Shown here: positions 1-64,000 of the stretch, one piece after another | Layout of the letters: each line of letters starts with the position of its first letter | Position numbering within the stretch: position 1 is the stretch's first letter | Source of the DNA: an uncultured Bacteroidales bacterium | Lineage (GTDB): Bacteria; Bacteroidota; Bacteroidia; Bacteroidales; FEN-979 | Direction of reading: 5' to 3' | Assembly: GCA_903824935.1 (NCBI GenBank) | Contig: CAIJYT010000078.1 | Location: 1 to 64,000 of the forward strand | Length of the DNA stretch: 64,000 bases | The notes under the pieces: model-generated | The model's input: only the letters and a program-made list of their open reading frames with translations | What the model was told of the DNA's origin: nothing | Databases searched by the model: none | Position numbers and translations under genes: made by a program

Positions 1-25
1 GACTGCCGACTGCCGACTGCCGACT
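1..25. repeat. Heptamer direct repeat GACTGCC x ~3.5 at the window edge (possibly part of a longer upstream repeat).
   Basis: Sequence reads gactgcc gactgcc gactgcc gact from nt 1. Confidence 0.5.
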
Positions 26-30
26 TCTTT

Positions 31-1032
31 CTATCCCACCAACTTATAAATTACCACGTCCGCCACCAGCCCGAGCAGGAATAAAAGTCCGAAGATCCTT
101 GTGAATTCAAAGGCATGGGCCACCAGGTAGAGCGGCCAGGCATTCTTGTCATAGCTTTCGGGTGCGGTATCAGGCCTTGGCTTTGAAAACACCTTTGCTG
201 CTTTGATAAACCTTGGGACCGTCGCAAACACTACCAGCATAGCGGGGCCAAGCTGTTTAGTGACCACCAGGAATATGATGAGGAGGTATTGAAGGACCCA
301 GAGCGAAATGGTGAGATACCTTGAAGCTTTCTCACCGATGATGACAGGAAGAGTCTTTACTCCTTTCAGCACGTCCTGTTCCATCTTGTCGGCATGTTTT
401 CCGAGGAGCACCGTTGTCGGGCCAAGCGCATACACCAGGCTGACCATTGCAACCCAGTTGTTCCATTGCCCATGCGACACCACGAAATAAGTTCCCCCGA
501 CCATCAGGGGGCCCCATACGAGGACGACCGAAAGTTCGCCCAGCCCGTAGTATTTGAGGGGCCAGGTATAAAACAGCAGGAAGAACAAGCCTGCGCCCAC
601 AAGCCAGAGTGTAGCCCAGCCCGTCAGGCCTGTGATCACAGCTCCAAGGGCCAGGGCGAGCAGTCCCGAAACAAGGATGTACAAGATGAAACTTTTTTTT
701 GAAAGCAGGCCATGTTCAAGGGGATGCGGCCCGTACTGTGCCCTGTAATAATTATTATGGTCAACCCCCCTGCTATAATCCACGTAATCGTTCAGAAGGT
801 TGTTGGTGGCATGTGCAAACACTATGCCGAAAATCGCTAGTATGAAGATATTCCACGAAAACTGCCCGGTCCTGTATGCAAGCAGGCCGCCGATGATCCC
901 GGCGGTTGCAGTCATGATAAAAACTGCTGCCCTGCTGGCGATCAGCCAGCGGGAAATGATGTCCAGCCCGTTCCATTCTTCCCTGGTAATGCGCGGGATT
1001 ACCCTCAGCGCCTTGATCCACATTGTTATCAT
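31..1032 (-). CDS. UbiA-family (MenA-like) polyprenyltransferase, integral membrane.
   Basis: 333 aa, multi-TM, with the motif NNLLNDYVDYSRGVD (NDxxDxxxGxD-type Asp-rich prenyltransferase motif). Lies next to the mevalonate genes. Confidence 0.7.
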   Translation of the reverse strand: MITMWIKALRVIPRITREEWNGLDIISRWLIASRAAVFIMTATAGIIGGLLAYRTGQFSWNIFILAIFGIVFAHATNNLLNDYVDYSRGVDHNNYYRAQYGPHPLEHGLLSKKSFILYILVSGLLALALGAVITGLTGWATLWLVGAGLFFLLFYTWPLKYYGLGELSVVLVWGPLMVGGTYFVVSHGQWNNWVAMVSLVYALGPTTVLLGKHADKMEQDVLKGVKTLPVIIGEKASRYLTISLWVLQYLLIIFLVVTKQLGPAMLVVFATVPRFIKAAKVFSKPRPDTAPESYDKNAWPLYLVAHAFEFTRIFGLLFLLGLVADVVIYKLVG

Positions 1033-1036
1033 TGAT

Positions 1037-1987
1037 TTAATTGTTTAGTTCGACATTGATTGTGTTAATTCCTGCAGACCTGAATACTCCCCCGGCCTTT
1101 TCGGGATCAGTTGAGAATCCAAGCATGAAACCTCCCCCTCCCGATCCGCACAGCTTAAGATAAAAGCTGTCTTCAGCCAGTCCCCGGGCCCATATTTCAC
1201 TCAGTCTTCCGGGTATCAGCCAACGCATATTCGCCAGCTGGAACCCCGAAAGATCTTTAACAGCCCCGGTAAATGCTGCTCCGTTTCGATCGGCCAGGCA
1301 GGAAATACAAATGTTATTCAGCTTTCCGAGTTCTTCCCCGGGCCCGGATCCCCCTAAGCCCTGCATGAATTCTTTTATGGTCCTGTGGATGAGTACCGAT
1401 GTTTCTTCTTTCTTACCGGCATCGGCAAGGAACACCTTCATCTCCGCAGGTATAGCTCCCCGGAGATCTGCCTGCACTATGCTTCCTGATCCCAGCAGCC
1501 TGAGCGGCATGTCAAGATAAGACAACAGGGGATCGAAGCCTGAGCTCCGGCCATGGAACCACGATTCCATCAGGATAAAGAACGACCTGAGGGCACGCCG
1601 GTTTTCATCACCTTCACTCTCACGTATGTTTACAGGATCCCTTGCATAATTGCCGTAAATTGCGGCACACAAGGCCCCTGAGCTGCCTATCCCGCTCCTT
1701 GAAGGGATGTCCGATTCAATAAATAACCCCTTGCCTATATCCTGGCCGAGCTGATCAAGATCAAGGACATCATTTATTTCCCTGTAGTTGCAGAGCCACT
1801 CATTATAATATTTTTCGAGAACCCTGTTGCCCTGCCCCTGCCCGGGACCCTTAATGTTTTCTTCAGCCGGCAGGGCCAGGTCTGCCCCGAAACGCCTGAA
1901 GGGCAATCCCAGGGCTTCATATCCCTGGAGCAGTGAATACTCCCCGAACAGAAGGATCTTTGAAGGATATCTGCGCCCCGGCTTCAT
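1037..1987 (-). CDS. Mevalonate kinase (GHMP kinase family).
   Basis: 316 aa. N-terminus KILLFGEYSLLQGYEALGLP is MVK-like. The GHMP ATP-binding motif is present as SRSGIGSSGALCAAIY. Its start overlaps the stop of the downstream gene by 4 nt, suggesting an operon. Confidence 0.7.
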   Translation of the reverse strand: MKPGRRYPSKILLFGEYSLLQGYEALGLPFRRFGADLALPAEENIKGPGQGQGNRVLEKYYNEWLCNYREINDVLDLDQLGQDIGKGLFIESDIPSRSGIGSSGALCAAIYGNYARDPVNIRESEGDENRRALRSFFILMESWFHGRSSGFDPLLSYLDMPLRLLGSGSIVQADLRGAIPAEMKVFLADAGKKEETSVLIHRTIKEFMQGLGGSGPGEELGKLNNICISCLADRNGAAFTGAVKDLSGFQLANMRWLIPGRLSEIWARGLAEDSFYLKLCGSGGGGFMLGFSTDPEKAGGVFRSAGINTINVELNN

Positions 1988-4074
1988 ACTGCATCGTTTT
2001 CACGGGTAATGCGGATGGGACCTTCACCGCACTTATCGTCTATGAAACGGCCTTCAGCGCAAAATTCAAGGAGTTGTTCCCTGATAAAATTTTTAACACT
2101 CAGGGAATGTGCAGCAGGATAAAGAAGATGAACATTAGGGCCCGCATCGAGGGTGAAGCAGGCAGGAAGCCCTTTCGCGCGTGCTTCCCTGATCCTTTGA
2201 ATTACCCGGAGTGTTCCGGCATGCATCAGTAAATTGCTGCCTTTGGATGTCATGATGAGTGAATGCAGGCTCAGGGCCTCGTTCTCGACAACCGCGGCAA
2301 ACTGCTCAAAGTCGCCGGTCTGCATGGCCTGCAGGCATTCTGCAAGGTTTTGCCTGGCCTGTAAATATCTTGCTGATGCCATTGGATGCGAGTCCATCAG
2401 TGCATGCCCTCCCGTACTCGACAATGACTTTGCTTCGGCCGAAACGATAAGGATTGCATCGTGAAGCTCAATGAAATCATTATGGACTGTCATTTTCAAT
2501 GGTATCGCCCGTTCATCCGAAGAACCATGTATCAGCGGGGTTTCACCCCATACGGTGTATCCCCCGTAAACCGAGCGGCTCGCACTCCCGGAACCCAAAC
2601 GGGCCAGGCCTGATGCCATCCGCCGGAATTCATGATCGGAAAATTGCTTTCCAGAGATCATTTCATTGATATCGAGGAGACAAAGGGTAAAAGCCGAAAA
2701 TCCTGAAGCGGATGAGGCTATGCCTGCAGAATCAGGGAAGCTGTTGCTTGTCTCAGCCTCGAAAGAATATCCCTCTATCCAGGGGAACAGGGATTTCAGG
2801 TCAGAAAGGAAGGTTTCAAGCCTGGCCATGAAAGGATGGGCGGGATCGGCATTGACTGAGATCATCTCTCCGTTACCTCCCTGGATCGCTGTAAGGCATG
2901 TCCTGCTCACGGCCTTGTCCAGGGTCATGCTCAGGGAGGGGTTCGCTGGGAGTTGCCTGCCCTTTTTACCCCAGTATTTTATAAATGCTATATTCGACGG
3001 GCTTTCCCAGGTAACGCTGAGATTGCCTCCCCTGGTCATGGCCGGGGATGAATGAATGACGGGGGCAACAATTTCATCCGGTTCCCTGCAGATGTCATCG
3101 TAGGTGAATACCTCCGTTATCCCGTAATCCTCAAGAATACTTTCAACTTCAGCTAAGGGCTGCATGCTTACGAACATGGCGAAATCGCCGCCCCATGCAC
3201 CCAGTGATTTAACTGCACCGGGGAAATCCGGAAACCGGGTCTTCAGCACATCCCGGTGAAGGATGCGGCTTAAAATGGCTTCATGTTCATGGACAAATCT
3301 GCATAATTCTTCGGTACGCACTGCATTGCCTATGGCAAGCGACAGTTCGGAGATCCTCGCGATATCTTCATTTGAAAATTTCGCTGAAGCCTTGAATTTC
3401 TCAACTTCCCTCGGGCTGTCTTGTTTCTCACCAAGCCAGGCAAAATATGCATGGTTTTTAATTGCTGTACCCGGGCACATGAGTGAAACAATGGCTTCTT
3501 CAGGGTTGAACCCATGCCCGGGATCAAGCTGATAAAATACCGGCCCAGCAGAGGATGCGCAGGCTATATCATATCCCGAACCATTGGAAACACTTTTATA
3601 AAGAGCGGCTGCACCAACCCCGGCCCATTGTGCTACAAGGGATATAAGACTTGAACTGCTGCCAAGCCCCCATTCCAGGGGATAATCGGCTGTCACTCTC
3701 ACATTCCATCCCTGCCCTGGTTCAATGAATGAGGGGTTGAGTATCCTTGCCTGTCTGAGCAGGTTTTCAAGGAATTTTGAAATTCGCTCTTTGCCTCTGA
3801 GTTCGGTGTCGGGTGAGACAACTTTAAGGGACTCCGAATCAATCACAGCATGGAACCACACCCCTGAGCTGTCCTCGCTGGTCCATTGCAGGAACCTCCC
3901 GCAAATTTTCTCCTGCTGCATCACCTGTCCGAATCTCAATGGAATAGCGAGGGCCGTGGCTCCCGACAGCACAAGGTATTCCCCTGAGATTAACAGTTTG
4001 CCTCTTGCAGTGAAAGTTGCTTCCCCCGCTTTCGAAATTGCAGATGCTTCTTTGGGTTCAGTTCGCGCTTGCAT
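1984..4074 (-). CDS. Fusion protein: N-terminal GHMP kinase (phosphomevalonate-kinase-like) joined to C-terminal diphosphomevalonate decarboxylase.
   Basis: 696 aa single ORF. N-terminal half has GKLLISGEYLVLSG and the GHMP motif EWGLGSSSSLISLVAQW. C-terminal half has NIAFIKYWGKKG (MVD signature NIAxIKYWGK) and a second GHMP loop AGIASSASGFSAF. Confidence 0.7.
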   Translation of the reverse strand: MQARTEPKEASAISKAGEATFTARGKLLISGEYLVLSGATALAIPLRFGQVMQQEKICGRFLQWTSEDSSGVWFHAVIDSESLKVVSPDTELRGKERISKFLENLLRQARILNPSFIEPGQGWNVRVTADYPLEWGLGSSSSLISLVAQWAGVGAAALYKSVSNGSGYDIACASSAGPVFYQLDPGHGFNPEEAIVSLMCPGTAIKNHAYFAWLGEKQDSPREVEKFKASAKFSNEDIARISELSLAIGNAVRTEELCRFVHEHEAILSRILHRDVLKTRFPDFPGAVKSLGAWGGDFAMFVSMQPLAEVESILEDYGITEVFTYDDICREPDEIVAPVIHSSPAMTRGGNLSVTWESPSNIAFIKYWGKKGRQLPANPSLSMTLDKAVSRTCLTAIQGGNGEMISVNADPAHPFMARLETFLSDLKSLFPWIEGYSFEAETSNSFPDSAGIASSASGFSAFTLCLLDINEMISGKQFSDHEFRRMASGLARLGSGSASRSVYGGYTVWGETPLIHGSSDERAIPLKMTVHNDFIELHDAILIVSAEAKSLSSTGGHALMDSHPMASARYLQARQNLAECLQAMQTGDFEQFAAVVENEALSLHSLIMTSKGSNLLMHAGTLRVIQRIREARAKGLPACFTLDAGPNVHLLYPAAHSLSVKNFIREQLLEFCAEGRFIDDKCGEGPIRITRENDAV

Positions 4075-5371
4075 CGATGAAATGTTTTACTGCATCGTAG
4101 CTGATCTTTTTTCCTGAAAAATATTCTTCAGCTTTTTTACGAGAGTCGGCATTCATATTCATGGAATTCAGAATATTGGAAAGATGCAGCCGCATATGGC
4201 CTTTCTGTATCCCTGTCGTGACAAGGCTGGTGAGCGCGGCAAAGTTACTGGCCAGGCCTGTTGAAGCTACGATGGCCATCAGCTCCCTGGCGTTGGGATT
4301 GCCCAGTATCTCAAGGGCAAGCCTTGCAAGGGGGTGGAGGTTGGTGATACCACCAACAGTCCCTATTGCGAGAGGGATGGTTAGTGAAATTATAAGGCTG
4401 CCGTTAACTGTGCGGCAGCTGCTAAGGGAGCGGTACACCCCGTCCCTGGCGGCAAAGGCATGAGCGGCTGCTTCTGCCGCCCTGTAATCGTTCCCTGTTG
4501 CCATCAGCACCGCATCAACCCCGTTCATGATTCCTTTGTTATGGGTAACAGCCCTGTAAGCATCCCCTTCGGCGATGGCATAAGCCAGCATGATCTTCTC
4601 TGCAAATTCATCAACAGAAAGATTCCCTGCAAAAGGCCTCAGTTCTGCCAGGCTGCAGGAGGCTTCAACTGTGACCCTGCAATTCTCATTGTAATTGCTC
4701 AATATGGACATGATGTGCTGGTAACGTCTTTCTTTCACATGGTTGTTCATTGCAAGGTAAGCCTCCATCCCCTCGGCCAGTTCTTCTAGGCAGGTGTTCA
4801 TGAAATTGGCACCCATCGAATTCACTGTATCCACTTCCAGCTCCAGCTTATAAAGCTTTTCCATGATCCCGCAGGCATCGATCAGCCTAAGGTTAAGCAC
4901 ACCACCTCCCCTTCTTACCATGCTGGCCGTGGTCTTCTTCAGCCTGTCAAGCAGGAATAAATGAATATGGTCCCAGTGCTGATGCAGAAAAAGAGGATCG
5001 GTGAACCAGCGGAAATACACATGCCCGAGTTTTACCGTTGATACCTGCTTTACAGTGAAGCCGCCCCTCTCGGCCCAGAAACGGGCTGCATGTGATGCGG
5101 CTGCAATGACCGAACTTTCTTCTATCGCCATAGGCACATGATATACCCTGCCGTCAACCATTACATTGGGCGCAATCCCGAATGGAACATGGAAACTGCT
5201 GATGGTGTTTTCGCTGAGCTCGAGGAAACTCTTACGCGTAGCCGGATCTTCGGCCAGGTAACTTTCCATCTCCTGTTCCGTCGGTCCCGGCCAGCGGCAT
5301 AAAGCTGCAATGAGACGCCTCTTTTCCGTGAGGCTTAATTTTGAAAATCCCTTGATTATCCTGCCTTTCAT
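4058..5371 (-). CDS. HMG-CoA reductase, class II (short, NAD(P)H-dependent type).
   Basis: 437 aa with no membrane domain. Carries HMGR-like motifs: NSMGANFMN, GTVGGIT and ATGNDYRA. Confidence 0.75.
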   Translation of the reverse strand: MKGRIIKGFSKLSLTEKRRLIAALCRWPGPTEQEMESYLAEDPATRKSFLELSENTISSFHVPFGIAPNVMVDGRVYHVPMAIEESSVIAAASHAARFWAERGGFTVKQVSTVKLGHVYFRWFTDPLFLHQHWDHIHLFLLDRLKKTTASMVRRGGGVLNLRLIDACGIMEKLYKLELEVDTVNSMGANFMNTCLEELAEGMEAYLAMNNHVKERRYQHIMSILSNYNENCRVTVEASCSLAELRPFAGNLSVDEFAEKIMLAYAIAEGDAYRAVTHNKGIMNGVDAVLMATGNDYRAAEAAAHAFAARDGVYRSLSSCRTVNGSLIISLTIPLAIGTVGGITNLHPLARLALEILGNPNARELMAIVASTGLASNFAALTSLVTTGIQKGHMRLHLSNILNSMNMNADSRKKAEEYFSGKKISYDAVKHFIDASAN

Positions 5372-6369
5372 TCCTGTTCTTTTATCTTTAAAAATGCACG
5401 GGCAAACTTAAGGCCGCTGATCTGCCCTGCGATATACATCCGCAGGTCTTCATAGTCTCCCCTTGCAACGGCCAGAAAAGCCGATGCCTGTCCGAAAACA
5501 GCTGGTAACAGGCTCCTCGAAATATGATAATACCCGTCAAGAAAATTCTTTATGCCTCCCGAGATGATGATCTGCCTGCACCCTGCCCCCTTGCTTTCAG
5601 CAACCAGTCTGTTGATGGTTTCAATCATATCCGACGCTGTATTCCCTATCATTGCCAGCGGACCGTAAAGCTCCCTCTGCCATGCAGTGCTGCGGGCCAG
5701 CTCAACTTTTGCAAAGTTCGTCCCCCCGAAAGCAGCCAGCTCAAATGCTTCAATGGGAAGGCTCATCACCCTGGCAATACTCACCGGGCCCATGCCCTGC
5801 CCCACTTCCTTAACAATCAATTTTAGCCTGCTCAACTCAAGAAATTCCTGGATGGTTTCAAAAGGAGGATTTTTCAGAACATCTCCTTCCATCTGTAACC
5901 ATTCCTGCACCGGGTTAACATGAACGATCAGGCCGTCGGCCCTTAAGCGTTCAACAAGTTCCACAAGCCTCGGCCAGCTGCCGTCAAACAGCATGTCTTC
6001 AAGCTGGACTATCCCTATATTGGCATATAAGGGGAGCTCATCCCCGATTACCGGGCGCATGTCAAAATCGGGCAGGTAAAGGTCGTTTGCAAGCAGTATC
6101 CTGCAGGATCCCAGGCCCATTCCCATCCCGAACTCCCTGCATGCCCTTGCAAGATTGGTGTTGATGGTCCTGGCAAGCGCAGTGCCCCCTGTCATGCTCG
6201 ATACCCATATCGGCACCCTGAGGGTCTTCCCCAAAAATGTAAAAGGCGGTATCTCCCCCTGGCGGTGAGAGCCTGTCATAGGTTCATAATCAAACCTGCG
6301 GTCTATCTCTGCCCCGGCTGCCTGCGAAGAAAATGCTAACTCAATATGATCGTTTTTCCTGGCTTCCAT
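5368..6369 (-). CDS. fni: Isopentenyl-diphosphate delta-isomerase type 2 (FMN-dependent).
   Basis: 333 aa. N-terminus MEARKNDHIEL is the RKxxHI motif of IDI-2. TIM-barrel FMN-binding glycine-rich C-terminus GGIKNFLD. The start overlaps the HMGR stop. Confidence 0.8.
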   Translation of the reverse strand: MEARKNDHIELAFSSQAAGAEIDRRFDYEPMTGSHRQGEIPPFTFLGKTLRVPIWVSSMTGGTALARTINTNLARACREFGMGMGLGSCRILLANDLYLPDFDMRPVIGDELPLYANIGIVQLEDMLFDGSWPRLVELVERLRADGLIVHVNPVQEWLQMEGDVLKNPPFETIQEFLELSRLKLIVKEVGQGMGPVSIARVMSLPIEAFELAAFGGTNFAKVELARSTAWQRELYGPLAMIGNTASDMIETINRLVAESKGAGCRQIIISGGIKNFLDGYYHISRSLLPAVFGQASAFLAVARGDYEDLRMYIAGQISGLKFARAFLKIKEQE

Positions 6370-6506
6370 TAAACATAAAAAGCCAGCAAAGTTAATTTAA
6401 ATCAGTCTAAATAAAACAATAATGTTAAAAAATACTGCGGATGTGATCCTCATCAGATCAATCGGGGTCCCTTAAGCTCATATGCAGATGGATTGATACG
6501 CGCGTC

Positions 6507-7382
6507 TCAGCCTGAATGTGTTTGCCTGAACTCAAGGAGGGACTGGCCTGCCCCGGCTTTGAAAAATTTACTGAAATGGGAAGGGTCGTCAAAGCCCAGG
6601 TCAAATGCTATTTCCTTGCTGCTTTTTGCTGTGAAGACCGCCGTTCTTTTTGCTTCAAGGAGGATACGGTGTTGGATGAATTCCTTTGCAGAGGTGCCAA
6701 TATTCAATTTTATCACTTCATTCAGGTAATTAGGGCTGACGTTCATGGCCCCTGCGTAATCCTTTACCTGGTGCCACTCGCTGAACCTGGTTTCCACGAG
6801 GTTTTTGAACCTCCTGACCATAGCTTTTCCAACTTCAATATCCTGGGTATTGGTATTTGGGAAAAGGCTGCAATGCGAATTGCATTCAATCAGGAAGAGT
6901 TTCAGGTATGCTCCCAGGGTTTCCAGTTTCATCTCCTGGTCCGAGGCATAGGCATCCTTAATATGGCTTGCAAACTGCAGGAGGTTCTCCAACCTGGGTC
7001 CCGAAAGTGGCAAGGCAGGACTTTCACTGCTGTCGCGGAAAAGCCTGAGATTGGAAATAAAATCTTCGCGTATGCTGTTCTTCATCAGGAACTCAGGCGT
7101 GAACAGGATAACCAGTCCCGTGGTTTCAGGGCCTGAGATGATCTGGTGGACCTGGTTCGGGCTTACAAAAAAGATATGATGCGGCAGTATAGGGTATTCA
7201 TTGAAATCAACTACATGCCTTCCCGAACCGCTGAACGGCCAGATGACCGAATAATAATGATGACGGTGCGGATCATCGGCTATCCCCTGCTGGCGGTCGG
7301 CAATCTCTTCCATAGTCCTCAGAACAAAAGATGCCGGGATCCCGTTATCAAGCAACTCGAGGCTGTAAATTTTTTTCTGCAT
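6507..7382 (-). CDS. AraC-family transcriptional regulator.
   Basis: 291 aa. Cupin-like N-terminal region plus a C-terminal double HTH, with VKDYAGAMNVSPNYLNEVIK...EIAFDLGFDDPSHFSKFFK typical of AraC/XylS. Confidence 0.75.
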   Translation of the reverse strand: MQKKIYSLELLDNGIPASFVLRTMEEIADRQQGIADDPHRHHYYSVIWPFSGSGRHVVDFNEYPILPHHIFFVSPNQVHQIISGPETTGLVILFTPEFLMKNSIREDFISNLRLFRDSSESPALPLSGPRLENLLQFASHIKDAYASDQEMKLETLGAYLKLFLIECNSHCSLFPNTNTQDIEVGKAMVRRFKNLVETRFSEWHQVKDYAGAMNVSPNYLNEVIKLNIGTSAKEFIQHRILLEAKRTAVFTAKSSKEIAFDLGFDDPSHFSKFFKAGAGQSLLEFRQTHSG

Positions 7383-7429
7383 TATTTTTCCGAATTAAGG
7401 GGATCAGTTGATTTGCACCTCACAGCCTG

Positions 7430-7924
7430 CTAATGTTTCACATCCAAAGTATCAATGGCAAATTTTACAGGAACGACAAGGCTTGCTTCAACCGGTTTGC
7501 CATCGGTTTCTGCAGCTTTCCATTTCGGCATGAGTTTTATAACCCTCACCGCCTCTTCATCGCAACCTGCTCCTATCCCCCTCATTGCGGAAACATTACC
7601 CACGGAACCGTCCTCTTTAACAGTGAATCCTACATACACCTTACCCTGGAGTTTTAACTTGAGCGCCTTGGGCGGATATTTCAGGTTCCTGTGAATGAAC
7701 TGGAATATAGCCGGATTTCCACCGGGGAATTCAGGCTGCCTGTCAATTTTCTTAAGTGTATAATCCTCTTCTTTCACAGGGTTGCCCTGGGCCGGTTTTT
7801 GATGCCTTGGCGGAGACAGTACTGCAGGTCCGGCCTGTGATTCGTAAGAATTATACTGGGCACGACATGGCATACCCGTGACGATCCCTGCAAACACCAG
7901 GAACCCCAGAATCAGGGCTTGCAT
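7430..7924 (-). CDS. TonB C-terminal-domain energy-transducer-like protein (the track ORF begins at TTG 8011; ATG 7924 gives a clean signal peptide).
   Basis: Signal/anchor MQALILGFLVFAGIV, a Pro-rich linker PVKEEDYTLKKIDRQPEFPGG, and a C-terminal TonB-type fold ending GKPVEASLVVPVKFAI. Confidence 0.55.
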   Translation of the reverse strand: MQALILGFLVFAGIVTGMPCRAQYNSYESQAGPAVLSPPRHQKPAQGNPVKEEDYTLKKIDRQPEFPGGNPAIFQFIHRNLKYPPKALKLKLQGKVYVGFTVKEDGSVGNVSAMRGIGAGCDEEAVRVIKLMPKWKAAETDGKPVEASLVVPVKFAIDTLDVKH

Positions 7925-8076
7925 TGTCGTGTACACTGATCTTCCCTGCCCCTTAAATGAACCATAAATTCTCATCAGCACAAACATATAATAAATTTCA
8001 GGGACCGGCAATATTTTTCAAGGATTTGTTTATTACTGCGGATTTCCTCAAATTTGACAAGGCAAAATCCCCGGTT

Positions 8077-8757
8077 ATGAAATTTTCGTTTAAAAAGCTG
8101 TTCCACGAAAATATAAAATGGAATATCGTTTTCCTTGTGCTTGTTATTTTTACTGTGTTTTTCATCCCTGTTTTTTCGGTCACCCTTGAGAAGATCCTTT
8201 ATGATCTGTCGTTCACACTTATATTTTTTCTCGGGTATATAACTTCCAACAGGAGACACCCTGTATTTCTTCCATTATCGATCTGCGCACTCATCCTGAT
8301 CTGGATTTCAGCCGTCTTTAAAATGCCTGTTTTATTCATTTTTTCAATTTCCATGAACATCCTGTTTTTCATGATGGTGACATGGTCGCTGATAAAACAT
8401 CTTATAGATTCCAGAGCTGTCACCATAAAGCTGCTATTTGACGCAATAATCATTTACCTGCTGATCGGGCTGATCTTTGCAATGATTGTAAGCCTGATCG
8501 ACCGTTTTGATCCCGGGGCTTTCAGGTATCCGGTTGCAGCAGGCAGCGCTCCTGTCTTCCATCTTAACGATTTCATATATTTTACGTTTACTACTTTATC
8601 TACAACAGGGTATGGCGATATCATCCCCCTGAAACCATATACCCGTTCCCTCTCAATCATGATCGCCATCACAGGCCAGATGTATATCGCTATTATCATT
8701 TCCATGCTGGTGGGCAAGTATGCAGCCTCAGCCCGGGAAGACAGGAAAGATGAATAA
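8077..8757 (+). CDS. Two-TM potassium-channel-like protein (Ion_trans_2).
   Basis: The selectivity-filter signature TLSTTGYGDIIP sits between hydrophobic helices. The start was moved to ATG 8077 to avoid overlapping the TonB gene. Confidence 0.6.
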   Translation: MKFSFKKLFHENIKWNIVFLVLVIFTVFFIPVFSVTLEKILYDLSFTLIFFLGYITSNRRHPVFLPLSICALILIWISAVFKMPVLFIFSISMNILFFMMVTWSLIKHLIDSRAVTIKLLFDAIIIYLLIGLIFAMIVSLIDRFDPGAFRYPVAAGSAPVFHLNDFIYFTFTTLSTTGYGDIIPLKPYTRSLSIMIAITGQMYIAIIISMLVGKYAASAREDRKDE

Positions 8758-8787
8758 GGTAAAACTGAAGAATATTCTTTTTTTCTC

Positions 8788-10314
8788 TTATGGTTTCAGC
8801 CCGGCTTCAAGCCAGTCCTTCACAAATTCAACCCATATGTCAAGCTTGTCGAAAAGCTGCTCAGTTGGCGGATAAGGTATGATCACGTCCGGACTGATCC
8901 CGATATTATCGATTGGATTATCGGGAAGCCGGCGGGAACGGGTCATAGGGTACCTCATATAGTATTTTCCTGAAGGCAGGTCAATAGGGATAGAATTGGA
9001 ATAATCAAGCACGCCTGCTGTATTCTGATTGCCGAACAGGGTGACTTTCTTACTTGTTTTTGCAGCCAGCAGAAACTGCTCGGCTGAAGATCCGTTGCCT
9101 TCATTGATGATGATGCCGACCCGCCGGGGATTCCTGTAGACAGTATCTTCTTTTACAATTTTATCCTTACCCATCATCGGATGGACCACATACCCCCCGG
9201 GATTCTTTTTCATTTCATCCAGCAAAGCCGTCATCCATATCCTTCCCTCTTCACCATTCAGGTATGTACCTGTTTTAAGGTCATTTTCATACAGCTTTAT
9301 ATTATCCTCGCAGGCATACCATTCGACCCCTTTGCTGAAATACGGTCCCGTATACAGCAGGCTGAACAGCATCTGCCATTCATCGTCCTGCCCGCCTCCG
9401 TTGTTCCTCAGGTCAATGACCAGGTTTGGCCTCGTCATTATATCCTGCCAGTGATCCCTGATCACTTTTTCAATCTTATCTTTAAACCCGTCGAAACCGT
9501 TAGCCCTGATAAAGAAGGTGCTGTCGCTCAGGATCCCATAGGTGAAATAAGTGTTGCGTCCGTTAGGGTGAAGCGGTACGTAAGACTTCATAAGGGCAAG
9601 GTCATTCCTTGGCGAAGACGATTTCCTGACAAGGAAACTCTGATCGTGTATCTCAAGCACATGCCTGTTCACATGCAGGCTGGCCATGGTTTTCCTTACC
9701 TTCGCCCCTTTCCAGGTAGTATGCAGTTTTACCTTGAAGAGGGTATCGCCTGCCGGCGGATTGCTTAGCCCGTTCGTTCCAGCCGCTCCCTGCGGTGCGA
9801 ATTCAAACATCACCTGGCCGGGCTTCCATCCGCGGTAACTCACCGAAACCCCAAGGTAATTCTGAGTTGCAATATCCCTTATAACAGCCATCTCTCCCCA
9901 GCCCGAAACCCATAGCCCTTCAAGGGTCCGCGATCCGGCAGTCCTCCTGTACAGCTCAATGGTATCGACGGAAATATTCCTGCCGTAACTGGAAGTGTCT
10001 CCCTCCACCCAATCCTTGTCAGGTCCGGGGTTCGGGCGTACCTTGAGATGATGGTCGGTGAAAAATCCGCAGTACTCATCCAGGTATAGCCAGCATGAAT
10101 CGGGATGCTTTTCAATCTTTTTCCGGAGATCCTGCTCCAGGCGTGAAAGCTCCGCCACCTTATCCCCCCTGATCTTGACATCATAACCTGGGTAATCTGC
10201 CCTGATCTTTTTAACCACAAAATCGAAATCGGCAAGGCAGGAGGACTGCTGTGAAACAGAAATGCTACGGGTAAGCATCAGAATGAGCAACGAAAGAAAC
10301 GATTTTTTTAACAT
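8788..10314 (-). CDS. S41-family (C-terminal processing / tail-specific-like) peptidase, secreted.
   Basis: Signal peptide MLKKSFLSLLILML. S41 motif VIDLRNNGGGQDDEW. A candidate catalytic Ser/Lys region follows downstream. Confidence 0.7.
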   Translation of the reverse strand: MLKKSFLSLLILMLTRSISVSQQSSCLADFDFVVKKIRADYPGYDVKIRGDKVAELSRLEQDLRKKIEKHPDSCWLYLDEYCGFFTDHHLKVRPNPGPDKDWVEGDTSSYGRNISVDTIELYRRTAGSRTLEGLWVSGWGEMAVIRDIATQNYLGVSVSYRGWKPGQVMFEFAPQGAAGTNGLSNPPAGDTLFKVKLHTTWKGAKVRKTMASLHVNRHVLEIHDQSFLVRKSSSPRNDLALMKSYVPLHPNGRNTYFTYGILSDSTFFIRANGFDGFKDKIEKVIRDHWQDIMTRPNLVIDLRNNGGGQDDEWQMLFSLLYTGPYFSKGVEWYACEDNIKLYENDLKTGTYLNGEEGRIWMTALLDEMKKNPGGYVVHPMMGKDKIVKEDTVYRNPRRVGIIINEGNGSSAEQFLLAAKTSKKVTLFGNQNTAGVLDYSNSIPIDLPSGKYYMRYPMTRSRRLPDNPIDNIGISPDVIIPYPPTEQLFDKLDIWVEFVKDWLEAGLKP

Positions 10315-10428
10315 GGCATGAAGTTCTTATACAAAAATAATAATTTAATATCTTTACTTAAATTTTATTCATACCGGTTCGCAAACATCCTGCATCCCGA
10401 ATCCTAAAGCCTCCCAAATCCCCAACCC

Positions 10429-13400
10429 ATGTCACGCCGCAAAAAAATTCTCTCTTTCATAGTGATACCGGTACTGGTCATCATGGTATCATTAGCCCTC
10501 ATCCAGGTCTTCCATAAAAAAATTTCAGGACCCCTGGTCCACGTCAGTCCTGCCTTCAGGCAGTATGTACAGGCCTTCACCACAGGGCTGGTACCCTCCC
10601 ATTCCACTATAAAGATCAGGATGAATGATGAGTTTGTGGATTCCTCTTCCATGAACATCCCTGTAAAAGAAGACCTGCTGAGGATCAGCCCTTCTGTCAA
10701 AGGGACCGCCTTCTGGAGCGACAGCCGCACCCTTGAATTCAGGCCCGACGAGCCCCTTCCCCAGGATAAGGTTTATACCGTGGAGTTCTGCCTTTCAAAA
10801 ATTATCACTGTTCCGGCCCCGCTTAAAACCATGGTGTTCCAGTTCAGGACCATCCGCCAGGATTTTGATGTGAGCATCGACAATCATAAAGCAATCTCGG
10901 AATCGGACCTGACTAAAGAAGTCCTTGCCGGAACAATTTTCACAGCCGATGCGGCGGATGACAAGCAGGTGGAACTTATGCTCACCGCGAACCAGGACGG
11001 CAAATCGCTGCCTGTTAGCTGGCAGCATGATTCAAAGAACAACAAGCATTTTTTCCAGCTTGGCTCCATTGTAAGGGACGACAGGGTGTCGACAGTGAAA
11101 CTTAACTTAAACGGGAGCCCCATAGGGTCATCTTCAAATAAGGAATTTACTGAAGAGATACCCGTGCTGGGCAGCTTTAAGTTTGTTGAACTCAGGAATA
11201 TTGCAGGAGGCGATCCATATTTTGTACTGCGTTTCACCGACCCCCTCAAACATGACCAGAACCTCGAGGGCCTTGTCCATATCGGGAAATACACCAACCT
11301 CAGGGTCACCTCCCAGGATAATGAACTCATCGTATACCCTCCTGCACAACTTGAAGGGAACTCGATGATCACTGTTGAACCCTGGCTCAGGAACTGCCAG
11401 GGGAAAGAGTTCGGTCAGCGCATCGTTCAAAAGATTTCGCCCGACGAAAACAAGCCGATGGCCAGGTTCGTAGGCAACGGGGTGATCATGCCCTCATCCA
11501 ACGGCATGCTGCTCCCCTTCGAAGCGGTCAACCTGAAGACGGTCGAGGTGAAAGTCATCCGCATATATGAAAATAATATCCTGCAGTTCCTGCAGGTAAA
11601 TGAGCTTGGGTCGGCCGACGACCTTTCAAGAGTTGGAAGGGTGGTGCTGAAGAAAACAGTGCCTCTTAACGGGGCAGCGGACTATGGGCGATGGAACCGG
11701 TATTCCATTGACCTTTCAACCCTGATGAAAGCCGAGCCCGGGGCTATCTATTCGGTTAGCCTCAGTTTTAAAAAGCAATATTCGACTTACCCCTGCACTG
11801 AAGGAGGGAGCCGGAATCTTCAGGATATGGTTGTCATCCAGAACCACGAACGCGAGAATGAACCCAACAAATGGGGTTATTACAGCTATTATGAGGATGA
11901 GGACAATGATAACGGTGGATGGGATAACTACCAGTGGAACGAACGCGACAACCCCTGCAAGGCTTCCTATTATTTCAACCGCAGGGTTACGCGCAATGTT
12001 TTCGCATCGAACCTTGGAATGATAGCCAAGGGAGGAGCAGAAAATGAATTTACTGTCTTCGTAACTGACCTTATCTCTTCAAAACCATTATCGGGGGTTA
12101 AGGTCGAATTTTACAACTACCAGCAGCAGATCTTAGGTAATTCCAGTACAGACGGGGATGGGATGGCGACAGCCAAACTTGCATCCAAACCCTTCTTTGC
12201 AGTGGCAGTGAAAGACAAGGAGAAGGCTTACCTGAAGCTCGCCGAAGGCAACTCCCTTTCTCTTTCCATGTTCGATATAGGAGGAGAGCCGGTTCAGAAA
12301 GGCATTAAAGGATTCATTTACGGCGAAAGGGCCGTATGGAGGCCGGGTGATTCTATTTACCTGACCTTCATCCTGGAGGACAAAAGCAAGAAACTTCCTT
12401 TAAACTACCCTGTGAATATGACTATGTACAACCCGGCAGGGCAGATGGTTACCCGTCTTGTACTCAACTCTTCAGTAAATGGATTCTATGCATTCAAAAC
12501 AGCAACCCAGCCTTCCTCGCCGACAGGGAACTGGCTCGCGAAAGTGAAAGTTGGAGGTGTGGAATTTCAGAAGACATTGAAAATTGAGACTGTCAAACCC
12601 AACCGTCTTAAGATCCGGCTTGATTTCAGCAAAGCATACCTTGCTAAAAACCGGATACCCCCCGCACAGCTTGAAGCAAGCTGGCTCACGGGGGCAACCG
12701 CCAGGGGGCTTAAAGCTGAGGTCAACCTGACCCTCACGAAATCGGTCACTGCATTTAAACAGTTCCCGGCCTATACCTTCGACAATCCTTCGGCAGGTTT
12801 TGCAGCAGAAAATATCAGCGTTTTCGAAGGAAAGCTCAATAATGAAGGCCAGGCAGTGATAACACCTGTGATCCATGTCACCAACGTCGCACCGGGGGTA
12901 CTTAATGCAGCTTTCGAGACCAGGGTTTTTGAAGAAGGTGGCGACTTTTCCATAGACCGTTTTACCATACCTTATTATCCCTACGTTTCCTTCGCAGGCC
13001 TCAGGGTTCCGCTTCCTTCGCAGAATGACAGGGTTTTATATACCGATAAAGCTTATGATATCGACCTGGTGAATGTTGATCCCGAAGGGAATGTTGTTCC
13101 TTCGAACAGGCTGAAAGTTGAAGTGTTCAAACTGGAATGGAGATGGTGGTGGGATGATTCGGAAAAAAGTTCAGCCGACTTTGTATCCACATCCCATCTC
13201 AGGCCGGTGGATTCAGCAACTGTGAGGACTTCAGGAGGAAAAGGTGTTTACAAGTTCAGGGTTGATTATGATGAGTGGGGAAGATACCTCATAAGGGTTA
13301 CCGACAGGATGTCGGGTCATATTGCAGGCAAGATAGTGTATGCCGACTGGCCTGGTTATTTCAGGATGCCCGGGGGTGAAAAACAGGCTGCTTCGATGAT

Positions 13401-15996
13401 CACCCTCACCACTGATAAATCTAAATACACCGTGGGCGAAACAGTAAAACTCAGCCTTCCCACTTCCCCTGACGGAAGGGCCCTGCTGACCATTGAAAAC
13501 GGGTCTGAGGTGCTGAAGTCTTTCTGGACACCTACCAGCAAGGGAAGTACGGATATCAGTTTCAAGGTGACTGCCGATATGGCGCCCAACTGTTACGCAT
13601 TTGTCACACTGATCCAGCCTCATGCACAAAGCAAGAATGACCTTCCGATACGATTGTACGGCGTTGTTCCGGTGTTCGTGGAAGATAAGCAGACTCATCT
13701 GAAACCTGTGATTAGTGTAAAAGGCAAACTGGTCCCCGAAGAACCGGCTTCTATAACTGTAAGTGAAGCCGGCGGCAGACCCATGTCCTATACCCTGGCC
13801 GTGGTGGATGAAGGCCTGCTTGATCTGACCCGCTTCAAAACCCCTGATCCATGGAGTGTATTCTATGCCAGGGAGGCCCTTGGAATCAAAACCTGGGACC
13901 TCTTCGACCAGGTGATGGGTGCTTTCAGCGGTGACCTGCAGAGGATACTGAGTATTGGCGGTGACCTTGAACTCCACCGGGGAGGACTTAAAGCCAACCG
14001 TTTTAAACCTATGGTGAAGTTCTTCGGCCCCTTTGAACTAAGGAAAGGCGAAACCCGCACTACCACCTTTAAAATGCCTGAATATATCGGATCGGTGAGA
14101 GTGATGGTGGTTGCGGCATATGACGGGGCCTATGGTTCCGCAGAGCGGGCTGTGCCTGTTAAAAAGCCACTGATGGTGCAGGGAACTCTTCCCAGGGTGC
14201 TTGGCCCCGGAGAATTGGTTAAGCTCCCGGTAAGCGTGTTCGCCATGGAAAAGAATATGAAGAATGTTAAAGTCACCATTGATGTGAATGAGTTCTTCCA
14301 GGTCAATGGCCTGAACAGCCGGGAACTGACCTTCAGCGGAATCGGTGACCAGCTTGTCAATTTTGATCTGAAAGCCGGACTGATGACAGGTATCGCGAAG
14401 GTCAGGATCAAAGCAATGAGCGGGAACGAAAAAGCTGAGAACAAAATTGAGATCGACATCAGGAATCCCAATCTTCCGGTGACGGATGTGTTTGAAAAGA
14501 GCATCCCGCCGGGTGGAAACTGGAGCCAGGACTTCATCCCGCGGGGAATCCAGGGCACCAATTCAGGCTTCCTTGAACTTTCATCAATGCCTCCGCTGGA
14601 CCTTGAGAAATGGCTGTCGTACCTTATCCATTATCCTTATGGATGCGTGGAACAGACCACTTCCTCGGCTTTTCCCCAGCTTTACCTGAAAGATATGGTG
14701 GAGCTCAGTACTGAAGCCAAAACCCAGACCGAGCAGAACATCAAATCGGCCATACAGATGCTGAGGTCGTTCCAGTTATCGAACGGAGGGCTTACTTACT
14801 GGCCCGGCTCGGCATACACCGATGACTGGGCAACCTGCTATGCCGGGCACTTTATGCTCGAAGCCGAGAAAAAAGGCTTTACTGTTCCACCGAATTTCCT
14901 TGCAGCATGGAAAGTTTTCCAGAGAGAGAAAGCTGTTTCCTGGACATACAATTCGAGCTTTTTCAACAGTGACCTGGTACAGGCATACCGCTTGTATACC
15001 CTTGCCCTGGCAAGGGCACCCGAGATGGGAGCCATGAGCAAGCTTCTTGAGAAAAAGGACCTTTCACTCACTGCAAAGTGGAGGCTTGCGGGAGCCTATA
15101 TCCTGGCCGGGAAACCGGAGGTTGCCCAGCAGCTTACCAACGGTATTGGAACAGCCGTCGAGTCATACAGCGAACTTTCAGAAACATTCGGCAGCGGCCT
15201 TCGCGACAGGGCTATGATACTCGAGGTCCTCAACCTGCTGAACATGAAGACCAAAGCAGCCCCCCTGGCCAGGGATATTGCTGCAGAACTATGCAGCTCG
15301 GGCTGGTTAAGCACCCAGACCAGCGCTTATTGCCTGATTGCACTCAGCGGCTTCTACACCCAGTCGGGAGGCAGCGGCCTTAACGCTTCCTTCAGTTTTG
15401 ACCAGGGTGAAAATGGGGTTGTCAAAACCGACCGTTCGCTGTCGGTCAGCAGCATTGATCCTAAACCGGGGCGGAAACAAACCCTGAAGGTGGTCAATAA
15501 TGGGAAGAATCTGCTTTACGCAAGATTGCTCCTTCGTGGAATACCGGCCAACGGGGATTCGTCATCCGCAAGCAACAACCTTAAAGTTTCGGTATCATAT
15601 TGGGGCCTTAAGAAGGAGCCCATAGCCGTGAACAGAATTGCCCAGGGTGAAAGCTTCATTGCAGAAGTCAGAGTCACCAATCCCGGTCTGAGGGGTGCTT
15701 ACAGGAATATGGCACTGAACCAGGTGTTTCCTTCAGGCTGGGAGATTATGAACGCAAGGATGAGTGAGATGGCCCAGTCCCTTACAAAGACTTCCGGTTT
15801 TACTTACCAGGATGTGCGTGACGACAGGGTCCTGACGTATTTCGACCTGGCTGCGGGGGAAAGCAAGGTGTTCAGAGTCATGCTGATAGCAGCCTACCAG
15901 GGCAGGTTCTACCTCCCTCCTGTTCAGTGTGAAGCGATGTATGACCATTCGATCAATGCCCGGGCCGCCGGCTGCTGGGTAAGCGTGGGGAATTGA
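10429..15996 (+). CDS. Bacterial alpha-2-macroglobulin family protein with an intact thioester.
   Basis: 1855 aa with an N-terminal signal anchor and the thioester motif YGCVEQTTSS (CxEQ). Sits immediately upstream of a PBP1C gene, a known conserved pairing. Confidence 0.85.
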   Translation: MSRRKKILSFIVIPVLVIMVSLALIQVFHKKISGPLVHVSPAFRQYVQAFTTGLVPSHSTIKIRMNDEFVDSSSMNIPVKEDLLRISPSVKGTAFWSDSRTLEFRPDEPLPQDKVYTVEFCLSKIITVPAPLKTMVFQFRTIRQDFDVSIDNHKAISESDLTKEVLAGTIFTADAADDKQVELMLTANQDGKSLPVSWQHDSKNNKHFFQLGSIVRDDRVSTVKLNLNGSPIGSSSNKEFTEEIPVLGSFKFVELRNIAGGDPYFVLRFTDPLKHDQNLEGLVHIGKYTNLRVTSQDNELIVYPPAQLEGNSMITVEPWLRNCQGKEFGQRIVQKISPDENKPMARFVGNGVIMPSSNGMLLPFEAVNLKTVEVKVIRIYENNILQFLQVNELGSADDLSRVGRVVLKKTVPLNGAADYGRWNRYSIDLSTLMKAEPGAIYSVSLSFKKQYSTYPCTEGGSRNLQDMVVIQNHERENEPNKWGYYSYYEDEDNDNGGWDNYQWNERDNPCKASYYFNRRVTRNVFASNLGMIAKGGAENEFTVFVTDLISSKPLSGVKVEFYNYQQQILGNSSTDGDGMATAKLASKPFFAVAVKDKEKAYLKLAEGNSLSLSMFDIGGEPVQKGIKGFIYGERAVWRPGDSIYLTFILEDKSKKLPLNYPVNMTMYNPAGQMVTRLVLNSSVNGFYAFKTATQPSSPTGNWLAKVKVGGVEFQKTLKIETVKPNRLKIRLDFSKAYLAKNRIPPAQLEASWLTGATARGLKAEVNLTLTKSVTAFKQFPAYTFDNPSAGFAAENISVFEGKLNNEGQAVITPVIHVTNVAPGVLNAAFETRVFEEGGDFSIDRFTIPYYPYVSFAGLRVPLPSQNDRVLYTDKAYDIDLVNVDPEGNVVPSNRLKVEVFKLEWRWWWDDSEKSSADFVSTSHLRPVDSATVRTSGGKGVYKFRVDYDEWGRYLIRVTDRMSGHIAGKIVYADWPGYFRMPGGEKQAASMITLTTDKSKYTVGETVKLSLPTSPDGRALLTIENGSEVLKSFWTPTSKGSTDISFKVTADMAPNCYAFVTLIQPHAQSKNDLPIRLYGVVPVFVEDKQTHLKPVISVKGKLVPEEPASITVSEAGGRPMSYTLAVVDEGLLDLTRFKTPDPWSVFYAREALGIKTWDLFDQVMGAFSGDLQRILSIGGDLELHRGGLKANRFKPMVKFFGPFELRKGETRTTTFKMPEYIGSVRVMVVAAYDGAYGSAERAVPVKKPLMVQGTLPRVLGPGELVKLPVSVFAMEKNMKNVKVTIDVNEFFQVNGLNSRELTFSGIGDQLVNFDLKAGLMTGIAKVRIKAMSGNEKAENKIEIDIRNPNLPVTDVFEKSIPPGGNWSQDFIPRGIQGTNSGFLELSSMPPLDLEKWLSYLIHYPYGCVEQTTSSAFPQLYLKDMVELSTEAKTQTEQNIKSAIQMLRSFQLSNGGLTYWPGSAYTDDWATCYAGHFMLEAEKKGFTVPPNFLAAWKVFQREKAVSWTYNSSFFNSDLVQAYRLYTLALARAPEMGAMSKLLEKKDLSLTAKWRLAGAYILAGKPEVAQQLTNGIGTAVESYSELSETFGSGLRDRAMILEVLNLLNMKTKAAPLARDIAAELCSSGWLSTQTSAYCLIALSGFYTQSGGSGLNASFSFDQGENGVVKTDRSLSVSSIDPKPGRKQTLKVVNNGKNLLYARLLLRGIPANGDSSSASNNLKVSVSYWGLKKEPIAVNRIAQGESFIAEVRVTNPGLRGAYRNMALNQVFPSGWEIMNARMSEMAQSLTKTSGFTYQDVRDDRVLTYFDLAAGESKVFRVMLIAAYQGRFYLPPVQCEAMYDHSINARAAGCWVSVGN

Positions 15997-15997
15997 A

Positions 15998-18409
15998 ATG
16001 GCTGAGCGGCGGAAGTTGCGTCTGAATCTCAACCGGCGCTGGTGCTATTGGTTTGCTGCAGTATTGCTGGTTTATATCACGCTGCTGATAGCCTGGCCCC
16101 GGCATTTGTTTCGCGACCCGTCATCAACCGTCGTATATGACAATGAAATGAGGCTCCTCGGGGCCAGGATCTCTCCCGACCAGCAATGGAGGTTCCCCGA
16201 GAGCTCAGGTGTTCCTTTGAAGTTCAGGAAAGCCATCATCTGTTACGAGGACCAGTGGTTCCGTTTCCATCCGGGATTCAACCCCGTGGCAATGATCAGG
16301 GCGGTTGCTCTCAATATAAGGCATCATAAGATCGTGAGCGGGGGAAGCACCATCAGCATGCAGGTGATCCGCCTGGCGAGGAAAAACAGGGAGAGAACCT
16401 ATATTGAAAAGGCTATTGAGGTGAGCCTTGCTTTGTTAATGGAACTTACATCTTCAAAACAGGAGATTCTCAGGCTTTATGCTTCCCATGCTCCTTTCGG
16501 AGGCAATGTGATAGGAATTGAAGCGGCAGCGTGGAGGTATTTCGGTATTAATGCCGACCAGCTTTCCTGGGCCCAGGCAGCAACCCTGGCCGTGCTGCCA
16601 AACAGTCCGGGCCTTATCTATCCGGGAAGGAATCCCCGCGACCTGCTGGCCAAACGTAACCGCCTTCTAGATCGTTTGTGGTACCAGGGGAAGATAGACC
16701 TTGCCACCTGCGAACTCGCGAAGTGTGAACCTTTGCCGGGTAAACCTTTCCCCTTGCCCCGGCTTGCCCCACACCTTCTCGACCGCATTGCAAAGGAAGG
16801 TTACAGGGGTGAAAGGGTGCAAACTACCATTAACGGGATGCTCCAGGAAAGGGTGAACAACATCCTTGAGCTTCACGGGATACAACTTGCAGCCAACGAG
16901 ATCCATAATGCTGCAGCCATTGTTCTCGAAGTGAAGACAGGGAGAGTACTGGCATATATAGGAAACCTAAGGCGGAGCGGAAAGACCGATCACGGCAATG
17001 ATGTGGATGTGATCATTTCCCCGCGAAGTACCGGCAGCATTATGAAACCCTTTCTTTACGCTGCAATGCTTAACGATGCGCTCATCCTTCCCAATACCCT
17101 GGTTCCGGATATACCTGTTCAGATTGGCGGTTTCATTCCCGAAAATTATAACCTCACTTACGACGGGGCCGTACCTGCGAAACGGGCTCTGTCAAGGTCC
17201 CTGAACATACCTGCTGTAAAGATGCTTCAGACTTTCGGGTATACCCCGTTTTACAACCTCCTGAAAAATATCGGGATGAGCACCCTCACCAAACCATCCG
17301 ATCATTACGGGCTGGCGATCATCCTGGGAGGGGCTGAAGCGAAACTGTGGGACCTTACCGGGATGTATGCTTCAATGGCTCGCAGCCTGGAGCATTATAC
17401 CCGTGGGCACCAGGGTTACAGCAAGGCTGACTACCATCCCCCGGTTTTTATTGCCGGGGAGGATCAGCCTGAACCTGTTTATGAAGGAGGTTCAGCCTGG
17501 CTTGATGCTGCTTCAATATGGCTCACTTTCGAGGCCATGGTCGAAGTAGCCCGGCCTGACGAAGACGCCCAATGGCAGCAGTTTTCTTCTTCTCATAAAA
17601 TAGCCTGGAAAACCGGCACCAGCTTCGGGAACCGGGATGCATGGTCGATAGGGGTGACACCTGAATATGTGGTAGGCGTATGGGTGGGAAATGCCACGGG
17701 AGAAGGCCGCCCGGGGCTCACCGGCGTGGGGGTTGCAGCACCCATACTTTTTGATATCTTTAAAACCCTCCCGCCGACAAGCTGGTTCAGGACACCTGTG
17801 GAAGACATGGTAAGGATACCTGTCTGCAGTTACAGCGGGTATCGGGCCGCAGCCATTTGTGAGTTCAAGGACACCGTATGGGTTCAGAAGAGCGGGCTGC
17901 ACACTGCTGCCTGCCCCTTCCACCAGGTTGTCCACCTTGACAAGACCGGACAATGGCAGGTCAACTCGACATGTGAATCCACAGACAATATGCAGCATGT
18001 TGCCTGGTTTGTCCTGCCTCCTGTGCAGGAATGGTACTTCCGAACAAAGAACCCCTTTTACCGCATGCTCCCGCCTTTCCGCAAGGATTGTGCCCAAAGT
18101 TCAGGCAGCAGGAACATGGATCTGATCTATCCCAAAGACGGGAGCTCTTTATATGTTCCCGTGGACCTCGACGGGAAAACGGGCAGCACTGTATTCAAAG
18201 CCGCACACCATAATCCTGATGCAGTCATTCACTGGCACCTCGATGAACAGTACCTGGGTTCAACTCAACAATCTCACCAGATAGCCCTGTCGCCCGAAAG
18301 AGGATTCCACAGGCTTACACTGGTCGACCAGTACGGCGAATCCATCAGCATAGGCTTTGAGATCCTAACCAAAGAAAAAAATTCAAAAGGAGAAATAAAT
18401 ATTCATTAG
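15998..18409 (+). CDS. pbpC: Penicillin-binding protein 1C (glycosyltransferase GT51 plus transpeptidase).
   Basis: 803 aa. GT51 motif CYEDQWFRFHPGFNP. The transpeptidase segment has STGSIMKPF (SxxK) and KTGTS (KTG). Begins 1 nt after the alpha-2-macroglobulin stop. Confidence 0.85.
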   Translation: MAERRKLRLNLNRRWCYWFAAVLLVYITLLIAWPRHLFRDPSSTVVYDNEMRLLGARISPDQQWRFPESSGVPLKFRKAIICYEDQWFRFHPGFNPVAMIRAVALNIRHHKIVSGGSTISMQVIRLARKNRERTYIEKAIEVSLALLMELTSSKQEILRLYASHAPFGGNVIGIEAAAWRYFGINADQLSWAQAATLAVLPNSPGLIYPGRNPRDLLAKRNRLLDRLWYQGKIDLATCELAKCEPLPGKPFPLPRLAPHLLDRIAKEGYRGERVQTTINGMLQERVNNILELHGIQLAANEIHNAAAIVLEVKTGRVLAYIGNLRRSGKTDHGNDVDVIISPRSTGSIMKPFLYAAMLNDALILPNTLVPDIPVQIGGFIPENYNLTYDGAVPAKRALSRSLNIPAVKMLQTFGYTPFYNLLKNIGMSTLTKPSDHYGLAIILGGAEAKLWDLTGMYASMARSLEHYTRGHQGYSKADYHPPVFIAGEDQPEPVYEGGSAWLDAASIWLTFEAMVEVARPDEDAQWQQFSSSHKIAWKTGTSFGNRDAWSIGVTPEYVVGVWVGNATGEGRPGLTGVGVAAPILFDIFKTLPPTSWFRTPVEDMVRIPVCSYSGYRAAAICEFKDTVWVQKSGLHTAACPFHQVVHLDKTGQWQVNSTCESTDNMQHVAWFVLPPVQEWYFRTKNPFYRMLPPFRKDCAQSSGSRNMDLIYPKDGSSLYVPVDLDGKTGSTVFKAAHHNPDAVIHWHLDEQYLGSTQQSHQIALSPERGFHRLTLVDQYGESISIGFEILTKEKNSKGEINIH

Positions 18410-18426
18410 CCTGGCCCGGCGATATA

Positions 18427-19107
18427 TCATTTCTGCTTCCTGATGATGAAGAAAAGGCAGGAATCGTCCACTTCCCTCACCATCACTTTGATCCCGCGTA
18501 TCCAGCGGGTAAGTTCCAGGAATTTTTTCGCCTGGATTGCCGAAGAGCAAAATCCGTCTTTGCAAACAATGGATCCGTTCTTTGTCTTCTCACTGTCAAT
18601 TTCACCAACCAGCCCCGCTTTGGATTGAATTGTAAACCATTTAAGCCGGTGTTCCCAGAACTTCTCAGAATAAGTTGAGAATATTGCTATTCCCCCGGGC
18701 TTGGTAACCCTTACCGCCTCTTTGATCAATGCCCTCTGATCAACCTTGAAAGCCGAAAGTCCATTCTGAAGGCATAATACAACATCCATGGTGTTCGCAG
18801 CATATACCAGCTTCGCAGCATTCATATGCTGAAGAAAATGATGCTGTACGTTCTTAAGCAACTCTTTCCCCAGGACCAGGCTTGGCATGGAAGTGTCAAC
18901 ACCATGTACAAATTTTGCTTTCTTGGCCAGGTGAGGGACAAGGCGGCCGTAACCGCAACCAAGATCCAGGACTATATCTTTGCGGTTGATCTTCTTCAGT
19001 ACAAAATCGATCTCAGCCTGCAGATACTGCCTGACACGCGAAGGAGCAATGTCGTAACATTTCTTCAAACGCATGTCCGATAAGGTGGTTTCGTAGTAGC
19101 CTGACAA
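18427..19107 (-). CDS. Class I SAM-dependent methyltransferase (the track start is TTG 19107; the first ATG is at 19074).
   Basis: SAM-binding motif I VLDLGCGYGR. Acidic motif II follows at VHGVD. Confidence 0.65.
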   Translation of the reverse strand: MSGYYETTLSDMRLKKCYDIAPSRVRQYLQAEIDFVLKKINRKDIVLDLGCGYGRLVPHLAKKAKFVHGVDTSMPSLVLGKELLKNVQHHFLQHMNAAKLVYAANTMDVVLCLQNGLSAFKVDQRALIKEAVRVTKPGGIAIFSTYSEKFWEHRLKWFTIQSKAGLVGEIDSEKTKNGSIVCKDGFCSSAIQAKKFLELTRWIRGIKVMVREVDDSCLFFIIRKQK

Positions 19108-19267
19108 AAGAAAGAAACTTTATCGCTAATTTATTAAATCCCGGTTTACAAATAAAAAAATTGTTAAGATTTTTTTTCAGGCAACCTTTATCATTTTTTT
19201 AAGGTCTTTAATAAAATATTTATCGGCTTTAAGGATTTTTAATTATTTGTTTACCTTTACTGTTAGG

Positions 19268-19300
19268 TTTTGAACCGGGAAACTGATGCCGGTTCAAAAT
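19268..19300. repeat. Perfect 11-bp inverted repeat (ttttgaaccgg / ccggttcaaaa) with a 10-nt loop in the divergent intergenic region.
   Basis: Sequence ttttgaaccgggaaactgatgccggttcaaaa. It lies between the divergent methyltransferase gene and the 19386 gene, so it is a possible regulatory hairpin or operator. Confidence 0.4.
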
Positions 19301-19385
19301 ATTTAAGTAACACGCGGGCCCGGCTGAAAGGGCATCACCGGCCAACCTAATAATAACCGGTGATAATAATCTGAACTTGTGGGAT

Positions 19386-22300
19386 ATGAGAAATCCCCTT
19401 AACCCGTCAATTTTTGCCGGGAGTACTAGAAACAGATACTTCTTGTTTCTCCCGCTTCTGGGAATTTTATTTTTACTTTTCCCGTTTTCAGCCTTTCCAC
19501 AGCAGCATAAGGATGTGCCTTTTTACCTCGGACACCAGATCCCGCCGGGCAATATACCCCAGAACAGCAGTTCTTCAGGCCACACAGTACCCATGTACGA
19601 CCCTCTTACCGGAAACCTGAATACAACCTGCCCCAATTCAAACTTCGAAACAGGAACATGGGCAAACTGGACAGGATGTTACGGTCGGTATGCAACACCT
19701 TGTTCACATGTTGGTTTGCTTACCACCGGTGCGCATCCACTGCATAAGATCATCACTGGCCCAGGCTGGCTGGATCATCAGACCTGCGACAGCATGGTCA
19801 ATGTTTTCCCGGGAGAAAATTTTGTTGCGAGAGTCGGAGATACTATGTATACCGGGGCAATAGACAAGGAGGCAGAATTAAAATATGCAGTGACAGTGAG
19901 CTCCAGCAATTACCTTTTTATTTACCGTTATGCCGTGGTTTTACAGACAGGAGGCCACACTCCTCCTTCAAGTTATCAACCCGATTTCAGAATCCAGATA
20001 GTAAATGCGTCCGGCACGGTATTAGACTCAACTTGCGGGTATTATTACATTACTGCTCAATTAAACGGACCCGCAATACCTCCATGGCACAGGTGTATAA
20101 ACTCAACAGGAAATGTTTATTGGAAAAACTGGACTACCGTCGGTATGGATCTGGCACCCTATTTGGGACAGACCGTTTATATAGTTTTCAAGGTTCGTGG
20201 CTGTTCGTATAATACCCACTTTGGCTATGCTTACGTTTCAACCTATTGCAGTTCCCTTATCATACAAACCGCACTATGCCAGGGGGATTCCACTGCAACC
20301 CTCACAGCTCCACCGGGTTTTAGTCACTATCTCTGGAGTTCAGGAGACACATTGGAACAGATAACTGTCCCCCACCCTACGACCGGGTCACAATACTGGG
20401 TTAAACTAACAGCTTATAACGGATGTACTGATACTATATGGAACACCCTGACTTATACCATCGTCACTGCAAATTATACTTTCACTCCAAGCTGCCCTGG
20501 AGTTCCTACGCAATTCAATGATAATTCAACTGTAAACCAGAACCAGATTGTTAGCTGGACCTGGGACTGGGGAGACGGCTCAGGGGTGACCACTACAGCC
20601 AGCCCGAACCTTACCCATACCTTCCTTAATCCGGGAACTTTCAATGTTAAAATGATCGCTCATTCCACCGAAGGTTGTAAAGACAGTATTACCAAACCGG
20701 TGACGATTGACTCCCTTGCCATTGTCACCAATAACCCTATGATTAAAACGATATGCAGCGGGGACCATATTAACACTACCTTTACTTCCAATGTTTCCAC
20801 GGTAGGGTTTACCTGGATTGCAACCCCGCAGCACCCACCGACAACTTCAGGCTATCACTCCAATGCAGTACTGAAAACCTATCTGAACGACACATTATTT
20901 AATGTCGGGCTCATCCCCGATACGGTCCGCTACGTCCTGTCACCTCATAACAATACCTGCATTGGCAGGGATACCACTTATAAGGTGGTTGTGCTTCCGA
21001 AACCCAGCCTTTCAAATACTGTCCTCAGCCAGTCGGTCTGCTCAGGCAGCCCGAGTACTGCTGTCACCCTGGTTCCTTTACCCGGCCCTCCTGCGGTGGT
21101 CACCTTTAACTGGACCGCATCTCCTTCAAGCCCCTTGCTTACGGGATATATTTCCTCGGCCACAGGATCTCTGAGCATCCCGGTACAGACCATCATCAAC
21201 ACCACCGGGATTCCCCAGTATGTGGACTACAGCATCACTGCTTACCTGCAGGCAACTTCTGCCTGCCCTGGCGATACCAAGGTCTACAGAATCAATGTGA
21301 ACCCCCTGCCCACTCCCTTTATTTCAGGACTGGCTTCTGTTTGCGCAGGTACCAGCGGAGTAATATACAGCACTCCCAATGCGACAGGGCATGATTACAT
21401 CTGGACTGTAACCGGGTCGTTAAGTTTTACGGGGAACCATACCAATTCAATAACAGTCAACTGGGGGGCTGGTCCAACCGGCACGGTCCGTGTTCAAGAG
21501 ATAGACCTGACGCAACCAACTAACTGCAGCACGACCACTCCGGTTTATAACGTGGCATTGAATGCATATCCGACGCCTGTCATCAGTGGCAATCATACTC
21601 CCTGCGGATTAAGCGTTCAGTCATATACCCTTGGCAGCCCTCAGAACGGACACTCCTATGTATGGACAGTGAGCGGGGGAGCCCCTGCAAGCGGGACCAG
21701 CTCAGGCATTTCAGTTACCTGGGGTAATACAAATCCCATCAGTATTACAGCAAGCGAAACCATCGACTACGGAGGAGGAGTGAGCTGTTCAGCTACTGCA
21801 CCTGCATTCAGCCTTAATTTAATTACCTTCCCACTTCCGGCAGGGACCATCAGCGGGACGAACCCGGTATGCAATACCTGGACCAGAACATATACTGTCC
21901 CTCCTATCGGTAATGCCGATAGTTATACCTGGGCTTACCTCCCGGCAACAGGGGTAACCATAACCAATAACGGTGCAAGCGCCGACCTTGCTTTTGACCT
22001 CACCGCTACCAGCGGGACTTTAAGGGTCCATGGAAATAAAACCGGCTGCGGCAGCGGCCCTGATTCTCCTGTTTACCCTGTTACAGTAAACCCCCTTCCT
22101 TATATCTCGCTCACATCCTGTAACGACCCCAAGACCACAACCAGTTCCAGGCAGTTCTATCTCAAGGGAGGAGTTCCGCTCGGAGGACAGTATTACCTTG
22201 ACGGAACCCTGGTTCCCGGGGGGCTCATTACACCGGGTTCGCTTTCAACCACAACCCACCAGATCACTTACAGGTATACCGACATGCATACCTGCACCAG

Positions 22301-22940
22301 CACCTCATCTTCAGTTACACTGACTGTTTTATCGGGTAGCGTACTTTCAATTTGCCCTTACAATTTTACAGATCCCCGGGATAACTCGGTTTACTATGCC
22401 CATACCATGGGCGGCCGCTGCTGGATGCTCAGTAACCTGAATTACGGCACCCAGCTGAATCCTCAAAGCAAGCCCCAAAGCGACAACTGCACTGTTGAGA
22501 AATATTGCAGCTTTGCAGATGCCAATTGCACGGTGTACGGTGGATTATATCAATGGGATGAACTGATGCAGTACCGGGTACCTTCAGCCGGAGAGTACCT
22601 CCAGGGCCTCTGCCCCCCCGAATGGCATGTGCCTACCTCTTCTGAATGGCAGATGCTGATCGACGGGCAAACCAATCCGGGGAATGGTATCGCAGGCGGG
22701 GACCTTAAAGACCCGAATCCAGCCTTTGGTTTCAAAGGATTGCTCATGGGGATCTTCTACCAGAACGATACCTGGGACTTTACCAGTGGCAATCTTACCG
22801 CAACTATGTTCTGGACCTCCACTACGGTTGGCAGCACCAGGGCCCTTATCCGTGGGCTGAACTCCTACGTTGAAAGCGTGTCGGCTTATAATTCACTGCA
22901 TTCCAATGCTTTTCCTGTGCGTTGTGTAAAAGACTTCTAA
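19386..22940 (+). CDS. Large secreted surface protein with Ig-like/PKD-like repeats and a C-terminal 'Fibrobacter succinogenes major paralogous' domain (the track start is TTG 19377; ATG at 19386).
   Basis: ~1185 aa. Signal-like N-terminus. Repeated ~80-aa modules of the form P.P.ISG...C.G....Y......Y.W.V.G.......S..I.V.WG. The C-terminus carries CWMLSNLNYGT...YGGLYQWDE...CPPEWHVPTSSEWQML, matching the Fib_succ_major pattern also present in the next gene. Confidence 0.6.
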   Translation: MRNPLNPSIFAGSTRNRYFLFLPLLGILFLLFPFSAFPQQHKDVPFYLGHQIPPGNIPQNSSSSGHTVPMYDPLTGNLNTTCPNSNFETGTWANWTGCYGRYATPCSHVGLLTTGAHPLHKIITGPGWLDHQTCDSMVNVFPGENFVARVGDTMYTGAIDKEAELKYAVTVSSSNYLFIYRYAVVLQTGGHTPPSSYQPDFRIQIVNASGTVLDSTCGYYYITAQLNGPAIPPWHRCINSTGNVYWKNWTTVGMDLAPYLGQTVYIVFKVRGCSYNTHFGYAYVSTYCSSLIIQTALCQGDSTATLTAPPGFSHYLWSSGDTLEQITVPHPTTGSQYWVKLTAYNGCTDTIWNTLTYTIVTANYTFTPSCPGVPTQFNDNSTVNQNQIVSWTWDWGDGSGVTTTASPNLTHTFLNPGTFNVKMIAHSTEGCKDSITKPVTIDSLAIVTNNPMIKTICSGDHINTTFTSNVSTVGFTWIATPQHPPTTSGYHSNAVLKTYLNDTLFNVGLIPDTVRYVLSPHNNTCIGRDTTYKVVVLPKPSLSNTVLSQSVCSGSPSTAVTLVPLPGPPAVVTFNWTASPSSPLLTGYISSATGSLSIPVQTIINTTGIPQYVDYSITAYLQATSACPGDTKVYRINVNPLPTPFISGLASVCAGTSGVIYSTPNATGHDYIWTVTGSLSFTGNHTNSITVNWGAGPTGTVRVQEIDLTQPTNCSTTTPVYNVALNAYPTPVISGNHTPCGLSVQSYTLGSPQNGHSYVWTVSGGAPASGTSSGISVTWGNTNPISITASETIDYGGGVSCSATAPAFSLNLITFPLPAGTISGTNPVCNTWTRTYTVPPIGNADSYTWAYLPATGVTITNNGASADLAFDLTATSGTLRVHGNKTGCGSGPDSPVYPVTVNPLPYISLTSCNDPKTTTSSRQFYLKGGVPLGGQYYLDGTLVPGGLITPGSLSTTTHQITYRYTDMHTCTSTSSSVTLTVLSGSVLSICPYNFTDPRDNSVYYAHTMGGRCWMLSNLNYGTQLNPQSKPQSDNCTVEKYCSFADANCTVYGGLYQWDELMQYRVPSAGEYLQGLCPPEWHVPTSSEWQMLIDGQTNPGNGIAGGDLKDPNPAFGFKGLLMGIFYQNDTWDFTSGNLTATMFWTSTTVGSTRALIRGLNSYVESVSAYNSLHSNAFPVRCVKDF

Positions 22941-22996
22941 CTTCTCAGGCAGGATGTTTTATATTTTTTATTATCTTCGCTTTAAATAGAATCCAG

Positions 22997-23665
22997 GTGA
23001 AGACCCTCAGCACCATTATCCTTGCTTTTTGCCTCATTGCCTCCATTTCGCCTTCCCGGGCCCAGGGCGGTATGAGGGATAGGGAAGGAAACAATTATAA
23101 AACCTTTGTCATTGCAAATAAAGTCTGGATGGCCGAGAACCTGAATGTTTCGCATTACAGGAACGGCGATGCCATTCCTGAAGCAAAATCTCATGCAGAA
23201 TGGGACCGCTACTGCGAAAGCAAAACAGGCTGCTGGTCCTATTATAATTTTAGTGCAGCAAACGGACACAAATACGGCAGGTTGTATAACTGGTATGCAG
23301 TGGATGATAAAAGAGGCCTGGCGCCTTCAGGCTGGCACATCCCAAAAGATGTTGAATGGCTTGTATTCACTAATATCCCCAACCTGGGATTGCGTCCGGG
23401 CCTGGGTATGAAAAACACCTGGGGTTGGGATAAAGGGGATAACAACTGCTCAGGGTCCAATGACACCGGGTTCAGCGGTCTCCCCGGCGGCATACTGGTT
23501 AACGGTAAATTCGAAAGCCTCGGGCTCATCGGCCAATGGTGGTGCGCCACCGAAACCGAGGTCAGTTTTGCAAGGACAAGAAGCCTTTGGGCCGACAGTG
23601 ATGACCTCTGGCTTATGAACACACTGAAACAGTGCGGCAGTTCGGTCAGATGCGTTAAAAACTGA
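22997..23665 (+). CDS. Small secreted 'Fibrobacter succinogenes major paralogous'-domain protein (GTG 22997 gives a clean signal peptide; the track ORF begins at TTG 22922).
   Basis: Motifs KVWMAENLNVSHYRNGD, YGRLYNWYAV, PSGWHIPKDVEWLVF and C-terminal SSVRCVKN parallel the C-terminus of the preceding gene, which ends VRCVKDF. Confidence 0.55.
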   Translation: MKTLSTIILAFCLIASISPSRAQGGMRDREGNNYKTFVIANKVWMAENLNVSHYRNGDAIPEAKSHAEWDRYCESKTGCWSYYNFSAANGHKYGRLYNWYAVDDKRGLAPSGWHIPKDVEWLVFTNIPNLGLRPGLGMKNTWGWDKGDNNCSGSNDTGFSGLPGGILVNGKFESLGLIGQWWCATETEVSFARTRSLWADSDDLWLMNTLKQCGSSVRCVKN

Positions 23666-23714
23666 TTCGCTACAGGGTATTTTCCCAAAATAGATTAACA
23701 ATCAGGTCTGGATT

Positions 23715-24785
23715 TCAGTGCAGTTCCGAGATCATTTTCTTTGAAGGCCGGTAACGCCTCCAGAACCTGAAACGGGTCAGTGATGTATAATAGAACAGCT
23801 CCCTTACCAGGGGGATCTTCAGAAGATAATGATACACGCGATAGGTCACGATCAGGCCGGCGAAAGTTACGCCCCACCTGGCAAAAGTGAAGGGAATCTT
23901 AAGCCATCCTTTATCCGCGGGTAAAGTTACCAGGGACGAAACCCACCTCCAAAACAGCACCAGGATCACCAGGTTGATCAGGAACATTGCGGCTGTAATA
24001 TACCCATGAGCCGTCTCTATCGCCCTTTTCGGGCAGTTGTTCATACAGCGCATGCAGCTTTCACAGCGGTATGACCAGAACGGGCGCTTGTCGACAATAA
24101 CAATTGCTTTTACAGGGCAGTTTTCCACGCAAATGTCGCAGCGGTCGCAGTCAAGGGTAGCATAAAAGGTCTTTGCCAGCATAAACCTGCCCATAAAGAA
24201 ATAGGCTATTGCAACAGGGCTGAAAAGGATATCCTGGATGATGTCGCGAAAAGCTGTATAAACCCGCTTCCCGTCAAGTATCCTGGATGCAAAAGCAACT
24301 GTGATCCTCTTGCAATGGCCATAAATGGATTCGACTACTTTCTCCTTTACCCCCGGATGAAAAGAGATCCAGTTCGAAGGCAGGTCAATGGACCTTAAAC
24401 CCACGATGTGGTATCCCTTGCATAAGAGAATGATGGCCGAAAGCCAAAGGGCAAGACCGCTCAGCCCGGGTACAAACCATTTTGACAGTTTCAATCCGGC
24501 CCTGGTATTCATAAGAAAAAAACGGTTCCCGTTCGACCTTGGGAACCTGAAAAGAAAATACATACTTACCGGCGGGTAATTGAAGCCATGCGTGGGAGAG
24601 ACAAAACCTATCATTGTGCCTGCCGGGGGCCTGGGAATATGCTTCCTGTCAATCATGGCGATGTCGATCACTTCGGTCGGGATCTTGCGCTCAACAGCCA
24701 CCCCCGAAATCCATTTGGCAACATTACGGGCATTGCCGGTGCCCGAAAAATAATAAATGACAAGCTGCTTAACTTCCGAAGGCAT
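23715..24785 (-). CDS. Membrane-associated flavodoxin-like / 4Fe-4S dicluster ferredoxin-domain protein.
   Basis: N-terminal flavodoxin-type signature VIYYFSGTGNARNVAKW. Several hydrophobic helices. C-terminus has two CxxCxxCxxxCP clusters (CDRCDICVENCP ... CESCMRCMNNCP). Confidence 0.55.
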   Translation of the reverse strand: MPSEVKQLVIYYFSGTGNARNVAKWISGVAVERKIPTEVIDIAMIDRKHIPRPPAGTMIGFVSPTHGFNYPPVSMYFLFRFPRSNGNRFFLMNTRAGLKLSKWFVPGLSGLALWLSAIILLCKGYHIVGLRSIDLPSNWISFHPGVKEKVVESIYGHCKRITVAFASRILDGKRVYTAFRDIIQDILFSPVAIAYFFMGRFMLAKTFYATLDCDRCDICVENCPVKAIVIVDKRPFWSYRCESCMRCMNNCPKRAIETAHGYITAAMFLINLVILVLFWRWVSSLVTLPADKGWLKIPFTFARWGVTFAGLIVTYRVYHYLLKIPLVRELFYYTSLTRFRFWRRYRPSKKMISELH

Positions 24786-24925
24786 CTGAACTCAATTTTA
24801 CCATGACAAATTTAAATTAAGCCATCAACAAAATGAAAAATTTAATTTATGAAAAGCCTGAATTGAGATACTTATGCGTAAATTTGACAAGATTCTTCCG
24901 TTTTCAAAGGATCAAAAATAATGCC

Positions 24926-25579
24926 ATGAAAAAGGATAACCTTCTCCTGATCATTTTTATTATCACTGCCATTCTTTCCTGTAATAAAAAGGATACAACG
25001 TATACTTCATCCCCCGAAGCCGCATCATCCCAGTACTATGTCCTGGACATCAGTCCGAAGATCCCCAGGCCGGGGTTTACCATCCTGCCCCTTGCCGCTT
25101 TCCAGCAGACCACCGAATATACCTGCGGACCGGCAGCAGTTGTCACCCTTTTGAATTACTATGGACGAAAGGGCGATGAGATGACCATCGCCTCTGAAAT
25201 GGGTACAAGCACGACCAAAGGCACCACACTTCCCCAGATGGCCGGCTGGTTAAAGGCAAATGGTTTCAATATAAGCTCAGGCGAAGGAGGAAGCCTCGAC
25301 CTGATCCGCCAGAACCTTGCAAAAAACATACCCACACTGATCGAATGGAGCGACTGGGGAGGGCATTGGGTGCTGGCTATCGGCTATGATACCAGGAATA
25401 CTGTTAATCTCATGGATGATGTTATTATTTTCGCCGATCCATACGACCGACATGATGATTATAGAGACGGGGTTGACTGGTTCAATGCTCAGCGCTTTTA
25501 TTATATGTGGTATGATGCTTTGCTGTTTGGGAAAGTGATGAGACGGATCTATATTACCGCCACACCCCTGACACTTTAA
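24926..25579 (+). CDS. Lipoprotein with a C39-like papain-fold cysteine-peptidase domain.
   Basis: Lipobox-like MKKDNLLLIIFIITAILSC. Catalytic-type Cys in EYTCGPAAVVTLLNYYG and His in GGHWVLAIGYD (Peptidase_C39_2-like arrangement). Confidence 0.5.
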   Translation: MKKDNLLLIIFIITAILSCNKKDTTYTSSPEAASSQYYVLDISPKIPRPGFTILPLAAFQQTTEYTCGPAAVVTLLNYYGRKGDEMTIASEMGTSTTKGTTLPQMAGWLKANGFNISSGEGGSLDLIRQNLAKNIPTLIEWSDWGGHWVLAIGYDTRNTVNLMDDVIIFADPYDRHDDYRDGVDWFNAQRFYYMWYDALLFGKVMRRIYITATPLTL

Positions 25580-25672
25580 TTCCGTTTATGACTTTCAATG
25601 TATTTATGATATAAGTAACCCAGTTTGCCGAAAATGGAAAACAGAGTAGGCATTTACTAAAATCTTAAAAAA

Positions 25673-27946
25673 ATGATTACATTTTCGTTTATACTCACTG
25701 CGGCACTTATTGTGTTAGCAGTAATTTTTCTGCTTATCCTTGTTTTCAGTTCCATAATGATAGTAGGAGGCCGGGAAATCAAGGTTCTTGAAAGAAGATG
25801 GTTCGGCAAACAGATGCCGAAGGACCGTGTATTCGCAATGAGTAATGAAATAGGAATTCAGGCACGTACCAAAGGCCCGGGACTATATTTCCTTATCCCT
25901 TTTATTTATACCCGGAAGCACCAGGATTTCACGATTATCGGGAAAGACGAGGTTGGTCTTCTGATCTCGCTGGACGGGAATCCGGTACCTTCGGGTAAGA
26001 TCTTTGCAAAACCTGTTGAATGCAACCTGTACCAGGATGGCGAAGCTTTCCTGAGCAATGCGGGTGAAAAAGGGCCACAGATCCCTATACTTCCCCCGGG
26101 GATATACAGGATCAATTCCTTCCTGTTCAATATCAGCAAGGAACCTGTAACAGTTATAGGCGAGAACCAGGTAGGTATTGTCGAATCCATTGACGGAGCG
26201 CCCATCCCGGCCGGAAGAATTTTCGGGAAGGTGGTGGACTGTGATCTGTTCCAGGATGGGGCTGCATTCCTGAGGAACGGGGGTGAAAAAGGGCCCCAGA
26301 TCAAGACCCTGCCCCCGGGAAATTACCGTATCAATACACGGCTCTTCAAGGTGACAGCCGTGCCGGTTACAGTTGTGGAAAAAGGCCAGGTGGGCGTAGT
26401 AACCTCCCAGGACGGGAAACAGATCAGCGGGGGAAGGTTGCTTTCAAAAGCAGTAACTGATCACAGCAATTTCGAGGATGGTGAAGCATTCCTTAACAGA
26501 GGAGGTGAGAAGGGCCCCCAGACCTCCATTCTTTTCCCCGGCAAATACCGTGTGAACCCGGCTTTGTTCAAGGTCGAGATCAGGGATACCATAGTTATCC
26601 CTGATAAGAAGATCGGTATCGTGGTGGCCCGCGACGGGCAGCCCCTGCCCGATACCGAATACGTAGCAAAACCGGTTGAAGGGCACAATAATTTCCAGGA
26701 CGTCACTAAATTTCTTGAAAGCGGCGGTCAGCGAGGCCCACAGTTTGACGTGCTGAAACCCGGGACCTATTATATCAACCCTCTTATGTTCAGCGTGGAA
26801 CTGGATGATGTTGCAGTAGTGGAACGAGGACAGGTTGCTGTGGTTGTGTCCAACGTGGGAGCAGAACCTCCCCAGGTCAGACAGATCACCGATCAGATAG
26901 CCAAAGATGAAAAAGAACTGAGCGATGTCACAACTGATGATACGAAACCTATAGACAAAAGGGTTGATGTGGGACTGGAACGATATGTAGTGCCCAAGGG
27001 GTTCCGCGGGATACAGCAGGAAGTCGCCGGCCCCGGTATTTATTACCTGAACCGCCGTGCTTATATCGCCTATATCGTTGATACGACCAACATCACCATC
27101 GACTGGGACGACTCCAAGGAAACACGTTTCGATCCACTGAGAGTGGTCTCCCACGACGGTTTCTCAATTAATGTTTCGGTGAAAGTCGTAATACGTGTAC
27201 GTCCCGACCAGGCTCCGTACATGGTGGCCAAGATAGGATCAATCCAGAACCTCGTCGACCACGTTATACATCCCATGATAGATTCCAGCTTCCGCAACCA
27301 GGCTTCAGCCACTTCAGCCATGAACTTCATGCAAAACCGTCACGAGGAGCAACAGAAAGCCGAAGACCGCGCCAGGGGCGAACTTGAAAAGTACCACGTA
27401 GAGCTGGTGAGCGTGCTTATCTGCCAGATCCAGTTGCCGGAGGACCTGATGAAAACCCAGACCGAAAGGATAATAGCACAACAGCAGCAGGCTATGTACG
27501 CCGAACAGCAGAAAGCACAGCAGTCGCGTATTTCTATGGAAAAGACCACCGCCGAAGCCAATAAGCAGCCCGACCTGGTAACCTCCGAGATTGATGTGAA
27601 AGTAGCCGACAACCTGAAGAAAAAGGCCATCCTCCTGGCCGAGGGTGAAGGCGAATCCATAAGGCTGAAACGCGAAGGGGAGGCAAAAGGTATAGAAGCT
27701 GTAGGAAGGGCCGAAGGTGTCGCCATCGAAGCAAAAGGTTCTGCAACAGCCGAAGCCTATGAAAAACAAAAACAGGCAATCGGGGAACAGGGTGTTATCG
27801 CTGTACAGGTAGCCGAGAAAATCGCAGCCGGGAACATGAAAATCGTACCCGATACCCTCGTCACCAGCGGAGATGATAACGGGGGACTGGGCCAGCTGAT
27901 AGCCGGGTTCCTGAGCAAAAAGATTACCGGAAGCAAGCCGCAGTAA
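25673..27946 (+). CDS. Flotillin/SPFH (band-7) family protein with an expanded N-terminal region of ~5 tandem ~75-aa repeats.
   Basis: 757 aa with an N-terminal TM helix. The C-terminal region shows flotillin-type coiled-coil and EA-rich segments (QQAMYAEQQKAQQ ... AEGEGESIRLKREGEAKGIEAVGRAEGVAIEAKG). Repeats each carry FQDG.AFL..GGEKGPQ...LPPG.YRIN. Confidence 0.7.
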   Translation: MITFSFILTAALIVLAVIFLLILVFSSIMIVGGREIKVLERRWFGKQMPKDRVFAMSNEIGIQARTKGPGLYFLIPFIYTRKHQDFTIIGKDEVGLLISLDGNPVPSGKIFAKPVECNLYQDGEAFLSNAGEKGPQIPILPPGIYRINSFLFNISKEPVTVIGENQVGIVESIDGAPIPAGRIFGKVVDCDLFQDGAAFLRNGGEKGPQIKTLPPGNYRINTRLFKVTAVPVTVVEKGQVGVVTSQDGKQISGGRLLSKAVTDHSNFEDGEAFLNRGGEKGPQTSILFPGKYRVNPALFKVEIRDTIVIPDKKIGIVVARDGQPLPDTEYVAKPVEGHNNFQDVTKFLESGGQRGPQFDVLKPGTYYINPLMFSVELDDVAVVERGQVAVVVSNVGAEPPQVRQITDQIAKDEKELSDVTTDDTKPIDKRVDVGLERYVVPKGFRGIQQEVAGPGIYYLNRRAYIAYIVDTTNITIDWDDSKETRFDPLRVVSHDGFSINVSVKVVIRVRPDQAPYMVAKIGSIQNLVDHVIHPMIDSSFRNQASATSAMNFMQNRHEEQQKAEDRARGELEKYHVELVSVLICQIQLPEDLMKTQTERIIAQQQQAMYAEQQKAQQSRISMEKTTAEANKQPDLVTSEIDVKVADNLKKKAILLAEGEGESIRLKREGEAKGIEAVGRAEGVAIEAKGSATAEAYEKQKQAIGEQGVIAVQVAEKIAAGNMKIVPDTLVTSGDDNGGLGQLIAGFLSKKITGSKPQ
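25952..26850 (+). repeat. Intragenic tandem repeats (~220-225 nt units, ~4-5 copies) encoding the repeated module of the flotillin-like protein.
   Basis: The DNA motif ggtgaaaaagggcc(a/c)cagatc recurs at ~26063, ~26284 and ~26503 (as ggtgagaagggcccccagacc). The protein repeats are VG.V.S.DG.P.P.G.IF.K.V.......FQDG.AFL..GGEKGPQ...LPPG.YRIN..LF.V. Confidence 0.6.
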
Positions 27947-27962
27947 CGGCTTGTTACTGGTT

Positions 27963-28940
27963 TTAAATCTCGACCTGTAGCCCGATACCGGCTGCGAAGG
28001 CCTTTTCATACACCAGTTTGGCGGTTGCAGCATCCTGTATCGCCAGCCCGTTGGACTTGAAGAGGGTGATCTCGCTGTTGTCCAGCCTGCCCGGCTTTCT
28101 GCCTGTTACGATCTCGCCGAGTTCGGCATAAAAATGCTCCTTTTGGATCTCACCTGCATTTAACGGGATCATGATGTCGCCGGCTTCCTTGAAGCAGGCT
28201 TCCATCGAATCGCCGACGAACTTCGAACGTTTCACGATGGCCGAATCCAGTTCCCTGGCATTCGGAGTATGGCTGCCGATACCATTGATATGTGTGCCTT
28301 CCCTGACTTTATTCCCGTCGAACAAAGGAGTTGGTGAGGAGGTCGCCGTCACAAGGATATCAGCCTTCATGAGTTCATCAGGTGAAGCCGCGGCAATAAT
28401 TTCAAGATTCAGTTTAGGCCCCATTTCTCCGATAAATTTTTTCATTGCCTCTTCCGAAAGATCATAAACCAGGGCTTTTGAAAGACTCCTTGCTTCGGCC
28501 ATGGCCCAAAGCTGCATCTTTGCCTGTACTCCGGCGCCAAAGAAACCTGCTACCTGGCCCGTATCTTTCCTGGCAAGATGCCGGGTTGCCACACCGCTGG
28601 CAGCGCCTGTGCGGACGGCAGTGAGATATCCGCCGTCCATAATACACATGACATCACCCGTCCCCGGATCCTGCAAAAGGACTTTCCCGATCGTGGTGGG
28701 GAGATTATACTTTGCGGGGTTATTCTTATACACAGTGACGACCTTACAGGCCAGCGCTCCCATCTGTTTCAGGTAGGCGGGCATATACAGGGAAATGCCG
28801 TCGGGAGGCGCAATGGCAGTTCGTAACGGAAGTACGGCTGTGCCTGCAGCAAGTTCGCCAAAGGCCTGTTCAACAACGGCCATACAGTCTTTCATGTTCA
28901 ATACCGAAGCAACTTCGCTTCTGCTCAGGATCAGTGTCAT
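27963..28940 (-). CDS. Ornithine cyclodeaminase / mu-crystallin family protein (the track ORF extends to 29009; ATG 28940 avoids overlap with the next gene).
   Basis: Rossmann region GAGVQAKMQLWAM plus an OCD-like N-terminal domain, ~325 aa. Confidence 0.7.
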   Translation of the reverse strand: MTLILSRSEVASVLNMKDCMAVVEQAFGELAAGTAVLPLRTAIAPPDGISLYMPAYLKQMGALACKVVTVYKNNPAKYNLPTTIGKVLLQDPGTGDVMCIMDGGYLTAVRTGAASGVATRHLARKDTGQVAGFFGAGVQAKMQLWAMAEARSLSKALVYDLSEEAMKKFIGEMGPKLNLEIIAAASPDELMKADILVTATSSPTPLFDGNKVREGTHINGIGSHTPNARELDSAIVKRSKFVGDSMEACFKEAGDIMIPLNAGEIQKEHFYAELGEIVTGRKPGRLDNSEITLFKSNGLAIQDAATAKLVYEKAFAAGIGLQVEI

Positions 28941-28953
28941 GGGATTTACGGTT

Positions 28954-29247
28954 TTAAGTTTTGTTTCGAATGCTGGAAAGCTTGATATACCTCGCTCTGT
29001 CAATATCAAATGTTAGTTGAAAAAGATAAGGATTCGCAGCATAGTTCCGGATTTTAGGATACGCTTGTTTGTCAAGTTTACCATCCTTATAAACTTCAAG
29101 CATCAGTTCTGTGGCTTCAATCGCATTTTTTTTACATTCTGAGATTGTTTCACATTGAGTATATACCGTTTTCCAGTCAAGACAAAATACAGAGAATCCT
29201 CCTTCTTTCTCTGGTGCTATTTTATATGTTAATGACAGAAGTTTCAT
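28954..29247 (-). CDS. HicB-like (UPF0150) type II antitoxin-family protein, apparently orphan.
   Basis: 97 aa. The core EKEGGFSVFCLDWKTVYTQCETISECKKNAIEATELMLE matches the HicB_like fold pattern (..GGY.a..Pdl.gc.tqG.T.eEa..n..EAie..le). No HicA-sized ORF is adjacent. Confidence 0.55.
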   Translation of the reverse strand: MKLLSLTYKIAPEKEGGFSVFCLDWKTVYTQCETISECKKNAIEATELMLEVYKDGKLDKQAYPKIRNYAANPYLFQLTFDIDRARYIKLSSIRNKT

Positions 29248-29249
29248 TT

Positions 29250-29342
29250 TATTCTGATTTTAATTCGGCGATTTCGACAAGTTTTTTAGTGTGTTCAAAA
29301 ACACCTTTCTTCCATGAATAAGCAGGTTTTTTTGTACTCATT
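29250..29342 (-). CDS. Hypothetical 30-aa ORF (MSTKKPAYSWKKGVFEHTKKLVEIAELKSE) ending 2 nt before the HicB-like start, in the position where a toxin gene would be expected.
   Basis: ATG at 29342 and TAA at 29250-29252, same strand and tightly coupled to the HicB-like gene. It is too short and too dissimilar to be a HicA. Confidence 0.2.
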
Positions 29343-29518
29343 GCAAAGTTATTAAATCGACAATGAAAACTGTCTATTTATAACTTAATCCATCAAATAG
29401 TTAAAAGTGATATTACAAGAGGAATTATAAGTGATATTGGGAATCATGGGACAATCAAACTGGTGAAGGACCAGTCTTCAAACAAAATGATCTTCCACCG
29501 AAAAAGTGATCAATAAAA

Positions 29519-29557
29519 AACCCCCCGTTTTCAGAAAGCGGAGGGTTTTTAAATATC
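29519..29557 (-). terminator. Rho-independent terminator downstream of the His-rich lipoprotein gene; it also reads as a hairpin plus T-run on the + strand.
   Basis: Plus strand: aaaaaaccccccgttttcagaaagcggagggttttt. On the minus strand this is a ccctccgc/gcgggggg-type stem followed by a TTTTTT run, directly after the stop at 29569. Confidence 0.55.
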
Positions 29558-29568
29558 AAAATTGAGTT

Positions 29569-30351
29569 TTAGCGGGTGCAGATCAGCGTGCCGTCGGATT
29601 TCAGGCGGACACTGATTCGAACCCTGGCAAGATGCAGGTATACCACATATTGCAGGCTGCCGTCGGCCATGGTGTACTTTTCTGCTTTATCACAGAGTTC
29701 GTAGGTTGAATAATTTGCGGTGATGTAATCTTTCACTGCCTGGGGTGTGTCGGTATAGTTTATACGCGAGGCCTGTAAAAGAAAGGCGCCGGTACCGCTG
29801 AAGATAAGCTTTACGGGTTCCAATCCGCTTTGGCCGATCATGACTTCGGTAACCAGTCCTTCAACACAGAGGGAATCATATTCGGCATGCATGATGGTGT
29901 CGCCGGGGAAGTTTGTTGAAATATAGTCTTTGATAACCGATGAAAGTGAATCGATGGGTATGCCGTGTGGACCTCCGTGATGCCCGCCACCGTGATGGCC
30001 TCCGCCATGATGTCCGCCACCACAACCTGTGGAATCATGATAGATGGTGTCGCCGGGGTGGCCGCCGTCATGATGTCCTTTGCCGTTGCCCATAAAACCG
30101 CCATCATTATTGAAGGCAAGTTCTTCCGTGGTATTCAAACCAACAATGAACCTGGCAGTTGAAGCTGCCTGGAGTAAAACATAATCTATTGTTGCATCAG
30201 GATAGTTCGATACGACATAGGTAGCCGCATTCGCAGGTAATGAAGTGGCCTGGGTAGTTTGTGAAGTCGTGCTGGTGGTCTGATCTTTCTTGCTGCAGGA
30301 ACTCATCGTGACCAGGGCTGTGATGAGCATCAGGAACATTGCTTTTCTCAT
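29569..30351 (-). CDS. His/Gly-rich lipoprotein with PepSY-like (beta-lactamase-inhibitor-like) domains; a putative periplasmic metal-binding protein.
   Basis: Lipoprotein signal MRKAMFLMLITALVTMSSC. Central tract HHDGGHPGDTIYHDSTGCGGGHHGGGHHGGGHHGGPHG. Flanking motifs PQAVKDYITANY and VIKDYISTNFPGDT are typical of PepSY-like/DUF modules. Confidence 0.55.
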   Translation of the reverse strand: MRKAMFLMLITALVTMSSCSKKDQTTSTTSQTTQATSLPANAATYVVSNYPDATIDYVLLQAASTARFIVGLNTTEELAFNNDGGFMGNGKGHHDGGHPGDTIYHDSTGCGGGHHGGGHHGGGHHGGPHGIPIDSLSSVIKDYISTNFPGDTIMHAEYDSLCVEGLVTEVMIGQSGLEPVKLIFSGTGAFLLQASRINYTDTPQAVKDYITANYSTYELCDKAEKYTMADGSLQYVVYLHLARVRISVRLKSDGTLICTR

Positions 30352-30631
30352 AGTAGATAGAATTTGGTTAAGCCTTTTTTTATCGCATCAAGGCATGGCG
30401 TCCGATTCATAATTCATTGTAAGAACAGGAGGTATTGATGCTTCATTCAGAATCTTTTCTTAATAAACACGGAATTTACCAATGGTTGCCTGGGTAATGA
30501 GAATATAGGTAAAAATAATGCCAAATGTCCTTGTCATCAGTTAAGTAGGTTGATCCTGCAAAATTATTTCGTTCCTTTGTAACACTTGAACTTCCTATGC
30601 GTCATTTTTTAAAACATAATATATTTAGGAC

Positions 30632-33600
30632 ATGAAAAAAATTTTCAGCCTGGCTTTCCTGTTAAGCCTGGCCTTTACGGCCATTTCTCAAGTCAATCCT
30701 TTATGGATGAGATATACCTCCATTTCCCCCGACGGTCAGACCATCCTGTTCTGTTACAAGGGGGATATCTGGTCGGTGCCTTCAGGCGGCGGGACTGCGG
30801 TCCCCCTCACGCTCACCGATTCGTACGAATACTGCCCTGTATGGAGCCATGACGGGAAAACCATAGCCTTTGCATCAGACCGGACCGGCAATTTCGACGT
30901 TTTTGTCATGCCTGCCACCGGGGGTGAAGCACGGCGGCTCACGTTCAATTCAAACCGGGAACTTCCCTGCAGCTTTACAGCCAACGACAAGGATGTCATG
31001 TTCTCTGCTTACAGGCAGGATGTCTCAACCAATGCCCAGTTCCCCATTTCAATGATGAGTGAACTTTACACTGTGCCGGTGGCCGGGGGCAAGGTCTCGC
31101 TTTTGCTTCCCACGCCGGCGCTAAACGCCGCTCCCACATCCACAGGCGATAAAATACTATTTGAAGACATCAAGGGATACGAAAGCGAGTGGCGCAAGCA
31201 CCATACCTCAGCCGTCGCACGTGACATATGGGTTTACGACTTTAACGCAGCAAAATATACGAAACTGACAAGTTTCAGCGGCGAGGACCGCAACCCCGTT
31301 TTTGACGGCAATGATAAGGACTTCTACTACCTGAGCGAACAAAGCGGTTCTTTCAATGTCTATAAGTCTTCTCTTGATAATCCTTCAGTATCAACCGCCA
31401 TTACTCATTTTTCGAAAAATCCGTTGCGTTTCCTGAGCAGGTCAAAAAACAACACTCTTTGCTTTACATACGACGGGGAGATATATACTCTTACACCCGG
31501 GGGTGAGCCAAAAAAGGTGAATGTTAAGGTGAATGCCGATGGCCGCAGTCCGCAGGAACGGATAACTCCGGTGAATGAAGGCTTTACCGAGATGAGGCTT
31601 GCGCCCAACGGCAAGGAATTCGTATATGTTTTCAGGGGAGAAGTTTTTGTAAGCAGCGTGGACGGCGGAATCACGAAACGCATAACCAATACTCCATTCC
31701 AGGAGCGGAACGTGAGCTTTAGTCCCGACGGCCGTTCGCTGGTCTATGCTGCCGAAGTGAACAACAGCTGGAATGTTTATACCTGCTCCATCGTGCGAAA
31801 GGAAGAACCTTATTTCTATGCCTCAACGGTGTTAAAAACGGAACCTCTCGTTGCAACCTCAGCTGAAGAGTTCCAGCCGGAGTATTCGCCCGACGGGAAG
31901 GAAGTGGCCTACCTCGAAAACAGGGTTGTGCTTAAGGTGATTAACCTGGCCAGCAAAGATACCCGCACTATCATGCCCTCCACCGTCAACTATTCCTACG
32001 CCGACGGTGACCAGTATTACCAGTGGTCGCCCGACAGCAAATGGTTCCTTGTGCAGTTCGCTCATCCCGACAGGATATTCACACCTGAAGTTGGCCTTGT
32101 ATCGGCCGACGGCAAAGGCGAGATCCATAACCTCACCCTCAGCGGATATGACGATTTCGTCCCAAAATGGTCTGTCAGCGGCAAGATGTTCATCTGGGGC
32201 TGCGACCGTGACGGCACCCGCGACCAGGGAGGAAACCTCTCAAGCTCCGACGTTTGGGCTATGTTCATGACAAAGGCAGCCTTTGACAGGTTCAGGCTTT
32301 CAAAAGAAGAACTTGCCCTTGTGAAAGAGCAGGAGGAGAAGGCTGAAAAGGATAAAAAGAAAACCGAAGAAAAATCCAAAGCCGGGGCCGATAAGAAAGC
32401 CAAGGCCGACACTGCTTCAAAGGATACTTCAAAAGTCGAAGTGAAAATCGACTGGGAGAACCTGACGGAGCGTAAGGCAAAACTCACCATACATACATCC
32501 CCTGCCAGCGACTGGCTGCTTTCGAAGGATTGTGAAAAACTTTACTACATCACGAGCTTTGAAAAGGATAATGATCTGTGGATGACTGACCTGCGGACGA
32601 AGGAGACCAAGATGTTCGCAAAGATCGGCGCCAAGTCGGTCAACATGCAACTTTCGGGTGACGGGAAATTCCTGCTTTTGATGGCAGACGGCAAACCCAT
32701 GAAGGTGGATGCCGAAAGCGGCAAGGCCGAACCCCTTAAAGCATCGGGCGAAATGCTGCTAAAACCTGCAGATGAACGGAACTACATCTTCGACCATGCC
32801 TGGCGTCAGTTTAAAGAGAAATTCTATGTGGTGGACATGCAGGGCGTTGACTGGGACTATTATTATTCTGTTTATAAGAAATTCCTTCCATTTATAAACA
32901 ACAATTATGACTTCGCCGAGATGCTCAGCGAAATGCTGGGAGAAATGAACGCATCCCATACCGGCTGCGGCTACCGCGCAGGAAAGCCCAATACGGACCA
33001 AACGGCCGATCTCGGGCTTTTCTTCGATTATTCATATAAAGGCCAGGGGCTGAAGATTTCGGAAGTGGTTGAAGACGGTCCGCTTGATAAAGCAGTATCA
33101 AAGGTTAAGGCAGGCAACATCATCGAGAAGGTTGACGGACTCATTCTAAACGACACCATGGATTTTTACAGTATCCTGAACCGTAAGACCGGTAAGCTCA
33201 CCCTGCTTTCGGTGTATGATCCGGCTTCAGGCAGCCGCTGGGAGGAAAGCGTGAAACCTATTAACGGCGGTGAGGCTAATGAGCTCCTTTACAGACGCTG
33301 GGTGAAGAACCGCCGTGCCGAAGTTGAACAGCTGTCGGGCGGAAAAATAGGGTATGTGCATGTGCGCTCCATGGACGATGCCAGCATGAGGATCGTCTTC
33401 GAGGAAGCCCTCGGGCGTAATTTTGAGAAAAAAGCACTTATCGTGGATACCCGATTCAATGGTGGAGGCAATATCCATGAGCAGCTGAGTGATTTCCTGA
33501 GCGGGAAAAAATATATAGATATTATCCCTCATGGGCAGTATATTGGTTCAGAGCCTTACGACAAATGGGTGAAGCCATCCATTGTACTCATAGGAGAAAG

Positions 33601-33886
33601 CAATTATTCAGATGCACATCTCTTCCCGGTTGCATACAAGCTAAAGAATATAGGAAAAACCCTGGGCATGCCTGTCCCGGGTACAGGGACTTTTGTATGG
33701 TGGGAATCCCAGATCGATCCCACCCTTGTCTTTGGAATTCCTATGGGCGGATGGCGTATGCCTGATGGACGCTTTTGTGAAAACAACCAGTTGGAACCCG
33801 ATATCAGGGTAGCAAATGACCCGGGTATGCTTTCATCAGGCCATGATCAGCAGATCGAAGCTGCAGTGAAGGAGCTTATGAAGTAG
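30632..33886 (+). CDS. Tricorn-protease-like S41 peptidase (TolB-like beta-propellers + PDZ-like domain + S41 catalytic domain).
   Basis: 1084 aa with a signal peptide. Repeated WD40/TolB-like blades (SPDG..I.F...GDIW; SHDGKTIAFASDRTGNFDVFVM). C-terminus has DTRFNGGGNIHEQL (S41 DxRxNxGG motif). Confidence 0.8.
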   Translation: MKKIFSLAFLLSLAFTAISQVNPLWMRYTSISPDGQTILFCYKGDIWSVPSGGGTAVPLTLTDSYEYCPVWSHDGKTIAFASDRTGNFDVFVMPATGGEARRLTFNSNRELPCSFTANDKDVMFSAYRQDVSTNAQFPISMMSELYTVPVAGGKVSLLLPTPALNAAPTSTGDKILFEDIKGYESEWRKHHTSAVARDIWVYDFNAAKYTKLTSFSGEDRNPVFDGNDKDFYYLSEQSGSFNVYKSSLDNPSVSTAITHFSKNPLRFLSRSKNNTLCFTYDGEIYTLTPGGEPKKVNVKVNADGRSPQERITPVNEGFTEMRLAPNGKEFVYVFRGEVFVSSVDGGITKRITNTPFQERNVSFSPDGRSLVYAAEVNNSWNVYTCSIVRKEEPYFYASTVLKTEPLVATSAEEFQPEYSPDGKEVAYLENRVVLKVINLASKDTRTIMPSTVNYSYADGDQYYQWSPDSKWFLVQFAHPDRIFTPEVGLVSADGKGEIHNLTLSGYDDFVPKWSVSGKMFIWGCDRDGTRDQGGNLSSSDVWAMFMTKAAFDRFRLSKEELALVKEQEEKAEKDKKKTEEKSKAGADKKAKADTASKDTSKVEVKIDWENLTERKAKLTIHTSPASDWLLSKDCEKLYYITSFEKDNDLWMTDLRTKETKMFAKIGAKSVNMQLSGDGKFLLLMADGKPMKVDAESGKAEPLKASGEMLLKPADERNYIFDHAWRQFKEKFYVVDMQGVDWDYYYSVYKKFLPFINNNYDFAEMLSEMLGEMNASHTGCGYRAGKPNTDQTADLGLFFDYSYKGQGLKISEVVEDGPLDKAVSKVKAGNIIEKVDGLILNDTMDFYSILNRKTGKLTLLSVYDPASGSRWEESVKPINGGEANELLYRRWVKNRRAEVEQLSGGKIGYVHVRSMDDASMRIVFEEALGRNFEKKALIVDTRFNGGGNIHEQLSDFLSGKKYIDIIPHGQYIGSEPYDKWVKPSIVLIGESNYSDAHLFPVAYKLKNIGKTLGMPVPGTGTFVWWESQIDPTLVFGIPMGGWRMPDGRFCENNQLEPDIRVANDPGMLSSGHDQQIEAAVKELMK

Positions 33887-33971
33887 GCTTTAATCCGGCC
33901 AAGCGGATCTGACTCCTGGTTGCAGAGTTCTTTTTGATTGTGGGTTCCTTTAATTGAATAAATAAAATATG

Positions 33972-35045
33972 TTATGACCTGAGGTGGTTCTTTAATAAGA
34001 AATACTGACCTTTCTTAAAAATCGGAGTAAATGATTTTCCAACCTGGCTCTCTAAAAATTCATTCATCGCCAGATAAGCACCATATAACTGAGGTGTCGA
34101 AGTCGGATCTTCTGCAATAATAATTCCGCCATCAGCTAACCTTTCAGCGCATTTATATAAAGCAGAAAGAGTGGGTTCATACATATCAACATCAATGTTT
34201 GCAAGCGAAATTTTATCTATTGCCTCCGGTAATTCATCTGAGCAGATATTCCCTTCAATAAGTTCAAAAGGTGCTCCGGCATCTGCCAGGGTATCACTGA
34301 TATATTTCATTGTCTCCTGCACGCCTAATAATTTATGAGTGCCTTGCCATACAACGTCGAGACTGTTTTTAGCTTCTGCATAATTAAATCCATCAAACGT
34401 ATCAATCAGCCATGCTTTGCGTGATGCAACCTGGCTTACCCGCGATTGCTCATTTAAGAAGTTAAGCGTGGTCAAAGATGATCCTCCAAGAAAGACTCCG
34501 ATTTCAACAAAATCACCCTGAACATTTTTAGTCAGTTCAAGAGCTTCACACAAATTTTCATGAACAACCATTACCATGTGAGAAATGCGGTCAGATTTTT
34601 CCCATGTTTTTTTAATTGCATTGTAAGCTAATCGGTTTACAAACCGGTATTCGGTTTTTGTTGAATCCTGATGCGGCATGTATTTTCCTCCATGCTCTTT
34701 GATTTTTTTCAAAACAGGTAAAGCATCCGTATCACAGGTAAAGAAAATAAAAATAAGAGAATCGGGCATCTCTTCAACAGGGATTTCATCAAGTGAATAG
34801 ATGATTTTTCCTATATCCGATACATGATCGGGTAAACTGTGGCAATCGGTAAGAATATATTTCTTAAGACCAGGATATCTGATGTTTGCAATTTTTAAAT
34901 TGATTGGGCTTGAAAACAGTTTTTCCGGTGGAATTCTGACAAACGGATCTTCACCAGGGGCTATCTTTTCAGCCAGCTTTGACTTTTCTTTATTTAACAG
35001 ATCATCTCGTACCAATGACATTCTTTCATCAAATTGATTTTGCAT
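33972..35045 (-). CDS. TylF/MycF-like (macrocin O-methyltransferase family) SAM-dependent methyltransferase.
   Basis: 357 aa. The C-terminal half has GDFVEIGVFLGGSSL (class I MTase Gly-rich loop within the TylF-type fold) and DGGIIIAEDP. Confidence 0.55.
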   Translation of the reverse strand: MQNQFDERMSLVRDDLLNKEKSKLAEKIAPGEDPFVRIPPEKLFSSPINLKIANIRYPGLKKYILTDCHSLPDHVSDIGKIIYSLDEIPVEEMPDSLIFIFFTCDTDALPVLKKIKEHGGKYMPHQDSTKTEYRFVNRLAYNAIKKTWEKSDRISHMVMVVHENLCEALELTKNVQGDFVEIGVFLGGSSLTTLNFLNEQSRVSQVASRKAWLIDTFDGFNYAEAKNSLDVVWQGTHKLLGVQETMKYISDTLADAGAPFELIEGNICSDELPEAIDKISLANIDVDMYEPTLSALYKCAERLADGGIIIAEDPTSTPQLYGAYLAMNEFLESQVGKSFTPIFKKGQYFLLKNHLRS

Positions 35046-35367
35046 GGTTTTATTCTTTTATGATTTCAGGATTATTCAATAATTTGCGAACGTATTACGA
35101 ACAGCTAATTTAACAATTCTTTCGATCAATTCTTTGGACCGATGCGGTCGTACCGATGATAAAATAACCTGTATGCACTTAAGTTGATCCGGTGAAGATA
35201 TTGTTTAAAAAGGCTTATGATCGCAATGACAGGCATATGAAAAATAGTTGGTGGAAAAAGGTTGTTTATAGAAAAACAATATTATACCTTTATTGCATTA
35301 CAAACCGAACTGAAACCTATTGTTAGAGGTGCCAAAAGTAATATTGACCCAAAAGGGGAGGATTATC

Positions 35368-35397
35368 ATGGAACTGGTTATTTGCACAGGATATTAA
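35368..35397 (+). CDS. 9-codon upstream ORF (MELVICTGY) with a strong Shine-Dalgarno sequence, ending 1 nt before the rSAM start. A possible leader/uORF.
   Basis: aaaaggggaggattatcATGgaactggttatttgcacaggatatTAAcATG: GGAGG sits 6 nt upstream of the ATG. Such SD sequences are otherwise rare in this window. Confidence 0.25.
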   Translation: MELVICTGY

Positions 35398-35398
35398 C

Positions 35399-37027
35399 AT
35401 GACTGCGAAAAAACGGATTTTACTGATAATGCCTGAATGGAGGTTGACCACTTCGCGCTGGAGCCTGAATGACCACCCTTACATTAAAAAAAAAGCTTTT
35501 ATTCCTCCCATATCGTTGGCAATAATTGCCGCAATTACTCCTGATAACTTTGAAACTGATATTTGGGATGAAAGTGTCCACGGCTTTATTGGTGATGACA
35601 CCCGGTTCCCTGTGCCCTATGATATTGTTGGTATAGGAGGATATTTTACACATTTTTTTCGGGCTGTGGCCATTGCAAATTTCTTTAAAAAAAGTGGTGT
35701 GTTAGTCGTTGTTGGAGGAGCCGGAGTTACAGCTTCCCCAAATGAGTATCGCGATCATTTTGATGTTATGATATTGGGTGAGAGTGAAAATATCTGGCCT
35801 GGGTTTCTAAATGATTTTCTGGAGGGGAGTTATAAAAAAACATATAAAGACAAGAATCTGGTCGACATATCACTTTCCCCAAAACCTAAATGGGGAAACC
35901 TTAAGGCCTTGATGCTAAACAACTATGCAGTTGGCGCAATTCAAACTACAAGGGGATGTCCTTTCAGATGTGAATTTTGCAATGTGTGGAAGGTTTTCGG
36001 AAGAAAGATGCGTACCAAAACCAAACAACAGGTTATAGAAGAGATTGAAGAACTGAGTGATGCCGGGATGAAACATATTGCTTTATGTGAAGATAATTTT
36101 TTCGGAAATCCAAAATACACCAAAGACATCTTAAGGGGATTAATTGATTTGAACAAAACTCAGACAGATCCTTTATATTATTATACCGAGATCTCTATCA
36201 ATATTGCCTCCGATGACGAAGTCCTGAAAATGCTTGCCGATGCCGGGTTTGCCGGTCTTTTTATAGGCGTTGAATCACCCAGCAGAGAAAGCCTTAACGA
36301 GTCGAAGAAGGTACAAAACCTGAAAGGTGATCTGATTGAAAATTGTAAAAAAATACAATCGTACGGCTTGCCTGTTGAAGCCTCCATGATTGTTGGATTT
36401 GATCATGATGATGAAGGGATTTTTGACATGCAGTTTGAATTCTTACAGAAGGCATGCATTCCCTATCCGCGAATACGTATGCTACAGGCCAGACCAGGAA
36501 CTGAAACATTCAGGAAGTTGATGCTGCAAAACCGTGTACTTGACACATCGAAACTCCATTCACAAGGATCATATTTTGACATGTACCTGATACCCAATAT
36601 AATTCCTGCCAAGATGACGCGTATCACCTTATTCGGACAATATGTAAAATTGCTGGAGCGGCTTTATGACTGGGATAATTTCACAGAACGGATGACAGGC
36701 TTTATAGATTCAATTGAGTACATCCCGGAAAGGGATCGTAAACAGGAGGTCAGGGGTACTGACCTAACACTGCCGCAGGAGTTAACAAATTTTATTTCCT
36801 TACTGGGTGAAAAGGAGAGGCAATGTGTTGTGAGGATATTGAATCATACGGCTAAAAAAGCGCCTCATCAATTATATAATGTTGTTTCGATAATTGTAAG
36901 ACAGCAATTAGAGGCTCAAAATCTGGAGATTACACGGAAATCCCTTACGAATCAAATAGAATTCGAGCGAAATCTCGATCTTAGTAAATTTATTCTCAAG
37001 GATTCAACTGCCAATGGCACCGTTTAA
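35399..37027 (+). CDS. B12 (cobalamin)-binding radical SAM enzyme with a DUF4070-like C-terminal domain (HpnP/class-B rSAM architecture).
   Basis: 542 aa. N-terminal B12-binding Rossmann-like region (ILLIMPEW ... VVVGGAGVTASP ... DVMILGESE). Radical-SAM cluster motif TTRGCPFRCEFCNV (CxxxCxxC). Confidence 0.8.
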   Translation: MTAKKRILLIMPEWRLTTSRWSLNDHPYIKKKAFIPPISLAIIAAITPDNFETDIWDESVHGFIGDDTRFPVPYDIVGIGGYFTHFFRAVAIANFFKKSGVLVVVGGAGVTASPNEYRDHFDVMILGESENIWPGFLNDFLEGSYKKTYKDKNLVDISLSPKPKWGNLKALMLNNYAVGAIQTTRGCPFRCEFCNVWKVFGRKMRTKTKQQVIEEIEELSDAGMKHIALCEDNFFGNPKYTKDILRGLIDLNKTQTDPLYYYTEISINIASDDEVLKMLADAGFAGLFIGVESPSRESLNESKKVQNLKGDLIENCKKIQSYGLPVEASMIVGFDHDDEGIFDMQFEFLQKACIPYPRIRMLQARPGTETFRKLMLQNRVLDTSKLHSQGSYFDMYLIPNIIPAKMTRITLFGQYVKLLERLYDWDNFTERMTGFIDSIEYIPERDRKQEVRGTDLTLPQELTNFISLLGEKERQCVVRILNHTAKKAPHQLYNVVSIIVRQQLEAQNLEITRKSLTNQIEFERNLDLSKFILKDSTANGTV

Positions 37028-37037
37028 AACTGAATGT

Positions 37038-38678
37038 ATGGATGTAACCTCAGTTGGAAGAAAAAGAATTTTGCTTGTTATGCCAGACTGGAGGTCGGCT
37101 ACTTCTAAATGGACTCCAAACGATCATCCATACCTGAATAAAAAAGCTTTAATGCCCCCGTTGTCCTTAGCCACCATTGCTGCCCTGACCCCTGAGGATT
37201 TCGAAATTGATATCTGGGACGAAAGTGTTCATGGCTTTATAAATGATGACACCCGGTTTCCGGTATCCTATGATATTGTTGGCATTGGAGGATATTACTC
37301 GCACATCTTCCGCGTACTAACCCTTGCAGGAATCTTTAAACGCAGAGGTGATTTCCTGGTTGCAGGCGGAGCTGGTGTTACAGCGTCACCTAAAGAATAC
37401 CGTGAGTATTTTGATGTACTGATATTGGGAGAAAGTGAATATATCTGGCCTCAGTTTTTACATGATTTTCTTGATGGAAATTATAAAAAAACATATAAGG
37501 AGATCAATCCTGTAAATATGGCACATTCCCCCAAGCCCAAATGGGGAAATATTAAGGCTTTGATGGCAGGCAACTATACCGTTGGCGCGGTTCAAACTAC
37601 AAGGGGGTGCCCTTTCAGATGCGACTTTTGCAATGAATGGAGAATCTTTGGAAGAAAGGTGCGTACAAAAAGCACACAACAGGTTATTGAGGAAATTGAA
37701 GAGCTTAGTAATGCCGGGTTGAAACAAATCGTTTTTGGGGTTGATAATTTTTACGGGAATCACAAATATGCCAGAGAAATCCTGACTGCAATAATTGAAT
37801 TTAATAAAACGCAGTCAGAGCCTTTGCATTTCATTACTCAGATATCCGTTACCATCTCTTCCGACGATGAATTCCTGAAAATGATGGCCGATGCTGGATT
37901 TAACGGTCTGTTCATTGGCATTGAATCTCCCAAAGCAGCAAGCCTTATCGAGTCGAAAAAGTTACAAAACTTAAAAGGTGATCTGTTAGAAAATTGTAAA
38001 AAAATACTTTCTTATGGTTTGCCTGTTGAAGCCTCCATGATTGTGGGATTTGATGAGGATGATGAAAGTATTTTTGATGCGCAGTTTGATTTTATACAAA
38101 AATCATGCATTCCATACCCGCGCATCCGTTTGCTGCAGGCTAAACCTTGTACTGACCTTTTTGACAAGCTGATCCTTGAAAGGCGGGTACTCGACACATC
38201 GAAACTTCATTTGGCAGAAAACTATTTTGACACTTACCTGATTTCCAATATCATTCCGGCTTCGATGACCCGTATAAGCTTATTTGAAAATTATTTAAAA
38301 TTATTGGACCGGGTATTTGACATGGATAATTTCACGGAACGGATGATGGGCTTTATAGACCTTATCAACTACTGTCCGGAACGAGAAAAAAAAGAAGATG
38401 TCCGGATAATAGGTGGAAAATTACCTGCAGAGTTAAATAATTTCATCCGTAAAATTGATCCGAAAGAGCAAGATTGTGTTGAAAAGATATTGAATCATGC
38501 TGCAAGCAAGGTCCCACACCAGTTGAATAATATCGTTGGCTTAATTGTAAGGCAGCAATTTGAAGCTCAGCAGGTGGAAGAAACAAAAAAGACTATTTTA
38601 TCTCAAATTGAATTTGAGCGAAATCTTGATTTGAGTCAATGCATTCTTGAAGTTTCTGAGGGAATTGACGATTTATGA
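37038..38678 (+). CDS. Second B12-binding radical SAM enzyme, a tandem paralog of the previous gene (~60% aa identity; an alternative ATG is at 37014).
   Basis: TTRGCPFRCDFCNEW. Motifs are shared in the same order with the upstream gene (ASMIVGFD.DDE, CIPYPRIR.LQA.P.T, ERNLDLS), and the DNA is also clearly similar. Confidence 0.8.
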   Translation: MDVTSVGRKRILLVMPDWRSATSKWTPNDHPYLNKKALMPPLSLATIAALTPEDFEIDIWDESVHGFINDDTRFPVSYDIVGIGGYYSHIFRVLTLAGIFKRRGDFLVAGGAGVTASPKEYREYFDVLILGESEYIWPQFLHDFLDGNYKKTYKEINPVNMAHSPKPKWGNIKALMAGNYTVGAVQTTRGCPFRCDFCNEWRIFGRKVRTKSTQQVIEEIEELSNAGLKQIVFGVDNFYGNHKYAREILTAIIEFNKTQSEPLHFITQISVTISSDDEFLKMMADAGFNGLFIGIESPKAASLIESKKLQNLKGDLLENCKKILSYGLPVEASMIVGFDEDDESIFDAQFDFIQKSCIPYPRIRLLQAKPCTDLFDKLILERRVLDTSKLHLAENYFDTYLISNIIPASMTRISLFENYLKLLDRVFDMDNFTERMMGFIDLINYCPEREKKEDVRIIGGKLPAELNNFIRKIDPKEQDCVEKILNHAASKVPHQLNNIVGLIVRQQFEAQQVEETKKTILSQIEFERNLDLSQCILEVSEGIDDL

Positions 38679-38733
38679 TAATGTTTGAATGAGTTTGCAA
38701 AATTTATTTACACCCTCAAACTAATCTTGTCTT

Positions 38734-39441
38734 TTAAGTCAAACAGCTCATTGGTGCGATGAGCAACCGGCTCATCAATTCATCAAGATCTTTTTCTGAC
38801 GGGAAGGCTACAGACAATACCCCGCCCGGGATAGCAACAGAAAGAGCCGTGAACATCCTTAGGTGTTTAAACCGGCACCGGCGGATCAGGCGAGGCTCTT
38901 CAGAAACAGTCTCTATATGATCTGTTTCATACCATTCATGCGGAACCCTGAATCCCAGCCTTATTGCCTTTCCCGCGGCTTCTTTCGCAGTCCAGAGGAC
39001 GTGAAACAACTCAAGCTCATCCTTTTCTTTTCTGCACATCTCCTTCTCCCAATCGCTGAGTACTATGGGTATGATTGTGCGGTTTTTCTCCGTGATGCTT
39101 TCCACATCAACTCCCATCATGAAGGTCAAAGGAAAACACAATCCGGCATTCAGAAAATTACCATGAGCTATTGAGACTCCATACGGCTGCTGAAGGTTGC
39201 TGATATGGGGTTCGCCCAGGCTGCCAGTTGTGATGTGTATTTCAGCAGAAGGAATATCAGGGAATACTTTTTCAATGGCCATTTTTCCTGCTATCCTTCC
39301 GTGAAAGAATGATCTTCTGCGGATATCCGATCCAAAAGCACCCGCGGTTTTTATCTCTTCAGGGTGTAGCATCTGACGAACTTTTTCCCTGAGTTCTTCG
39401 TCGTTGAATGTTGGAAACATTACGAGGCCGGCTGATATCAT
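38734..39441 (-). CDS. Sfp-type 4'-phosphopantetheinyl transferase.
   Basis: Carries GVDVESI and WTAKEAAGKAIRLG (W/FxxKEAxxK). Its ATG at 39441 overlaps the NRPS TGA stop by 4 nt (ATGA). Confidence 0.75.
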   Translation of the reverse strand: MISAGLVMFPTFNDEELREKVRQMLHPEEIKTAGAFGSDIRRRSFFHGRIAGKMAIEKVFPDIPSAEIHITTGSLGEPHISNLQQPYGVSIAHGNFLNAGLCFPLTFMMGVDVESITEKNRTIIPIVLSDWEKEMCRKEKDELELFHVLWTAKEAAGKAIRLGFRVPHEWYETDHIETVSEEPRLIRRCRFKHLRMFTALSVAIPGGVLSVAFPSEKDLDELMSRLLIAPMSCLT

Positions 39442-42400
39442 AATCCCGTATCCCCCCATTTCATCAATGCACGCACCAGTTCCTTCACAAAGGGGCGGGC
39501 AATGACCGAAACATGATTCCCGGGAATATTAACAACCGACAGATCATGCTGGATCCATAGCCCCCAATCCAGATCTGAAGACCTTTCCGGAACCATGGCC
39601 TGCCCGTCAAACGGAGGCAATGCATCCTGGGCCCTGATCAGCAGGGTTTTCCCTTCAAAAGAGCCCGGCCGGCAGGCCGCCGTGATCTCATTATGATAGA
39701 TCATCAGATCGAGATATCCGTGAAAATCGCTGATCTTCATGTCGGGCGGTACAAGGTTGGCCCATATAAACGCTTTAAGAAATACCTCTGACTGGGCTAC
39801 CGGTTCTTTCCCTCTCAGATCTGCGGCGCTTATCCCAAGCGGGCGGCCCACCAGATAGGCTACCTTGCCTGCAAAAGCAAGCATCCGGTCAATAGGATCG
39901 ATGGTAATGGCTGTATATTCAGGTTCCGCTTTAACCGGTGCCATCTGATCAATGATCATCAGCCGGGGGTTTACTCCCGAGGATTCCCCGACCTGTCTTG
40001 CCATCTCAAATGCAATGAGCGCTCCCATAGACCATCCTGCAAATACTACATCATCGATGCAGGTTGGCAGATTGATCTCTTCAAGATAAAAACGGGCCAT
40101 ATCGCTTACGCTGTCAACTTTTTTACCCGACAGTCCCGACGCCTGCAATCCGTAAATCGAATAATCCATTCCCAGCTCCCGGGCCAGCTCATAGTAACAG
40201 AGCACATTGCCGCCGGCCGGATGAACCAGGTACAACTGCTTTTTCCCGTTACCCGGCCTGATCGGGACCAGGGAGGAGGGCTTCTGCTTTAAGCCTGATT
40301 CCCTGAGAAGCTCAGCCAAAGCCATCACGCTCCCCCTTTCGAACAAGGTAGCCAGTGGAAGATGAACATGAAACTCCTTCTCGATTGAAGCAAAAAGCTG
40401 TATTGCAAGAAGGGAATGACCGCCCAGATCGAAAAACCCATCGCCTATACCCAACTCCTGAAGCTTCAGTACTTCTCTGAAAATATTGACCAGCCTGAGC
40501 TCGGTAAGATCACGGGGCGGTGCCAATGAACGGGAAGTTTCATCCCGGGTCCCGGTCATCCGCCTTAATTCCTTAAAATCGGTTTTTCCGTTGGATGTGA
40601 GTGGAAAAAGCTCAATCACATAAAAAACCGAGGGGATCATATATGATGGTAAACGATGTGAAAGCCATTGCCTGAGTTCGTTCTCATCATAAACAAAGCC
40701 CTGTTTCAGACTGATGGCCGCCTGCACTGAACTCACCGAAGAAACGTGTTCAGGAACGAGTACCACAGCCTGTTCAACCGCTATAAATTCATTCAGTACA
40801 TTCTCAATCTCACGGGTTTCTACCCGGTAGCCCCTGATCTTGATCTGATGATCGCTGCGGCCAAGGAAGACAACTGATCCGTCATCCTGCATCCTTCCCA
40901 GATCACCCGTACGGTAAATACGCTCCCCTTTCAGGAAAGGATCGTCAGCAAACTTTTCACTGCTTAGCTGAGGCTGGTTCAGATATCCACGGGAAATATT
41001 ATGTCCACTCAATATGATTTCTCCGGGAATACCTTTCGGGAGGAGCTGAAGATCTTCGCCGGTGATATAAACTGCCGTATTATCGAGCGGAAACCCGATT
41101 GGAAAAATGAGCTGTTCCGGAGCAGGATTAACAGGGATCTCCCAGGTAAGCGAGCCGATAGTGGCTTCAGTGGGACCATAATGGTTAAGGATTCTGAGCA
41201 AAGGAGCGAGGTTTCTGAGCTGTTTGACAATTTCCGCACTGCATTTTTCACCCCCGAGCATCAGCAGTTTATGCGGTAAAAGACTGGCAGCCCGTGATGA
41301 ATGGAGCAGACTCATCATGTGAGAAGGCACGATCTTAAGGCAATCAACCGGCTGGCGATGGAACCAATCGGCCAACAGAGATGCATCGGTCGAATGATCT
41401 TCAGGAATTATCACGACCTCGCCGCCATGGATCAGGGGAGGGAATATCATTGTGTTGCCGAGGTCGGCGGCAATGGATGAAATAGTGGCAAAGGAATCAC
41501 CGGCTTCCATCTTCATCCTCTCCCACACTGCTTTTGAGTAATTAAGCAGCTGGCCGGATCCGATACAAACTCCCTTGGGATTTCCCGTTGTTCCCGAGGT
41601 ATAGATCACATACGACAGTTGATCGCCACCAGGAAGGTCAGGTAAAGTAAGAGTCTCAGAAACCTCATCTCCGGCGATCAGCTTACTGTAAAGAAGGACA
41701 GGAATGCCTGTCCCGGCAAGCCTTTTAGACAACTCCTCTGTGCTGATGGTCCGCTTCAGTGAAGCATCTTGTGCAATAAACTTAAGCCTTTCTTCAGGAA
41801 TACCGCTATCCAGGGGAACATAAGCTCCGCCTGCTTTTAAGATTCCCAGGATAGAAATAATGAGGGATGCCTCGCGGGGAAGAAGTATACCAACCAGATC
41901 TCCCTTTCTTATCCCCTCTTTGGCGAGAGTATTTGCAAGCTGACCGGAAACCATGTCAAGCTCCCGGTAAGTGATCTGCTGGTGGATATCGCGTATGGCT
42001 TTTAAATCGGGTGTTGCCCTGGCCTGTGCCCTGAATTCATCAAGCCAGGAAGCAGGCGAATTCACTCCTGGTTCAGTGTAAACTGAAGGCTTTCCTCTGC
42101 AGAGCGATCGCTGGTCAGCCGGGAACCAGGCCAGCCTGCCGCATGATTCATCGGGATGGCTTATGATGGAGGTCATCAGAATCTTGTAGTTGATCAGCAT
42201 CTTCTGAATCGTCTGACGAAGGAATATCTCGCGTGGATAAGTCACCGAGAGGATCAGCCCCTGGTTCGCCTCCTCAACCCAGAAATTCAGGTCAAACTTG
42301 GAATAGGAATAATCAATGCTCTCGGGTTTCACTACAAGGCCTTTGACGCTGTATAGAGAAGGGATGTTCTGATGTACAAAGTGAACCTGGAAAACAGGGT

Positions 42401-43577
42401 TGGTACTCAGGTTACGGTCGGGTTTTACCTCCTCGATGAGCTTTTCAAAAGGAAGTTCCTGCCTCATAAAAGCCTGCTGGGAATAGGTTTTTATATGATT
42501 CAGAAAGTTTATTGCCGTAAGGTTTTCATCAGTTTTCACCCGCATCGGAAGAGTATTGATAAAAAGCCCCATGGTATTCTGGAACGAAAGCTGATTTCTT
42601 CTTGCAACCGGAACGCCAATCATGATATCCTTTTGACCGCTGTACTTTGACATTAGCAAACCGAAAACTCCGAAAAGCAGATGAAACAGGGTAATATTTT
42701 CGCGCTGGCAGAATTGCCGGAGTTTTTCGGTTTCCGCAGCGTCTATGGCATTAACTTCTTTGCTCCCGTGGTGCGACATTACAGCAGGCCTTTGAAAGTC
42801 TAGCGGCAGGCGCAGGGGTTCAGGCAGTCCGGCTAACTGGGTTTTCCAGAAATCAAGCTGTTCTTTGTAAACGGGAGTGAGCATCCAGTCCTTTTCCCAT
42901 TTCACAAAATCAATATACTGGTATTCCGGGCCGGCGAATGGCATAGGTTCTTTGCTTTCAAGAGCCGCGTAGGTCATCGAAAGTTCTTTTGCAAACAGCG
43001 CATTCGACCATCCATCTGAGATGATATGATGGGGATTGATCAGAAGAATGTATTCCAGATCGTCCAGGTGAAGCACATCGAAACGAAGTAACGGAAGCTG
43101 GCCGAGGGGGATTACGGTTTTCCCGTGTTCGAGAGCCAGGGTCATGGCCTTAGTTTCTTTTTCGTTCAATGGCAGAGTACGGAGATCCCGGTAAATTATC
43201 TCAGGTTTACCGCATGCATGAACATGTTGCACCGGATTTCCGTTCATCACATCGAAGGTAGTTCGAAGGATCTCATGCCGTTCGGTGAGGAGTCCGAGGC
43301 TCTGAGCAAGGATATCGATATTCAGGGGAAACACTGCCGACATCCTGAGGGCGACCGGATTGTTATATATGGCTTCTCCCTCGGTGAGGTTATGAAGGAA
43401 CCACATCCTTTCCTGCGCTTTTGACAAAGGATAGATTCCCCCGGGGTTCCGTTCCATTTTAGGAGGTCTCCCAATCCTCGGGGCTGAATCATCCCTTCCC
43501 TTTCGGAGCAGTGCTTTCAGCTGATCGGGACTTAATCCCGACAGGCGTTCATTCAGTGATTTTTCCTGCTTCGCCAT
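39438..43577 (-). CDS. NRPS termination module: C-A-T-TE (the track ORF extends to 43682; ATG 43577 is the likely start).
   Basis: C domain has LSKAQERMWFL and HHIISDGWS (HHxxxDG). A domain has YTSGTTGNPKG and NYGPTE. T domain has FFDLGGHSLLAIQL. TE domain has GWSMGALIAFEMA (GxSxG). Confidence 0.9.
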   Translation of the reverse strand: MAKQEKSLNERLSGLSPDQLKALLRKGRDDSAPRIGRPPKMERNPGGIYPLSKAQERMWFLHNLTEGEAIYNNPVALRMSAVFPLNIDILAQSLGLLTERHEILRTTFDVMNGNPVQHVHACGKPEIIYRDLRTLPLNEKETKAMTLALEHGKTVIPLGQLPLLRFDVLHLDDLEYILLINPHHIISDGWSNALFAKELSMTYAALESKEPMPFAGPEYQYIDFVKWEKDWMLTPVYKEQLDFWKTQLAGLPEPLRLPLDFQRPAVMSHHGSKEVNAIDAAETEKLRQFCQRENITLFHLLFGVFGLLMSKYSGQKDIMIGVPVARRNQLSFQNTMGLFINTLPMRVKTDENLTAINFLNHIKTYSQQAFMRQELPFEKLIEEVKPDRNLSTNPVFQVHFVHQNIPSLYSVKGLVVKPESIDYSYSKFDLNFWVEEANQGLILSVTYPREIFLRQTIQKMLINYKILMTSIISHPDESCGRLAWFPADQRSLCRGKPSVYTEPGVNSPASWLDEFRAQARATPDLKAIRDIHQQITYRELDMVSGQLANTLAKEGIRKGDLVGILLPREASLIISILGILKAGGAYVPLDSGIPEERLKFIAQDASLKRTISTEELSKRLAGTGIPVLLYSKLIAGDEVSETLTLPDLPGGDQLSYVIYTSGTTGNPKGVCIGSGQLLNYSKAVWERMKMEAGDSFATISSIAADLGNTMIFPPLIHGGEVVIIPEDHSTDASLLADWFHRQPVDCLKIVPSHMMSLLHSSRAASLLPHKLLMLGGEKCSAEIVKQLRNLAPLLRILNHYGPTEATIGSLTWEIPVNPAPEQLIFPIGFPLDNTAVYITGEDLQLLPKGIPGEIILSGHNISRGYLNQPQLSSEKFADDPFLKGERIYRTGDLGRMQDDGSVVFLGRSDHQIKIRGYRVETREIENVLNEFIAVEQAVVLVPEHVSSVSSVQAAISLKQGFVYDENELRQWLSHRLPSYMIPSVFYVIELFPLTSNGKTDFKELRRMTGTRDETSRSLAPPRDLTELRLVNIFREVLKLQELGIGDGFFDLGGHSLLAIQLFASIEKEFHVHLPLATLFERGSVMALAELLRESGLKQKPSSLVPIRPGNGKKQLYLVHPAGGNVLCYYELARELGMDYSIYGLQASGLSGKKVDSVSDMARFYLEEINLPTCIDDVVFAGWSMGALIAFEMARQVGESSGVNPRLMIIDQMAPVKAEPEYTAITIDPIDRMLAFAGKVAYLVGRPLGISAADLRGKEPVAQSEVFLKAFIWANLVPPDMKISDFHGYLDLMIYHNEITAACRPGSFEGKTLLIRAQDALPPFDGQAMVPERSSDLDWGLWIQHDLSVVNIPGNHVSVIARPFVKELVRALMKWGDTGL

Positions 43578-43588
43578 GGCCTGTTGGA

Positions 43589-44734
43589 TCAGGGGTAAGT
43601 AAGGACCAGCTTCCCAATATGTTTTGAGCGCGACATGGCAGTGAGAGCTTCTTTTAGCTGTCGGACAGGGTAGGTCACGCAAGGAATCGGTTTAAAAAGC
43701 CCGGAATTGAAAAGCCCGGCGATTTCCGTGAGCTGTTCTTTCAGCCTGCGCGGCTGTACCAGGTACAACGAAATATCGAGTACCGAAAAAGTGATCCCTT
43801 TGCTGAATATGCCCATCGGCAGAAGGGTGTTCTTCGCGATATCCTTTTTATCGATCTGAATAAACCGGCCAAAGGGTGCAAGTATCTCCAATCCTTTCAT
43901 CATGCCATCTCCCGAAAGAGTATTCAAAACGACATCGACTCCCCTGCCCCTGGTCAGTTTCATGATTTCTTCGCCAAATAAAACGGACCTTGAATCCATC
44001 GGATGAACGATTCCTCTTTTTATAAGGAATTCCCTCTTCTCTGGTGATCCTGCCGTTGCATATATCCCTGCCTTCCTCCATTCTGCAATTTCCAGAGCGG
44101 CAAGGCCCACTCCGCCGGTAGCTGTATGGATCAGTACCGATTCGCCTTCAGCAATATTTGCCAGACGTATCAGGCCTGAGAATGCCGTGAGGAAAACCGT
44201 GGGGACCGCGGCTGCTTCTTCAAAGCTCAGTCCATGAGGTTTTGGTACAACCTGCAGTTGTGAAAGGTTGAAAACATTGATGAAATGGCTCCCAGGCTGC
44301 ACTTTCCCGTCGATGAAAGTGCCCGCCGACAAGGCAATTACCTCATCTCCTTCTTTGATCCCACTCACTCCGGGGCCCACACGGGTAACTACCCCGGCAT
44401 AATCGGAACCCATATTGGAAGGGACCCCGGGAGCCTCTGGGTATTGTCCCATGGCAATCATCAGGTCGCGGTAGTTCAGGCTTGCTGCAAGGGCTTTCAC
44501 CTGTACATAGCCTTCGGGAGGATCAGCGGCCTTTGCTTCCCTGAAGCTGATATTCAATGAACCGGGATTACCGGGATCGCAGGAAAAACAATCCGGCAGT
44601 TGTAACTCTTCCTTTTCCGGTTTATTCTGATTCCCGGCGCCCTTCGCAGAAGCATAGCCAAGACGTTTCAACAGCATCTCCTTCTGCTCAGGCGACAAAC
44701 CTGCAATTTTTTTCAGAAGTTCATCATTGTTCAT
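43589..44734 (-). CDS. Discrete (trans-acting) PKS-type enoyl reductase, MDR superfamily.
   Basis: Motifs VKALAASLNYRDLMIAMGQYP (PKS-ER LNFRD-type) and HTATGGVGLAALEIA (NADPH-binding), plus an N-terminal ~60-aa extension. Confidence 0.75.
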   Translation of the reverse strand: MNNDELLKKIAGLSPEQKEMLLKRLGYASAKGAGNQNKPEKEELQLPDCFSCDPGNPGSLNISFREAKAADPPEGYVQVKALAASLNYRDLMIAMGQYPEAPGVPSNMGSDYAGVVTRVGPGVSGIKEGDEVIALSAGTFIDGKVQPGSHFINVFNLSQLQVVPKPHGLSFEEAAAVPTVFLTAFSGLIRLANIAEGESVLIHTATGGVGLAALEIAEWRKAGIYATAGSPEKREFLIKRGIVHPMDSRSVLFGEEIMKLTRGRGVDVVLNTLSGDGMMKGLEILAPFGRFIQIDKKDIAKNTLLPMGIFSKGITFSVLDISLYLVQPRRLKEQLTEIAGLFNSGLFKPIPCVTYPVRQLKEALTAMSRSKHIGKLVLTYP

Positions 44735-47700
44735 CTTCCATCTCTTTCAGCAATGCTTCAATTTCATCGGATCCTTTCGCGGCAATGATCATTTCGACGA
44801 TCCTGTCGGATAATCCTTTCACGGTCGGATTTTCGAAAAATACGTTCGGCTGGAGTTCAAGGTCAAACTCATCCGCAATATTAGATATTGTTTGTATTGC
44901 CAGCAGCGAATTTCCCCCGAGTTCCATAAAGGTATCATTCACTCCTATCTTGTCAATGCCCAGAATTCCTTTCCAGATTTCGGCCACTGCAATTTCGATC
45001 TCGGTCGATGGAGCCTCAAAAACAGTAGATAACTGCGGCCGCTCATAAGTAGATGCATTTCCTTTCTTCTCTTCTTCCTTTTCCAGTTTTTCCTTTTTTT
45101 TGTATGAAGGTCTTTCCTCAAGGATGTCCTGGTTCAGGTCGGTTGTGTTGACTATGATCTGGGGGAACTGCTTATAATTGAGAAGGCGTTTAAACACTTC
45201 AATGCCCTCATCGGGGAGTATGTCATTTTTTCCGGCTAAGGAGATGGTTTCCTGGACAGGTTTCGGCGCTGCATCTTTTGACATCGAACTTTTATATCCG
45301 CCGAGATTCTGTTGCAGCCGGCGGAATGAAACCTGATCGATGCTTACAAGCAGGCGGTTTTCCAAATCCAGAAGCTTTACTTCAAATTTCAATTCTTCAT
45401 CCCCCGGTTTCCATTCATCACTGATTCTGAGATAGCACCAAAAACAGGCTGGAAGAGGATTATGCACCCGAATATTTTTATATGAATACGGGAGATACAG
45501 ATTCATGTCGACATATTGTATACAGCTTGATGTGGCTACATCAAGCATGGCCGGATGAAGAGTGAAATAGTTCAGGTCATCAAGAAACTCATCCCTTAAT
45601 TTGATTTCAATGAGGAATTCCTTGCCGTTGTATTGGGCCGACTTCTTGCAATCCCAACGGTTACTGTATTTTAAAACGGACCTGTTTTCTTCATTCATCA
45701 ATTCCAGGAAATGAGGTATGTGGTCGGTCTTTCCTCCGATTTGTTTTGAAAGCACCTCAATGTTGATACTTGCGGAAGGCAATTCTGCGACTATCCTGAA
45801 TTCCCCTTTAACATGATCCATCCATATCTCCCGGGCAGATTCGCCTTTTAATTCCTTACTGCTTATGCGGAATGCCCATGCATCGCCCGAAGGCTTGACC
45901 ATTAAACGCAGATTCCTGCGGATCCCTTCGTCATAAATAAGTGGAGTGACGAATGAAAAGTTCAGGACTTCAAGATGACCAGCCGGATTTTTGATTTTGG
46001 CATAGAGGTTGAGGATCTCCAGGGTGGAAATCCCCAGAAATGCAGGCTTCCCCGACAGGAGGTGAGAGCTTAACACCCAGTCGCGTTCGGGATCAAGGTC
46101 GAGCTGATAAATATCCTGATCCTGATCTGATGACTGAAATACCAGCCTTATGCCGTTCCTGGTTTCTGTTTGTTTTAATGCCTTGCCCGATTGTAACAGC
46201 TGTTTTTTCTCGGCTTTGGTTTTCTCCCAGCTGGCGGCCATGCCAACGATTCCCCATTGGGCCCAGTTAACTGAAAGCGTGCCATCGCCGGTTAACCCTT
46301 TGCGGTACTGTGCAAAAGAATCCATAAAGGCGTTGGAACCACAATAGTCAATCCTGGCTGCTTCTCCGAAAATCGAAGAAACAGAAGAAAACAGGAAGAA
46401 GAAATCGAGCTTCCTGTCTTTGAAAATATCATGCAGAATGAGCGTTCCGTTTAATTTGGAGTTCAGCACGAGCTCGGCTTGTTCTTTATCTTTAAGTGCG
46501 ATGACGCCACCTCCGGGCATGCCGGCCGAATGCAGCACCCCGCAGAATGGTCCGGATTCCTTCTCAATATCAGTTACGAGCTTCCTGGTTCCTTCATAAT
46601 CGGAAGCATCCAATTGGGCAAGAATCACCTTTGAGCCCAGTGATTCCAGCTCCGCAAGATCCCTTACCCGGCTTGCAGCTGAGTCATCAGGTCCTGTAGC
46701 TTCAACAATCGATGCCCATTCGCCGCGGGGTGGCAAGGATGAACGATGAGTGAGTACCAGAGTAGCTTTTACCGTGCGGGCTATAAATTTGGCAAGTTCC
46801 ATCCCGATTCCGCTTACGCCGCCAGTGATCAGGTAAACTCCATGATTGGCCAGGGAGTTCTCTGCAAGCACTCCGTTTTCAGCACATATTGGAGTATAAT
46901 CTTCAACCCAGCGGTAGCCATTACGGTAAGCGGCAATGGTGTCATCAGTTGCCAGGCGGCATTCGTTGATCACAGCAGAACCCAATTCTTTCAATTGTTC
47001 AGAGTCCGAAGCAGAGGGAAGATCAACCAGGCGGGCAATGAATCCGGGATGTTCCTGTCCGATAACGCGTGCAGCACCCACAGCCAGGGCCTTTTCAGGG
47101 GAGAGAACCACCTGGCCGGTAACATCATACAGATGATTTATTACAAAAAGTAAAAATTGGTTTTTCACAAATCCTTCACTGATGAGGGCTTGCTCAAGGT
47201 ATAAAGGTCCGTAGAAATTATCTGTGGCAAGTTGCCCGGCATGAAGCGGGTGAAGATGTCCCGAATGAGGTTTCTGGGAGTAATTCCAGGCATAGATAAT
47301 ATTATTGGGCTTACGGTCTTCTGATTTAATCGTATTTATTAACCGGGAAAAATGCTCCTTGCACGTGGGATCAATACTATAATTGTCTTTCTCGTGAATG
47401 AATTCATTTCCTTTTTTTACGTTCAGGCAGGGAATGCCTGTTTCATTCAGTTTGCTGCGAATCGCCTCGCAAAGGCCCTCCTCATCTTCAAACAGAAGCC
47501 AGCATGCTTTTTCGGAACTTTCTTCAGCTGAAGCCATGCCGTTAATCGGAATAAGTTGCGGAGGGGCCGATCTTTTCCATCCGGGAATATAAAACCATTG
47601 ATTGATATCGGGTTTCTTTTTGTTTTCCGGTTTGGCTTTGTCGGCGTTATTATGCGAAAAGTCGATCTTATAGGGTTTTCGTTCAAAGGGATAACCCGGG

Positions 47701-50306
47701 TATGAGATGAGTTTTCTCTTGCTTTTATCAAATAGCTCCCAGTTGAAATAATCTCCGCCGGCCCAGATCTGGCCAAGGGCCGAATAGAAATAGATCAAAG
47801 GATCGGCTTTATAATCCAATGCAGGTATCGTGCTGATGACCCCGTGCCCGCTGTCTTTTGCAAGTTGGCGTTTTACGGCCGATTCGAGTGACTGGCCGGG
47901 GCCTGATTCAACGAAAACGGCCAGAGCTGTATCCATACAGAGTACAGCTGCATCTGCAAAGCGTACGGTCTTGCGTACATGCTTCACCCAGAAATCGGGA
48001 TTGGTAGATTCTTCAGCGCTTAACCAATGCCCTGTAACTGTGGATGCGATGGGGATTGCAGGCGCTGAAAGCCTTATCTCTTTGAAAAATTCAGCAAATG
48101 CAGGCAACATGGGCTCCATCATAGCCGAATGGAAAGCGTGCGAAGTGGGAATCTTCTTATTAAATATTTTTGTTTTGTTCAGTTCAGCGGCAAACCGGTC
48201 AATAATATCCTCAGGCCCTGAAGCGACGCATAATCCGGGACTGTTTACAACGGCAATCTCAAGTCCTTCAGGAAGCATAAATCCCAGCTGTTGCTCGGTA
48301 AGCAGAATTGCAAGCATCGCCCCTCCCGGAAGGTCCTGAACAAGACGGCCCCTGCGGGCCACTGCTTTCAGCGCATCGTTAAGAGAAAACACACCTGAAA
48401 TAGCTGCTGCCACATATTCGCCAACACTATGACCGATAAGCATGTCGGGCTCCAGGCCCAGCGACATTAAAAGCTTTGCCTGGGCATAACTCACTATAAA
48501 CAGCGCCGGCTGGGTGATATACGTTTCATTTATCTTTATGGCAGCCATTTCTTCATCGGCAGCGGAAGGGAACAATACAGTCCGGATATCAAACCCCAGC
48601 TCCTCCTTAAGAATTTCCGCACATTTATCAATGGTATTCCTGAACACTTCCTGTGTCTTGTACAATGGCAGACCCATATTGATATATTGATTTCCCTGTC
48701 CCGGGAACATAAACACCAGCGGTCTTTTTGCGGATGATTTGACTGTTGTGGCAGTCTTCGCACCAAGACCTGCAAGTAATTCCTCCCTGTCGCGGAAAGG
48801 TATCGCTGCTCCATTCAGAAACTGATGCCTGCCATATCGCGAGGTATAAGCTATGTCGTGAGGATCAACCTCAGGAAATGATTCGAGAAAAGATTTGATC
48901 TCTGCCTGAGCAGCAGCAACGGCTTCCTTGCTGCGCCCGGAAACGAGCAGCAGGTCACAGGGGAGTTCCCGTATTTCTGTTTTAAGAGATGGTGGTTCCT
49001 CCAGAACTAAGCAGGCATTGGTTCCACCAACGCCAAAAGCATTCACCAGAGCACGAAGGGGGGCGCCGTTTTCAGGTTTCCACTCCCTGAGCGCCGTATT
49101 GACAAAGAACGGGCTATTGGGAAAATCAATTTTCGGATTTGCCTCATTGAAATGCAGGGAGGCAGGGATCTTTCTGGTCTTAAGGCATAGTGCGGTTTTA
49201 ATCAGACTGGCTGCGCCAGATGCGATATCGGTATGGCCGATGTTGGTTTTTACTGAACCGATAGCACAATATTGTTTGCGATCAGAATGCTGCCTGAATG
49301 CTTCCGAGAGGGATGCGACTTCAATGGGATCGCCGATAGGTGTAGCAGTTCCATGAGCTTCAACATAGGTTATAGAATCGGCCGAGATCTCTGATAACCC
49401 CAGGGCTTCGGTGATGACTTCCACCTGCCCTTCGACAGAAGGGGCAGTAAATCCCACTTTCTTGTTCCCGTCATTATTGATAGCGCCACCGAGAATAACG
49501 GCATAAATGTTATTGTTGTCACGAATAGCGTCTTCAAGGCGTTTGAGTATAACTATCCCGCAACCCCTGCTAAACACGGTCCCGTTGGCATCCTTGTCGA
49601 ACGTCCGGCAATGCCCGTCGGCCGATTCCATTCCTCCGGCCTGGTAAGGATATCCATGTTTCTCGGGTAATTCGATCGTGGCTCCCCCGGCAATGATCAT
49701 ATCGCACTGATAATTCATCAGGCTGTTGATCCCTGTGACCACTGCTACCAATGAAGTGGAACAAGCGCTCTGGACATCGAAACTCGGTCCTGTCAGATTC
49801 AGTTTATATGATACCCTTGTAGTGACGTAGTCCTTGTCGTTGCTGGTAACAATGGATGCTCCGCTGGCATTTTTTCTTACCCATTGATTCTCCATGGTCT
49901 GTATCAGATGCAGAGGCGTTCCAGTACCACCGAAAACCCCGATACGTTCTCTGGTATTATATGGGTCACAACCGGCATCTTCCAGAGCATGCCAGGCACA
50001 TTCCAGAAAAATGCGCTGCTGGGGATCCATCAGCTCAGCTTCCCGGGGTGTAAATCCGAAAAATTCCGCGTCGAAATACTCTGCTCCATTGATAATGCCC
50101 CTGTTCCTGATATAATTGGGTTGTTTAAACACTGCCGGGTCAACACCAGATGCAATCAGCTCCTCATCTGTAAAAGTGCTCAAGGTTTCCACTCCGTTCA
50201 GGAGGTTTTTCCAATATTCATAGATATTTATTGCCCCGGGGAGCCGGCAGGCCATGCCAATAATTGCAACTTTACCTTCCAGGTTTTTTACTTCATCTGT
50301 TTGCAT
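44724..50306 (-). CDS. Type I PKS module: KS-AT(malonyl)-KR-DH-like-carrier protein (the track ORF extends to 50486; ATG 50306 lies 13 nt after the upstream NRPS stop).
   Basis: KS has VAIIGMACRLPG, GPSFDVQSACSTSL (Cys), EAHGTATPIGD and NIGHT. AT has GHSVGEY with HAFHS (malonyl-type). KR has GGVSGIG...YCGSNAFMD. DH-like region has LSSHLLSGKP ... HPAMLDVATS. The C-terminal carrier has FMELGGNSLLAIQ. Confidence 0.9.
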   Translation of the reverse strand: MQTDEVKNLEGKVAIIGMACRLPGAINIYEYWKNLLNGVETLSTFTDEELIASGVDPAVFKQPNYIRNRGIINGAEYFDAEFFGFTPREAELMDPQQRIFLECAWHALEDAGCDPYNTRERIGVFGGTGTPLHLIQTMENQWVRKNASGASIVTSNDKDYVTTRVSYKLNLTGPSFDVQSACSTSLVAVVTGINSLMNYQCDMIIAGGATIELPEKHGYPYQAGGMESADGHCRTFDKDANGTVFSRGCGIVILKRLEDAIRDNNNIYAVILGGAINNDGNKKVGFTAPSVEGQVEVITEALGLSEISADSITYVEAHGTATPIGDPIEVASLSEAFRQHSDRKQYCAIGSVKTNIGHTDIASGAASLIKTALCLKTRKIPASLHFNEANPKIDFPNSPFFVNTALREWKPENGAPLRALVNAFGVGGTNACLVLEEPPSLKTEIRELPCDLLLVSGRSKEAVAAAQAEIKSFLESFPEVDPHDIAYTSRYGRHQFLNGAAIPFRDREELLAGLGAKTATTVKSSAKRPLVFMFPGQGNQYINMGLPLYKTQEVFRNTIDKCAEILKEELGFDIRTVLFPSAADEEMAAIKINETYITQPALFIVSYAQAKLLMSLGLEPDMLIGHSVGEYVAAAISGVFSLNDALKAVARRGRLVQDLPGGAMLAILLTEQQLGFMLPEGLEIAVVNSPGLCVASGPEDIIDRFAAELNKTKIFNKKIPTSHAFHSAMMEPMLPAFAEFFKEIRLSAPAIPIASTVTGHWLSAEESTNPDFWVKHVRKTVRFADAAVLCMDTALAVFVESGPGQSLESAVKRQLAKDSGHGVISTIPALDYKADPLIYFYSALGQIWAGGDYFNWELFDKSKRKLISYPGYPFERKPYKIDFSHNNADKAKPENKKKPDINQWFYIPGWKRSAPPQLIPINGMASAEESSEKACWLLFEDEEGLCEAIRSKLNETGIPCLNVKKGNEFIHEKDNYSIDPTCKEHFSRLINTIKSEDRKPNNIIYAWNYSQKPHSGHLHPLHAGQLATDNFYGPLYLEQALISEGFVKNQFLLFVINHLYDVTGQVVLSPEKALAVGAARVIGQEHPGFIARLVDLPSASDSEQLKELGSAVINECRLATDDTIAAYRNGYRWVEDYTPICAENGVLAENSLANHGVYLITGGVSGIGMELAKFIARTVKATLVLTHRSSLPPRGEWASIVEATGPDDSAASRVRDLAELESLGSKVILAQLDASDYEGTRKLVTDIEKESGPFCGVLHSAGMPGGGVIALKDKEQAELVLNSKLNGTLILHDIFKDRKLDFFFLFSSVSSIFGEAARIDYCGSNAFMDSFAQYRKGLTGDGTLSVNWAQWGIVGMAASWEKTKAEKKQLLQSGKALKQTETRNGIRLVFQSSDQDQDIYQLDLDPERDWVLSSHLLSGKPAFLGISTLEILNLYAKIKNPAGHLEVLNFSFVTPLIYDEGIRRNLRLMVKPSGDAWAFRISSKELKGESAREIWMDHVKGEFRIVAELPSASINIEVLSKQIGGKTDHIPHFLELMNEENRSVLKYSNRWDCKKSAQYNGKEFLIEIKLRDEFLDDLNYFTLHPAMLDVATSSCIQYVDMNLYLPYSYKNIRVHNPLPACFWCYLRISDEWKPGDEELKFEVKLLDLENRLLVSIDQVSFRRLQQNLGGYKSSMSKDAAPKPVQETISLAGKNDILPDEGIEVFKRLLNYKQFPQIIVNTTDLNQDILEERPSYKKKEKLEKEEEKKGNASTYERPQLSTVFEAPSTEIEIAVAEIWKGILGIDKIGVNDTFMELGGNSLLAIQTISNIADEFDLELQPNVFFENPTVKGLSDRIVEMIIAAKGSDEIEALLKEMEDEQ

Positions 50307-50319
50307 AAGTTGTAGTTTT

Positions 50320-53300
50320 TCAAGGTTGATTGTTATCTGGAGTAATTCGTTTTCTGTTCTGTTGTTTGATGTTCCTGTTACGCATCGCAACACGTTTTTC
50401 GACATCGATGTATGGATGAACCGGTTTGTCCTTGCGTAGAAATGCTGCCAGGCTTCGGATCGTGGGATAATGAAACAAGTCGACAATACTGACTTCTTCT
50501 TTTAACTTTTCAGCGATCAGCTCTTTAAGTCTGACAAGCAGCAATGAATGCCCTCCTACTTCAAAGAAATTATCATGTGGAGTGAATGCCCCATGATCGA
50601 GTATCTCTTTCCAGAGCTCGATAAGTGAGGCCTCTGTTTCATTTATATGCCGGTGAATGAATTCCGGGACATCAGGCACCGAGGGTCTTAGATTTATCAG
50701 TGCTTTAAAATCGGTCTTACCGTTCGGCAGCGTTGGAATAGCAGGGGCTATAATGAAATGGCCAGGGATCATATAGGCAGGAAGATGAAGACGCAGAAAT
50801 TCTCTCAAATCCTTTTCATTTAATGATGCTGAAGGTTCCTGAACTATATACGCTGTAAGGCGGATGTCTTCTTCCCCATGCTCCCGCGCATAAACCACAA
50901 CCCCTCTTACTGCCGGGAAACGGAGAATGTTCGATTCGACCTCTCCCAGCTCGATCCGGAAGCCCCTCACTTTTACCTGATGGTCAGTCCTGCCCAGGAA
51001 TTCTACCGAGCCGTCATACATATACCTCCCCAGATCTCCGGTTTTATAGATCCTGCTTCCCTTGCCTTGTAAAAAGGGATCCTGAAGAAACCTGGAATCC
51101 GTTTGAGCCTTATCTTCGAAATATCCATCGGCAAGTACTTTCCCCCCCAGATATATCTCCCCGGTCACTCCAACCGGAACAGGTTCCAGCTTTTCATCCA
51201 GGATATAAAAAGCTGCATTGTAAATGGGAAACCCGATAGGAACCATTCTGAGAGGACTGTTACGCCGGCAATGCCAGCAAGCCATGTAAACCGTTGCTTC
51301 TGTCGGGCCATAGAGGTTGATCAATACACCTTCCGATTCACTGAATATCTGCTCCTGCAGTGATCGTGAAAGCTTCTCTCCCCCCGAAATAATGTTTTTC
51401 AGAAATCTGGCTCGCCTTAGGACCCCGGCATCACACAAGGCTTTCAGGCCCGAAGGGACAAACTGTACCGTGTTCACCTTCATCTCGTTTAAGAGGGCCT
51501 CGATTTTTTCAGGAGCCTGAAGCTCGCTTCGTTTCTCAAGCACCAGGCTGGCTCCGCTGATCAGGGGAGTGAAAAGCTCGAGAAAAGAAATGTCAAAATT
51601 GATGGATGTTGTTGAAAGGAAGGTATCAGAGGAGGAGATCTTCAGCTCCGTCTTCATCCACACCATGAAATTAAGAAGACTGTCGTGGCGTATCATCACG
51701 CCTTTTGGATTTCCTGTTGAACCGGAAGTGAACATGATATATGCAAGATTCCCGGGAATATCCGGTTCAACGCCTGCGAGCGGTTTCAGCTGGAAAGATT
51801 CATTAAGCAGTTCGCTCACAGGAATATTTTGTTCCGACAATTCCCGCTTCCAGCTCATATGCTCTTCATCAACAATAAGGAAGCGTACTCTGGTCTTTTC
51901 AATAACATATCGCAACCTTTCGTCGGGATAATACGGATCAAGGGGGATATATATGCCTCCGGCTCTAAATACGGCCATGATGCACATTACCATGTTCGGG
52001 GAGTTTTCAAGATGAATCCCGACCGGCACCCCGTTTCTCACACCCAAACGCCGCAGATTTCCGGTAATGACTTCGGTGCGCCTGGCCATTTCCCTGTAGG
52101 TGATCACTTCCTGCCTTGATACCAGTGCAGGCACACCAGGAGTGATCTCTGCCTGCCGGCAAACCATGTCAGCCACGTTTCCATTGAACTGATTTTCATA
52201 AGTAGTCTCATTCCATTTATAAACGAGCAGGTTACGTTCTTCCTGGGAAATAAGGTTTATTGCATGTATCCTGGTTGCAGGGGAAACACTGATTTCTTCC
52301 AGAATCTGAATGAAATGATCAAGGAGTATCTCAATGGTTCCGGGGTGATACAACCGGGATGAAAATGTTAGGACTATTTCGGCTGTGTCTCCGATATCGA
52401 AGATCTCGGAAAAAATATCGAATTTGGACCGGCCAAAGAATTCTTCCCTGGCAAAGCCGCTGAGGCCCGTATGGGTTGAAAACTTCCAGTCTGTTTCGTG
52501 GTAGGCGAACATGATCTGAAAAAACGGATTGATTCCCGGGATCCTATCAGTTTTCAGCACTTCTCCCGCACGGGTAAATGGAAACCTGGAATGCTCAAGT
52601 CCTTCAAGAATCTGATTCCTTAATAATCCCATCCAATCTCTGAAAGCCATGCCGGGATCGATGTTTGTCCTCACCAGCATGGTATTTACGAAATAACCAA
52701 TCAACGATAAATATGATTTATTAAGCCGGTTTGAAACAGGAGTCCCGATAAGGATATCCTTGCGCCCGGTATGACGGAAAAGGAGAATCGAGAAAGCGCC
52801 CAAACAGGTCATAAACATGCTGGCTCCCATATCATCGCTAAGGCTCTTCAATCTGGATTTAAGCAAAGGATGGATCGTTCTCCGGGCCTGGCCTCCTTCA
52901 TGTGTGGGGAGCTCCGGACGTGTATAATCAGTCGGGAGCTCGAAAAAAGTAGGGGCATTCGCAAGCTGTTTTTGCCAGTACGATCTGTCGGTTTCATATT
53001 GCAGGCTACTCATGTATATTTTCTCTTCACTGCAAAACTGAGAATAGGATGCTAACGGGACCTGGAGAAAGGAATCATTACCCTTATGCGCCTGATCATA
53101 GAACTTCGAAAGCTGATTTAAAAAGATCCTGAATGAGAACCCGTCGAAAACACTATGATGAACAATAAAAGCGAGCAGATGCCGGTCGTCATCAAGTCGG
53201 TACAGAATAAACCGGAAGGGTTTTCCCTGCTCTAAAGTGAAAGGACGGTCGGCCATACCACGGGCATGATCAAGGGCCGTGTTCAGGGAAACAGCCTGAG

Positions 53301-55410
53301 CTCCGGTTTGTGATCTGAATACCTCCAGGACATTTTTCTCCGAACCCGGATTCACTTCAACGCACTGATTGCCATTTCCCGGCATTATTTTGCGCAGCGC
53401 TTGTTCCAGGCTTACAATGTCGGGCGAACCTGTAAGCAGGATACTGTAAAAAATATTATAGGCCGAAAGGCCAGGTTCAATTTGCTGGAGAAACCAGAGG
53501 GCTTTCTGGTTTTCCGATAAACCTGTTTGAAAGATGTCGTTTGACAAAGCTTCACGGGACTGATTTTGCTGTGACGCCATTTTGACCGTTGCCTGTTCGT
53601 TATCTGTGGCCCATTCTTTGTTTCGGTCCGATTCATCAAATATCTGAAGCCTTGCCAGTGCGCCGGGAGCAGGGTAGTCGAAAATGTGTCTGATTTGCAG
53701 ATCAATGCCTGTTTTCGCCCTGACATCCAAAACAATAGCGCCAGCTTTCAATGAATTACCGCCCAGGTCAAAGAAGTTATCATCCAAACCGATACCTTCG
53801 AGCCCAAGCACTTCTTCCCAGGTCCGGACTATCATTTTTTCGTTGGTAGTCGTGGGCGGCACTGCAGGATAACCTAAATCGGGCCGCTGAATTCCGGGAA
53901 GTGGAAGTGATTTGCGGTCAATCTTTCCATTTGGGAGTTGCGGAAGATGATCGAGTGTGATAAAAACCTCAGGTATCATATAATCAGGCAGGACGTGTAA
54001 CAGGATTTTACGCAGCTGGTCTACCGGCACTGAGTTGCCGGTTTTGAAAACCAGGTAGGCAACCAGTCGTTTCCCGTTTTGCTTCTCATCCACAACTTTT
54101 ACAATTGCCTGTTTCACCTCCGGGATGACAATAAGGGCAAGTTCGATTTCAGAAAGTTCGATACGAAACCCGCGTATTTTAACCTGTTGGTCTTTACGTC
54201 CGATAAAAATCAGTCTGCCCGATTGATCCTGCTTCACCAGATCGCCGGAGCGATAAACATTGATTGCCTCCTCTCCATTGAGTTTGAACGAAAAAAAAGT
54301 GGTCCCTGTGATTTCGGGCAGGTTCAGATAGCCCCTTGCAATGCCATCTCCGCTGGCAAGAAGTTCACCGGCAACGCCCTGGTCAACAGGATTCATGTCA
54401 TCGCCGACAATAAAAATAGTCGTTCCGTGAAGCGGTTTGCCGATATGGGCCGGTTCGCCGGGATATAACCTTGCTGCAGTAAGGTTTGCGGTTGCTTCTG
54501 TTGGGCCGTAAAGATTCCAAAGCTGAAGAGAAGGTAAAGTGCTGAAGCTTCTTTTCAGAAGATCATCTGTAACAGCTTCTCCCGAAAGATAAACACATGA
54601 GGGCGCCGACGATCTGATGTTTATACCCTCTGGGGTGTCTAAATAGTTTAAGATTTCAGACCAAAGCGTCGGTACACAGTATAAACCCATTCCCGGATGT
54701 GCTGAATACCATTGAAGCAGTTTTTCGGGTTGCCTTATTACCAAAGGATCAAGGATATGAAGGGTTTTTCCTGCCAGTAAGGTTGAAAAAAACTGCGTTA
54801 CAGCTGCCGCGAAAATAAAAGAGGATGTCAAGGGTAATGCGACCTGGCTTTCAGGCATTACCCATTGGCAAAACCAGTGGACATAATAATTCAGGTTTCG
54901 CTGTTCAATCATGACCCCTTTTGGATTGCCGGTGGAACCGGATGTGTACAGTATATAGGCAAGATCAGAAGCCTGAACCGGCTTAGCTTTTGGAATTCTT
55001 GTATTGGTAAGATTCTTCACTTCAGGCCAATCAGGAATGAATATTGGAGTTTGCCCGAAAGCCGGTATGTGCGATAATGAATTGTCGGTGATAACAAGCC
55101 TGGCGTCTGCATCCTTAAGAATATACCTGATCCGTTCTTCAGGAAAATTCGAAGAAAGAGGGATATAGGCAGCTCCGGATTTGAGCAAAGCAATAATCGA
55201 AATGGCAAGGTTAACTGAGGGGTATAAATTAATCCCGACCACACAGCCTGGGCCTATTCCCCATTCCTGTAACTGCCATGCCAGATTGGAGGAGAACTGA
55301 TCAAGCCTGCTGAAACTAATGCATTCATCCCGACAGATAATGGCTTCTGCATCAGGAAAAGCTTCCGATCTGAGAAAGATCTCCTCATGTATTGGAATAA
55401 ATCTGCTCAT
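50320..55410 (-). CDS. NRPS initiation + elongation module: A-T-C-A-T.
   Basis: A1 has YTSGSTGNPKGVMIEQ. T1 has FFDLGGNSLKAG. C has NQKALWFLQQ and IVHHSVFDGFS (HHxxxDG). A2 has FTSGSTGNPKGVMIRH and SINFDISFLE. T2 has FFEVGGHSLLLVRL. Confidence 0.9.
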   Translation of the reverse strand: MSRFIPIHEEIFLRSEAFPDAEAIICRDECISFSRLDQFSSNLAWQLQEWGIGPGCVVGINLYPSVNLAISIIALLKSGAAYIPLSSNFPEERIRYILKDADARLVITDNSLSHIPAFGQTPIFIPDWPEVKNLTNTRIPKAKPVQASDLAYILYTSGSTGNPKGVMIEQRNLNYYVHWFCQWVMPESQVALPLTSSFIFAAAVTQFFSTLLAGKTLHILDPLVIRQPEKLLQWYSAHPGMGLYCVPTLWSEILNYLDTPEGINIRSSAPSCVYLSGEAVTDDLLKRSFSTLPSLQLWNLYGPTEATANLTAARLYPGEPAHIGKPLHGTTIFIVGDDMNPVDQGVAGELLASGDGIARGYLNLPEITGTTFFSFKLNGEEAINVYRSGDLVKQDQSGRLIFIGRKDQQVKIRGFRIELSEIELALIVIPEVKQAIVKVVDEKQNGKRLVAYLVFKTGNSVPVDQLRKILLHVLPDYMIPEVFITLDHLPQLPNGKIDRKSLPLPGIQRPDLGYPAVPPTTTNEKMIVRTWEEVLGLEGIGLDDNFFDLGGNSLKAGAIVLDVRAKTGIDLQIRHIFDYPAPGALARLQIFDESDRNKEWATDNEQATVKMASQQNQSREALSNDIFQTGLSENQKALWFLQQIEPGLSAYNIFYSILLTGSPDIVSLEQALRKIMPGNGNQCVEVNPGSEKNVLEVFRSQTGAQAVSLNTALDHARGMADRPFTLEQGKPFRFILYRLDDDRHLLAFIVHHSVFDGFSFRIFLNQLSKFYDQAHKGNDSFLQVPLASYSQFCSEEKIYMSSLQYETDRSYWQKQLANAPTFFELPTDYTRPELPTHEGGQARRTIHPLLKSRLKSLSDDMGASMFMTCLGAFSILLFRHTGRKDILIGTPVSNRLNKSYLSLIGYFVNTMLVRTNIDPGMAFRDWMGLLRNQILEGLEHSRFPFTRAGEVLKTDRIPGINPFFQIMFAYHETDWKFSTHTGLSGFAREEFFGRSKFDIFSEIFDIGDTAEIVLTFSSRLYHPGTIEILLDHFIQILEEISVSPATRIHAINLISQEERNLLVYKWNETTYENQFNGNVADMVCRQAEITPGVPALVSRQEVITYREMARRTEVITGNLRRLGVRNGVPVGIHLENSPNMVMCIMAVFRAGGIYIPLDPYYPDERLRYVIEKTRVRFLIVDEEHMSWKRELSEQNIPVSELLNESFQLKPLAGVEPDIPGNLAYIMFTSGSTGNPKGVMIRHDSLLNFMVWMKTELKISSSDTFLSTTSINFDISFLELFTPLISGASLVLEKRSELQAPEKIEALLNEMKVNTVQFVPSGLKALCDAGVLRRARFLKNIISGGEKLSRSLQEQIFSESEGVLINLYGPTEATVYMACWHCRRNSPLRMVPIGFPIYNAAFYILDEKLEPVPVGVTGEIYLGGKVLADGYFEDKAQTDSRFLQDPFLQGKGSRIYKTGDLGRYMYDGSVEFLGRTDHQVKVRGFRIELGEVESNILRFPAVRGVVVYAREHGEEDIRLTAYIVQEPSASLNEKDLREFLRLHLPAYMIPGHFIIAPAIPTLPNGKTDFKALINLRPSVPDVPEFIHRHINETEASLIELWKEILDHGAFTPHDNFFEVGGHSLLLVRLKELIAEKLKEEVSIVDLFHYPTIRSLAAFLRKDKPVHPYIDVEKRVAMRNRNIKQQNRKRITPDNNQP

Positions 55411-55448
55411 GGATGATTACCTCAATAGGGTAAAGTAAAAGTCCTGTC

Positions 55449-56978
55449 TTATTTAATATTAAATACCCAGGGATTGTAGTTTACGAGCTGATCGGACGAT
55501 GTCGGGAAGTCGCCAATAAGGTATTTCAGGGTGATTATCCTGGTCATGATGCCCAGGCGGCCTGCTTCCACATTCTTAAGAGCTGTATTATAGTCCATAT
55601 ACGTATTAATCATGTTGATCTGTGTGGAAGCTCCCATTTTAAATTTTCGAACTTCACTCTGGAATGTTTTTTTCTCAATTTCAGCAAGCCTGATCTGATT
55701 TTTAAATAAGGGTAAGAGATTACCAAGATCGCTCAAGAGTTTAGTTACTTGCATTTTGGAATCAAATCTCACTTGTTCAAGCTGGGTTTTATTAAATTCG
55801 TAAGATGACAGTTTTGAAAGGTAGTCTCCTTTCCGCTCTTCATTTTTAAAAGGTAAATTATATAACAAGGTAAGATTCACGGAAGAGCCCGGTGATCCGC
55901 TTTTTATGGTTTGGGTAAATTCAGAAACAGGCAGGCCATTGGTCATACCAAAATACATATAGTTAAGATTAAGATTAAATTCATTTAGCTTGTTGTGCTT
56001 GGCCCCGTTCATTGCAATCTGTGAGGAGGAAGTAAGCAATTCCTGGCTTTTGTAATAAGGCGTGTTTACAATCATTGAATCAAGGTTCCTGGAAACATAG
56101 GCTGAATATTTTTCCCAGGGAAAGGATAAAGGATTGGGAAGTGAATCAAGAAAAACCGGGAGGGCGTTTGCCTTGAATGTTCCTTTGGCGCCAATTGAAG
56201 TGACCAGGTCATATAATGAATTGACGATATCATTGCGCGCCAATGAAAATTGCTGGGCAATGCTTAGTTGGTAGGCCTCGGCACGAAAGGTTTCCACTTT
56301 CGCCAATTGTTCATCCAATATCATCGTTTTAATATCGTTAAGGTACTGGCGTGCATCGTTATCAGCATCTTTCAGTATCCTGAAGACCGCAACGGAAGAG
56401 TATGAACTATAGTAGGATGATAATGTGTTTTTAATAAACTGGCAGATCTCATCGGTAAACGAAACATTCTGTGCTTTGTTCATCAGCAGCGTTGAAAGGT
56501 ATGTAACATTCTCGGAGTTATACCGGCCAAGATCGCGTAAAAGCGGAATTGAAATTCCTGCCCATATCCCCGATTCATTTACTGCCAAAAATTGAGTCTC
56601 AAAAACTCCCGGAACTCCCATCTGAATCTGCTGTTCCGTGAAAAGCCTCACTCCCGAATAAAACTTTATCCCCAAACGGGTTGGAATTGAGACTTGTCCG
56701 GTAAAAGTATATGAATCAATGAAGGACCAGGTTGGATCAGTACCATATAACCCGTTAAAGTTGAATGAGAGAACCGGATTAAAAAAGCCTTTGGTGCTGA
56801 TTAACTGACCGAAGCTTTCACCCACAACATGTCTTTTTAATTTGATGTTGAAATTTGCGTCAAGGCCGATTTGTAATACTTTAAAGGTTGACAGTGAATC
56901 ATAATTAATTATCGGCTGGCTTTTTACAACAAGTGTTCCTGCTGCAAGAAGGATGATGATCAGAATTTTCTTTTTCAT
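55449..56978 (-). CDS. TolC-family outer-membrane efflux channel.
   Basis: 509 aa with a signal peptide MKKKILIIILLAAGTLVVKS and a two-repeat OEP-like organisation. The stop is only 38 nt upstream of the NRPS start. Confidence 0.65.
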   Translation of the reverse strand: MKKKILIIILLAAGTLVVKSQPIINYDSLSTFKVLQIGLDANFNIKLKRHVVGESFGQLISTKGFFNPVLSFNFNGLYGTDPTWSFIDSYTFTGQVSIPTRLGIKFYSGVRLFTEQQIQMGVPGVFETQFLAVNESGIWAGISIPLLRDLGRYNSENVTYLSTLLMNKAQNVSFTDEICQFIKNTLSSYYSSYSSVAVFRILKDADNDARQYLNDIKTMILDEQLAKVETFRAEAYQLSIAQQFSLARNDIVNSLYDLVTSIGAKGTFKANALPVFLDSLPNPLSFPWEKYSAYVSRNLDSMIVNTPYYKSQELLTSSSQIAMNGAKHNKLNEFNLNLNYMYFGMTNGLPVSEFTQTIKSGSPGSSVNLTLLYNLPFKNEERKGDYLSKLSSYEFNKTQLEQVRFDSKMQVTKLLSDLGNLLPLFKNQIRLAEIEKKTFQSEVRKFKMGASTQINMINTYMDYNTALKNVEAGRLGIMTRIITLKYLIGDFPTSSDQLVNYNPWVFNIK

Positions 56979-57000
56979 TTATTAATCCTGTTAAACGATT

Positions 57001-59925
57001 TCATGCCAGCTGACGTTTTGTGAGTTCAGCAAAAAAACCATTTTTTTCAACAAGTTCTTTATAGCTTCCCTCTTCGATAAGCTGACCCTTGTCAAGAACA
57101 AAGATACGGTCGGCATTCATGATGGTACTAAGGCGGTGTGCTATAACAATGCGTGTCGCATTCAGCTTTTCGATACTTGCGCTTACGATCCCCTGGGTTT
57201 CATTGTCAAGAGCGCTGGTAGCCTCGTCGAATATGAAAATCCTGGGGTTGCGGATCAATGCCCTGGCAATGACGATTCGCTGTTGCTGGCCCCCCGATAA
57301 AGTATCGCCGCCCGGTGGCAGGATAGTATACATTTTGTTGGGGAGATTCATGATTTCATCAGCGCATCCAGCCATCCTGGCAGCTTTCCAGGCATCCTCT
57401 TCAGTGTACAACGATGAACCGGTGATATTGTAAAGTACGGTTCCCTGCATGATCCTGGAGTTTTGTAAAACTACCCCCAGCTGATCTCTGATCCCACGGA
57501 CATCGAGGTCTTTAAGTTCTTTATTATCGAAAAGAATGCTTCCAACGTTATATTTTTCAAATCCCAGCAACAATCTTACCAGTGTTGATTTTCCCGAACC
57601 TGAGCTGCCGGTGATTGCTACAAACTGTCCCGGACGAATAGACATGTTAAGTTCTTTCAGGCTCCAGTCAGGAGTGTCGGGGTATTTAAAACTCAGCTGG
57701 GTGATTTCGATACCGCCGCTAAGTTCACCAGGATCGGGTTTCTCGAGAAGGTCTTCCGTATCGGCCTCCAATATTGGTTGAAACAGCTGATAGGTGGGCT
57801 TGATATTAAGTAAGGGGACTGTTACCATGAAGGTTTGAATCATTGCACCCTGAAAGCTGAGATAAGCGCTGTTGAATGCTACAAAATCACCGATACCGAA
57901 CCCGGGCAATCCCGATTTAAAAATTGAATACACCCTGATAAAGATCAGCATGGAAGCGAGAACCGGAAAAGTAGCAGAAAAGATACTTGCAATCATAAGA
58001 AGAGTACGTTTCTGCCGGTAATGGTCCTTTTGCTGCGCATATCGGTCGGCCCATAGTGAAAAGACCTTTTCTTTACTCCCGGTAACCCTGATTTTGTTAA
58101 TTCCACGGATAGCCATCAGCAGGAAGCCCGAGATCATGGCATCCATGCGGCGCATGAATACCACATGTTTATATGCAAGAAGGCTTATAGTGAGTGTAAA
58201 TGCGGCGACAACGAGGCCCAGAAAAAGCGCAAGCAGGGCAAGTTTCAGGTCGTAATAGAAAAGCAGGGCAAGATAAAAGACAGAGAAGATTCCTGAAATC
58301 ATGGCGCCCAGGACCGTGGTGGACAGGGTGTCACGAATCCGTTCAATCCCCATACTTCGTTCAGCAAGGTTCCCAGGTGTGTAATTTCTGAAGAAATCGA
58401 CCTGAAGGGAGAGTATCCTGTCCCATAATGCTGATTGGAGTTTGAACCCTGCTTTCCCGGCCATACGGAGAACGGCGATGGATTTGGCAAAGTTCAGCAG
58501 CCCGATGGTTATCACGCAAATAACCATAATAGCTCCAATCTGCCAGAGTTCTTTAGTATCTCCGCCAGGGATGACAGTATTGAACACATAGCCGCCAACA
58601 ACCGGTATTACCAAAGCAAGTAAAGCGCCGATCACGCCGATCACTAAAAAACTCAGGATATCACGGTAGGTGAACTGAAGAGCAAAACTGATGAGATCCT
58701 TGCCCTGAAGTTTGCCTTTTGGGAAAGGAGTGAAGAAACTATACGCCCTGGGTTCGAGGAGTTGTTGGACAGATTCGTCAACCAATTCTTTTTTACGATT
58801 TTTCAGATCAATCATCCAGTACTGAGTGCTGCCTTTGGCAATGAGGCCTACAGGGGTATTGCCGGCTTTTAGAAAACCAAGCATGGAGCCGGCATTATTG
58901 GTCCACCAGTGCGGTTCAAGCATTACACTCCTTGATCGGATGTTTGAAGCTCTGAGGATGTTCCAGAGGGAATCATGTTTACCGCTGATTCGGTTCCCGG
59001 GGTTAATGAATTCGATTTTCTCTCCCTTCCCGATCAGCTGACAGGTTTGGAGTAAAAGCATATTAGGAGTCGCCGGAATTGTTGGAATTCCTCCCTGGTT
59101 TTTATCATCAAAGAGATCATCAGTTACCTTGCCGGAAATGATAGACTTAAAGCGGTTCAATGCGCTTATCACTGCATTGGCTCTAAAGGCATATGAATCA
59201 TCCACATGAGTAAGTGACACTTTCTGCTCATCAGAATACAGATTCTGAAGAACGGTTATGATCAGTTCAGTAAACCCGAAAAACTGAGACAGGTAGAGAT
59301 CATTGGTAACGACCTGCTTTGTAGTATAAATGGTTTTTTGAACAGTAGCCCCAAAAGACATCCATAGATTTGAAGTAAGGGGAAGAAGTGTCAGTCCATT
59401 GGCAAGGGGATCGGCAAAGTTGTAATACATTGGCTTCAGTCCTGCCGATTCAACCCATAAAACTTCCTCCGGACCTGATGCACCGTAGCTTTTCACTGGA
59501 TCTGCTGAAAAAACAGGTGCTGCTTTGATCCCGTTTAAAAGGGGCATGGTCCCAAAGTGGTTCATTCCGTCAGAAACTCTGAGTAACCATTTATCAAAAA
59601 GAAAGGTGGCATAATCAGGATTTGCCGACACCAATCTGTTCAATGAACCTGAATCGAGAACTCCGATTGTACAATTTGTCAAGGCACAAATTATAATAGA
59701 CAGGGCGTCGCTTTCTTTGAAGCCGGGAATCAGAAACGGTGCGTTGATGCGGAAAAGGAACAATCGCCGGCCAGGTCCCGTGGGCAGTTTTTCAACATAA
59801 AAAATGTCAGCATCGCCAGCTTCAAGGTAAAAAGCTGCAGGAGAGGCACTATTCAGAGTAAGCACTTTATTGCTGGGCAACTGCTCGGTACGAGTATAAA
59901 AAGAAGAAATCACCTGCTGCTCCAT
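57001..59925 (-). CDS. ABC exporter (TMD + NBD) with a ~410-aa N-terminal cytoplasmic extension.
   Basis: Walker A GSSGSGKST, signature LSGGQQQRIVIARAL, Walker B IFIFDEATSALD. Six predicted TM helices begin around aa 420. The long N-terminal domain resembles the regulatory extensions of peptide-exporter ABC partners. Confidence 0.75.
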   Translation of the reverse strand: MEQQVISSFYTRTEQLPSNKVLTLNSASPAAFYLEAGDADIFYVEKLPTGPGRRLFLFRINAPFLIPGFKESDALSIIICALTNCTIGVLDSGSLNRLVSANPDYATFLFDKWLLRVSDGMNHFGTMPLLNGIKAAPVFSADPVKSYGASGPEEVLWVESAGLKPMYYNFADPLANGLTLLPLTSNLWMSFGATVQKTIYTTKQVVTNDLYLSQFFGFTELIITVLQNLYSDEQKVSLTHVDDSYAFRANAVISALNRFKSIISGKVTDDLFDDKNQGGIPTIPATPNMLLLQTCQLIGKGEKIEFINPGNRISGKHDSLWNILRASNIRSRSVMLEPHWWTNNAGSMLGFLKAGNTPVGLIAKGSTQYWMIDLKNRKKELVDESVQQLLEPRAYSFFTPFPKGKLQGKDLISFALQFTYRDILSFLVIGVIGALLALVIPVVGGYVFNTVIPGGDTKELWQIGAIMVICVITIGLLNFAKSIAVLRMAGKAGFKLQSALWDRILSLQVDFFRNYTPGNLAERSMGIERIRDTLSTTVLGAMISGIFSVFYLALLFYYDLKLALLALFLGLVVAAFTLTISLLAYKHVVFMRRMDAMISGFLLMAIRGINKIRVTGSKEKVFSLWADRYAQQKDHYRQKRTLLMIASIFSATFPVLASMLIFIRVYSIFKSGLPGFGIGDFVAFNSAYLSFQGAMIQTFMVTVPLLNIKPTYQLFQPILEADTEDLLEKPDPGELSGGIEITQLSFKYPDTPDWSLKELNMSIRPGQFVAITGSSGSGKSTLVRLLLGFEKYNVGSILFDNKELKDLDVRGIRDQLGVVLQNSRIMQGTVLYNITGSSLYTEEDAWKAARMAGCADEIMNLPNKMYTILPPGGDTLSGGQQQRIVIARALIRNPRIFIFDEATSALDNETQGIVSASIEKLNATRIVIAHRLSTIMNADRIFVLDKGQLIEEGSYKELVEKNGFFAELTKRQLA

Positions 59926-59926
59926 A

Positions 59927-62098
59927 TCAGTTGAGTTTTACCAAATTATAATAAAGTCCCTGCTCATCGCTGATCATCTCATCGTGTGTACCCCGTTGAA
60001 CGACTTTTCCTTTATCCAAAACAATGATTTCATCGCAATCACGGATCGTACTGAGCCGGTGGGCAATAATGAGTGTAGTACATCCCCTGCGGCGAATATT
60101 GTTGTCGATGACCTTTTCGGTGTTGGCATCTAATGCGCTGGTTGCTTCATCCATCACAAGGATAGTCGGGTTTACGACTAATGCACGTGCAATTTCTATG
60201 CGCTGACGCTGGCCTCCGCTAAGGTTGTTTCCTGCGTTGAGGAGAATGCCGGTATATCCGCCGGGCCTCGATGAGATGACGTCATGAATACATGCATCCC
60301 TGGTCGATTGGATAATATCGGGAGTTCCGATCGTATTATTCCACATCGTAATATTGTCGTTTACGGTTCCCTTGAAAAGGAATATTTCCTGGTCTACCAG
60401 AGAGACAGAGTTCCTGATGACATCCTCTGGAAATGAATTCCGTTCATGTCCATCGAAAAGGATTTCACCGGCCCAGGGATGGTATAGGCCAGCAACCAAT
60501 TTGGCCAGAGTCGATTTCCCTGAGCCTGAACCTCCAACGAGGGCAATACGTTTGCCAGGTTCAACATGAAGTGAAAAATTTTCAATCAGAGGCTCGCTAA
60601 AGCGGTCATATCCAAAAGTAACATTCTTAAAATCGAGGAATCCGTGTAATTTGGAATTGGAAGGTATTAAGGATCCGGGGTTGTCGTTAGCCTCATTTTT
60701 AAAATAAACATCTTCATTGGTCGATAATGCGTCCTGAATCGTGTCGATATTACTCTTTGCTCCCTGGAGGTCACTGCCCATCGAAACTACCGCCTTAACA
60801 GGGCCTGTAAAATTTGACATCAGGCTCTGGAAGGCGATAAAGACACCTATTGTCATCTCCCCGTAGATAACAAGCAGTCCGCCTAAAGTCAGCAGAATAA
60901 TGGTATTCAGGTTTGACAGAAAATCGGGTAAGGCGGCCAGCAGGTTAGAAGTCACATTCAGCTTTTGATCAAAGACCACTGCATTGGAAAGATTTCCCGA
61001 CCAGAGGCCATAAAAATCGTTTTCGGAGCCCGTGGCTTTAATGGTTTCAATTTGTTCAAGCCCGACTCCTGCAGTGCTGAAGGTACGTTGATTTCGCTCA
61101 AATAGCAACTGGTTGAGGGTGGATCTTTTTTCAGAAATTATCCGAAGAAATAACAGGTTAACAAGTATTACGGTAACGCCGATTACTGTAAGAAGTAAAT
61201 TATACTGGATCATAACGATCGCGTAAAACAAAACCGTAATGATACTTGAGACCGTCATTGTAAGTTCCGTTGAAAGCAGCGTGGCAAGATCATCATTGAG
61301 CTGAACGCGTTTGAAGATCTCTCCGGGTTGACGCGTCATAAAGAAGCGGATAGGCAGTTTCAATATATGCATCAGCAGTTTCGAAGACTCAACGATGGCA
61401 AGGCGTAATTCAATCTTGACAAGAATTTTTTGCTGCAAAAAAGTAAGTACTCCGTTAAAAAGGAAAAGTCCCGCGATGAGAACAATCATGGGCTTAAAGT
61501 AAGGCTGTTGTAAGCCAATAATATCGTCAAAAAAAAGTTTATTCAAGCCTGCCATAATGATAGCAGGAATGATCAGTATAGTACCACATATCATCACGAA
61601 TACAAGGTCAAACCGGCTTGGTTTTATTCGTGTCCATACCTTGTTGTAAAAACCATTCTGCTTTTTATCAGGTTTGAACGCGGGTCCGGGAGTAATAATC
61701 AAAACCGTTTTGTTATAGATTTTTTCCAGCTCCTGCCTACTGAGGATCTTGTTTCCTTCATGAGTATCGTTCAACAGGAAACCGTCGCTGGTATAACCGG
61801 TTAAAACGCTGAAATTTCCGCCTTGAACTCCAATGATCGCGGGAAGCTGAAGCGATTTCAGTTCAGCCACGGAACAATTTACAACTTCCGACTTAAATCC
61901 ATGGCTGATGGCGACCTTCATCAAACGGCTGGCTGGAATTATTGAATTATCCGAAATTCCACATTCCTGGTTCAGAGCATCCTTTGCCGGGTAACAATGG
62001 TAATAAGAAAAAACCATTGTGAGTGCGATCGCACCGGATTCATTTTCGCCAATCTGGAGAATTACCGGAACCTTTTTTTTAATATGCTCATCTCTCAT
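59927..62098 (-). CDS. ABC exporter with an N-terminal C39-like domain whose catalytic residues are substituted (Cys->Ser, His->Asn).
   Basis: N-terminus LQIGENESGAIALTMVFSYY (versus canonical Q....DCGxACL) and GVQGGNFSVL (versus NHFVV). Walker A GGSGSGKST, LSGGQRQRIEIARAL, ILVMDEATSALD. Begins 1 nt after the upstream ABC gene. Confidence 0.8.
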   Translation of the reverse strand: MRDEHIKKKVPVILQIGENESGAIALTMVFSYYHCYPAKDALNQECGISDNSIIPASRLMKVAISHGFKSEVVNCSVAELKSLQLPAIIGVQGGNFSVLTGYTSDGFLLNDTHEGNKILSRQELEKIYNKTVLIITPGPAFKPDKKQNGFYNKVWTRIKPSRFDLVFVMICGTILIIPAIIMAGLNKLFFDDIIGLQQPYFKPMIVLIAGLFLFNGVLTFLQQKILVKIELRLAIVESSKLLMHILKLPIRFFMTRQPGEIFKRVQLNDDLATLLSTELTMTVSSIITVLFYAIVMIQYNLLLTVIGVTVILVNLLFLRIISEKRSTLNQLLFERNQRTFSTAGVGLEQIETIKATGSENDFYGLWSGNLSNAVVFDQKLNVTSNLLAALPDFLSNLNTIILLTLGGLLVIYGEMTIGVFIAFQSLMSNFTGPVKAVVSMGSDLQGAKSNIDTIQDALSTNEDVYFKNEANDNPGSLIPSNSKLHGFLDFKNVTFGYDRFSEPLIENFSLHVEPGKRIALVGGSGSGKSTLAKLVAGLYHPWAGEILFDGHERNSFPEDVIRNSVSLVDQEIFLFKGTVNDNITMWNNTIGTPDIIQSTRDACIHDVISSRPGGYTGILLNAGNNLSGGQRQRIEIARALVVNPTILVMDEATSALDANTEKVIDNNIRRRGCTTLIIAHRLSTIRDCDEIIVLDKGKVVQRGTHDEMISDEQGLYYNLVKLN

Positions 62099-62127
62099 AA
62101 CTAGGCTCGATTGATTGGTATGGAGTA

Positions 62128-63378
62128 CTACTCGAAAAATGATTTAAAGATCGGAATGATATAGTCAATAGGTGCTTTTTCCCTTACCCGTATGGAGGCC
62201 CTGCAAAGTGTACCGGTATTGATGGCGTATGGCGGTCCCGTTTTATTCGACCATTCATATCCGCTTTTTGTGCTAGGATCGGGGATAAGAGCGATTTTAA
62301 CACGGTAAGTCGGGCCCTGTTTTTCGATCAGCTCAACGAGATCAGGGTTCCCTAATTCATCAAGGATCGAGCTTGTATTGGAAACAAAATGATTAACCTC
62401 CACTACCTCACCCATCAACCATCCATAAAGATTTTCATTCACGGTAAAAGGTTTTACCATAACCCTCATACCTGGTCCAACAACCGCGTTTGAATTAAAC
62501 GGGATAAAAAGGTCGAGCAAATGATTTCGGGAATTTTCCAGATCTTCAACCACCATCATGCGGGTACCGGCATTTACATAATCGCCGCTGGTCACTGATT
62601 TATCAATGATCATGCCATCAACAGGGCTGTTGATGATGGTCTGTCTGTTATACTCATCCTGGAGATCATTAATTTTTTTCTTGAGAATCTGGATCTGGCC
62701 ACTGTAATCTTCCTGCTTGAATTGCCTGTCATAGTTCCAGGATTGCTGATCCAGCTGATTGGTTTTTACCTGTTGTTCGAGTTGGGTACGCTGATTATGG
62801 GCATCAGACAAATCATTTTTTGCATTAACGAAGTTCTCCCTGGTGGCAAGTCCTTTATCCCAGAGATCCTGTTGTTGCTGCATCTTCAGCTCAAAAAAAT
62901 TAATCAGATCCTGAACATGCAACAATTCTCTTTTCAGGCGTTCTTCCTCCAGACTATAAAATCTCATTTTACTAGGATAATCTCGTGTGTCCCTGGTCAG
63001 GAGCAAAGAATCCTGAAATCCCAGCACATCGAGTTCTGCATACAGTTCAACCAACTGATGCCTGAGCTGTGGTTGAACAAGTTTAATCAGAACATCTCCC
63101 GCATTGACTTTCTCACCTAGTTCATACCTGACTTCTTCAACCCCCCCGGGATAGAGGGCAATAATTCCGTTAAGGCCTTTCTTGCTGATTATTTCACCTA
63201 AACCGTCAATTTCTTGTGGAATGCTTCCGAATATTCCCCAGATAATTGTGATTATGGTAAGAAGCCCTAAAGCAGAAAGAGAGATCCAATACCTAGGGCG
63301 GGTAATTTTCAACATTTGGTTTATTTCCTCAGGGTTGCCTGCTGCTCCTGTAGGTTGCGATTTTTCTGCCTTGTCCAT
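62128..63378 (-). CDS. HlyD-family membrane-fusion/adaptor protein for the paired ABC exporters (the track start is TTG 63402; the first ATG is at 63378).
   Basis: N-terminal TM helix (ISLSALGLLTIITIIWGIF), a long coiled coil (QQQDLWDKGLATRENFVNAKNDLSDAHNQRTQLEQQ) and a C-terminal beta-barrel/lipoyl-like region. Confidence 0.75.
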   Translation of the reverse strand: MDKAEKSQPTGAAGNPEEINQMLKITRPRYWISLSALGLLTIITIIWGIFGSIPQEIDGLGEIISKKGLNGIIALYPGGVEEVRYELGEKVNAGDVLIKLVQPQLRHQLVELYAELDVLGFQDSLLLTRDTRDYPSKMRFYSLEEERLKRELLHVQDLINFFELKMQQQQDLWDKGLATRENFVNAKNDLSDAHNQRTQLEQQVKTNQLDQQSWNYDRQFKQEDYSGQIQILKKKINDLQDEYNRQTIINSPVDGMIIDKSVTSGDYVNAGTRMMVVEDLENSRNHLLDLFIPFNSNAVVGPGMRVMVKPFTVNENLYGWLMGEVVEVNHFVSNTSSILDELGNPDLVELIEKQGPTYRVKIALIPDPSTKSGYEWSNKTGPPYAINTGTLCRASIRVREKAPIDYIIPIFKSFFE

Positions 63379-63423
63379 AATAAAATATATTGCTGGTAAC
63401 AAAAAACCTGCAAAGGCGGGTTG

Positions 63424-63460
63424 TTGAACACAACCCGCCGTGAACTATTAATCTCTCCCT
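63424..63460 (-). terminator. Terminator-like GC hairpin (ggcgggttgt / acaacccgcc, 10-bp stem) followed on the minus strand by TTTGCAGGTTTTTTG. It lies between the upstream ORF and the hlyD-like gene.
   Basis: Plus strand: aaaaaacctgcaaaggcgggttgttgaacacaacccgccg. On the minus strand this gives stem-loop + TTTGCAGGTTTTTT. It could be an attenuator or terminator separating a small upstream transcript from the exporter operon. Confidence 0.35.
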
Positions 63461-63533
63461 GTAAGTTCCCTGGAGCTTGCTTCAGAATATAGAGCCGGGG
63501 CTTGCAAGGGTGTTAATACCGATGAATGAAAAC

Positions 63534-63989
63534 CTACTTCTCGTGTTTATGAAAAGCCATTCCTTTCTTTATAATACTCTTCTTCCATTCCCCATTTTCG
63601 TCCAGATGGGATGTTTCGTGGTGCTTCTTGACGATGGCTGCTATCTTATCGGGCATTTTTGTTGCTTTTCCAGGGATGCCGCCTGATGCTGGTCCTTTTG
63701 GTAGAGAAGGGCTAGAACTCTTTTTTTGATTTTCCATAATTGTTGAGTTTTGATTTGTAGGAATAAATTGGGATTGTACTACTTCTTGTGAAGAATTGTG
63801 TTTATTAAGTTGGATCTTTTTGATGATTAAAATAATTCCATAAACGAACATGAATGTCGTTGCATAGCTCCATATCTGTGTTATTAAGCTGATTTTATTG
63901 AAACCTTCCACACCATAAAGATGAATCAGCGTGATCCTTAAAAAAATATCAGAAAAGTCACGAAACGCCAGAAACATAGTCAGAAACAT
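63534..63989 (-). CDS. Hypothetical protein in an AT-rich segment. Either a membrane protein that continues beyond the window edge, or a 67-aa peptide starting at the internal Met (~63734).
   Basis: The ORF track gives 151 aa with hydrophobic N-terminal segments and a Lys/His-rich C-terminal tail (MENQKKSSSPSLPKGPASGGIPGKATK...KKHHETSHLDENGEWKK...HKHEK). There is no in-frame stop before the window edge at 64000. Local GC is visibly lower than the neighbouring genes. Confidence 0.3.
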   Translation of the reverse strand: MFLTMFLAFRDFSDIFLRITLIHLYGVEGFNKISLITQIWSYATTFMFVYGIILIIKKIQLNKHNSSQEVVQSQFIPTNQNSTIMENQKKSSSPSLPKGPASGGIPGKATKMPDKIAAIVKKHHETSHLDENGEWKKSIIKKGMAFHKHEK

Positions 63990-64000
63990 GAAATATTTAA

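What the first reader, a model, noticed from the sequence alone, without database searches (positions are those of the whole stretch)
33972..38678. AT-richer tailoring island beside the assembly line: tandemly duplicated B12-radical-SAM enzymes (HpnP-like) plus a TylF-like O-methyltransferase
Two adjacent paralogs (542 and ~546 aa) share B12-binding domain, CxxxCxxC and a DUF4070-like C-terminus. They are clearly similar even at the DNA level, consistent with a recent tandem duplication. The same architecture is used by cobalamin-dependent C-methyltransferases such as hopanoid HpnP. They lie convergent with the PPTase at the end of the NRPS-PKS operon. Together with the TylF-like methyltransferase they form a block that is visibly more AT-rich than the NRPS/PKS genes, suggesting a separately acquired tailoring cassette. 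A plausible role is successive C-methylations of the hybrid product, but a RiPP-modifying role cannot be excluded.
Basis: partly seen in the sequence, partly recalled or inferred. Interest (0 to 1): 0.6.

Follow-up and report, generated by a model that had tools for sequence, protein, structure and literature searches.

The report
Radical SAM pair beside NRPS-PKS cluster
Two old, still-functional copies of a vitamin-B12-type radical SAM enzyme sit beside an uncharacterised peptide-polyketide gene cluster in an uncultured freshwater Bacteroidales bacterium. This enzyme accompanies the same cluster in several phyla, so it is a real but fairly ordinary tailoring module, most likely adding methyl groups.

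Summary
ORFs 35399..37027 and 37014/37038..38678 encode paralogous radical SAM proteins (67% aa, 73% nt identity). Both have CxxxCxxC, a B12-binding-like N-domain and a DUF4070 tail. ORF 33972..35045 (-) is a TylF-family methyltransferase. The block is the lowest-GC 4.7 kb in the window (0.388 vs 0.479, z = -4.4).

- The duplication is old: dS 1.23, dN/dS 0.17, with orthologous a/b pairs in three lineages.
- The rSAM is not an add-on. One or two copies accompany the same PKS-ER-NRPS(C-A-T-TE) line in Bacteroidales, Actinomycetes, Desulfocapsaceae and further unclassified metagenome contigs.
- The two-gene cassette (about 35375..38733) does move as a unit. In a sister MAG it sits at the other end of the cluster, and its dS to the window is 0.4 against 1.5-2.1 for neighbouring genes.
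- TylF is outside that cassette and co-diverges with the assembly line.
- "HpnP-like" holds only for domain architecture.

Most likely function: C-methylation of unactivated carbons on the assembly-line product (inferred). Cobalamin binding and methyl transfer are unproven. A RiPP-like rival exists: a conserved small protein plus an NHLP-type exporter. This is a new member of a known kind.

The parts
33972..35045 (-). TylF/MycF/NovP-family methyltransferase, 357 aa. The methyltransferase domain covers residues ~171-320 and the first ~170 aa are unassigned. It lies at the edge of the cluster, outside the mobile rSAM cassette.
   Evidence: Pfam TylF scores 58.6 bits against a cut-off of 23. A 72% homologue sits two genes beyond the PPTase in another cluster variant, L093. 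Its divergence there (72% aa, dS 1.5) matches that of ER (73%) and NRPS (67%). GC is 0.377 and GC3 0.316.
35046..35398 (.). 353-bp divergent intergenic region between the methyltransferase and rSAM1.
   Evidence: Sequence read. It holds no conserved small ORF and no Rfam match such as a cobalamin riboswitch. Similarity to L013 starts only ~25 nt upstream of the rSAM1 ATG.
35399..37027 (+). rSAM1 (the 'a' paralog), 542 aa. It has a Rossmann/B12-binding-like N-domain, a radical SAM barrel with C187-x3-C191-x2-C194, and a helical DUF4070 C-domain.
   Evidence: The AF2 model has pLDDT 89.2. The best fold matches are AprD4, MgmA, OxsB, TsrM, CysS and TokK.
37014..38678 (+). rSAM2 (the 'b' paralog), 554 aa from the ATG that overlaps the rSAM1 stop by 14 nt, or 546 aa from the ATG at 37038.
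   Evidence: Gene callers in public assemblies use the 554-aa form. All family-invariant residues are retained.
35375..38733 (+). The two-gene rSAM cassette that behaves as one exchangeable unit. Boundaries are approximate.
   Evidence: Megablast matches L013 9975-13315 to window 35372-38713 at 89.1%. The boundary alignments are. dS is 0.37/0.43 for the cassette against 1.5-2.1 for the neighbouring transporter genes.
38734..39459 (-). Sfp-type 4'-phosphopantetheinyl transferase, the last gene of the minus-strand cluster and convergent with rSAM2.
   Evidence: Pfam ACPS scores 43.9 bits.
39438..43682 (-). NRPS termination module C-A-T-TE. Its A-domain code is about DLTKMGHIGK, which is Asp-like.
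   Evidence: Pfam. The specificity code is; its first three positions were read by eye and the reference codes are from memory.
43589..44734 (-). Stand-alone enoyl reductase of the MDR family.
   Evidence: Pfam ADH_N/ADH_zinc_N. NCBIfam matches the ER region of a PKS. It is conserved next to the PKS in all cluster variants.
44724..50486 (-). Type I PKS module with KS-AT-KR-DH-like-ACP domains.
   Evidence: Pfam.
50320..55410 (-). NRPS A-T-C-A-T. The first A domain lacks Asp235 (code AATTYSLANK). The second has code DILQIGLVYK, which is Gly-like.
   Evidence: Pfam and specificity codes.
55449..63402 (-). Export block: outer-membrane factor (55449..56978), NHLP-type ABC2 (57001..59925), NHLP-type ABC1 with a C39-like domain (59927..62098) and a HlyD-type adaptor (62128..63402).
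   Evidence: Pfam. TIGR03797 scores 774.6 bits against a cut-off of 709.4. TIGR03796 scores 812.8 bits against a cut-off of 853.3.
63534..63737 (-). Conserved 67-aa Lys/His-rich small protein directly upstream of HlyD. It is a possible peptide substrate or accessory protein.
   Evidence: Homologues occur in L004, L013, L017 and L096-L099. It matches no Pfam or NCBIfam family.

Best explanation
The two genes encode long-separated paralogs, both under purifying selection, from one small clade of class-B-type (cobalamin-domain) radical SAM enzymes. That clade is a signature accessory of an orphan NRPS-PKS-NRPS assembly line. The predicted skeleton is a non-amino-acid starter, then Gly, then one fully reduced C2 unit, then Asp.

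The most likely chemistry is as follows. Each enzyme cleaves SAM at its [4Fe-4S] cluster, abstracts a hydrogen from an unactivated sp3 carbon, and transfers a methyl group from methylcobalamin. The substrate would be the aliphatic part of the carrier-tethered or released product. The a and b copies would serve two different positions or two successive methylations.

In this Bacteroidales group the pair travels as a 3.36-kb two-gene cassette. It has been exchanged between lineages and inserted at different ends of the cluster, which explains its distinct low-GC composition. The TylF-like methyltransferase is a separate, vertically co-inherited edge gene of the cluster.

Shown: paralogy, age of the duplication, purifying selection, fold class, linkage to the cluster, and cassette mobility. 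Inferred: cobalamin use, methyl transfer, the substrate, and the division of labour between the copies.
For: Linkage to the cluster:
- One or two copies lie beside the same PKS-ER-NRPS(C-A-T-TE) genes in L004-L006, L007/L008, L009/L010 and L011/L012/L014, or, in L017, beside the transporter genes and the A-T-C-A-T NRPS of the same cluster type.
- In several loci the start codon overlaps the NRPS-TE stop codon.
- rSAM identity to the L004 copies (70/67%) matches that of PKS, ER and NRPS (69/72/67%).

Old duplication with both copies functional:
- The NJ tree gives orthologous a and b clades.
- dS is 1.23 and dN/dS is 0.17.
- All invariant residues are kept in both copies.
- An independent, younger duplication (90% identity) occurred in L007.

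Fold and family:
- The AF2 model has pLDDT 89.
- The best matches are AprD4 (a cobalamin-independent exception) and then the cobalamin rSAMs MgmA, OxsB, TsrM, CysS and TokK. CysS and TokK were crystallised with pantetheinylated substrates (sequence matches).
- Relatives pass the Pfam B12-binding cut-off: 35.5 and 41.8 bits in L020 and 48.1 bits in P0256.
- C-methyltransferases are by far the most represented function in this superfamily (PMC12931638).

Acyl-chain substrates in the wider family:
- Fusions occur with a fatty-acid desaturase, with an acyl-AMP ligase plus sulfotransferase, and with alpha/beta-hydrolases.
- Some relatives are embedded among PKS genes, in L024, L025 and L042.

Cassette mobility.
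Against: - Nothing here demonstrates methyl transfer or cobalamin binding.
- The window proteins score below the Pfam B12-binding cut-off.
- The top structural match is AprD4, a cobalamin-independent dehydratase with the same domain layout.
- No curated NCBIfam family comes near its cut-off.
- The substrate prediction rests on specificity codes derived with a GrsA fragment and reference codes recalled from memory.
- In three of the four loci that carry the small conserved protein, it lies just downstream of the rSAM genes. The exporter is of a RiPP type.
- Only 10 of the 80 loci returned by the GTDB scan for the wider family have PKS or NRPS genes within 10 kb.
Confidence: 0.55

Rival explanations
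1. The enzymes serve the same cluster but perform different chemistry. They would be radical SAM enzymes that do not methylate. Examples are a cobalamin-independent dehydratase of the AprD4 type, or a cyclisation, ring-contraction or C-S bond-forming enzyme like BchE, OxsB, HpnJ or ThnL. They would act on the NRPS-PKS intermediate.
For: The best fold match is AprD4 (E 6e-19, TM 0.72 on target length). The Pfam B12-binding score of the window proteins is below the cut-off. NCBIfam matches include BchE, HpnJ and AprD4 at scores similar to the methylases. The review PMC12931638 lists non-methylating members of the superfamily.
Against: Methyltransferases dominate the characterised members. The N-domain is among the most conserved parts of the family, with motifs such as GGAGVT and ILGExE..WP. 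It passes the B12-binding cut-off in relatives. All fold matches have only 13-17% identity, so their ranking is not diagnostic.
Confidence: 0.2
2. This is a RiPP-like sub-pathway. The rSAM pair would modify the conserved 67-aa Lys/His-rich protein (63534..63737, -). That protein would then be exported by the NHLP-type ABC/HlyD/OMF system, and the NRPS-PKS would be a neighbour or a partner.
For: The small protein lies immediately downstream of the rSAM gene(s) in L004 and L017, and one gene further on in L013. The two ABC proteins match NHLP bacteriocin exporter equivalogs: TIGR03797 above its cut-off and TIGR03796 just below. The window and L017 peptides contain GG followed by IP.
Against: Clusters in L007, L009 and L011/L014 keep the rSAM, in L009-L012 with its start codon at or overlapping the NRPS-TE stop. 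They have no small protein and no NHLP exporter within 10 kb. In the window and in L096-L099 the small protein sits with the transporter genes; the rSAMs are 25 kb away in the window and not within 10 kb in L096-L099. No RRE, PqqD or SPASM domain is present. The C39 domain has Ser in place of the catalytic Cys. The peptide matches no NHLP or Nif11 leader model.
Confidence: 0.12
3. The three genes (methyltransferase plus two rSAMs) would form one foreign island, added to the cluster recently and duplicated recently.
For: All three genes share low GC and GC3, and the island has sharp edges. The rSAM pair does show a discordant, younger history than its neighbours.
Against: The duplication is old. 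The segment shared with L013 stops ~25 nt upstream of rSAM1 and excludes TylF. L013 has no TylF gene next to the pair. TylF co-diverges with ER and NRPS between the window and L093. The rSAM is universal in the cluster family.
Confidence: 0.08
4. The enzymes are housekeeping lipid methylases of the HpnP/HpnR type, unrelated to the cluster.
For: The three-domain architecture is the same as in HpnP (PMC10697835). A mevalonate-pathway operon lies at 31..6369.
Against: No squalene-hopene cyclase was found among the window proteins scanned against Pfam. HpnR and HpnJ models score 47-60 bits against cut-offs of 578-650. Synteny with the NRPS-PKS is strict across phyla. The mevalonate genes are 28 kb away and have normal GC.
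Confidence: 0.03

Closest known systems
CysS (cystobactamid) and TokK/ThnK (carbapenems): cobalamin-dependent radical SAM methylases acting on pantetheine- or carrier-tethered intermediates of NRPS-type pathways
   Same: They share the three-domain fold: a Rossmann cobalamin domain, a rSAM barrel and a helical C-domain. They are encoded in secondary-metabolite clusters. An O-methyltransferase accompanies the rSAM in sister clusters L009 and L011, as in the cystobactamid pathway (from my own knowledge). They perform iterative or multiple methylations, which could explain two copies.
   Different: Structural alignments show only 13-16% identity. Sequence matches are weak: CysS 25.7 bits and TokK 48.8 bits with the family profile. 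The window proteins are ~100 aa shorter. Here there are two dedicated paralogs instead of one iterative enzyme. The substrate is unknown.
MgmA/QCMT (PDB 9ccb), the methyl-coenzyme M reductase glutamine C-methyltransferase
   Same: It is the best sequence match among solved structures, at 60.7 bits for the single sequence and 68.4 bits for the profile over the rSAM core. It is a B12-dependent methylase of an sp3 carbon (PMC11796369; PMC12931638).
   Different: The match covers only the rSAM core (residues ~180-372). TIGR04014 scores 71 bits against a cut-off of 360. MgmA is archaeal and modifies a protein, and it has no DUF4070 tail of this kind.
HpnP (hopanoid C-2 methylase) and the uncharacterised 'HpnP-like' clades
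   Same: They share the domain architecture B12-binding + radical SAM + DUF4070 (PMC10697835). The wider family shows fusions pointing to lipid or acyl substrates.
   Different: The context holds no hopanoid genes. No HpnP-specific match was obtained. A phylogeny against authentic HpnP could not be run because no HpnP sequence was available in the tools.
AprD4 (PDB 6fd2), a radical SAM 1,2-diol dehydratase
   Same: It is the top fold match, with the same domain order.
   Different: AprD4 does not use cobalamin and works on an aminoglycoside (from my own knowledge; the PDB title names its substrate, paromamine). Identity is 17%. The NCBIfam AprD4 model scores 30.6 bits against a cut-off of 500.
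TylF/MycF/NovP sugar O-methyltransferases (for the 33972..35045 gene)
   Same: The Pfam TylF domain scores above its cut-off. The motifs VEIGVFLGG, DTFDGF and IDVDMYEPT resemble the SAM-binding and metal-binding motifs of the family. This was read by eye and the comparison is from memory.
   Different: The protein has an extra ~170-aa N-terminal region. No glycosyltransferase or sugar-pathway gene was seen in the cluster. No NCBIfam family matches. Homologues at 57% identity lie in polysaccharide loci.

Membership tests
Radical SAM superfamily | CxxxCxxC motif binding the [4Fe-4S] cluster within a Radical_SAM (PF04055) core | tested here: met
   PF04055 scores 71.8 and 68.9 bits against a cut-off of 29.5. 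C187/C191/C194 are invariant in 27 sequences, including both copies.
Class B (cobalamin-dependent) radical SAM enzymes | N-terminal Rossmann-type cobalamin-binding domain preceding the rSAM barrel | tested here: inconclusive
   PF02310 aligns over nearly its full length but scores 25.5 and 20.2 bits, below the cut-off of 32.1. Relatives at 41% identity pass, at 35.5 and 41.8 bits, as does P0256 at 48.1 bits. The AF2 fold matches MgmA, OxsB, TsrM, CysS and TokK, but also the cobalamin-free AprD4.
Class B (cobalamin-dependent) radical SAM enzymes | Actual binding of cobalamin, and SAM used both as radical source and methyl donor (5'-dA plus SAH formed) | not testable with these tools
   This needs purified, reconstituted protein. 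No cobalamin riboswitch is present in the window, which argues neither way.
HpnP (hopanoid C-2 methylase) | Architecture B12-binding + radical SAM + DUF4070 | tested here: met
   DUF4070 scores 25.4 bits (passes) for rSAM1 and 21.2 bits (just below 22) for rSAM2. The architecture definition comes from PMC10697835.
HpnP (hopanoid C-2 methylase) | Placement inside the monophyletic HpnP clade | not tested
   No authentic HpnP sequence could be obtained. The matches listed for either protein (all 24 for rSAM2, the best 25 of 27 for rSAM1) include no HpnP model. HpnR scores 60.5 and 46.7 bits against a cut-off of 650.
HpnP (hopanoid C-2 methylase) | Occurrence in a hopanoid producer (squalene-hopene cyclase present) | tested here: not met
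   No cyclase was found among the window proteins scanned against Pfam. The rest of the genome was not available, so this test covers the window only.
RiPP-modifying B12-rSAM methylases (PoyB/C type, TIGR03975) | Match to the family model, with an adjacent NHLP/Nif11-type precursor | tested here: not met
   TIGR03975 scores 27.5 and 22.7 bits against a cut-off of 281.85. The small protein matches no NHLP or other model. Only the exporter is NHLP-type.
TylF/MycF/NovP O-methyltransferases | PF05711 domain above its gathering score | tested here: met
   58.6 bits against a cut-off of 23, with residues 171-320 aligned to model positions 87-235 of 264.
TylF/MycF/NovP O-methyltransferases | A deoxysugar hydroxyl as substrate (glycosylated product, glycosyltransferase in the cluster) | tested here: not met
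   No glycosyltransferase or sugar-biosynthesis gene lies between 38.7 and 64 kb, or next to the gene.

The most novel reading that the evidence does not exclude
The rSAM pair, the conserved 67-aa Lys/His-rich protein and the NHLP-type exporter would form a peptide-based sub-pathway that cooperates with the NRPS-PKS. The small protein might be a radical-SAM-modified scaffold or carrier, or a co-exported partner. That would make this a true ribosomal/non-ribosomal hybrid system conserved from Bacteroidota to Desulfobacterota.
Probability: 0.1. Interest if true: 0.75.

Novelty: new member of a known kind. Interest (0 to 1): 0.38.

Why it matters
Cobalamin-type radical SAM enzymes are the main known enzymes that alkylate unactivated carbons, and few have a known substrate. 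This clade is small, sharply defined and always tied to one compact orphan assembly line. The clade and its cluster are found in uncultured freshwater Bacteroidales, Actinomycetes and Desulfocapsaceae, and on further unclassified metagenome contigs. It therefore offers a tractable route to a new substrate-enzyme pair and to the product of an unstudied cluster family.

The two old paralogs, together with sister clusters that carry only one copy, form a natural experiment on how many modifications each enzyme performs. The dS discordance is a clean example of a tailoring cassette being swapped within a conserved cluster. None of this overturns current understanding.

Tried and rejected
- Sigma-70 promoter and terminator scans of 33.8-39.6 kb gave counts near the shuffled expectation. 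They are not informative, and Bacteroidota promoters differ from this consensus anyway.
- Rfam found no cobalamin riboswitch. The only match in the window is a DUF805b RNA at 25618..25652.
- There are no tRNA genes in the window, and none of the window ORFs scanned against Pfam is a transposase or integrase. No terminal repeat is evident in the alignments of the cassette boundaries.
- Small ORFs inside the island and in the 353-bp spacer showed nothing conserved.
- I looked for gene-conversion tracts between the two copies. The higher a-b identity in the window and L013 (67%) than in L004 (52%) is spread evenly along the protein, so no tract could be called.
- Literature searches for DUF4070, for cobalamin rSAM with NRPS/PKS, and for Bacteroidetes NRPS-PKS with rSAM found no description of this cluster family.
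- A direct phylogeny against HpnP, Fom3 and GenK was not possible, because their full sequences could not be imported.
- An MbtH-like identity for the small protein was rejected (no Pfam match).


Full report
**What is there**

- A 357-aa protein is encoded on the minus strand at 33972..35045.
- After a 353-bp divergent spacer come two plus-strand ORFs: 35399..37027 (542 aa) and 37014..38678 (554 aa).
- The second ORF is 546 aa if it starts at the ATG at 37038. The longer form overlaps the first gene's stop by 14 nt, and public gene calls use it.
- rSAM2 ends 55 nt from the stop of a minus-strand PPTase at 38734..39459.

Pfam assigns Radical_SAM strongly to both large proteins (71.8 and 68.9 bits). 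B12-binding aligns over almost the whole model but falls below the gathering score (25.5 and 20.2 bits against 32.1). DUF4070 scores 25.4 and 21.2 bits around its cut-off of 22. The 357-aa protein matches TylF at 58.6 bits.

The two rSAM proteins are 67% identical without gaps, and the DNA is 73% identical over 1590 nt.

The block has the lowest GC of any 4.7-kb stretch in the window: 0.388 against a mean of 0.479, sd 0.021 and minimum 0.428 elsewhere (z = -4.4). The edges are sharp, near 33.9 and 38.75 kb. GC3 is 0.32-0.39 against 0.48-0.58 in the flanking genes.

An independent JGI assembly reproduces window 32860..48678 at 99.994% identity, so the arrangement is not an assembly artefact.

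**Surroundings**

The minus strand from 63.7 to 38.7 kb carries one cluster. In order, it encodes:
- a 67-aa small protein;
- a HlyD-type adaptor;
- two ABC proteins that match the NHLP bacteriocin-export equivalogs (TIGR03796 at 812.8 bits against a cut-off of 853.3; TIGR03797 at 774.6 bits against 709.4);
- an outer-membrane factor;
- an NRPS with A-T-C-A-T domains;
- a PKS with KS-AT-KR-DH-like-ACP domains;
- a stand-alone enoyl reductase;
- an NRPS with C-A-T-TE domains;
- the PPTase.

To the left of the island lies a tricorn-type protease.

I extracted A-domain specificity codes using a GrsA fragment recalled from memory. The fragment reproduces the published code DAWTIAAICK. The results are:
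- AATTYSLANK for the loading domain, which lacks Asp235 and so probably does not load an alpha-amino acid;
- DILQIGLVYK for the second domain, which is Gly-like;
- about DLTKMGHIGK for the terminal domain, which is Asp-like and conserved in four sister clusters.

The predicted skeleton is therefore starter acid, Gly, one fully reduced C2 unit, then Asp. This prediction has low confidence.

The nearest genome is an uncultured Bacteroidales MAG (L013, 90% identity).

**The rSAM belongs to the cluster family**

Homologues at 57-70% identity always lie beside the same assembly line.
- L004-L006: PKS-ER-rSAMa-rSAMb-small protein-NRPS(C-A-T-TE).
- L007/L008: PKS-ER-NRPS-rSAM-rSAM.
- L009/L010 and L011/L012/L014 (L014 is an Actinomycetes MAG): PKS-ER-NRPS-rSAM followed by a Methyltransf_2 O-methyltransferase. 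The rSAM start sits at or overlaps the NRPS-TE stop.
- L017 (a 43% relative in Desulfocapsaceae): HlyD-rSAM-small ORF-ABC-ABC-OMF-NRPS.

rSAM identity to the L004 copies (70/67%) tracks that of PKS, ER and NRPS (69/72/67%).

The wider family is large: 2,733 representatives (50%-identity clusters) at E <= 1e-30. It is diverse in context, and only 10 of the 80 loci returned by the GTDB scan have PKS or NRPS genes within 10 kb. The cluster-linked clade, by contrast, collapses to one or two representatives at 50% identity. The refutation criterion of 'unrelated housekeeping enzymes' is therefore not met.

**The duplication is old**

In a neighbour-joining tree the a copies of the window, L013 and L004 group together, and so do the b copies. 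Between the two window copies dS is 1.23, dN/dS is 0.17, and third-position identity is 54%. Both copies keep every family-invariant residue.

An independent and truly recent duplication (90% identity) occurred in the L007 lineage. Two- and three-copy arrays are common in the wider family, in L018-L020, L026, L027 and L029. Duplication therefore recurs and is retained, which suggests a division of labour between copies. 'Recent tandem duplication' is rejected for this locus.

**The pair is nevertheless a mobile cassette**

In L013 the pair lies at the other end of the cluster. There it sits between housekeeping genes (YceG, Nnr, ParE-like) and the membrane protein, small protein and HlyD block. 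No TylF gene is beside it.

Megablast aligns only window 35372..38713 to L013 at 89%, whereas the transporter block aligns at 76%. The boundary alignments show that similarity starts about 25 nt before the rSAM1 ATG and ends about 55 nt after the rSAM2 stop.

Between the window and L013, dS is 0.37 and 0.43 for the rSAMs. It is 1.89, 1.48 and 2.10 for HlyD and the two ABC genes. The rSAM values equal the divergence between the window and a close sister strain, L097 (0.34-0.40). The cassette has therefore been exchanged between lineages much more recently than its neighbours diverged.

The cassette keeps a GC of about 0.40 in both genomes, while housekeeping genes are at 0.48-0.52. In L004, L007, L009 and L011 the GC3 of the rSAM genes equals that of their neighbours. 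The dip is therefore specific to this lineage and is not a property of the protein family.

**TylF is a separate matter**

TylF lies outside the exchanged segment. Its 72% homologue in L093 sits two genes beyond the PPTase of another cluster variant: PKS-ER-NRPS-PPTase-Methyltransf_2 OMT-decarboxylase-TylF. Its divergence there (72% aa, dS 1.5) matches that of ER (73%) and NRPS (67%). It is probably a vertically co-inherited edge gene of the cluster.

Homologues at 57% identity lie in polysaccharide loci, and the cluster contains no glycosyltransferase. Its substrate is therefore open.

**What the enzymes do**

No curated NCBIfam model comes near its cut-off. The best are generic B12-rSAM families, at 60-72 bits against cut-offs of 251-750.

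The best solved relative by sequence is MgmA (9ccb), the MCR glutamine C-methylase. A confident AF2 model (pLDDT 89.2, pTM 0.89) matches AprD4, MgmA, OxsB, TsrM, CysS and TokK at 13-17% identity. CysS and TokK were crystallised with pantetheinylated substrates, a precedent for action on carrier-tethered intermediates. AprD4 has the same layout but, to my knowledge, does not use cobalamin. Cobalamin use therefore cannot be taken for granted.

Several points favour a real cofactor domain.
- The N-domain is strongly conserved.
- Relatives pass the Pfam cut-off.
- The review PMC12931638 states that C-methyltransferases are by far the most represented function in the superfamily.

Fusions in the wider family point to aliphatic chains as substrates. 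The partners are a fatty-acid desaturase, an acyl-AMP ligase plus sulfotransferase, alpha/beta-hydrolases and a class I methyltransferase.

I therefore favour methylation of unactivated carbons on the acyl or gamma-amino-acid part of the product, with the a and b copies serving two sites or two steps (confidence 0.55). Non-methylating chemistry on the same product is the main rival (0.2).

**The RiPP rival**

A conserved 67-71-aa Lys/His-rich protein is encoded in several variants of the cluster. Its motif is KMPD..KWNHH.KNH.DENGNWKPK.
- In L004 and L017 it lies just downstream of the rSAMs.
- In L013 it lies one gene further on.
- In the window (63534..63737) and in L096-L099 it lies directly upstream of HlyD.

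Together with the NHLP-type exporter, this makes a RiPP-like reading possible.

Against it:
- L007, L009 and L011 retain the rSAM without this protein or exporter.
- The rSAMs have no RRE or SPASM domain.
- The C39 domain has Ser in place of the catalytic Cys.
- The peptide matches no leader family.

I put this rival at about 0.12.

**Comparison and verdict**

The system works like known cobalamin-rSAM tailoring enzymes of NRPS and PKS pathways (CysS, TokK/ThnK), but it belongs to none of the curated families. The HpnP comparison holds for architecture only. Clade membership could not be tested, and there is no hopanoid context in the window.

This is a new member of a known kind: an uncharacterised, cluster-specific clade of class-B-type rSAMs in an orphan cluster family. 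The cassette-exchange history adds a second point of interest. Interest is moderate.

Noticed in passing
window 63534..63989 (-); L013 13464..14402; L097 9321..10204: A conserved 67-71-aa Lys/His-rich protein lies directly upstream of HlyD and is preceded by a VC0807-family membrane protein. In the window the membrane protein's stop codon is lost, so the two ORFs are fused in frame. In the 89%-identical sister strain L097 they are separate genes in different frames. The small-protein family is tiny, with 11 clusters in 5.8 billion proteins.
   Followed up: partly
window 59927..62098 (-), N-terminal ~140 aa: The C39 peptidase domain of the NHLP-type ABC exporter reads QIGENESGAIAL, with Ser where the catalytic Cys is expected. 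The comparison with the canonical motif is from memory. The whole protein scores just below the TIGR03796 cut-off (812.8 against 853.3 bits).
   Followed up: partly
window 55449..63402 (-): A RiPP-type (NHLP bacteriocin) export cassette with an outer-membrane factor is physically coupled to an NRPS-PKS. The same coupling recurs in L013, L017 and L096-L099.
   Followed up: partly
window 50320..55410 (-), first A domain: The loading A domain lacks the Asp235 that binds the alpha-amino group (code AATTYSLANK; AASCFSLACK in L017). The starter is therefore probably not an alpha-amino acid, and its identity is unknown.
   Followed up: partly
window 44724..50486 (-): The PKS has an unusual domain order by Pfam coordinates. 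KR (1216-1411) precedes the PS-DH match (1605-1726). A PF21394 match lies at 997-1165, and the enoyl reductase is a separate protein.
   Followed up: no
L007 8225..11743: An independent, much younger tandem duplication of the same rSAM (90% identity) occurs in a high-GC cluster variant. The wider family also has 2-3-copy arrays (L018-L020, L026, L027, L029).
   Followed up: partly
proteins P0256, P0260, P0313, P0323, P0395 (wider family): These are natural fusions of this rSAM family with alpha/beta-hydrolases, a fatty-acid desaturase, an acyl-AMP ligase plus sulfotransferase, and a class I methyltransferase. They hint at acyl-chain substrates.
   Followed up: partly
window 25618..25652 (+): A DUF805b cis-regulatory RNA (Rfam RF02914) scores 35.9 bits against a gathering score of 35.6. 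It lies just upstream of the SPFH/Band-7 gene at 25673..27946.
   Followed up: no
window 31..6369 (-): This looks like a mevalonate-pathway operon: a UbiA prenyltransferase, a fused diphosphomevalonate-decarboxylase-like protein, HMG-CoA reductase and two unassigned ORFs. It has normal GC and lies 28 kb from the island.
   Followed up: no
window 55449..56978 and 7957..8757: Two other single genes also have low GC: the outer-membrane factor at 0.395 and an ion-channel protein at 0.398. Composition in this region is therefore mosaic beyond the island.
   Followed up: no

Follow-up and report, generated by a model that had tools for sequence, protein, structure and literature searches.

Among PKS/NRPS clusters, built-in tripartite ABC export is exemplified by PvdRT-OpmQ and, in lipopeptide clusters of Pseudomonas, by MacAB/NodT genes. 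Exporter genes ahead of PKS/NRPS genes have already been described in the zeamine zmn cluster (PMC3547906). Export of NHLP/Nif11 bacteriocins is associated with a trio of proteins, TIGR03794/03796/03797 (Haft et al. 2010, PMC2887384). In known type 1 secretion systems, the transporter's C39-like domain (CLD) binds uncleaved cargo (PMC8277102). Among assembly lines, ClbB combines C-A-T with KS-AT-KR-DH-ER-T and forms 4-aminopentanoate from alanine and malonyl-CoA (PMC5490422).

The window analysed here, 64,000 nucleotides from an uncultured freshwater/lake Bacteroidota of Bacteroidales-like affiliation, links a small hybrid NRPS-PKS assembly line with an export pump of the peptide type whose protease domain is dead. 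This is a genuine, compact cluster and an uncharacterised variant of a familiar type of system; no characterised relative of it was found. The conserved unit comprises at least 11 genes: a VC0807-family gene, a small-protein gene and a block of nine co-directional genes on the minus strand at 38734-63378 (ORF listing, Pfam and NCBIfam scans). In order of transcription, and followed by the genes beyond the block, the features are:

63738-64000, minus: 3' part of a gene for a VC0807-family inner-membrane protein, with which the conserved unit begins, running off the window end
63534-63737, minus: gene for a small Lys-rich protein of 67 aa, a new cluster-specific family
63400-63439, minus: GC-rich hairpin (63415-63439) and T-rich run, between the small-protein gene and hlyD
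62128-63378, minus: HlyD-family periplasmic adaptor, NHLP type (TIGR03794, 256.8 bits; cut-off 156.2)
59927-62098, minus: ABC1, with C39-like domain (61679-62098), TMD and NBD (TIGR03796)
57001-59925, minus: ABC2, with N-terminal extension of ~290 aa (59056-59925), TMD and NBD (TIGR03797)
55449-56978, minus: candidate outer-membrane factor (OMP), remote TolC/OEP relative (Pfam OEP, 27.6 bits; cut-off 22)
50320-55410, minus: NRPS1, A-T-C-A-T by Pfam and NCBIfam domains (A1 53896-55365, T 53641-53847, C 52225-53520, A2 50716-52158, T 50437-50631)
44724-50306, minus: PKS, KS-AT-KR-DH-ACP by Pfam domains, ending in an acidic C-terminal helix (KS 49137-50273, AT 47838-48716, KR 46254-47600, DH 45309-46136, ACP 44799-44987)
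43589-44734, minus: free-standing PKS-type ER with a 55-aa N-terminal extension
39438-43577, minus: NRPS2, C-A-T-TE by Pfam domains (C 42120-43439, A3 40584-42035, T 40305-40496, TE 39441-40238)
38734-39441, minus: Sfp/EntD-type PPTase, 235 aa (Pfam ACPS, 43.9 bits)
35399-38678, plus: two tandem class-B (B12-binding) radical-SAM genes (Pfam Radical_SAM), convergent with the cluster
33972-35045, minus: TylF-like methyltransferase (Pfam TylF)

An earlier note on this DNA had described nine genes on one strand with these domain orders, which the ORF listing and domain scans bear out, and all eight measured junctions (+29, +1, +22, +38, +13, -11, +11 and -4 nt) fall within the range of -11 to +38 nt that it gave. 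It had also named a terminator or promoter between tolC and the NRPS as a sign against a single operon. A consensus scan found no promoter-like or terminator-like site in this 38-nt gap, and across 44-64 kb such sites were not in excess over shuffled sequence. The extent that it proposed, 38734-63402, is incomplete at both ends. Position 63402 belongs to an upstream TTG, whereas the ATG start at 63378 yields a 416-aa HlyD that agrees with the public gene call. Additional conserved genes lie 5' of the block (63534-64000 and past the window end), and probable accessory genes lie 3' of the cluster (33972-38678). The tight spacing of the nine genes is upheld, but an operon of nine beginning at hlyD is not, since two conserved genes and a terminator-like hairpin precede hlyD.

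Both upstream genes are constant 5' neighbours of hlyD. The VC0807-family frame in the window continues into the small-protein gene without a stop codon, and a full-length orthologue (L007:1072-1722, 216 aa) matches NCBIfam NF041646 VC0807_fam at 81.1 bits (cut-off 65). This gene was found in every locus extending far enough 5' of hlyD; locus L027 begins within the small-protein gene and so does not reach it. A Bacteroidetes-type -7 box, TAnnTTTG, is located 32-70 nt 5' of the VC0807-family gene in 7 of 11 loci. The hairpin downstream is kept in 13/13 aligned loci with compensatory changes in three of nine pairs. It matched no Rfam family, and with its T-run has the appearance of a terminator or an attenuator.

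The small-protein family spans 65-171 aa. Its alignments display two conserved ends, MENQKK..P.PP.GP at the N-terminus and HHxxxHL(D)xNGxxK...G at the C-terminus, joined by a variable linker of Pro, Thr, Gly and Met, and its dN/dS is 0.1-0.5. An AF2 model places a C-terminal helix-turn-helix (pLDDT>90) behind a disordered N-terminus; neither a fold search nor a search of Pfam and NCBIfam at E<=1 returned a match. The family is rare, with 23 matching clusters among 5.8e9 proteins and 7 matching representatives among 1.84e9, and the same exporter lies beside the gene in every context inspected.

By its family matches, the pump is of the NHLP/'bacteriocin' (RiPP-type) kind, built from HlyD and two ABC proteins. 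The adaptor also carries Pfam HlyD_3 and HlyD_D23. ABC1 aligns to TIGR03796 over its full length at 812.8 bits, under the cut-off of 853.3, and ABC2 matches TIGR03797 from residue 291 (774.6 bits, cut-off 709.4). The earlier identification of a CLD in ABC1 is upheld by alignment to LahT150 (6mpz) and ComA: the C39 dyad is lost, with Cys replaced by Ser and His by Asn. These catalytic residues are gone in all 13 orthologues (Cys to Ser, His to Asn or Tyr), which in pairwise comparison share on average 72% identity over the CLD and 90-92% over the TMD and NBD. The N-terminal extension of ABC2 has no Pfam match; hhalign against CRP gave E 0.0076 at a probability of 5%, and a single-sequence AF2 model has a pLDDT of 35. 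The OMP has a signal-peptide-like N-terminus. Its Pfam OEP match spans just one half of the protein, and neither NCBIfam nor PDB sequences gave a match, so that its assignment to the TolC/OEP proteins is weak.

The exporter had been described as tied to the assembly line, and it is indeed co-inherited with it in every lineage seen. The whole gene order is retained in ~13 lake-metagenome lineages at NRPS1 identities of 56-86%. From the membrane protein and small protein through HlyD, ABC1, ABC2, OMP, NRPS1, PKS and ER to NRPS2, the order is intact in 10 loci with long flanks, and shorter contigs show it in part. In L025, a relative of 34% identity, the OMP and NRPS genes are still neighbours. 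The PPTase, 100% identical to public call P0091, follows NRPS2 in 4/4 other contexts inspected and is the final gene common to all lineages; the genes flanking the unit vary. Because the same order is kept in ~13 distinct lineages, the arrangement is not due to chance.

The collinear logic proposed earlier (a starter acid, a first amino acid, a fully reduced C2 unit, a second amino acid and TE release) fits the domain signatures. The A1 code, AATYYSLANK, lacks Asp235 and is invariant among 12 orthologues, which points to loading of a non-amino-acid starter. A2 reads DILQIGLVYK, which is Gly-like, and A3 reads DLTK[MIV]GH[IV]GK, Asp-like in 9/10 orthologues; by comparison with Stachelhaus codes, not by a predictor, the two are tentatively read as specifying Gly and Asp. 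The C domain of NRPS1 is 11 residues short around its C2 motif, both in the window and in locus L017. In the PKS, 11 orthologues keep the KS Cys-His-His, the KR S/Y/N, the DH His and Asp, the ACP Ser and the AT motifs GHSxG and HAFH, the latter a malonyl motif. The KR lacks the LDD motif, the usual companion of DH-coupled KRs. The best PDB matches of the PKS are KS-AT didomains (8xju, CurL and DEBS). Residues 56-381 of the free-standing ER align to the ER domains of MAS, SpnB, CurK, CurF and JamJ, and its NADPH motif is conserved. The N-termini of ER and NRPS2 have a GLSPxQ...LLK/R motif in common; the idea that it serves docking has no support in Pfam. The TE motif is GWSMG. With KR, DH and ER motifs intact and conserved, and with ClbB as a precedent (PMC5490422), the earlier expectation of a fully reduced C2 and a gamma-amino-acid unit is also sustained.

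Probable accessory genes, the TylF-like methyltransferase and the radical-SAM pair, lie beyond the PPTase. The methyltransferase is a probable tailoring gene: an orthologue in locus L032 (79% identical) lies on the same strand immediately 3' of the PPTase, and another in L031 (95% identical) is close to the cluster. The radical-SAM genes score under the cut-off of every NCBIfam B12-rSAM family and sit in a low-GC stretch (GC 0.38-0.40). The second is 87% identical to an ORF just 5' of the VC0807 gene in L013, and the two are a possible mobile accessory pair.

We lean, with some reserve, towards a single co-inherited and probably co-transcribed biosynthesis and secretion cluster of at least 11 genes, whose pump would export the cluster's own product or products. 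A1-T would load a small carboxylic acid other than an alpha-amino acid, C-A2-T would add glycine, and KS-AT-KR-DH-ACP would add one malonyl unit. Full reduction by the PKS module and the free-standing ER, the latter probably recruited through the N-terminal motif found also in NRPS2, would convert glycine into a 4-aminobutyryl unit. C-A3-T would then add aspartate, and the TE would free a product predicted from domain content to be of the acyl-(4-aminobutyryl)-Asp type. The cluster PPTase would prime the four carrier domains, and tailoring may be the work of the TylF-like methyltransferase, joined in this genome by the two B12-radical-SAM enzymes. A heterodimeric NHLP/PCAT-type ABC pump, partnered by the HlyD-type adaptor and the outer-membrane factor, would move the product or products over both membranes, with the C39 domain, now without its protease dyad, acting as a binding module only. 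Transcription would most likely start 5' of the VC0807-family gene and be attenuated by the hairpin that follows the small-protein gene, with read-through into the nine genes. The hairpin could be a full terminator; the nine genes would then need a promoter within the remaining ~35 nt.

The cargoes for which these families of pump are known are peptides and proteins rather than products of ~300-400 Da, and retention of a dead C39 domain suggests that its ligand is a peptide or protein. Describing the exporter as 'dedicated', as had been done, presumes a metabolite cargo, and a cluster-specific small-protein gene stands directly before this pump. A possible, if doubtful, alternative is that the small conserved protein is the pump's direct cargo, recognised by the dead C39 domain as receptor and exported without cleavage (the HlyB/RTX logic), and that the NRPS-PKS product is its partner, whether attached covalently, bound to it (acidic metabolite, very basic protein) or secreted alongside. 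In that case a ribosomal/non-ribosomal pair would be the real product. Known CLD-bearing transporters do carry unprocessed protein (PMC8277102), and the CLD has been kept in 13/13 orthologues despite loss of the dyad. The small-protein gene, in a family seen solely with this cluster, is always directly 5' of the exporter and is followed by the hairpin, an arrangement resembling that of bacteriocin structural genes. The protein lacks a signal peptide, its Pro/Thr-rich linker is of a type seen in extracytoplasmic proteins, and its GG motif is unconserved, which fits an absence of cleavage. However, it has no similarity to NHLP/Nif11 leaders or RTX signals, and, being a short basic helix-turn-helix protein, it might just as well act in regulation or as a chaperone. 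Nor does the cluster contain a ligase, GNAT or extra C domain for joining metabolite to protein, and its assembly line terminates in an ordinary TE.

It is improbable that the pump was recruited mainly for self-protection or general efflux while the metabolite leaves otherwise or acts in the cell or periplasm. Transporters of PKS/NRPS clusters, such as zeamine zmn6-8 and zmn20/21, are often proposed to combine self-resistance with export (PMC3547906), but a machine of four components that spans the envelope and stands first in the operon is a high price to pay for resistance only. The TMDs of this pump show the highest conservation in the whole cluster (91-94% identity), and the contexts inspected contain no further exporter within or next to the cluster. 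Mere adjacency of two unrelated systems, a peptide exporter plus small protein and an NRPS-PKS line, is very unlikely: the hairpin and the different family origins of pump and assembly line permit separate histories, but the identical order and spacing across lineages, the unconserved flanks and the short OMP-NRPS gap, in which the consensus scan showed no terminator-like site, argue against it.

The closest known systems each share part of these features. In colibactin ClbN/ClbB, as predicted here, an NRPS module passes an aminoacyl chain to KS-AT-KR-DH-(ER)-T, the malonyl unit is fully reduced to give a gamma-amino acid, and KR precedes DH; 8xju/8xjy, which the KS-AT matches best in the PDB, may be a colibactin PKS. 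The colibactin segment, however, starts from acyl-Asn with a lipoinitiation C domain, whereas here an A domain without Asp235 loads the starter. The ER here stands apart as a protein that carries an N-terminal extension, the first amino acid is Gly-like and so leads to a 4-aminobutyryl unit, and the line stops after one further residue with a TE; a ClbP-type prodrug peptidase and a MATE exporter are absent. The NHLP/Nif11 trio likewise pairs a HlyD-like adaptor with one ABC protein that has an N-terminal peptidase domain and one that does not, and two of its three models score above cut-off here while the third aligns full-length. Here, in contrast, all orthologues are without the peptidase Cys and His, ABC1 falls under its curated cut-off, ABC2 has its additional N-terminal region, and the trio is adjoined not by an NHLP/Nif11 precursor or RiPP-maturation enzyme but by an outer-membrane factor and an NRPS-PKS line. 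HlyB/HlyD/TolC type 1 secretion also unites a degenerate-C39 ABC transporter, a HlyD-family adaptor and an outer-membrane factor. Scores here fall far short of the cut-offs for those subfamilies (400 bits against a HlyB cut-off of 726, and 64 against 209 for type-I HlyD), the pump is heterodimeric, no RTX protein is present, and the catalytic Cys has become Ser rather than Tyr. Finally, the zeamine zmn cluster resembles this one in housing HlyD-family, ABC and PPTase genes with PKS/NRPS genes and in having its exporter genes in front, a layout that the earlier note had called unusual in Bacteroidota-like genomes. The zeamine, PvdRT-OpmQ and MacAB pumps are MacB or ABC-2 small-molecule exporters, whereas the pump described here is of the PCAT/NHLP peptide type, with a CLD and an outer-membrane factor of its own.

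A hybrid NRPS-PKS assembly line and a two-ABC exporter share one strand of the window with a free-standing reductase and a PPTase. The ORF list and the Pfam and NCBIfam scans bore out the nine same-strand genes of the earlier note, at 38734-63378 on the minus strand:

62128-63378, minus strand: HlyD-family adaptor, ATG start, 416 aa, matching the public gene call
59927-62098, minus strand: ABC1, with an N-terminal Peptidase_C39 domain
57001-59925, minus strand: ABC2, 974 aa
55449-56978, minus strand: OEP-like outer-membrane protein (OMP), a weak call
50320-55410, minus strand: NRPS1, A-T-C-A-T
44724-50306, minus strand: PKS, KS-AT-KR-DH-ACP
43589-44734, minus strand: ER, a free-standing MDR-type reductase
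39438-43577, minus strand: NRPS2, C-A-T-TE
38734-39441, minus strand: PPTase of the ACPS family, 235 aa, identical to the public protein call P0091

From hlyD to the PPTase gene, the junctions measure +29, +1, +22, +38, +13, -11, +11 and -4 nt, in agreement with the claimed range of -11 to +38 nt. A sigma-70 promoter and terminator scan, whose consensus does not model Bacteroidetes promoters, gave no excess over shuffled sequence. It also placed no site in the 38-nt OMP-NRPS1 gap, in keeping with the claim of a single operon. The gene content and spacing of the proposed nine-gene unit stood, but the unit is larger, with two further conserved genes upstream of hlyD. An 18.3-kb part of the window is identical to a JGI lake-metagenome contig.

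The extent of the unit is defined by comparison with relatives, which their record titles assign to MAGs of Bacteroidetes and Bacteroidales, sampled in Lac Pavin and in Kiruna lakes. With NRPS1 as the query, two MAG loci were recovered in a genome scan and 15 loci in a metagenome scan. When all window proteins were searched by tblastn, the order membrane protein, small protein, HlyD, ABC1, ABC2, OMP, NRPS1, PKS, ER and NRPS2 was conserved in 10 long loci, with NRPS1 identities of 56-86%. The order is partly visible on shorter contigs, and the OMP-NRPS1 pair is retained at 34% identity. The PPTase closes the unit in all four additional contexts, and the genes outside it vary between lineages at both ends. 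Further off in the window (31-6369 and 10429-18409), the context is one of housekeeping genes: an alpha-2-macroglobulin/PbpC pair and mevalonate-pathway genes, named as HMG-CoA reductase, diphosphomevalonate decarboxylase-like and UbiA prenyltransferase.

The first of the two additional genes encodes a VC0807-family membrane protein (NF041646, 81 bits against a cut-off of 65) and runs past the window end at 64000. The second lies between it and hlyD:

63534-63737, minus strand: small protein of a new family, with conserved termini and a variable linker

At 63735-63745 (minus strand) the VC0807-family ORF continues into the small-protein ORF without a stop (...QNSTI-MENQKK...); in relatives the two genes are always parted by a stop and 3-70 nt. 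In 7 of 11 loci the membrane-protein gene is preceded, at a distance of 32-70 nt, by a full match to TAnnTTTG, the consensus of the Bacteroidetes -7 box. Between the small-protein gene and hlyD, every locus carries a GC-rich hairpin followed by a T-rich run (63400-63439 in the window), with compensatory changes in three of nine pairs and no Rfam family matching either the hairpin or the hlyD leader. We infer that transcription would start upstream of the membrane-protein gene, be attenuated at the hairpin and read on into the remaining genes.

The small protein begins with a conserved MENQKK..P.PP.GP, continues through a variable linker rich in Pro, Thr, Gly and Met that brings total length to 65-171 aa, and ends in an invariant HHxxxHL.xNG..K...G. 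Its gene is under purifying selection (dN/dS 0.1-0.5) and precedes the same pump in all contexts inspected. The family is rare, with 23 clusters among 5.8e9 proteins and seven representatives among 1.84e9. Neither Pfam nor NCBIfam held a matching family at E<=1. AF2 modelled the N-terminal half as disordered and a C-terminal helix-turn-helix with confidence, and a fold search with this model returned no neighbour at E<1. An identity as an NHLP/Nif11 precursor was rejected, as the protein lacks both a family match at E<=1 and a conserved GG motif. The longer members (loci L019:1510-1929 and L024:1483-1911; proteins P0013 and P0023) carry TPGTP and MP(K/G)MP repeats before the invariant HHxxxH. 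As a speculation, their composition resembles that of Met/His-rich metal-binding segments.

The exporter is of a peptide type. The NHLP "bacteriocin" export trio was defined by its occurrence alongside RiPP precursors of the nitrile-hydratase-leader and Nif11 kinds (Haft et al., PMC2887384), and NCBIfam places the HlyD-like protein, ABC1 and ABC2 in this trio. The HlyD-like protein (TIGR03794, 256.8 bits against 156.2) and ABC2 (TIGR03797, ABC without peptidase, 774.6 against 709.4) score above the cut-offs. ABC1 falls below that of TIGR03796 (ABC with peptidase, 812.8 against 853.3), with an alignment spanning the full model (1-710 of 710). Precursors of the NHLP/Nif11 type were sought in the small adjacent gene, the 38.7-63.4 kb block and the relatives' upstream flanks, and none was found; the block is fully occupied by the nine genes, and the flanks hold unrelated ones.

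Residue-level alignment of the ABC1 C39 domain with the LahT and ComA protease domains shows Ser in place of the catalytic Cys and Asn in place of the His. The dyad is lost in 13 of 13 orthologues, with Ser for Cys and Tyr or Asn for His, so the earlier note was right to call a C39-like domain (CLD) on the first ABC. Judged by these residues, the domain is predicted to be catalytically dead, with no competent Cys/His dyad for Gly-Gly leader removal. It has been kept despite this loss, at 72% mean pairwise identity among the 13 orthologues; no other part of the cluster is as well conserved as the transmembrane and ATPase domains, at 88-94%. ABC2 carries an extra N-terminal region of ~290 residues (59056-59925) that has no Pfam match and gave no usable model in single-sequence AF2. 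There is a faint hint of a degenerate nucleotide-binding-like fold of the cNMP type, from a weak hhalign alignment with the cNMP-binding domain of CRP (E 0.0076, probability 5%). Four lineages (loci L014, L016, L018 and L027) share a deletion of ~56 residues inside this extension. The OMP is a remote OEP relative, matched over one half of the protein only (Pfam, 27.6 bits against 22), with no match in NCBIfam or among PDB sequences. A stand-alone C39-like cysteine peptidase gene (Peptidase_C39_2, 24833-25579, plus strand) lies 13 kb from the cluster. After it comes a DUF805b RNA motif (RF02914, 35.9 bits, 25618-25652, plus strand), and then an SPFH/Band-7 gene.

The assembly line begins with a starter adenylation domain, A1. 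This domain is of the amino-acid type (TIGR01733, in two stretches), with Asp235 replaced by Ala; in the PDB it is closest to NRPS A domains, LgrA among them, from which the lack of Asp235 sets it apart. In 12 orthologues the ten-residue code AATYYSLANK does not vary, and most of it persists in the 34% relative. A1 is thus predicted to load a non-alpha-amino acid, and its Tyr/Tyr/Ser/Asn pocket suggests a small polar acid as substrate. A FAAL-type fatty-acid starter was rejected because A1 is an amino-acid-type domain without Asp235. The specificities of the other two domains were read by comparison with Stachelhaus codes rather than with a specificity predictor. The A2 code, DILQIGLVYK, is close to the glycine code. 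The A3 code is DLTK[MIV]GH[IV]GK in 9 of 10 orthologues and, in locus L024, is identical to the aspartate code. The NRPS2 A domain of locus L013 has a deviating third code, DLTKVASISK, and the last residue of its product may differ. In the NRPS1 C domain, 11 residues over the C2 motif are missing in frame (~53340-53400, residues ~676-690), a deletion common to the window and its 86% relative, locus L017; other lineages have KHxxLKTKF.

The extension steps retain their catalytic residues. The AT has GHSxG and a malonyl-type HAFH, and these motifs, the KS Cys-His-His, the KR S/Y/N, the DH His and Asp, and the ACP Ser are all conserved in 11 orthologues. The KR has GGxGxxG and no LDD motif. Pfam finds four PP-binding domains in the line, and the ACP attachment motif GGNS is conserved. 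The ER is a separate polypeptide in which a 55-residue N-terminus precedes a region (residues 56-381) that aligns to the ER domains of MAS, SpnB, CurK, CurF and JamJ, with GGVG present. A GLSPxQ...LLK/R motif is common to the N-termini of the ER and NRPS2, and a conserved acidic helix closes the PKS; together these suggest that the ER is recruited via docking. A docking-domain Pfam search gave no match for the N-termini of the ER and NRPS2 or for the C-termini of the PKS and NRPS1. An iterative PUFA- or enediyne-like PKS, an idea raised by the KR-before-DH order, is disfavoured: the KS-AT falls among those of modular and hybrid systems, and KR also precedes DH in further hybrid NRPS-PKS loci and in ClbB. 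By the gamma-amino-acid logic of ClbB, the line should give an acyl-(4-aminobutyryl)-Asp released by the TE.

We regard it as somewhat better than an even chance that these genes form a single co-inherited cluster and that the product of the line would be secreted through the co-encoded, envelope-spanning pump. The main competitor, possible though distinctly less probable, makes the small protein the direct cargo of the pump, with the metabolite attached, bound or co-secreted. In its favour, the pump is of a peptide-type family and has retained its CLD, the small-protein gene is suitably placed with its adjoining hairpin, and the protein has a Pro/Thr linker and no signal peptide. Against it, no enzyme is present to join metabolite and protein and no leader-like or RTX-like signal is seen; the small protein is a candidate CLD cargo by position and conservation only. 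An elaboration that we consider improbable is a composite ribosomal/non-ribosomal product, for example a metal-binding pair, in which the small Lys-, His- and Met/Pro-rich protein would be the cargo of the PCAT-type pump, the dead protease its receptor, and the acidic acyl-GABA-Asp attached or carried. If true, this would be a secretion logic undescribed for NRPS-PKS products. More doubtful still is a pump that serves self-protection. Chance juxtaposition of exporter and assembly line is very improbable and poorly supported given the synteny.

Beyond the PPTase lie genes that are probably accessory to this cluster:

33972-35045, minus strand: TylF-like methyltransferase, directly 3' of the PPTase in one relative and nearby in another
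35399-38678, plus strand: two tandem class-B radical-SAM genes (~550 aa), convergent, in a low-GC stretch (0.38-0.40)

In the window, the radical-SAM pair separates the methyltransferase from the PPTase. In L013, an ORF on the opposite side of the cluster, immediately upstream of it, shares 87% identity with the second radical-SAM gene. This exceeds the 64-84% identity of the core genes to that locus, and the pair may thus be mobile between lineages. An Orn/DAP/Arg-type PLP decarboxylase, an Amidohydro_3 protein and a Methyltransf_2 protein recur beside the cluster, on either side by lineage (L032:11946-13211; upstream of the VC0807 gene in L014, L016 and L018; L017, L031 and L034), and are possible variable tailoring genes.

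Every component of the cluster belongs to a known family, and current understanding is not overturned by it. The cluster appears undescribed, in that no named relative and no publication on it came to light; searches of the literature for the cluster, or for CLD pumps with NRPS, returned nothing specific. New as far as found are the combination of an NRPS-PKS line with a heterodimeric NHLP/PCAT-type pump that is protease-dead in the whole clade, the small protein specific to this cluster, the free-standing ER whose N-terminal motif recurs in NRPS2, and the A1 starter code. If the favoured model is correct, a non-ribosomal line can recruit a two-ABC exporter of the RiPP/bacteriocin type once this has lost its protease, a point of consequence for matching exporters to cargo in genome mining. 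The cluster is a compact, well-conserved orphan BGC of ~27-30 kb with a predicted product that is small and synthetically accessible. Its producers are abundant, uncultured Bacteroidota that live in stratified lakes and of whose chemistry almost nothing is known. The ER with its possible docking motif, the starter code and the small-protein family are testable parts.

Known systems resemble the cluster in part. In the zeamine cluster, too, genes for an exporter and a PPTase precede those for PKS/NRPS (PMC3547906). Known CLD-bearing pumps move protein cargo without cleavage (PMC8277102), and the cluster resembles CLD-type type 1 secretion (HlyB/HlyD/TolC) in having an ABC with a degenerate N-terminal C39-like domain. 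However, the ABC is not a member of the HlyB subfamily (TIGR01846, 400.1 bits against a cut-off of 725.6), nor the HlyD of the type-I HlyD subfamily (TIGR01843, 64.2 against 208.7). For the assembly line, a search for ClbB in E. coli genomes by DNA similarity yielded only an 88-nt match to another PKS, and no paper was found on PDB 8xju/8xjz. ClbB combines C-A-T with KS-AT-KR-DH-ER-T, the KR written before the DH, and makes 4-aminopentanoate from Ala and malonyl-CoA (PMC5490422). The cluster shares with it a KR, DH and ER that all have catalytic or cofactor motifs, and differs in that its ER is a separate protein.

Follow-up and report, generated by a model that had tools for sequence, protein, structure and literature searches.

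The locus analyzed here raises the question of what kind of enzyme is encoded by a polyketide synthase (PKS) gene that stands between genes for nonribosomal peptide synthetases (NRPSs), has its ketoreductase (KR) ahead of its dehydratase (DH), and is followed by a separate gene for an enoylreductase (ER). The gene lies in the window, a stretch of 64,000 nucleotides from an uncultured Bacteroidales bacterium (contig CAIJYT010000078.1, positions 1 to 64,000), and all features described below are located on its minus (-) strand. A sequence-only reading had described a module with a malonyl-specific AT, a KR preceding a DH-like domain, a carrier resembling the PCPs of NRPSs, and an ER supplied from a downstream gene, and had related it to PUFA synthase, HglE, and enediyne PKSE enzymes. 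The domain calls of this reading stood up to closer analysis, but the kinship did not. The module is real but only mildly unusual, and it refines rather than overturns the current understanding.

The PKS gene (44724..50306) encodes 1860 amino acids with the domain order KS-AT-KRs-KRc-[DH]-KR tail-carrier-docking tail, as delimited by the open reading frame with its conserved ATG, Pfam, and comparison with orthologs, which are 74-93% identical in 10 Bacteroidota MAGs. The mechanical open reading frame comprises 44724-50486, and the conserved start codon is the ATG at 50306, from which exactly the coordinates of the sequence-only reading result. Both the KS and the AT were assigned by Pfam and motifs. 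The KS (48999..50273, residues 12-436) gave two Pfam matches with E-values of 9e-69 and 5e-40, and its Cys182, His317, and His358 are present. The AT (47838..48716, residues 531-823; Pfam E 2e-54) contains GHSVGE at position 625 and HAFH at position 723. HAFH is the malonyl-type signature, in agreement with the proposed malonyl specificity. All other motifs that had been quoted could also be located (GGVSGIG at 1162, YCGSNAF at 1321, LSSHLLSGKP at 1412, HPAMLDVATS at 1584, and GGNSLL at 1797). According to Pfam and NCBIfam, the segment 824-936 between the AT and the KR consists only of the post-AT linker and the KR prefix. Pfam detected a single carrier domain (PP-binding, 1774-1836), which is C-terminal, no carrier between AT and KR, and neither an ACPS/PPTase domain nor an ER domain within the PKS protein.

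The KR begins with a prefix and the structural subdomain (46992..47600, residues 903-1105; NF047870 with 2.5e-20, PF21394), of which the structural subdomain itself covers residues 937-1105 (Pfam E 3e-13). The catalytic subdomain including the lid helix (46185..46841, residues 1156-1374) was delimited by PF08659 (1156-1351, E 5e-41), by the alignment with the PksJ KR, and by AlphaFold, with the lid helix corresponding to residues 456-473 of the model. The NADPH site GGVSGIG and the catalytic residues Lys1284, Ser at about 1307, and Tyr1321 are present. The KR stereotype motifs LDD and Trp are both absent, and the stereochemistry of the KR can therefore not be called.

The DH (45297..46145, residues 1388-1670) follows directly, and the Pfam matches alone, with the KR at 1156-1351 and the DH at 1391-1666, confirm the KR-before-DH order. 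PS-DH matched residues 1545-1666 with an E-value of 4e-11, and PKS_DH_N matched residues 1391-1483 with an E-value of 8e-4, which is below the cut-off. Phmmer searches of the PDB identified the DH of PksJ (1e-9) and also the DH domains of CurJ/K/H, while a protein search with the DH alone returned close fragments only. AlphaFold modeled the domain with a pLDDT of 83-95, and Foldseek matched this model to PKS DH structures, namely 7zmf (TM 0.81) and CurJ 5tz6 (TM 0.81, rmsd 3.3 A). The catalytic residues His1415 (nt 46062-46064, in LSSHLLSGKP) and Asp1589 (nt 45540-45542, in HPAMLDVATS) are kept in 20 of 20 aligned homologs from two phyla. By all these comparisons and by the predicted model, the domain is a genuine double hotdog with a His/Asp dyad, as had been suspected from its motifs. 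These motifs are degenerate, as the final Pro of HxxxGxxxxP is replaced by Leu, DxxxQ/H ends in Ser, and KYSNRW occupies the place of GYxYGPxF.

The canonical cis-AT reducing loop (KS-AT-DH-[ER]-KR-ACP), in which the DH lies between the AT and the KR structural subdomain, is not matched by this protein, as its DH follows the catalytic subdomain of the KR (KRc). It had been considered that the region behind the KR might be a C-terminal piece of the KR without any hotdog fold. This does not hold for the DH, which is a true DH, but it does hold for 33 residues behind it (45132..45230, residues 1693-1725, NDILPDEGIEVFKRLLNYKQFPQIIVNTTDL), which constitute the KR's own C-terminal helix and strand, with the DH lying between them and the remainder of the KR. 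In the AlphaFold model, this KR tail forms a helix and a strand with moderate confidence (pLDDT 50-67). A chimera from which the DH was deleted aligned without interruption across the junction to the PksJ KR (4j1q, E 1e-35), and the tail matches the segment just before the carrier in KS-AT-KR-carrier proteins. In two relatives with the order KRc-DH-ER-tail-CP (P0177 and P0230), the tail comes after the DH-ER unit. At the sequence level, the DH thus interrupts the KR behind the lid helix and ahead of the last helix-strand, and where relatives have their ER in cis, this insertion site is filled by the DH-ER pair. A separate idea, that the segment behind the DH is a remnant of a deleted ER C-terminus, was rejected, as the discrete ER is complete and ends with HIGKLVLTYP. 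The segment also aligns with the end of solved KRs and is present in ER-less KS-AT-KR-carrier proteins, both of which speak against a remnant.

The carrier (44772..45029, residues 1760-1845; PP-binding 1774-1836, Pfam E 1e-14) has its phosphopantetheine attachment site at Ser1800 (nt 44907-44909) in the motif DTFMELGGNSLLAI, which shows the GGxS core and the upstream (D/N)xFFxLGG context of PCPs. Its 25 best PDB matches are all PCPs of NRPSs (PvdL with 6e-23, LgrA, PaxA, TycC), with the first PKS carrier following at 1e-8, and only NRPS models of NCBIfam matched, so that the assignment as PCP-like was upheld by sequence. As GG(H/D/N)SL carriers occur in about 50 related KS-AT-KR-carrier PKSs among the matches listed, a PCP-like carrier is common in related PKS modules and is no peculiarity of the module at 44724-50306. 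The carrier is followed by an acidic C-terminal helix (44727..44771, GSDEIEALLKEMEDEQ), whose ExLExLL ending is kept in Bacteroidota and gammaproteobacterial homologs and which is a putative docking element. The carrier together with this tail aligns over the full length with PaxA T1-CDD, an alignment that does not confirm a shared docking type. PDB searches with this helix and with the N-terminal helix of the ER resulted in matches at chance level only.

The discrete ER (43589..44734, 381 aa) is encoded directly downstream by a gene whose first 11 nt coincide with the end of the PKS gene. Its model (pLDDT 88) shows N-terminal helices at residues 3-24 (nt ~44663-44728), a disordered linker at residues 26-40, and an MDR core from about residue 50 to 381. 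The protein carries the PKS-ER motifs LNYRD and GGVGLAA, and its best PDB matches are cis ER domains of PKSs, namely MAS (8.5e-62), SpnB, CurK, CurF, and JamJ. Also in the locally compared set, the best matches were cis ERs of KR-DH-ER modules, with 38-41% identity. Sequence and model agree that this gene product is a complete PKS-type MDR enoylreductase, and the proposed supply of an ER by a separate gene was thereby corroborated. Among the best 120 of 1,001 relatives found at an E-value of 1e-20, all are 298-393 aa long except for one 220-aa fragment, 115 fall into the range of 365-395 aa, and none contains another PKS or NRPS domain. The free-standing ER thus belongs to a large family of proteins of about 380 aa. 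The ERs of this family share the N-terminal motif L-x-x-L-S-P-E-K/Q-x-x-L-L, which the downstream NRPS carries at its own N-terminus as well. The position of the gene, the start/stop overlap, and this common N-terminal motif indicate indirectly that the ER may act on the PKS module, to which it is probably recruited via the N-terminal helical element on its flexible linker.

As the sequence-only reading had stated, the module is embedded between NRPS modules. The upstream NRPS (50320..55410) has the domain order A-PCP-C-A-PCP, and the downstream NRPS (39438..43577, probable start ATG 43577) has the order C-A-PCP-TE and bears the motif LSGLSPDQLKALL at its N-terminus, which resembles that of the ER. 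Domains were assigned by Pfam, and the A-domain codes were extracted by anchoring on conserved motifs and set against known codes. On this basis, the A1 code AATYYSLAN lacks Asp235, the A2 code DILQIGLVY is Gly-like, and the code of the downstream A domain, DLTKMGHIG, is Asp-like. The last gene of the conserved core encodes a 4'-phosphopantetheinyl transferase (38734..39459), as identified by Pfam and synteny. Upstream of the core, Pfam identified exporter genes (55449..63402) for an OEP, an ABC protein, an ABC protein with a C39 peptidase domain, and HlyD. Wherever the Bacteroidota MAG loci extend far enough upstream, which is the case for nine of them, the OEP gene and both ABC genes are kept, and HlyD lies outside the flanks that were fetched for the compared MAG loci.

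The order NRPS, PKS, ER, NRPS, PPTase was found in 10 of 10 Bacteroidota MAG loci that are long enough to show it, as well as in Pseudotenacibaculum and in other metagenome contigs, and the embedding of the PKS module in NRPS genes is kept in all homologous loci. The place of the ER between the PKS and the second NRPS, with overlapping or abutting frames, is invariant across lineages down to 45-50% identity. Gammaproteobacterial homologs have the same PKS and no ER within 10 kb, so that the module as such can do without the ER. A literature search revealed no characterized product for the homologs of Xenorhabdus, Pectobacterium, or Shewanella.

With respect to its closest relatives, the module falls into a published class of modules from hybrid PKS/NRPS lines, those with the "atypical KR-DH didomain", of which ClbB is the best-known member. 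The nearest relatives of the PKS are single modules with C and A domains beside them or in the same protein, and KRc is directly followed by DH in 53 of the 150 best cluster representatives. A survey counted 10,327 KR-DH didomains versus 186,303 DH-KR didomains, and assigned 2,354 KR-DH didomains in PKS/NRPS hybrids to seven clades, six of which are without a known product; non-canonical functions are expected by the authors of the survey in the uncharacterized clades (PMC13110770).

We consider it likely that the locus encodes a hybrid NRPS-PKS-NRPS line with one extension module of the KR-DH class, in which a glycyl unit and malonate are converted to a fully reduced 4-aminobutyryl unit that is passed on to an Asp-type module. 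The upstream NRPS would build an acyl-aminoacyl thioester, with a starter that is predicted not to be an alpha-amino acid and with glycine as the probable second residue. The KS would accept this thioester, and the AT would load malonate onto the C-terminal carrier. After condensation, the KR would reduce the beta-keto group, the DH would dehydrate by means of His1415 and Asp1589, and the separate ER would saturate the enoyl thioester, resulting in a gamma-amino acid unit, which would be 4-aminobutyryl if the second residue is Gly. An analogy for this reduction may be seen in ClbB, which turns Ala into 4-aminopentanoyl. From the PCP-like carrier, the chain would then reach the C domain of the downstream protein (C-A(Asp-like)-PCP-TE), and this protein would add the last residue and release the product.

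As KR-DH modules do non-canonical chemistry elsewhere, the purely canonical role of the didomain in this scheme is an assumption. The didomain could instead catalyze an isomerization, epimerize the alpha-carbon of the residue that enters the module, or bring about a second elimination. Such activities would have precedents in BE-43547/rakicidin, whose APD diene is formed by KR-DH modules through a double dehydration, and in the KR-DH of rhabdobranin, which is associated with a proposed L-to-D inversion of Arg, and they would agree with the expectation for uncharacterized clades (PMC13110770) as well as with the degenerate DH motifs of our PKS. However, ClbB, a colinear relative with a related ER, carries out plain full reduction, the incoming residue is predicted to be Gly, which has neither a stereocenter nor a beta-leaving group, and the dedicated, conserved, and translationally coupled ER argues for an enoyl product that is then reduced. 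We therefore regard non-canonical chemistry of the didomain as unlikely in this case.

Less likely still is the view that the 381-aa reductase has no role in the PKS module and is a tailoring or housekeeping enzyme of the quinone oxidoreductase type, or that its substrate is a different group, for example an alpha-keto starter that A1 would load. MDR enzymes are versatile, the A1 domain without Asp235 could select a keto acid, and the gammaproteobacterial clusters have no ER. However, the closest solved relatives of the ER are cis PKS ER domains (E-values of 1e-43 to 1e-62), with quinone reductases following far behind, the closest relatives in the compared set are the ER domains right after the DH in KR-DH-ER modules, and the invariant position between the PKS and the second NRPS also speaks for a function with the PKS. 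Moreover, MDR ERs reduce C=C bonds and not alpha-keto groups.

An iterative PKS of the PUFA-synthase, HglE, or enediyne-PKSE lineage amid NRPS genes, which the sequence-only reading had suggested since KR precedes DH in those enzymes too, is highly improbable, as the match to TIGR02813 (PfaA) is sub-threshold with 345 bits versus a cut-off of 1010 and comes mostly from the KS, with a match to the KR alone (40 bits), and none to the DH, in the C-terminal half, and as PfaA, HglE, and PKSE are iterative enzymes that have carriers between AT and KR and an FMN-type ER (PfaD) or a PPTase domain, whereas our PKS has a single C-terminal carrier and no PPTase domain, is accompanied by an MDR-type ER, matches ClbB colinearly, has its nearest relatives in the single modules associated with C and A domains, and finds its nearest solved KR and DH in the hybrid NRPS/PKS PksJ and in Cur.

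Returning to a KR-DH module within a hybrid line, we tentatively propose a joint reading, of which we are far from certain. KR-DH could be a distinct reducing-loop topology, in which a DH or a DH-ER pair is nested in the KR beside the substrate groove. A Bacteroidota-centered family may have freed the ER, whose docking helix would mimic that of the downstream NRPS. The core, which is kept in many cultured as well as uncultured Bacteroidota, could then make a small acyl-(4-aminobutyryl)-Asp-type metabolite, and the ER-less gammaproteobacterial versions could make an unsaturated (vinylogous) analogue. The KR-DH configuration is of recent interest, as it has been linked to warhead formation and cryptic epimerization, and the locus is a compact and widely conserved five-gene representative of this class. 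The Bacteroidota loci with the ER and the gammaproteobacterial loci without it form a natural pair for studying didomain function. The insertion of the DH in the KR, as indicated by sequence-level evidence, bears on the choice of cut sites when KR-DH modules are engineered, and in NRPS/PKS engineering, an ER that is detachable and has a docking helix of its own could serve as a portable "saturation" part.

One of the closest known systems is colibactin ClbB of E. coli. ClbB has the order KS-AT-KR-DH-ER-T and makes 4-aminopentanoate (PMC5490422). For our comparison, we used the CFT073 pks island, in which clbB is frameshifted, and the intact C-terminal 1352-aa ORF only, in which Pfam identified the KR (340-511), DH (547-799), ER (850-1142), and PP (1246-1307). 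The two proteins agree in the KS-AT-KR-DH order of a module that comes after an NRPS module, in a colinear KR-DH region with 20% identity over 611 residues (E 2e-16), and in very similar DH motifs (DWLLDEHRISG and LHPALLDIASS in ClbB). The discrete ER is 35% identical to the ER domain of ClbB (E 7e-52), both being of the MDR type, and the two systems would also have in common that the adduct of an aminoacyl unit and malonate is fully reduced to a gamma-amino acid, as we predict here for our module. The differences are that ClbB has its ER within the same protein, behind the DH and ahead of the carrier, whereas the ER here (381 aa) has a gene of its own, that the PKS half of ClbB is fused to its NRPS module, that the ClbB carrier has LGATSL in place of GGNSL, and that the ClbB pathway makes a prodrug genotoxin. 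The identity of KS-AT to ClbB is only about 42%, and a blastn search with the KS-AT DNA against E. coli genomes gave no match. HMMs, including an iterated HMM, detected no counterpart of the KR tail in ClbB. By eye, a candidate for such a tail can be seen after the ClbB ER, which we do not regard as evidence.

The module of the APD lipodepsipeptides (rakicidin, BE-43547, microtermolide; clade I of the survey) is likewise a single cis-AT module amid NRPS modules with KR before DH. It is actinobacterial, receives Ser, has no ER, and makes the 4-amido-2,4-pentadienoate warhead, whereas Gly is predicted and an ER is present here. [quoted passage not shown] The rhabdobranin (rdb) PKS of Xenorhabdus also belongs to a hybrid line with a KR-DH arrangement, and Xenorhabdus species have full-length homologs of our PKS with 41-42% identity. 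However, the rdb pathway proceeds via an N-acyl-D-Asn prodrug and includes a ClbP-like peptidase, and the layout of the homologous Xenorhabdus loci (L015, from Xenorhabdus bovienii, and L016) differs from rdb, as they start with an A domain and show no such enzyme.

For both the KR (4j1q, E 1e-35) and the DH (8qk4, 1e-9), the closest solved structure is that of bacillaene PksJ. The upstream logic of PksJ is reportedly the same, with a non-amino-acid starter that is followed by Gly and then by a reducing PKS module. Unlike our module, PksJ (A-PCP-C-A-PCP-KS-DH-KR-ACP...) is a trans-AT enzyme that has DH before KR, tandem ACPs, and no ER. Finally, a free-standing ER that accompanies a PKS without an ER of its own is also known from the trans-acting ERs, such as the fungal LovC and the FMN-type PksE and DfnA. 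Unlike LovC, the ER of our locus is nearest to bacterial cis ER domains, with the "trans-acting enoylreductase" 9mc1 matching at only 2e-12, and unlike PksE and DfnA of trans-AT PKSs, it is not of the FMN type. It further differs from all three in bearing an N-terminal helical element on a linker, with a motif that it has in common with the downstream NRPS.

The PKS is encoded by a single minus-strand gene at 44724-50306, exactly the interval proposed in the sequence-only reading, within a mechanical ORF of 44724-50486. Its start is the ATG at 50306, which is kept in all orthologs and follows the stop codon of the preceding NRPS gene by 14 nt, and the protein has 1860 residues. Pfam placed a KS at residues 12-436, an AT at 531-823, the structural (KRs) and catalytic (KRc) subdomains of a KR at 937-1105 and 1156-1351, a weak PKS_DH_N match at 1391-1483, PS-DH at 1545-1666, and PP-binding at 1774-1836, with an NCBIfam KR prefix at 903-992. 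The order with KR before DH was thereby borne out, and all motifs quoted in the sequence-only reading were found where expected. The catalytic residues of the KS (Cys182, His317, His358) and of the KR (Lys1284, Tyr1321, NADPH site at 1162) are intact, as is the malonyl-type signature of the AT (GHSVGE, HAFH), in agreement with the proposed malonyl specificity.

The region behind the KR had been described as a DH-like fold. Using phmmer against solved structures, it matched the PksJ DH (1e-9, 258 residues aligned), followed by the CurJ, CurK, CurH, and GphF dehydratases. In an AlphaFold model of residues 901-1860, residues 1388-1663 showed the double-hotdog strand/helix pattern at a pLDDT of 83-95, and Foldseek matched this part to PKS DH structures with a TM of 0.8. 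His1415 (WVLSSH1415LLSGKP) and Asp1589 (HPAMLD1589), the catalytic dyad, are kept in all 20 aligned homologs from Bacteroidota and Gammaproteobacteria, and the motifs are somewhat degenerate (last Pro to Leu, Q/H to Ser). Judged by its modeled fold and its catalytic residues, this is a real dehydratase domain.

When residues 1375-1693 were removed in silico and the remainder was searched against solved structures, the top match of this chimera was the PksJ KR (4j1q, E 1e-35), with an alignment that ran unbroken over the artificial junction and matched NDILPDEGIEVFKRLLNYKQFPQIIVNTTDL to the final helix-strand of the PksJ KR crystal construct. The 40-residue piece behind the DH matches what directly precedes the carrier in KS-AT-KR-carrier proteins of the ordinary type, and in P0177 and P0230, two related proteins with a cis ER, this tail comes after the ER (KRc-DH-ER-tail-CP). 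AlphaFold predicted a KR lid helix (1356-1373) directly preceding the DH, and, with moderate confidence, a tail made up of a helix at 1698-1710 and then a strand at 1716-1720. The chimera alignment, the position of the tail in both protein types, and its predicted helix and strand together argue for a DH nested inside the KR. The topology is thus KRs, KRc up to the lid, DH, KR helix/strand, and carrier, with the tail presumably packing onto the KR. This sequence evidence for a DH as an insertion in a KR marks the PKS as a variant. A full-library HMMER search with KRc-DH-tail as query returned 4,448 proteins below E 1e-30; KRc was directly followed by DH in 53 of the 150 best cluster representatives, and most of these 53 had the ~1850-aa layout of the PKS studied here or were fused to C and A domains.

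The carrier core is DTFMELGGNSLLAI, with Ser1800. Its 25 best PDB matches were NRPS PCPs and its NCBIfam matches were without exception NRPS models, which upholds its description as PCP-like. Because dozens of related PKS proteins of the type KS-AT-KR-carrier among the hits likewise have GG(H/D/N)SL, the PCP-like carrier is a property of the clade and not peculiar to this PKS. Such a carrier is probably the usual condition in PKS modules whose next partner is a C domain.

The ER was expected to come from a separate gene, and a complete ER of the kind usually found inside PKS modules is indeed encoded directly downstream (43589-44734, minus strand). This MDR reductase has 381 aa, and its ATG and the PKS stop overlap by 11 nt. 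Its best PDB matches were MAS (8.5e-62), then SpnB, CurK, CurF, and JamJ. Of the gathered sequences, the closest, at 38-41% identity, were ER domains of KR-DH-ER modules, where they directly follow the DH; the ClbB ER came next (35%). Among database proteins, 1,001 relatives were found at E 1e-20. The 120 best of these measured 298-393 aa, bar one 220-aa fragment (115 of the 120 had 365-395 aa), and carried no other PKS/NRPS domain; about 35 shared at least 69% identity and most others 45-53%. Both distant relatives that we looked up, one from Pseudotenacibaculum and one from metagenome contigs, sit in a core of A-PCP-C-A-PCP, PKS, ER, C-A-PCP-TE, and PPTase, beside PKSs with the same KS-AT-KRs-KRc-DH-tail-CP layout.

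In the ER model (pLDDT 88), two short N-terminal helices (3-24) and a disordered linker (26-40) precede the ER core. The N-terminal motif L-x-x-x-I-A-x-L-S-P-E-K-R-A-L-L is conserved throughout the ER family, and the downstream NRPS2 opens with a very similar motif (LSGLSPDQLKALL) here and in other lineages. The common form, (L)xxLSP(E/D)(Q/K)xxxLL, lies at 44660-44734 in the ER and at 43400-43577 in NRPS2, is also kept in L027 and L029, two distant lineages, and occurs as LKSLKLDELKRL in the NRPS2 of gammaproteobacterial clusters that have no ER. A putative docking helix related to that of NRPS2 may therefore recruit the ER. A free ER carrying such a helix, in a family of clusters widespread among Bacteroidota, is the other feature that marks the module as a variant.

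The same-strand gene order is HlyD, ABC with C39 peptidase, second ABC, OEP, NRPS (A-PCP-C-A-PCP), PKS, the MDR reductase, NRPS (C-A-PCP-TE), and PPTase, and the PKS is thus embedded between NRPS modules as proposed. The exporter set (55449-63402, minus strand), comprising HlyD, an ABC protein with N-terminal C39 peptidase, a second ABC protein of 974 aa, and an outer-membrane factor, lies directly upstream of NRPS1; in 9 of 9 MAG loci that reach far enough upstream, the OEP gene and the two ABC genes are kept, and HlyD falls outside the flanks compared. Exporters of the C39 peptidase type are usually linked to leader-peptide bacteriocins, not to NRPS products. On the other side, a pair of neighboring radical-SAM genes, encoding 542 and 554 aa, lies in a low-GC stretch (38-40%) adjoining the PPTase, and a TylF-like methyltransferase gene comes after them (35399-38678, plus strand, with 33972-35045, minus strand). 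The radical-SAM pair is missing from orthologous MAG loci: L002 retains only the TylF gene, and L004 and L007 pass directly from the PPTase to an ortholog of the tricorn-like S41 protease (1084 aa, PD40 repeats; 30632-33886, plus strand), which therefore marks the ancestral cluster boundary on this side. A distant cluster relative, L029, has B12-radical-SAM and methyltransferase genes downstream of NRPS2. As these genes differ between loci, the tailoring genes may be variable add-ons. Farther away, the genes for a bacterial alpha-2-macroglobulin (1855 aa) and, directly behind it, a penicillin-binding protein of the PBP1C type (803 aa; 10429-18409, plus strand) make up the classic A2M-Pbp1C pair and have nothing to do with the cluster.

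PKS orthologs with 74-93% identity and identical gene order were found in ten Bacteroidales/Bacteroidota MAGs, and full-length homologs with 41-42% identity in Shewanella, Pectobacterium, Xenorhabdus, and Atlantibacter (loci L010-L016, L019, L021, and L022). The gammaproteobacterial clusters share the logic A-PCP-C, A-PCP, PKS (KS-AT-KR-DH-carrier), C-A-PCP-TE, have no ER within 10 kb, and carry an extra methyltransferase and MFS transporter; we found no characterized product of them in the literature.

To read the A-domain codes, conserved motifs served as anchors, and the codes were compared with those in the literature. In A1 of NRPS1 (53611-55410, minus strand; code AATYYSLAN), FAAAV replaces FDxS, and Asp235 is absent across Bacteroidota and Gammaproteobacteria, the latter having the same unusual code. 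As Asp235 of A domains binds the alpha-amino group, its absence suggests a starter other than an alpha-amino acid, such as a keto acid, a hydroxy acid, or another acid without an amino group. Foldseek placed the KR model closest to 6ulw, a KR from an NRPS module that selects keto acids, and the best sequence match was the PksJ KR, which reportedly reduces an alpha-keto starter. The A2 code (DILQIGLVY) is near DILQLGLIWK, a code for Gly, and the A3 code (DLTKMGHIG) near DLTKVGHIGK, a code for Asp; the gammaproteobacterial clusters share this Asp-like code in their last module and differ in A2 (DVWQFGLIF). From the Gly-like and Asp-like codes, the module is predicted to turn acyl-Gly into acyl-4-aminobutyryl via KR, DH, and ER, which would then be handed over to Asp.

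The order of KR and DH had been likened to that of PUFA synthase, HglE, and enediyne PKSE. The domains, their order, and the separate ER in that reading stand, but the lineage fails on the domain map: the PKS has no carrier between AT and KR and no PPTase domain, and the PfaA model scored far below threshold and gave no DH match. The better comparison is ClbB, whose PKS module (KS-AT-KR-DH-ER-T) converts Ala and malonate to 4-aminopentanoate (PMC5490422). Pfam gave the order KR, DH, ER, carrier for E. coli CFT073 clbB, agreeing with the published module, and the KR-DH regions of ClbB and our PKS are colinear (BLASTP, E 2e-16) with near-identical DH motifs. The CFT073 RefSeq record (locus L026, 24280-33901) marks clbB as frameshifted, and its two ORFs, 28283-33910 and 24280-28338, meet where the AT region ends. 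A 2026 Angewandte survey of 220,645 DH domains counted 10,327 KR-DH cases, 2,354 of them in PKS/NRPS hybrids, whose didomains form seven clades, only that of the APD (4-amido-2,4-pentadienoate) lipodepsipeptides having known products (PMC13110770). A 2026 preprint reported that the DH dyad of a KR-DH module is required for APD formation and linked a KR-DH module to Arg inversion in rhabdobranin (bioRxiv 10.64898/2026.09.17.752105). In view of ClbB and these studies, the KR-DH configuration is recognized, rare (~5% of DH domains), and mostly uncharacterized, and the module analyzed here belongs to this known atypical, ClbB-like class of hybrid lines rather than to the lineage of PUFA or enediyne synthases.
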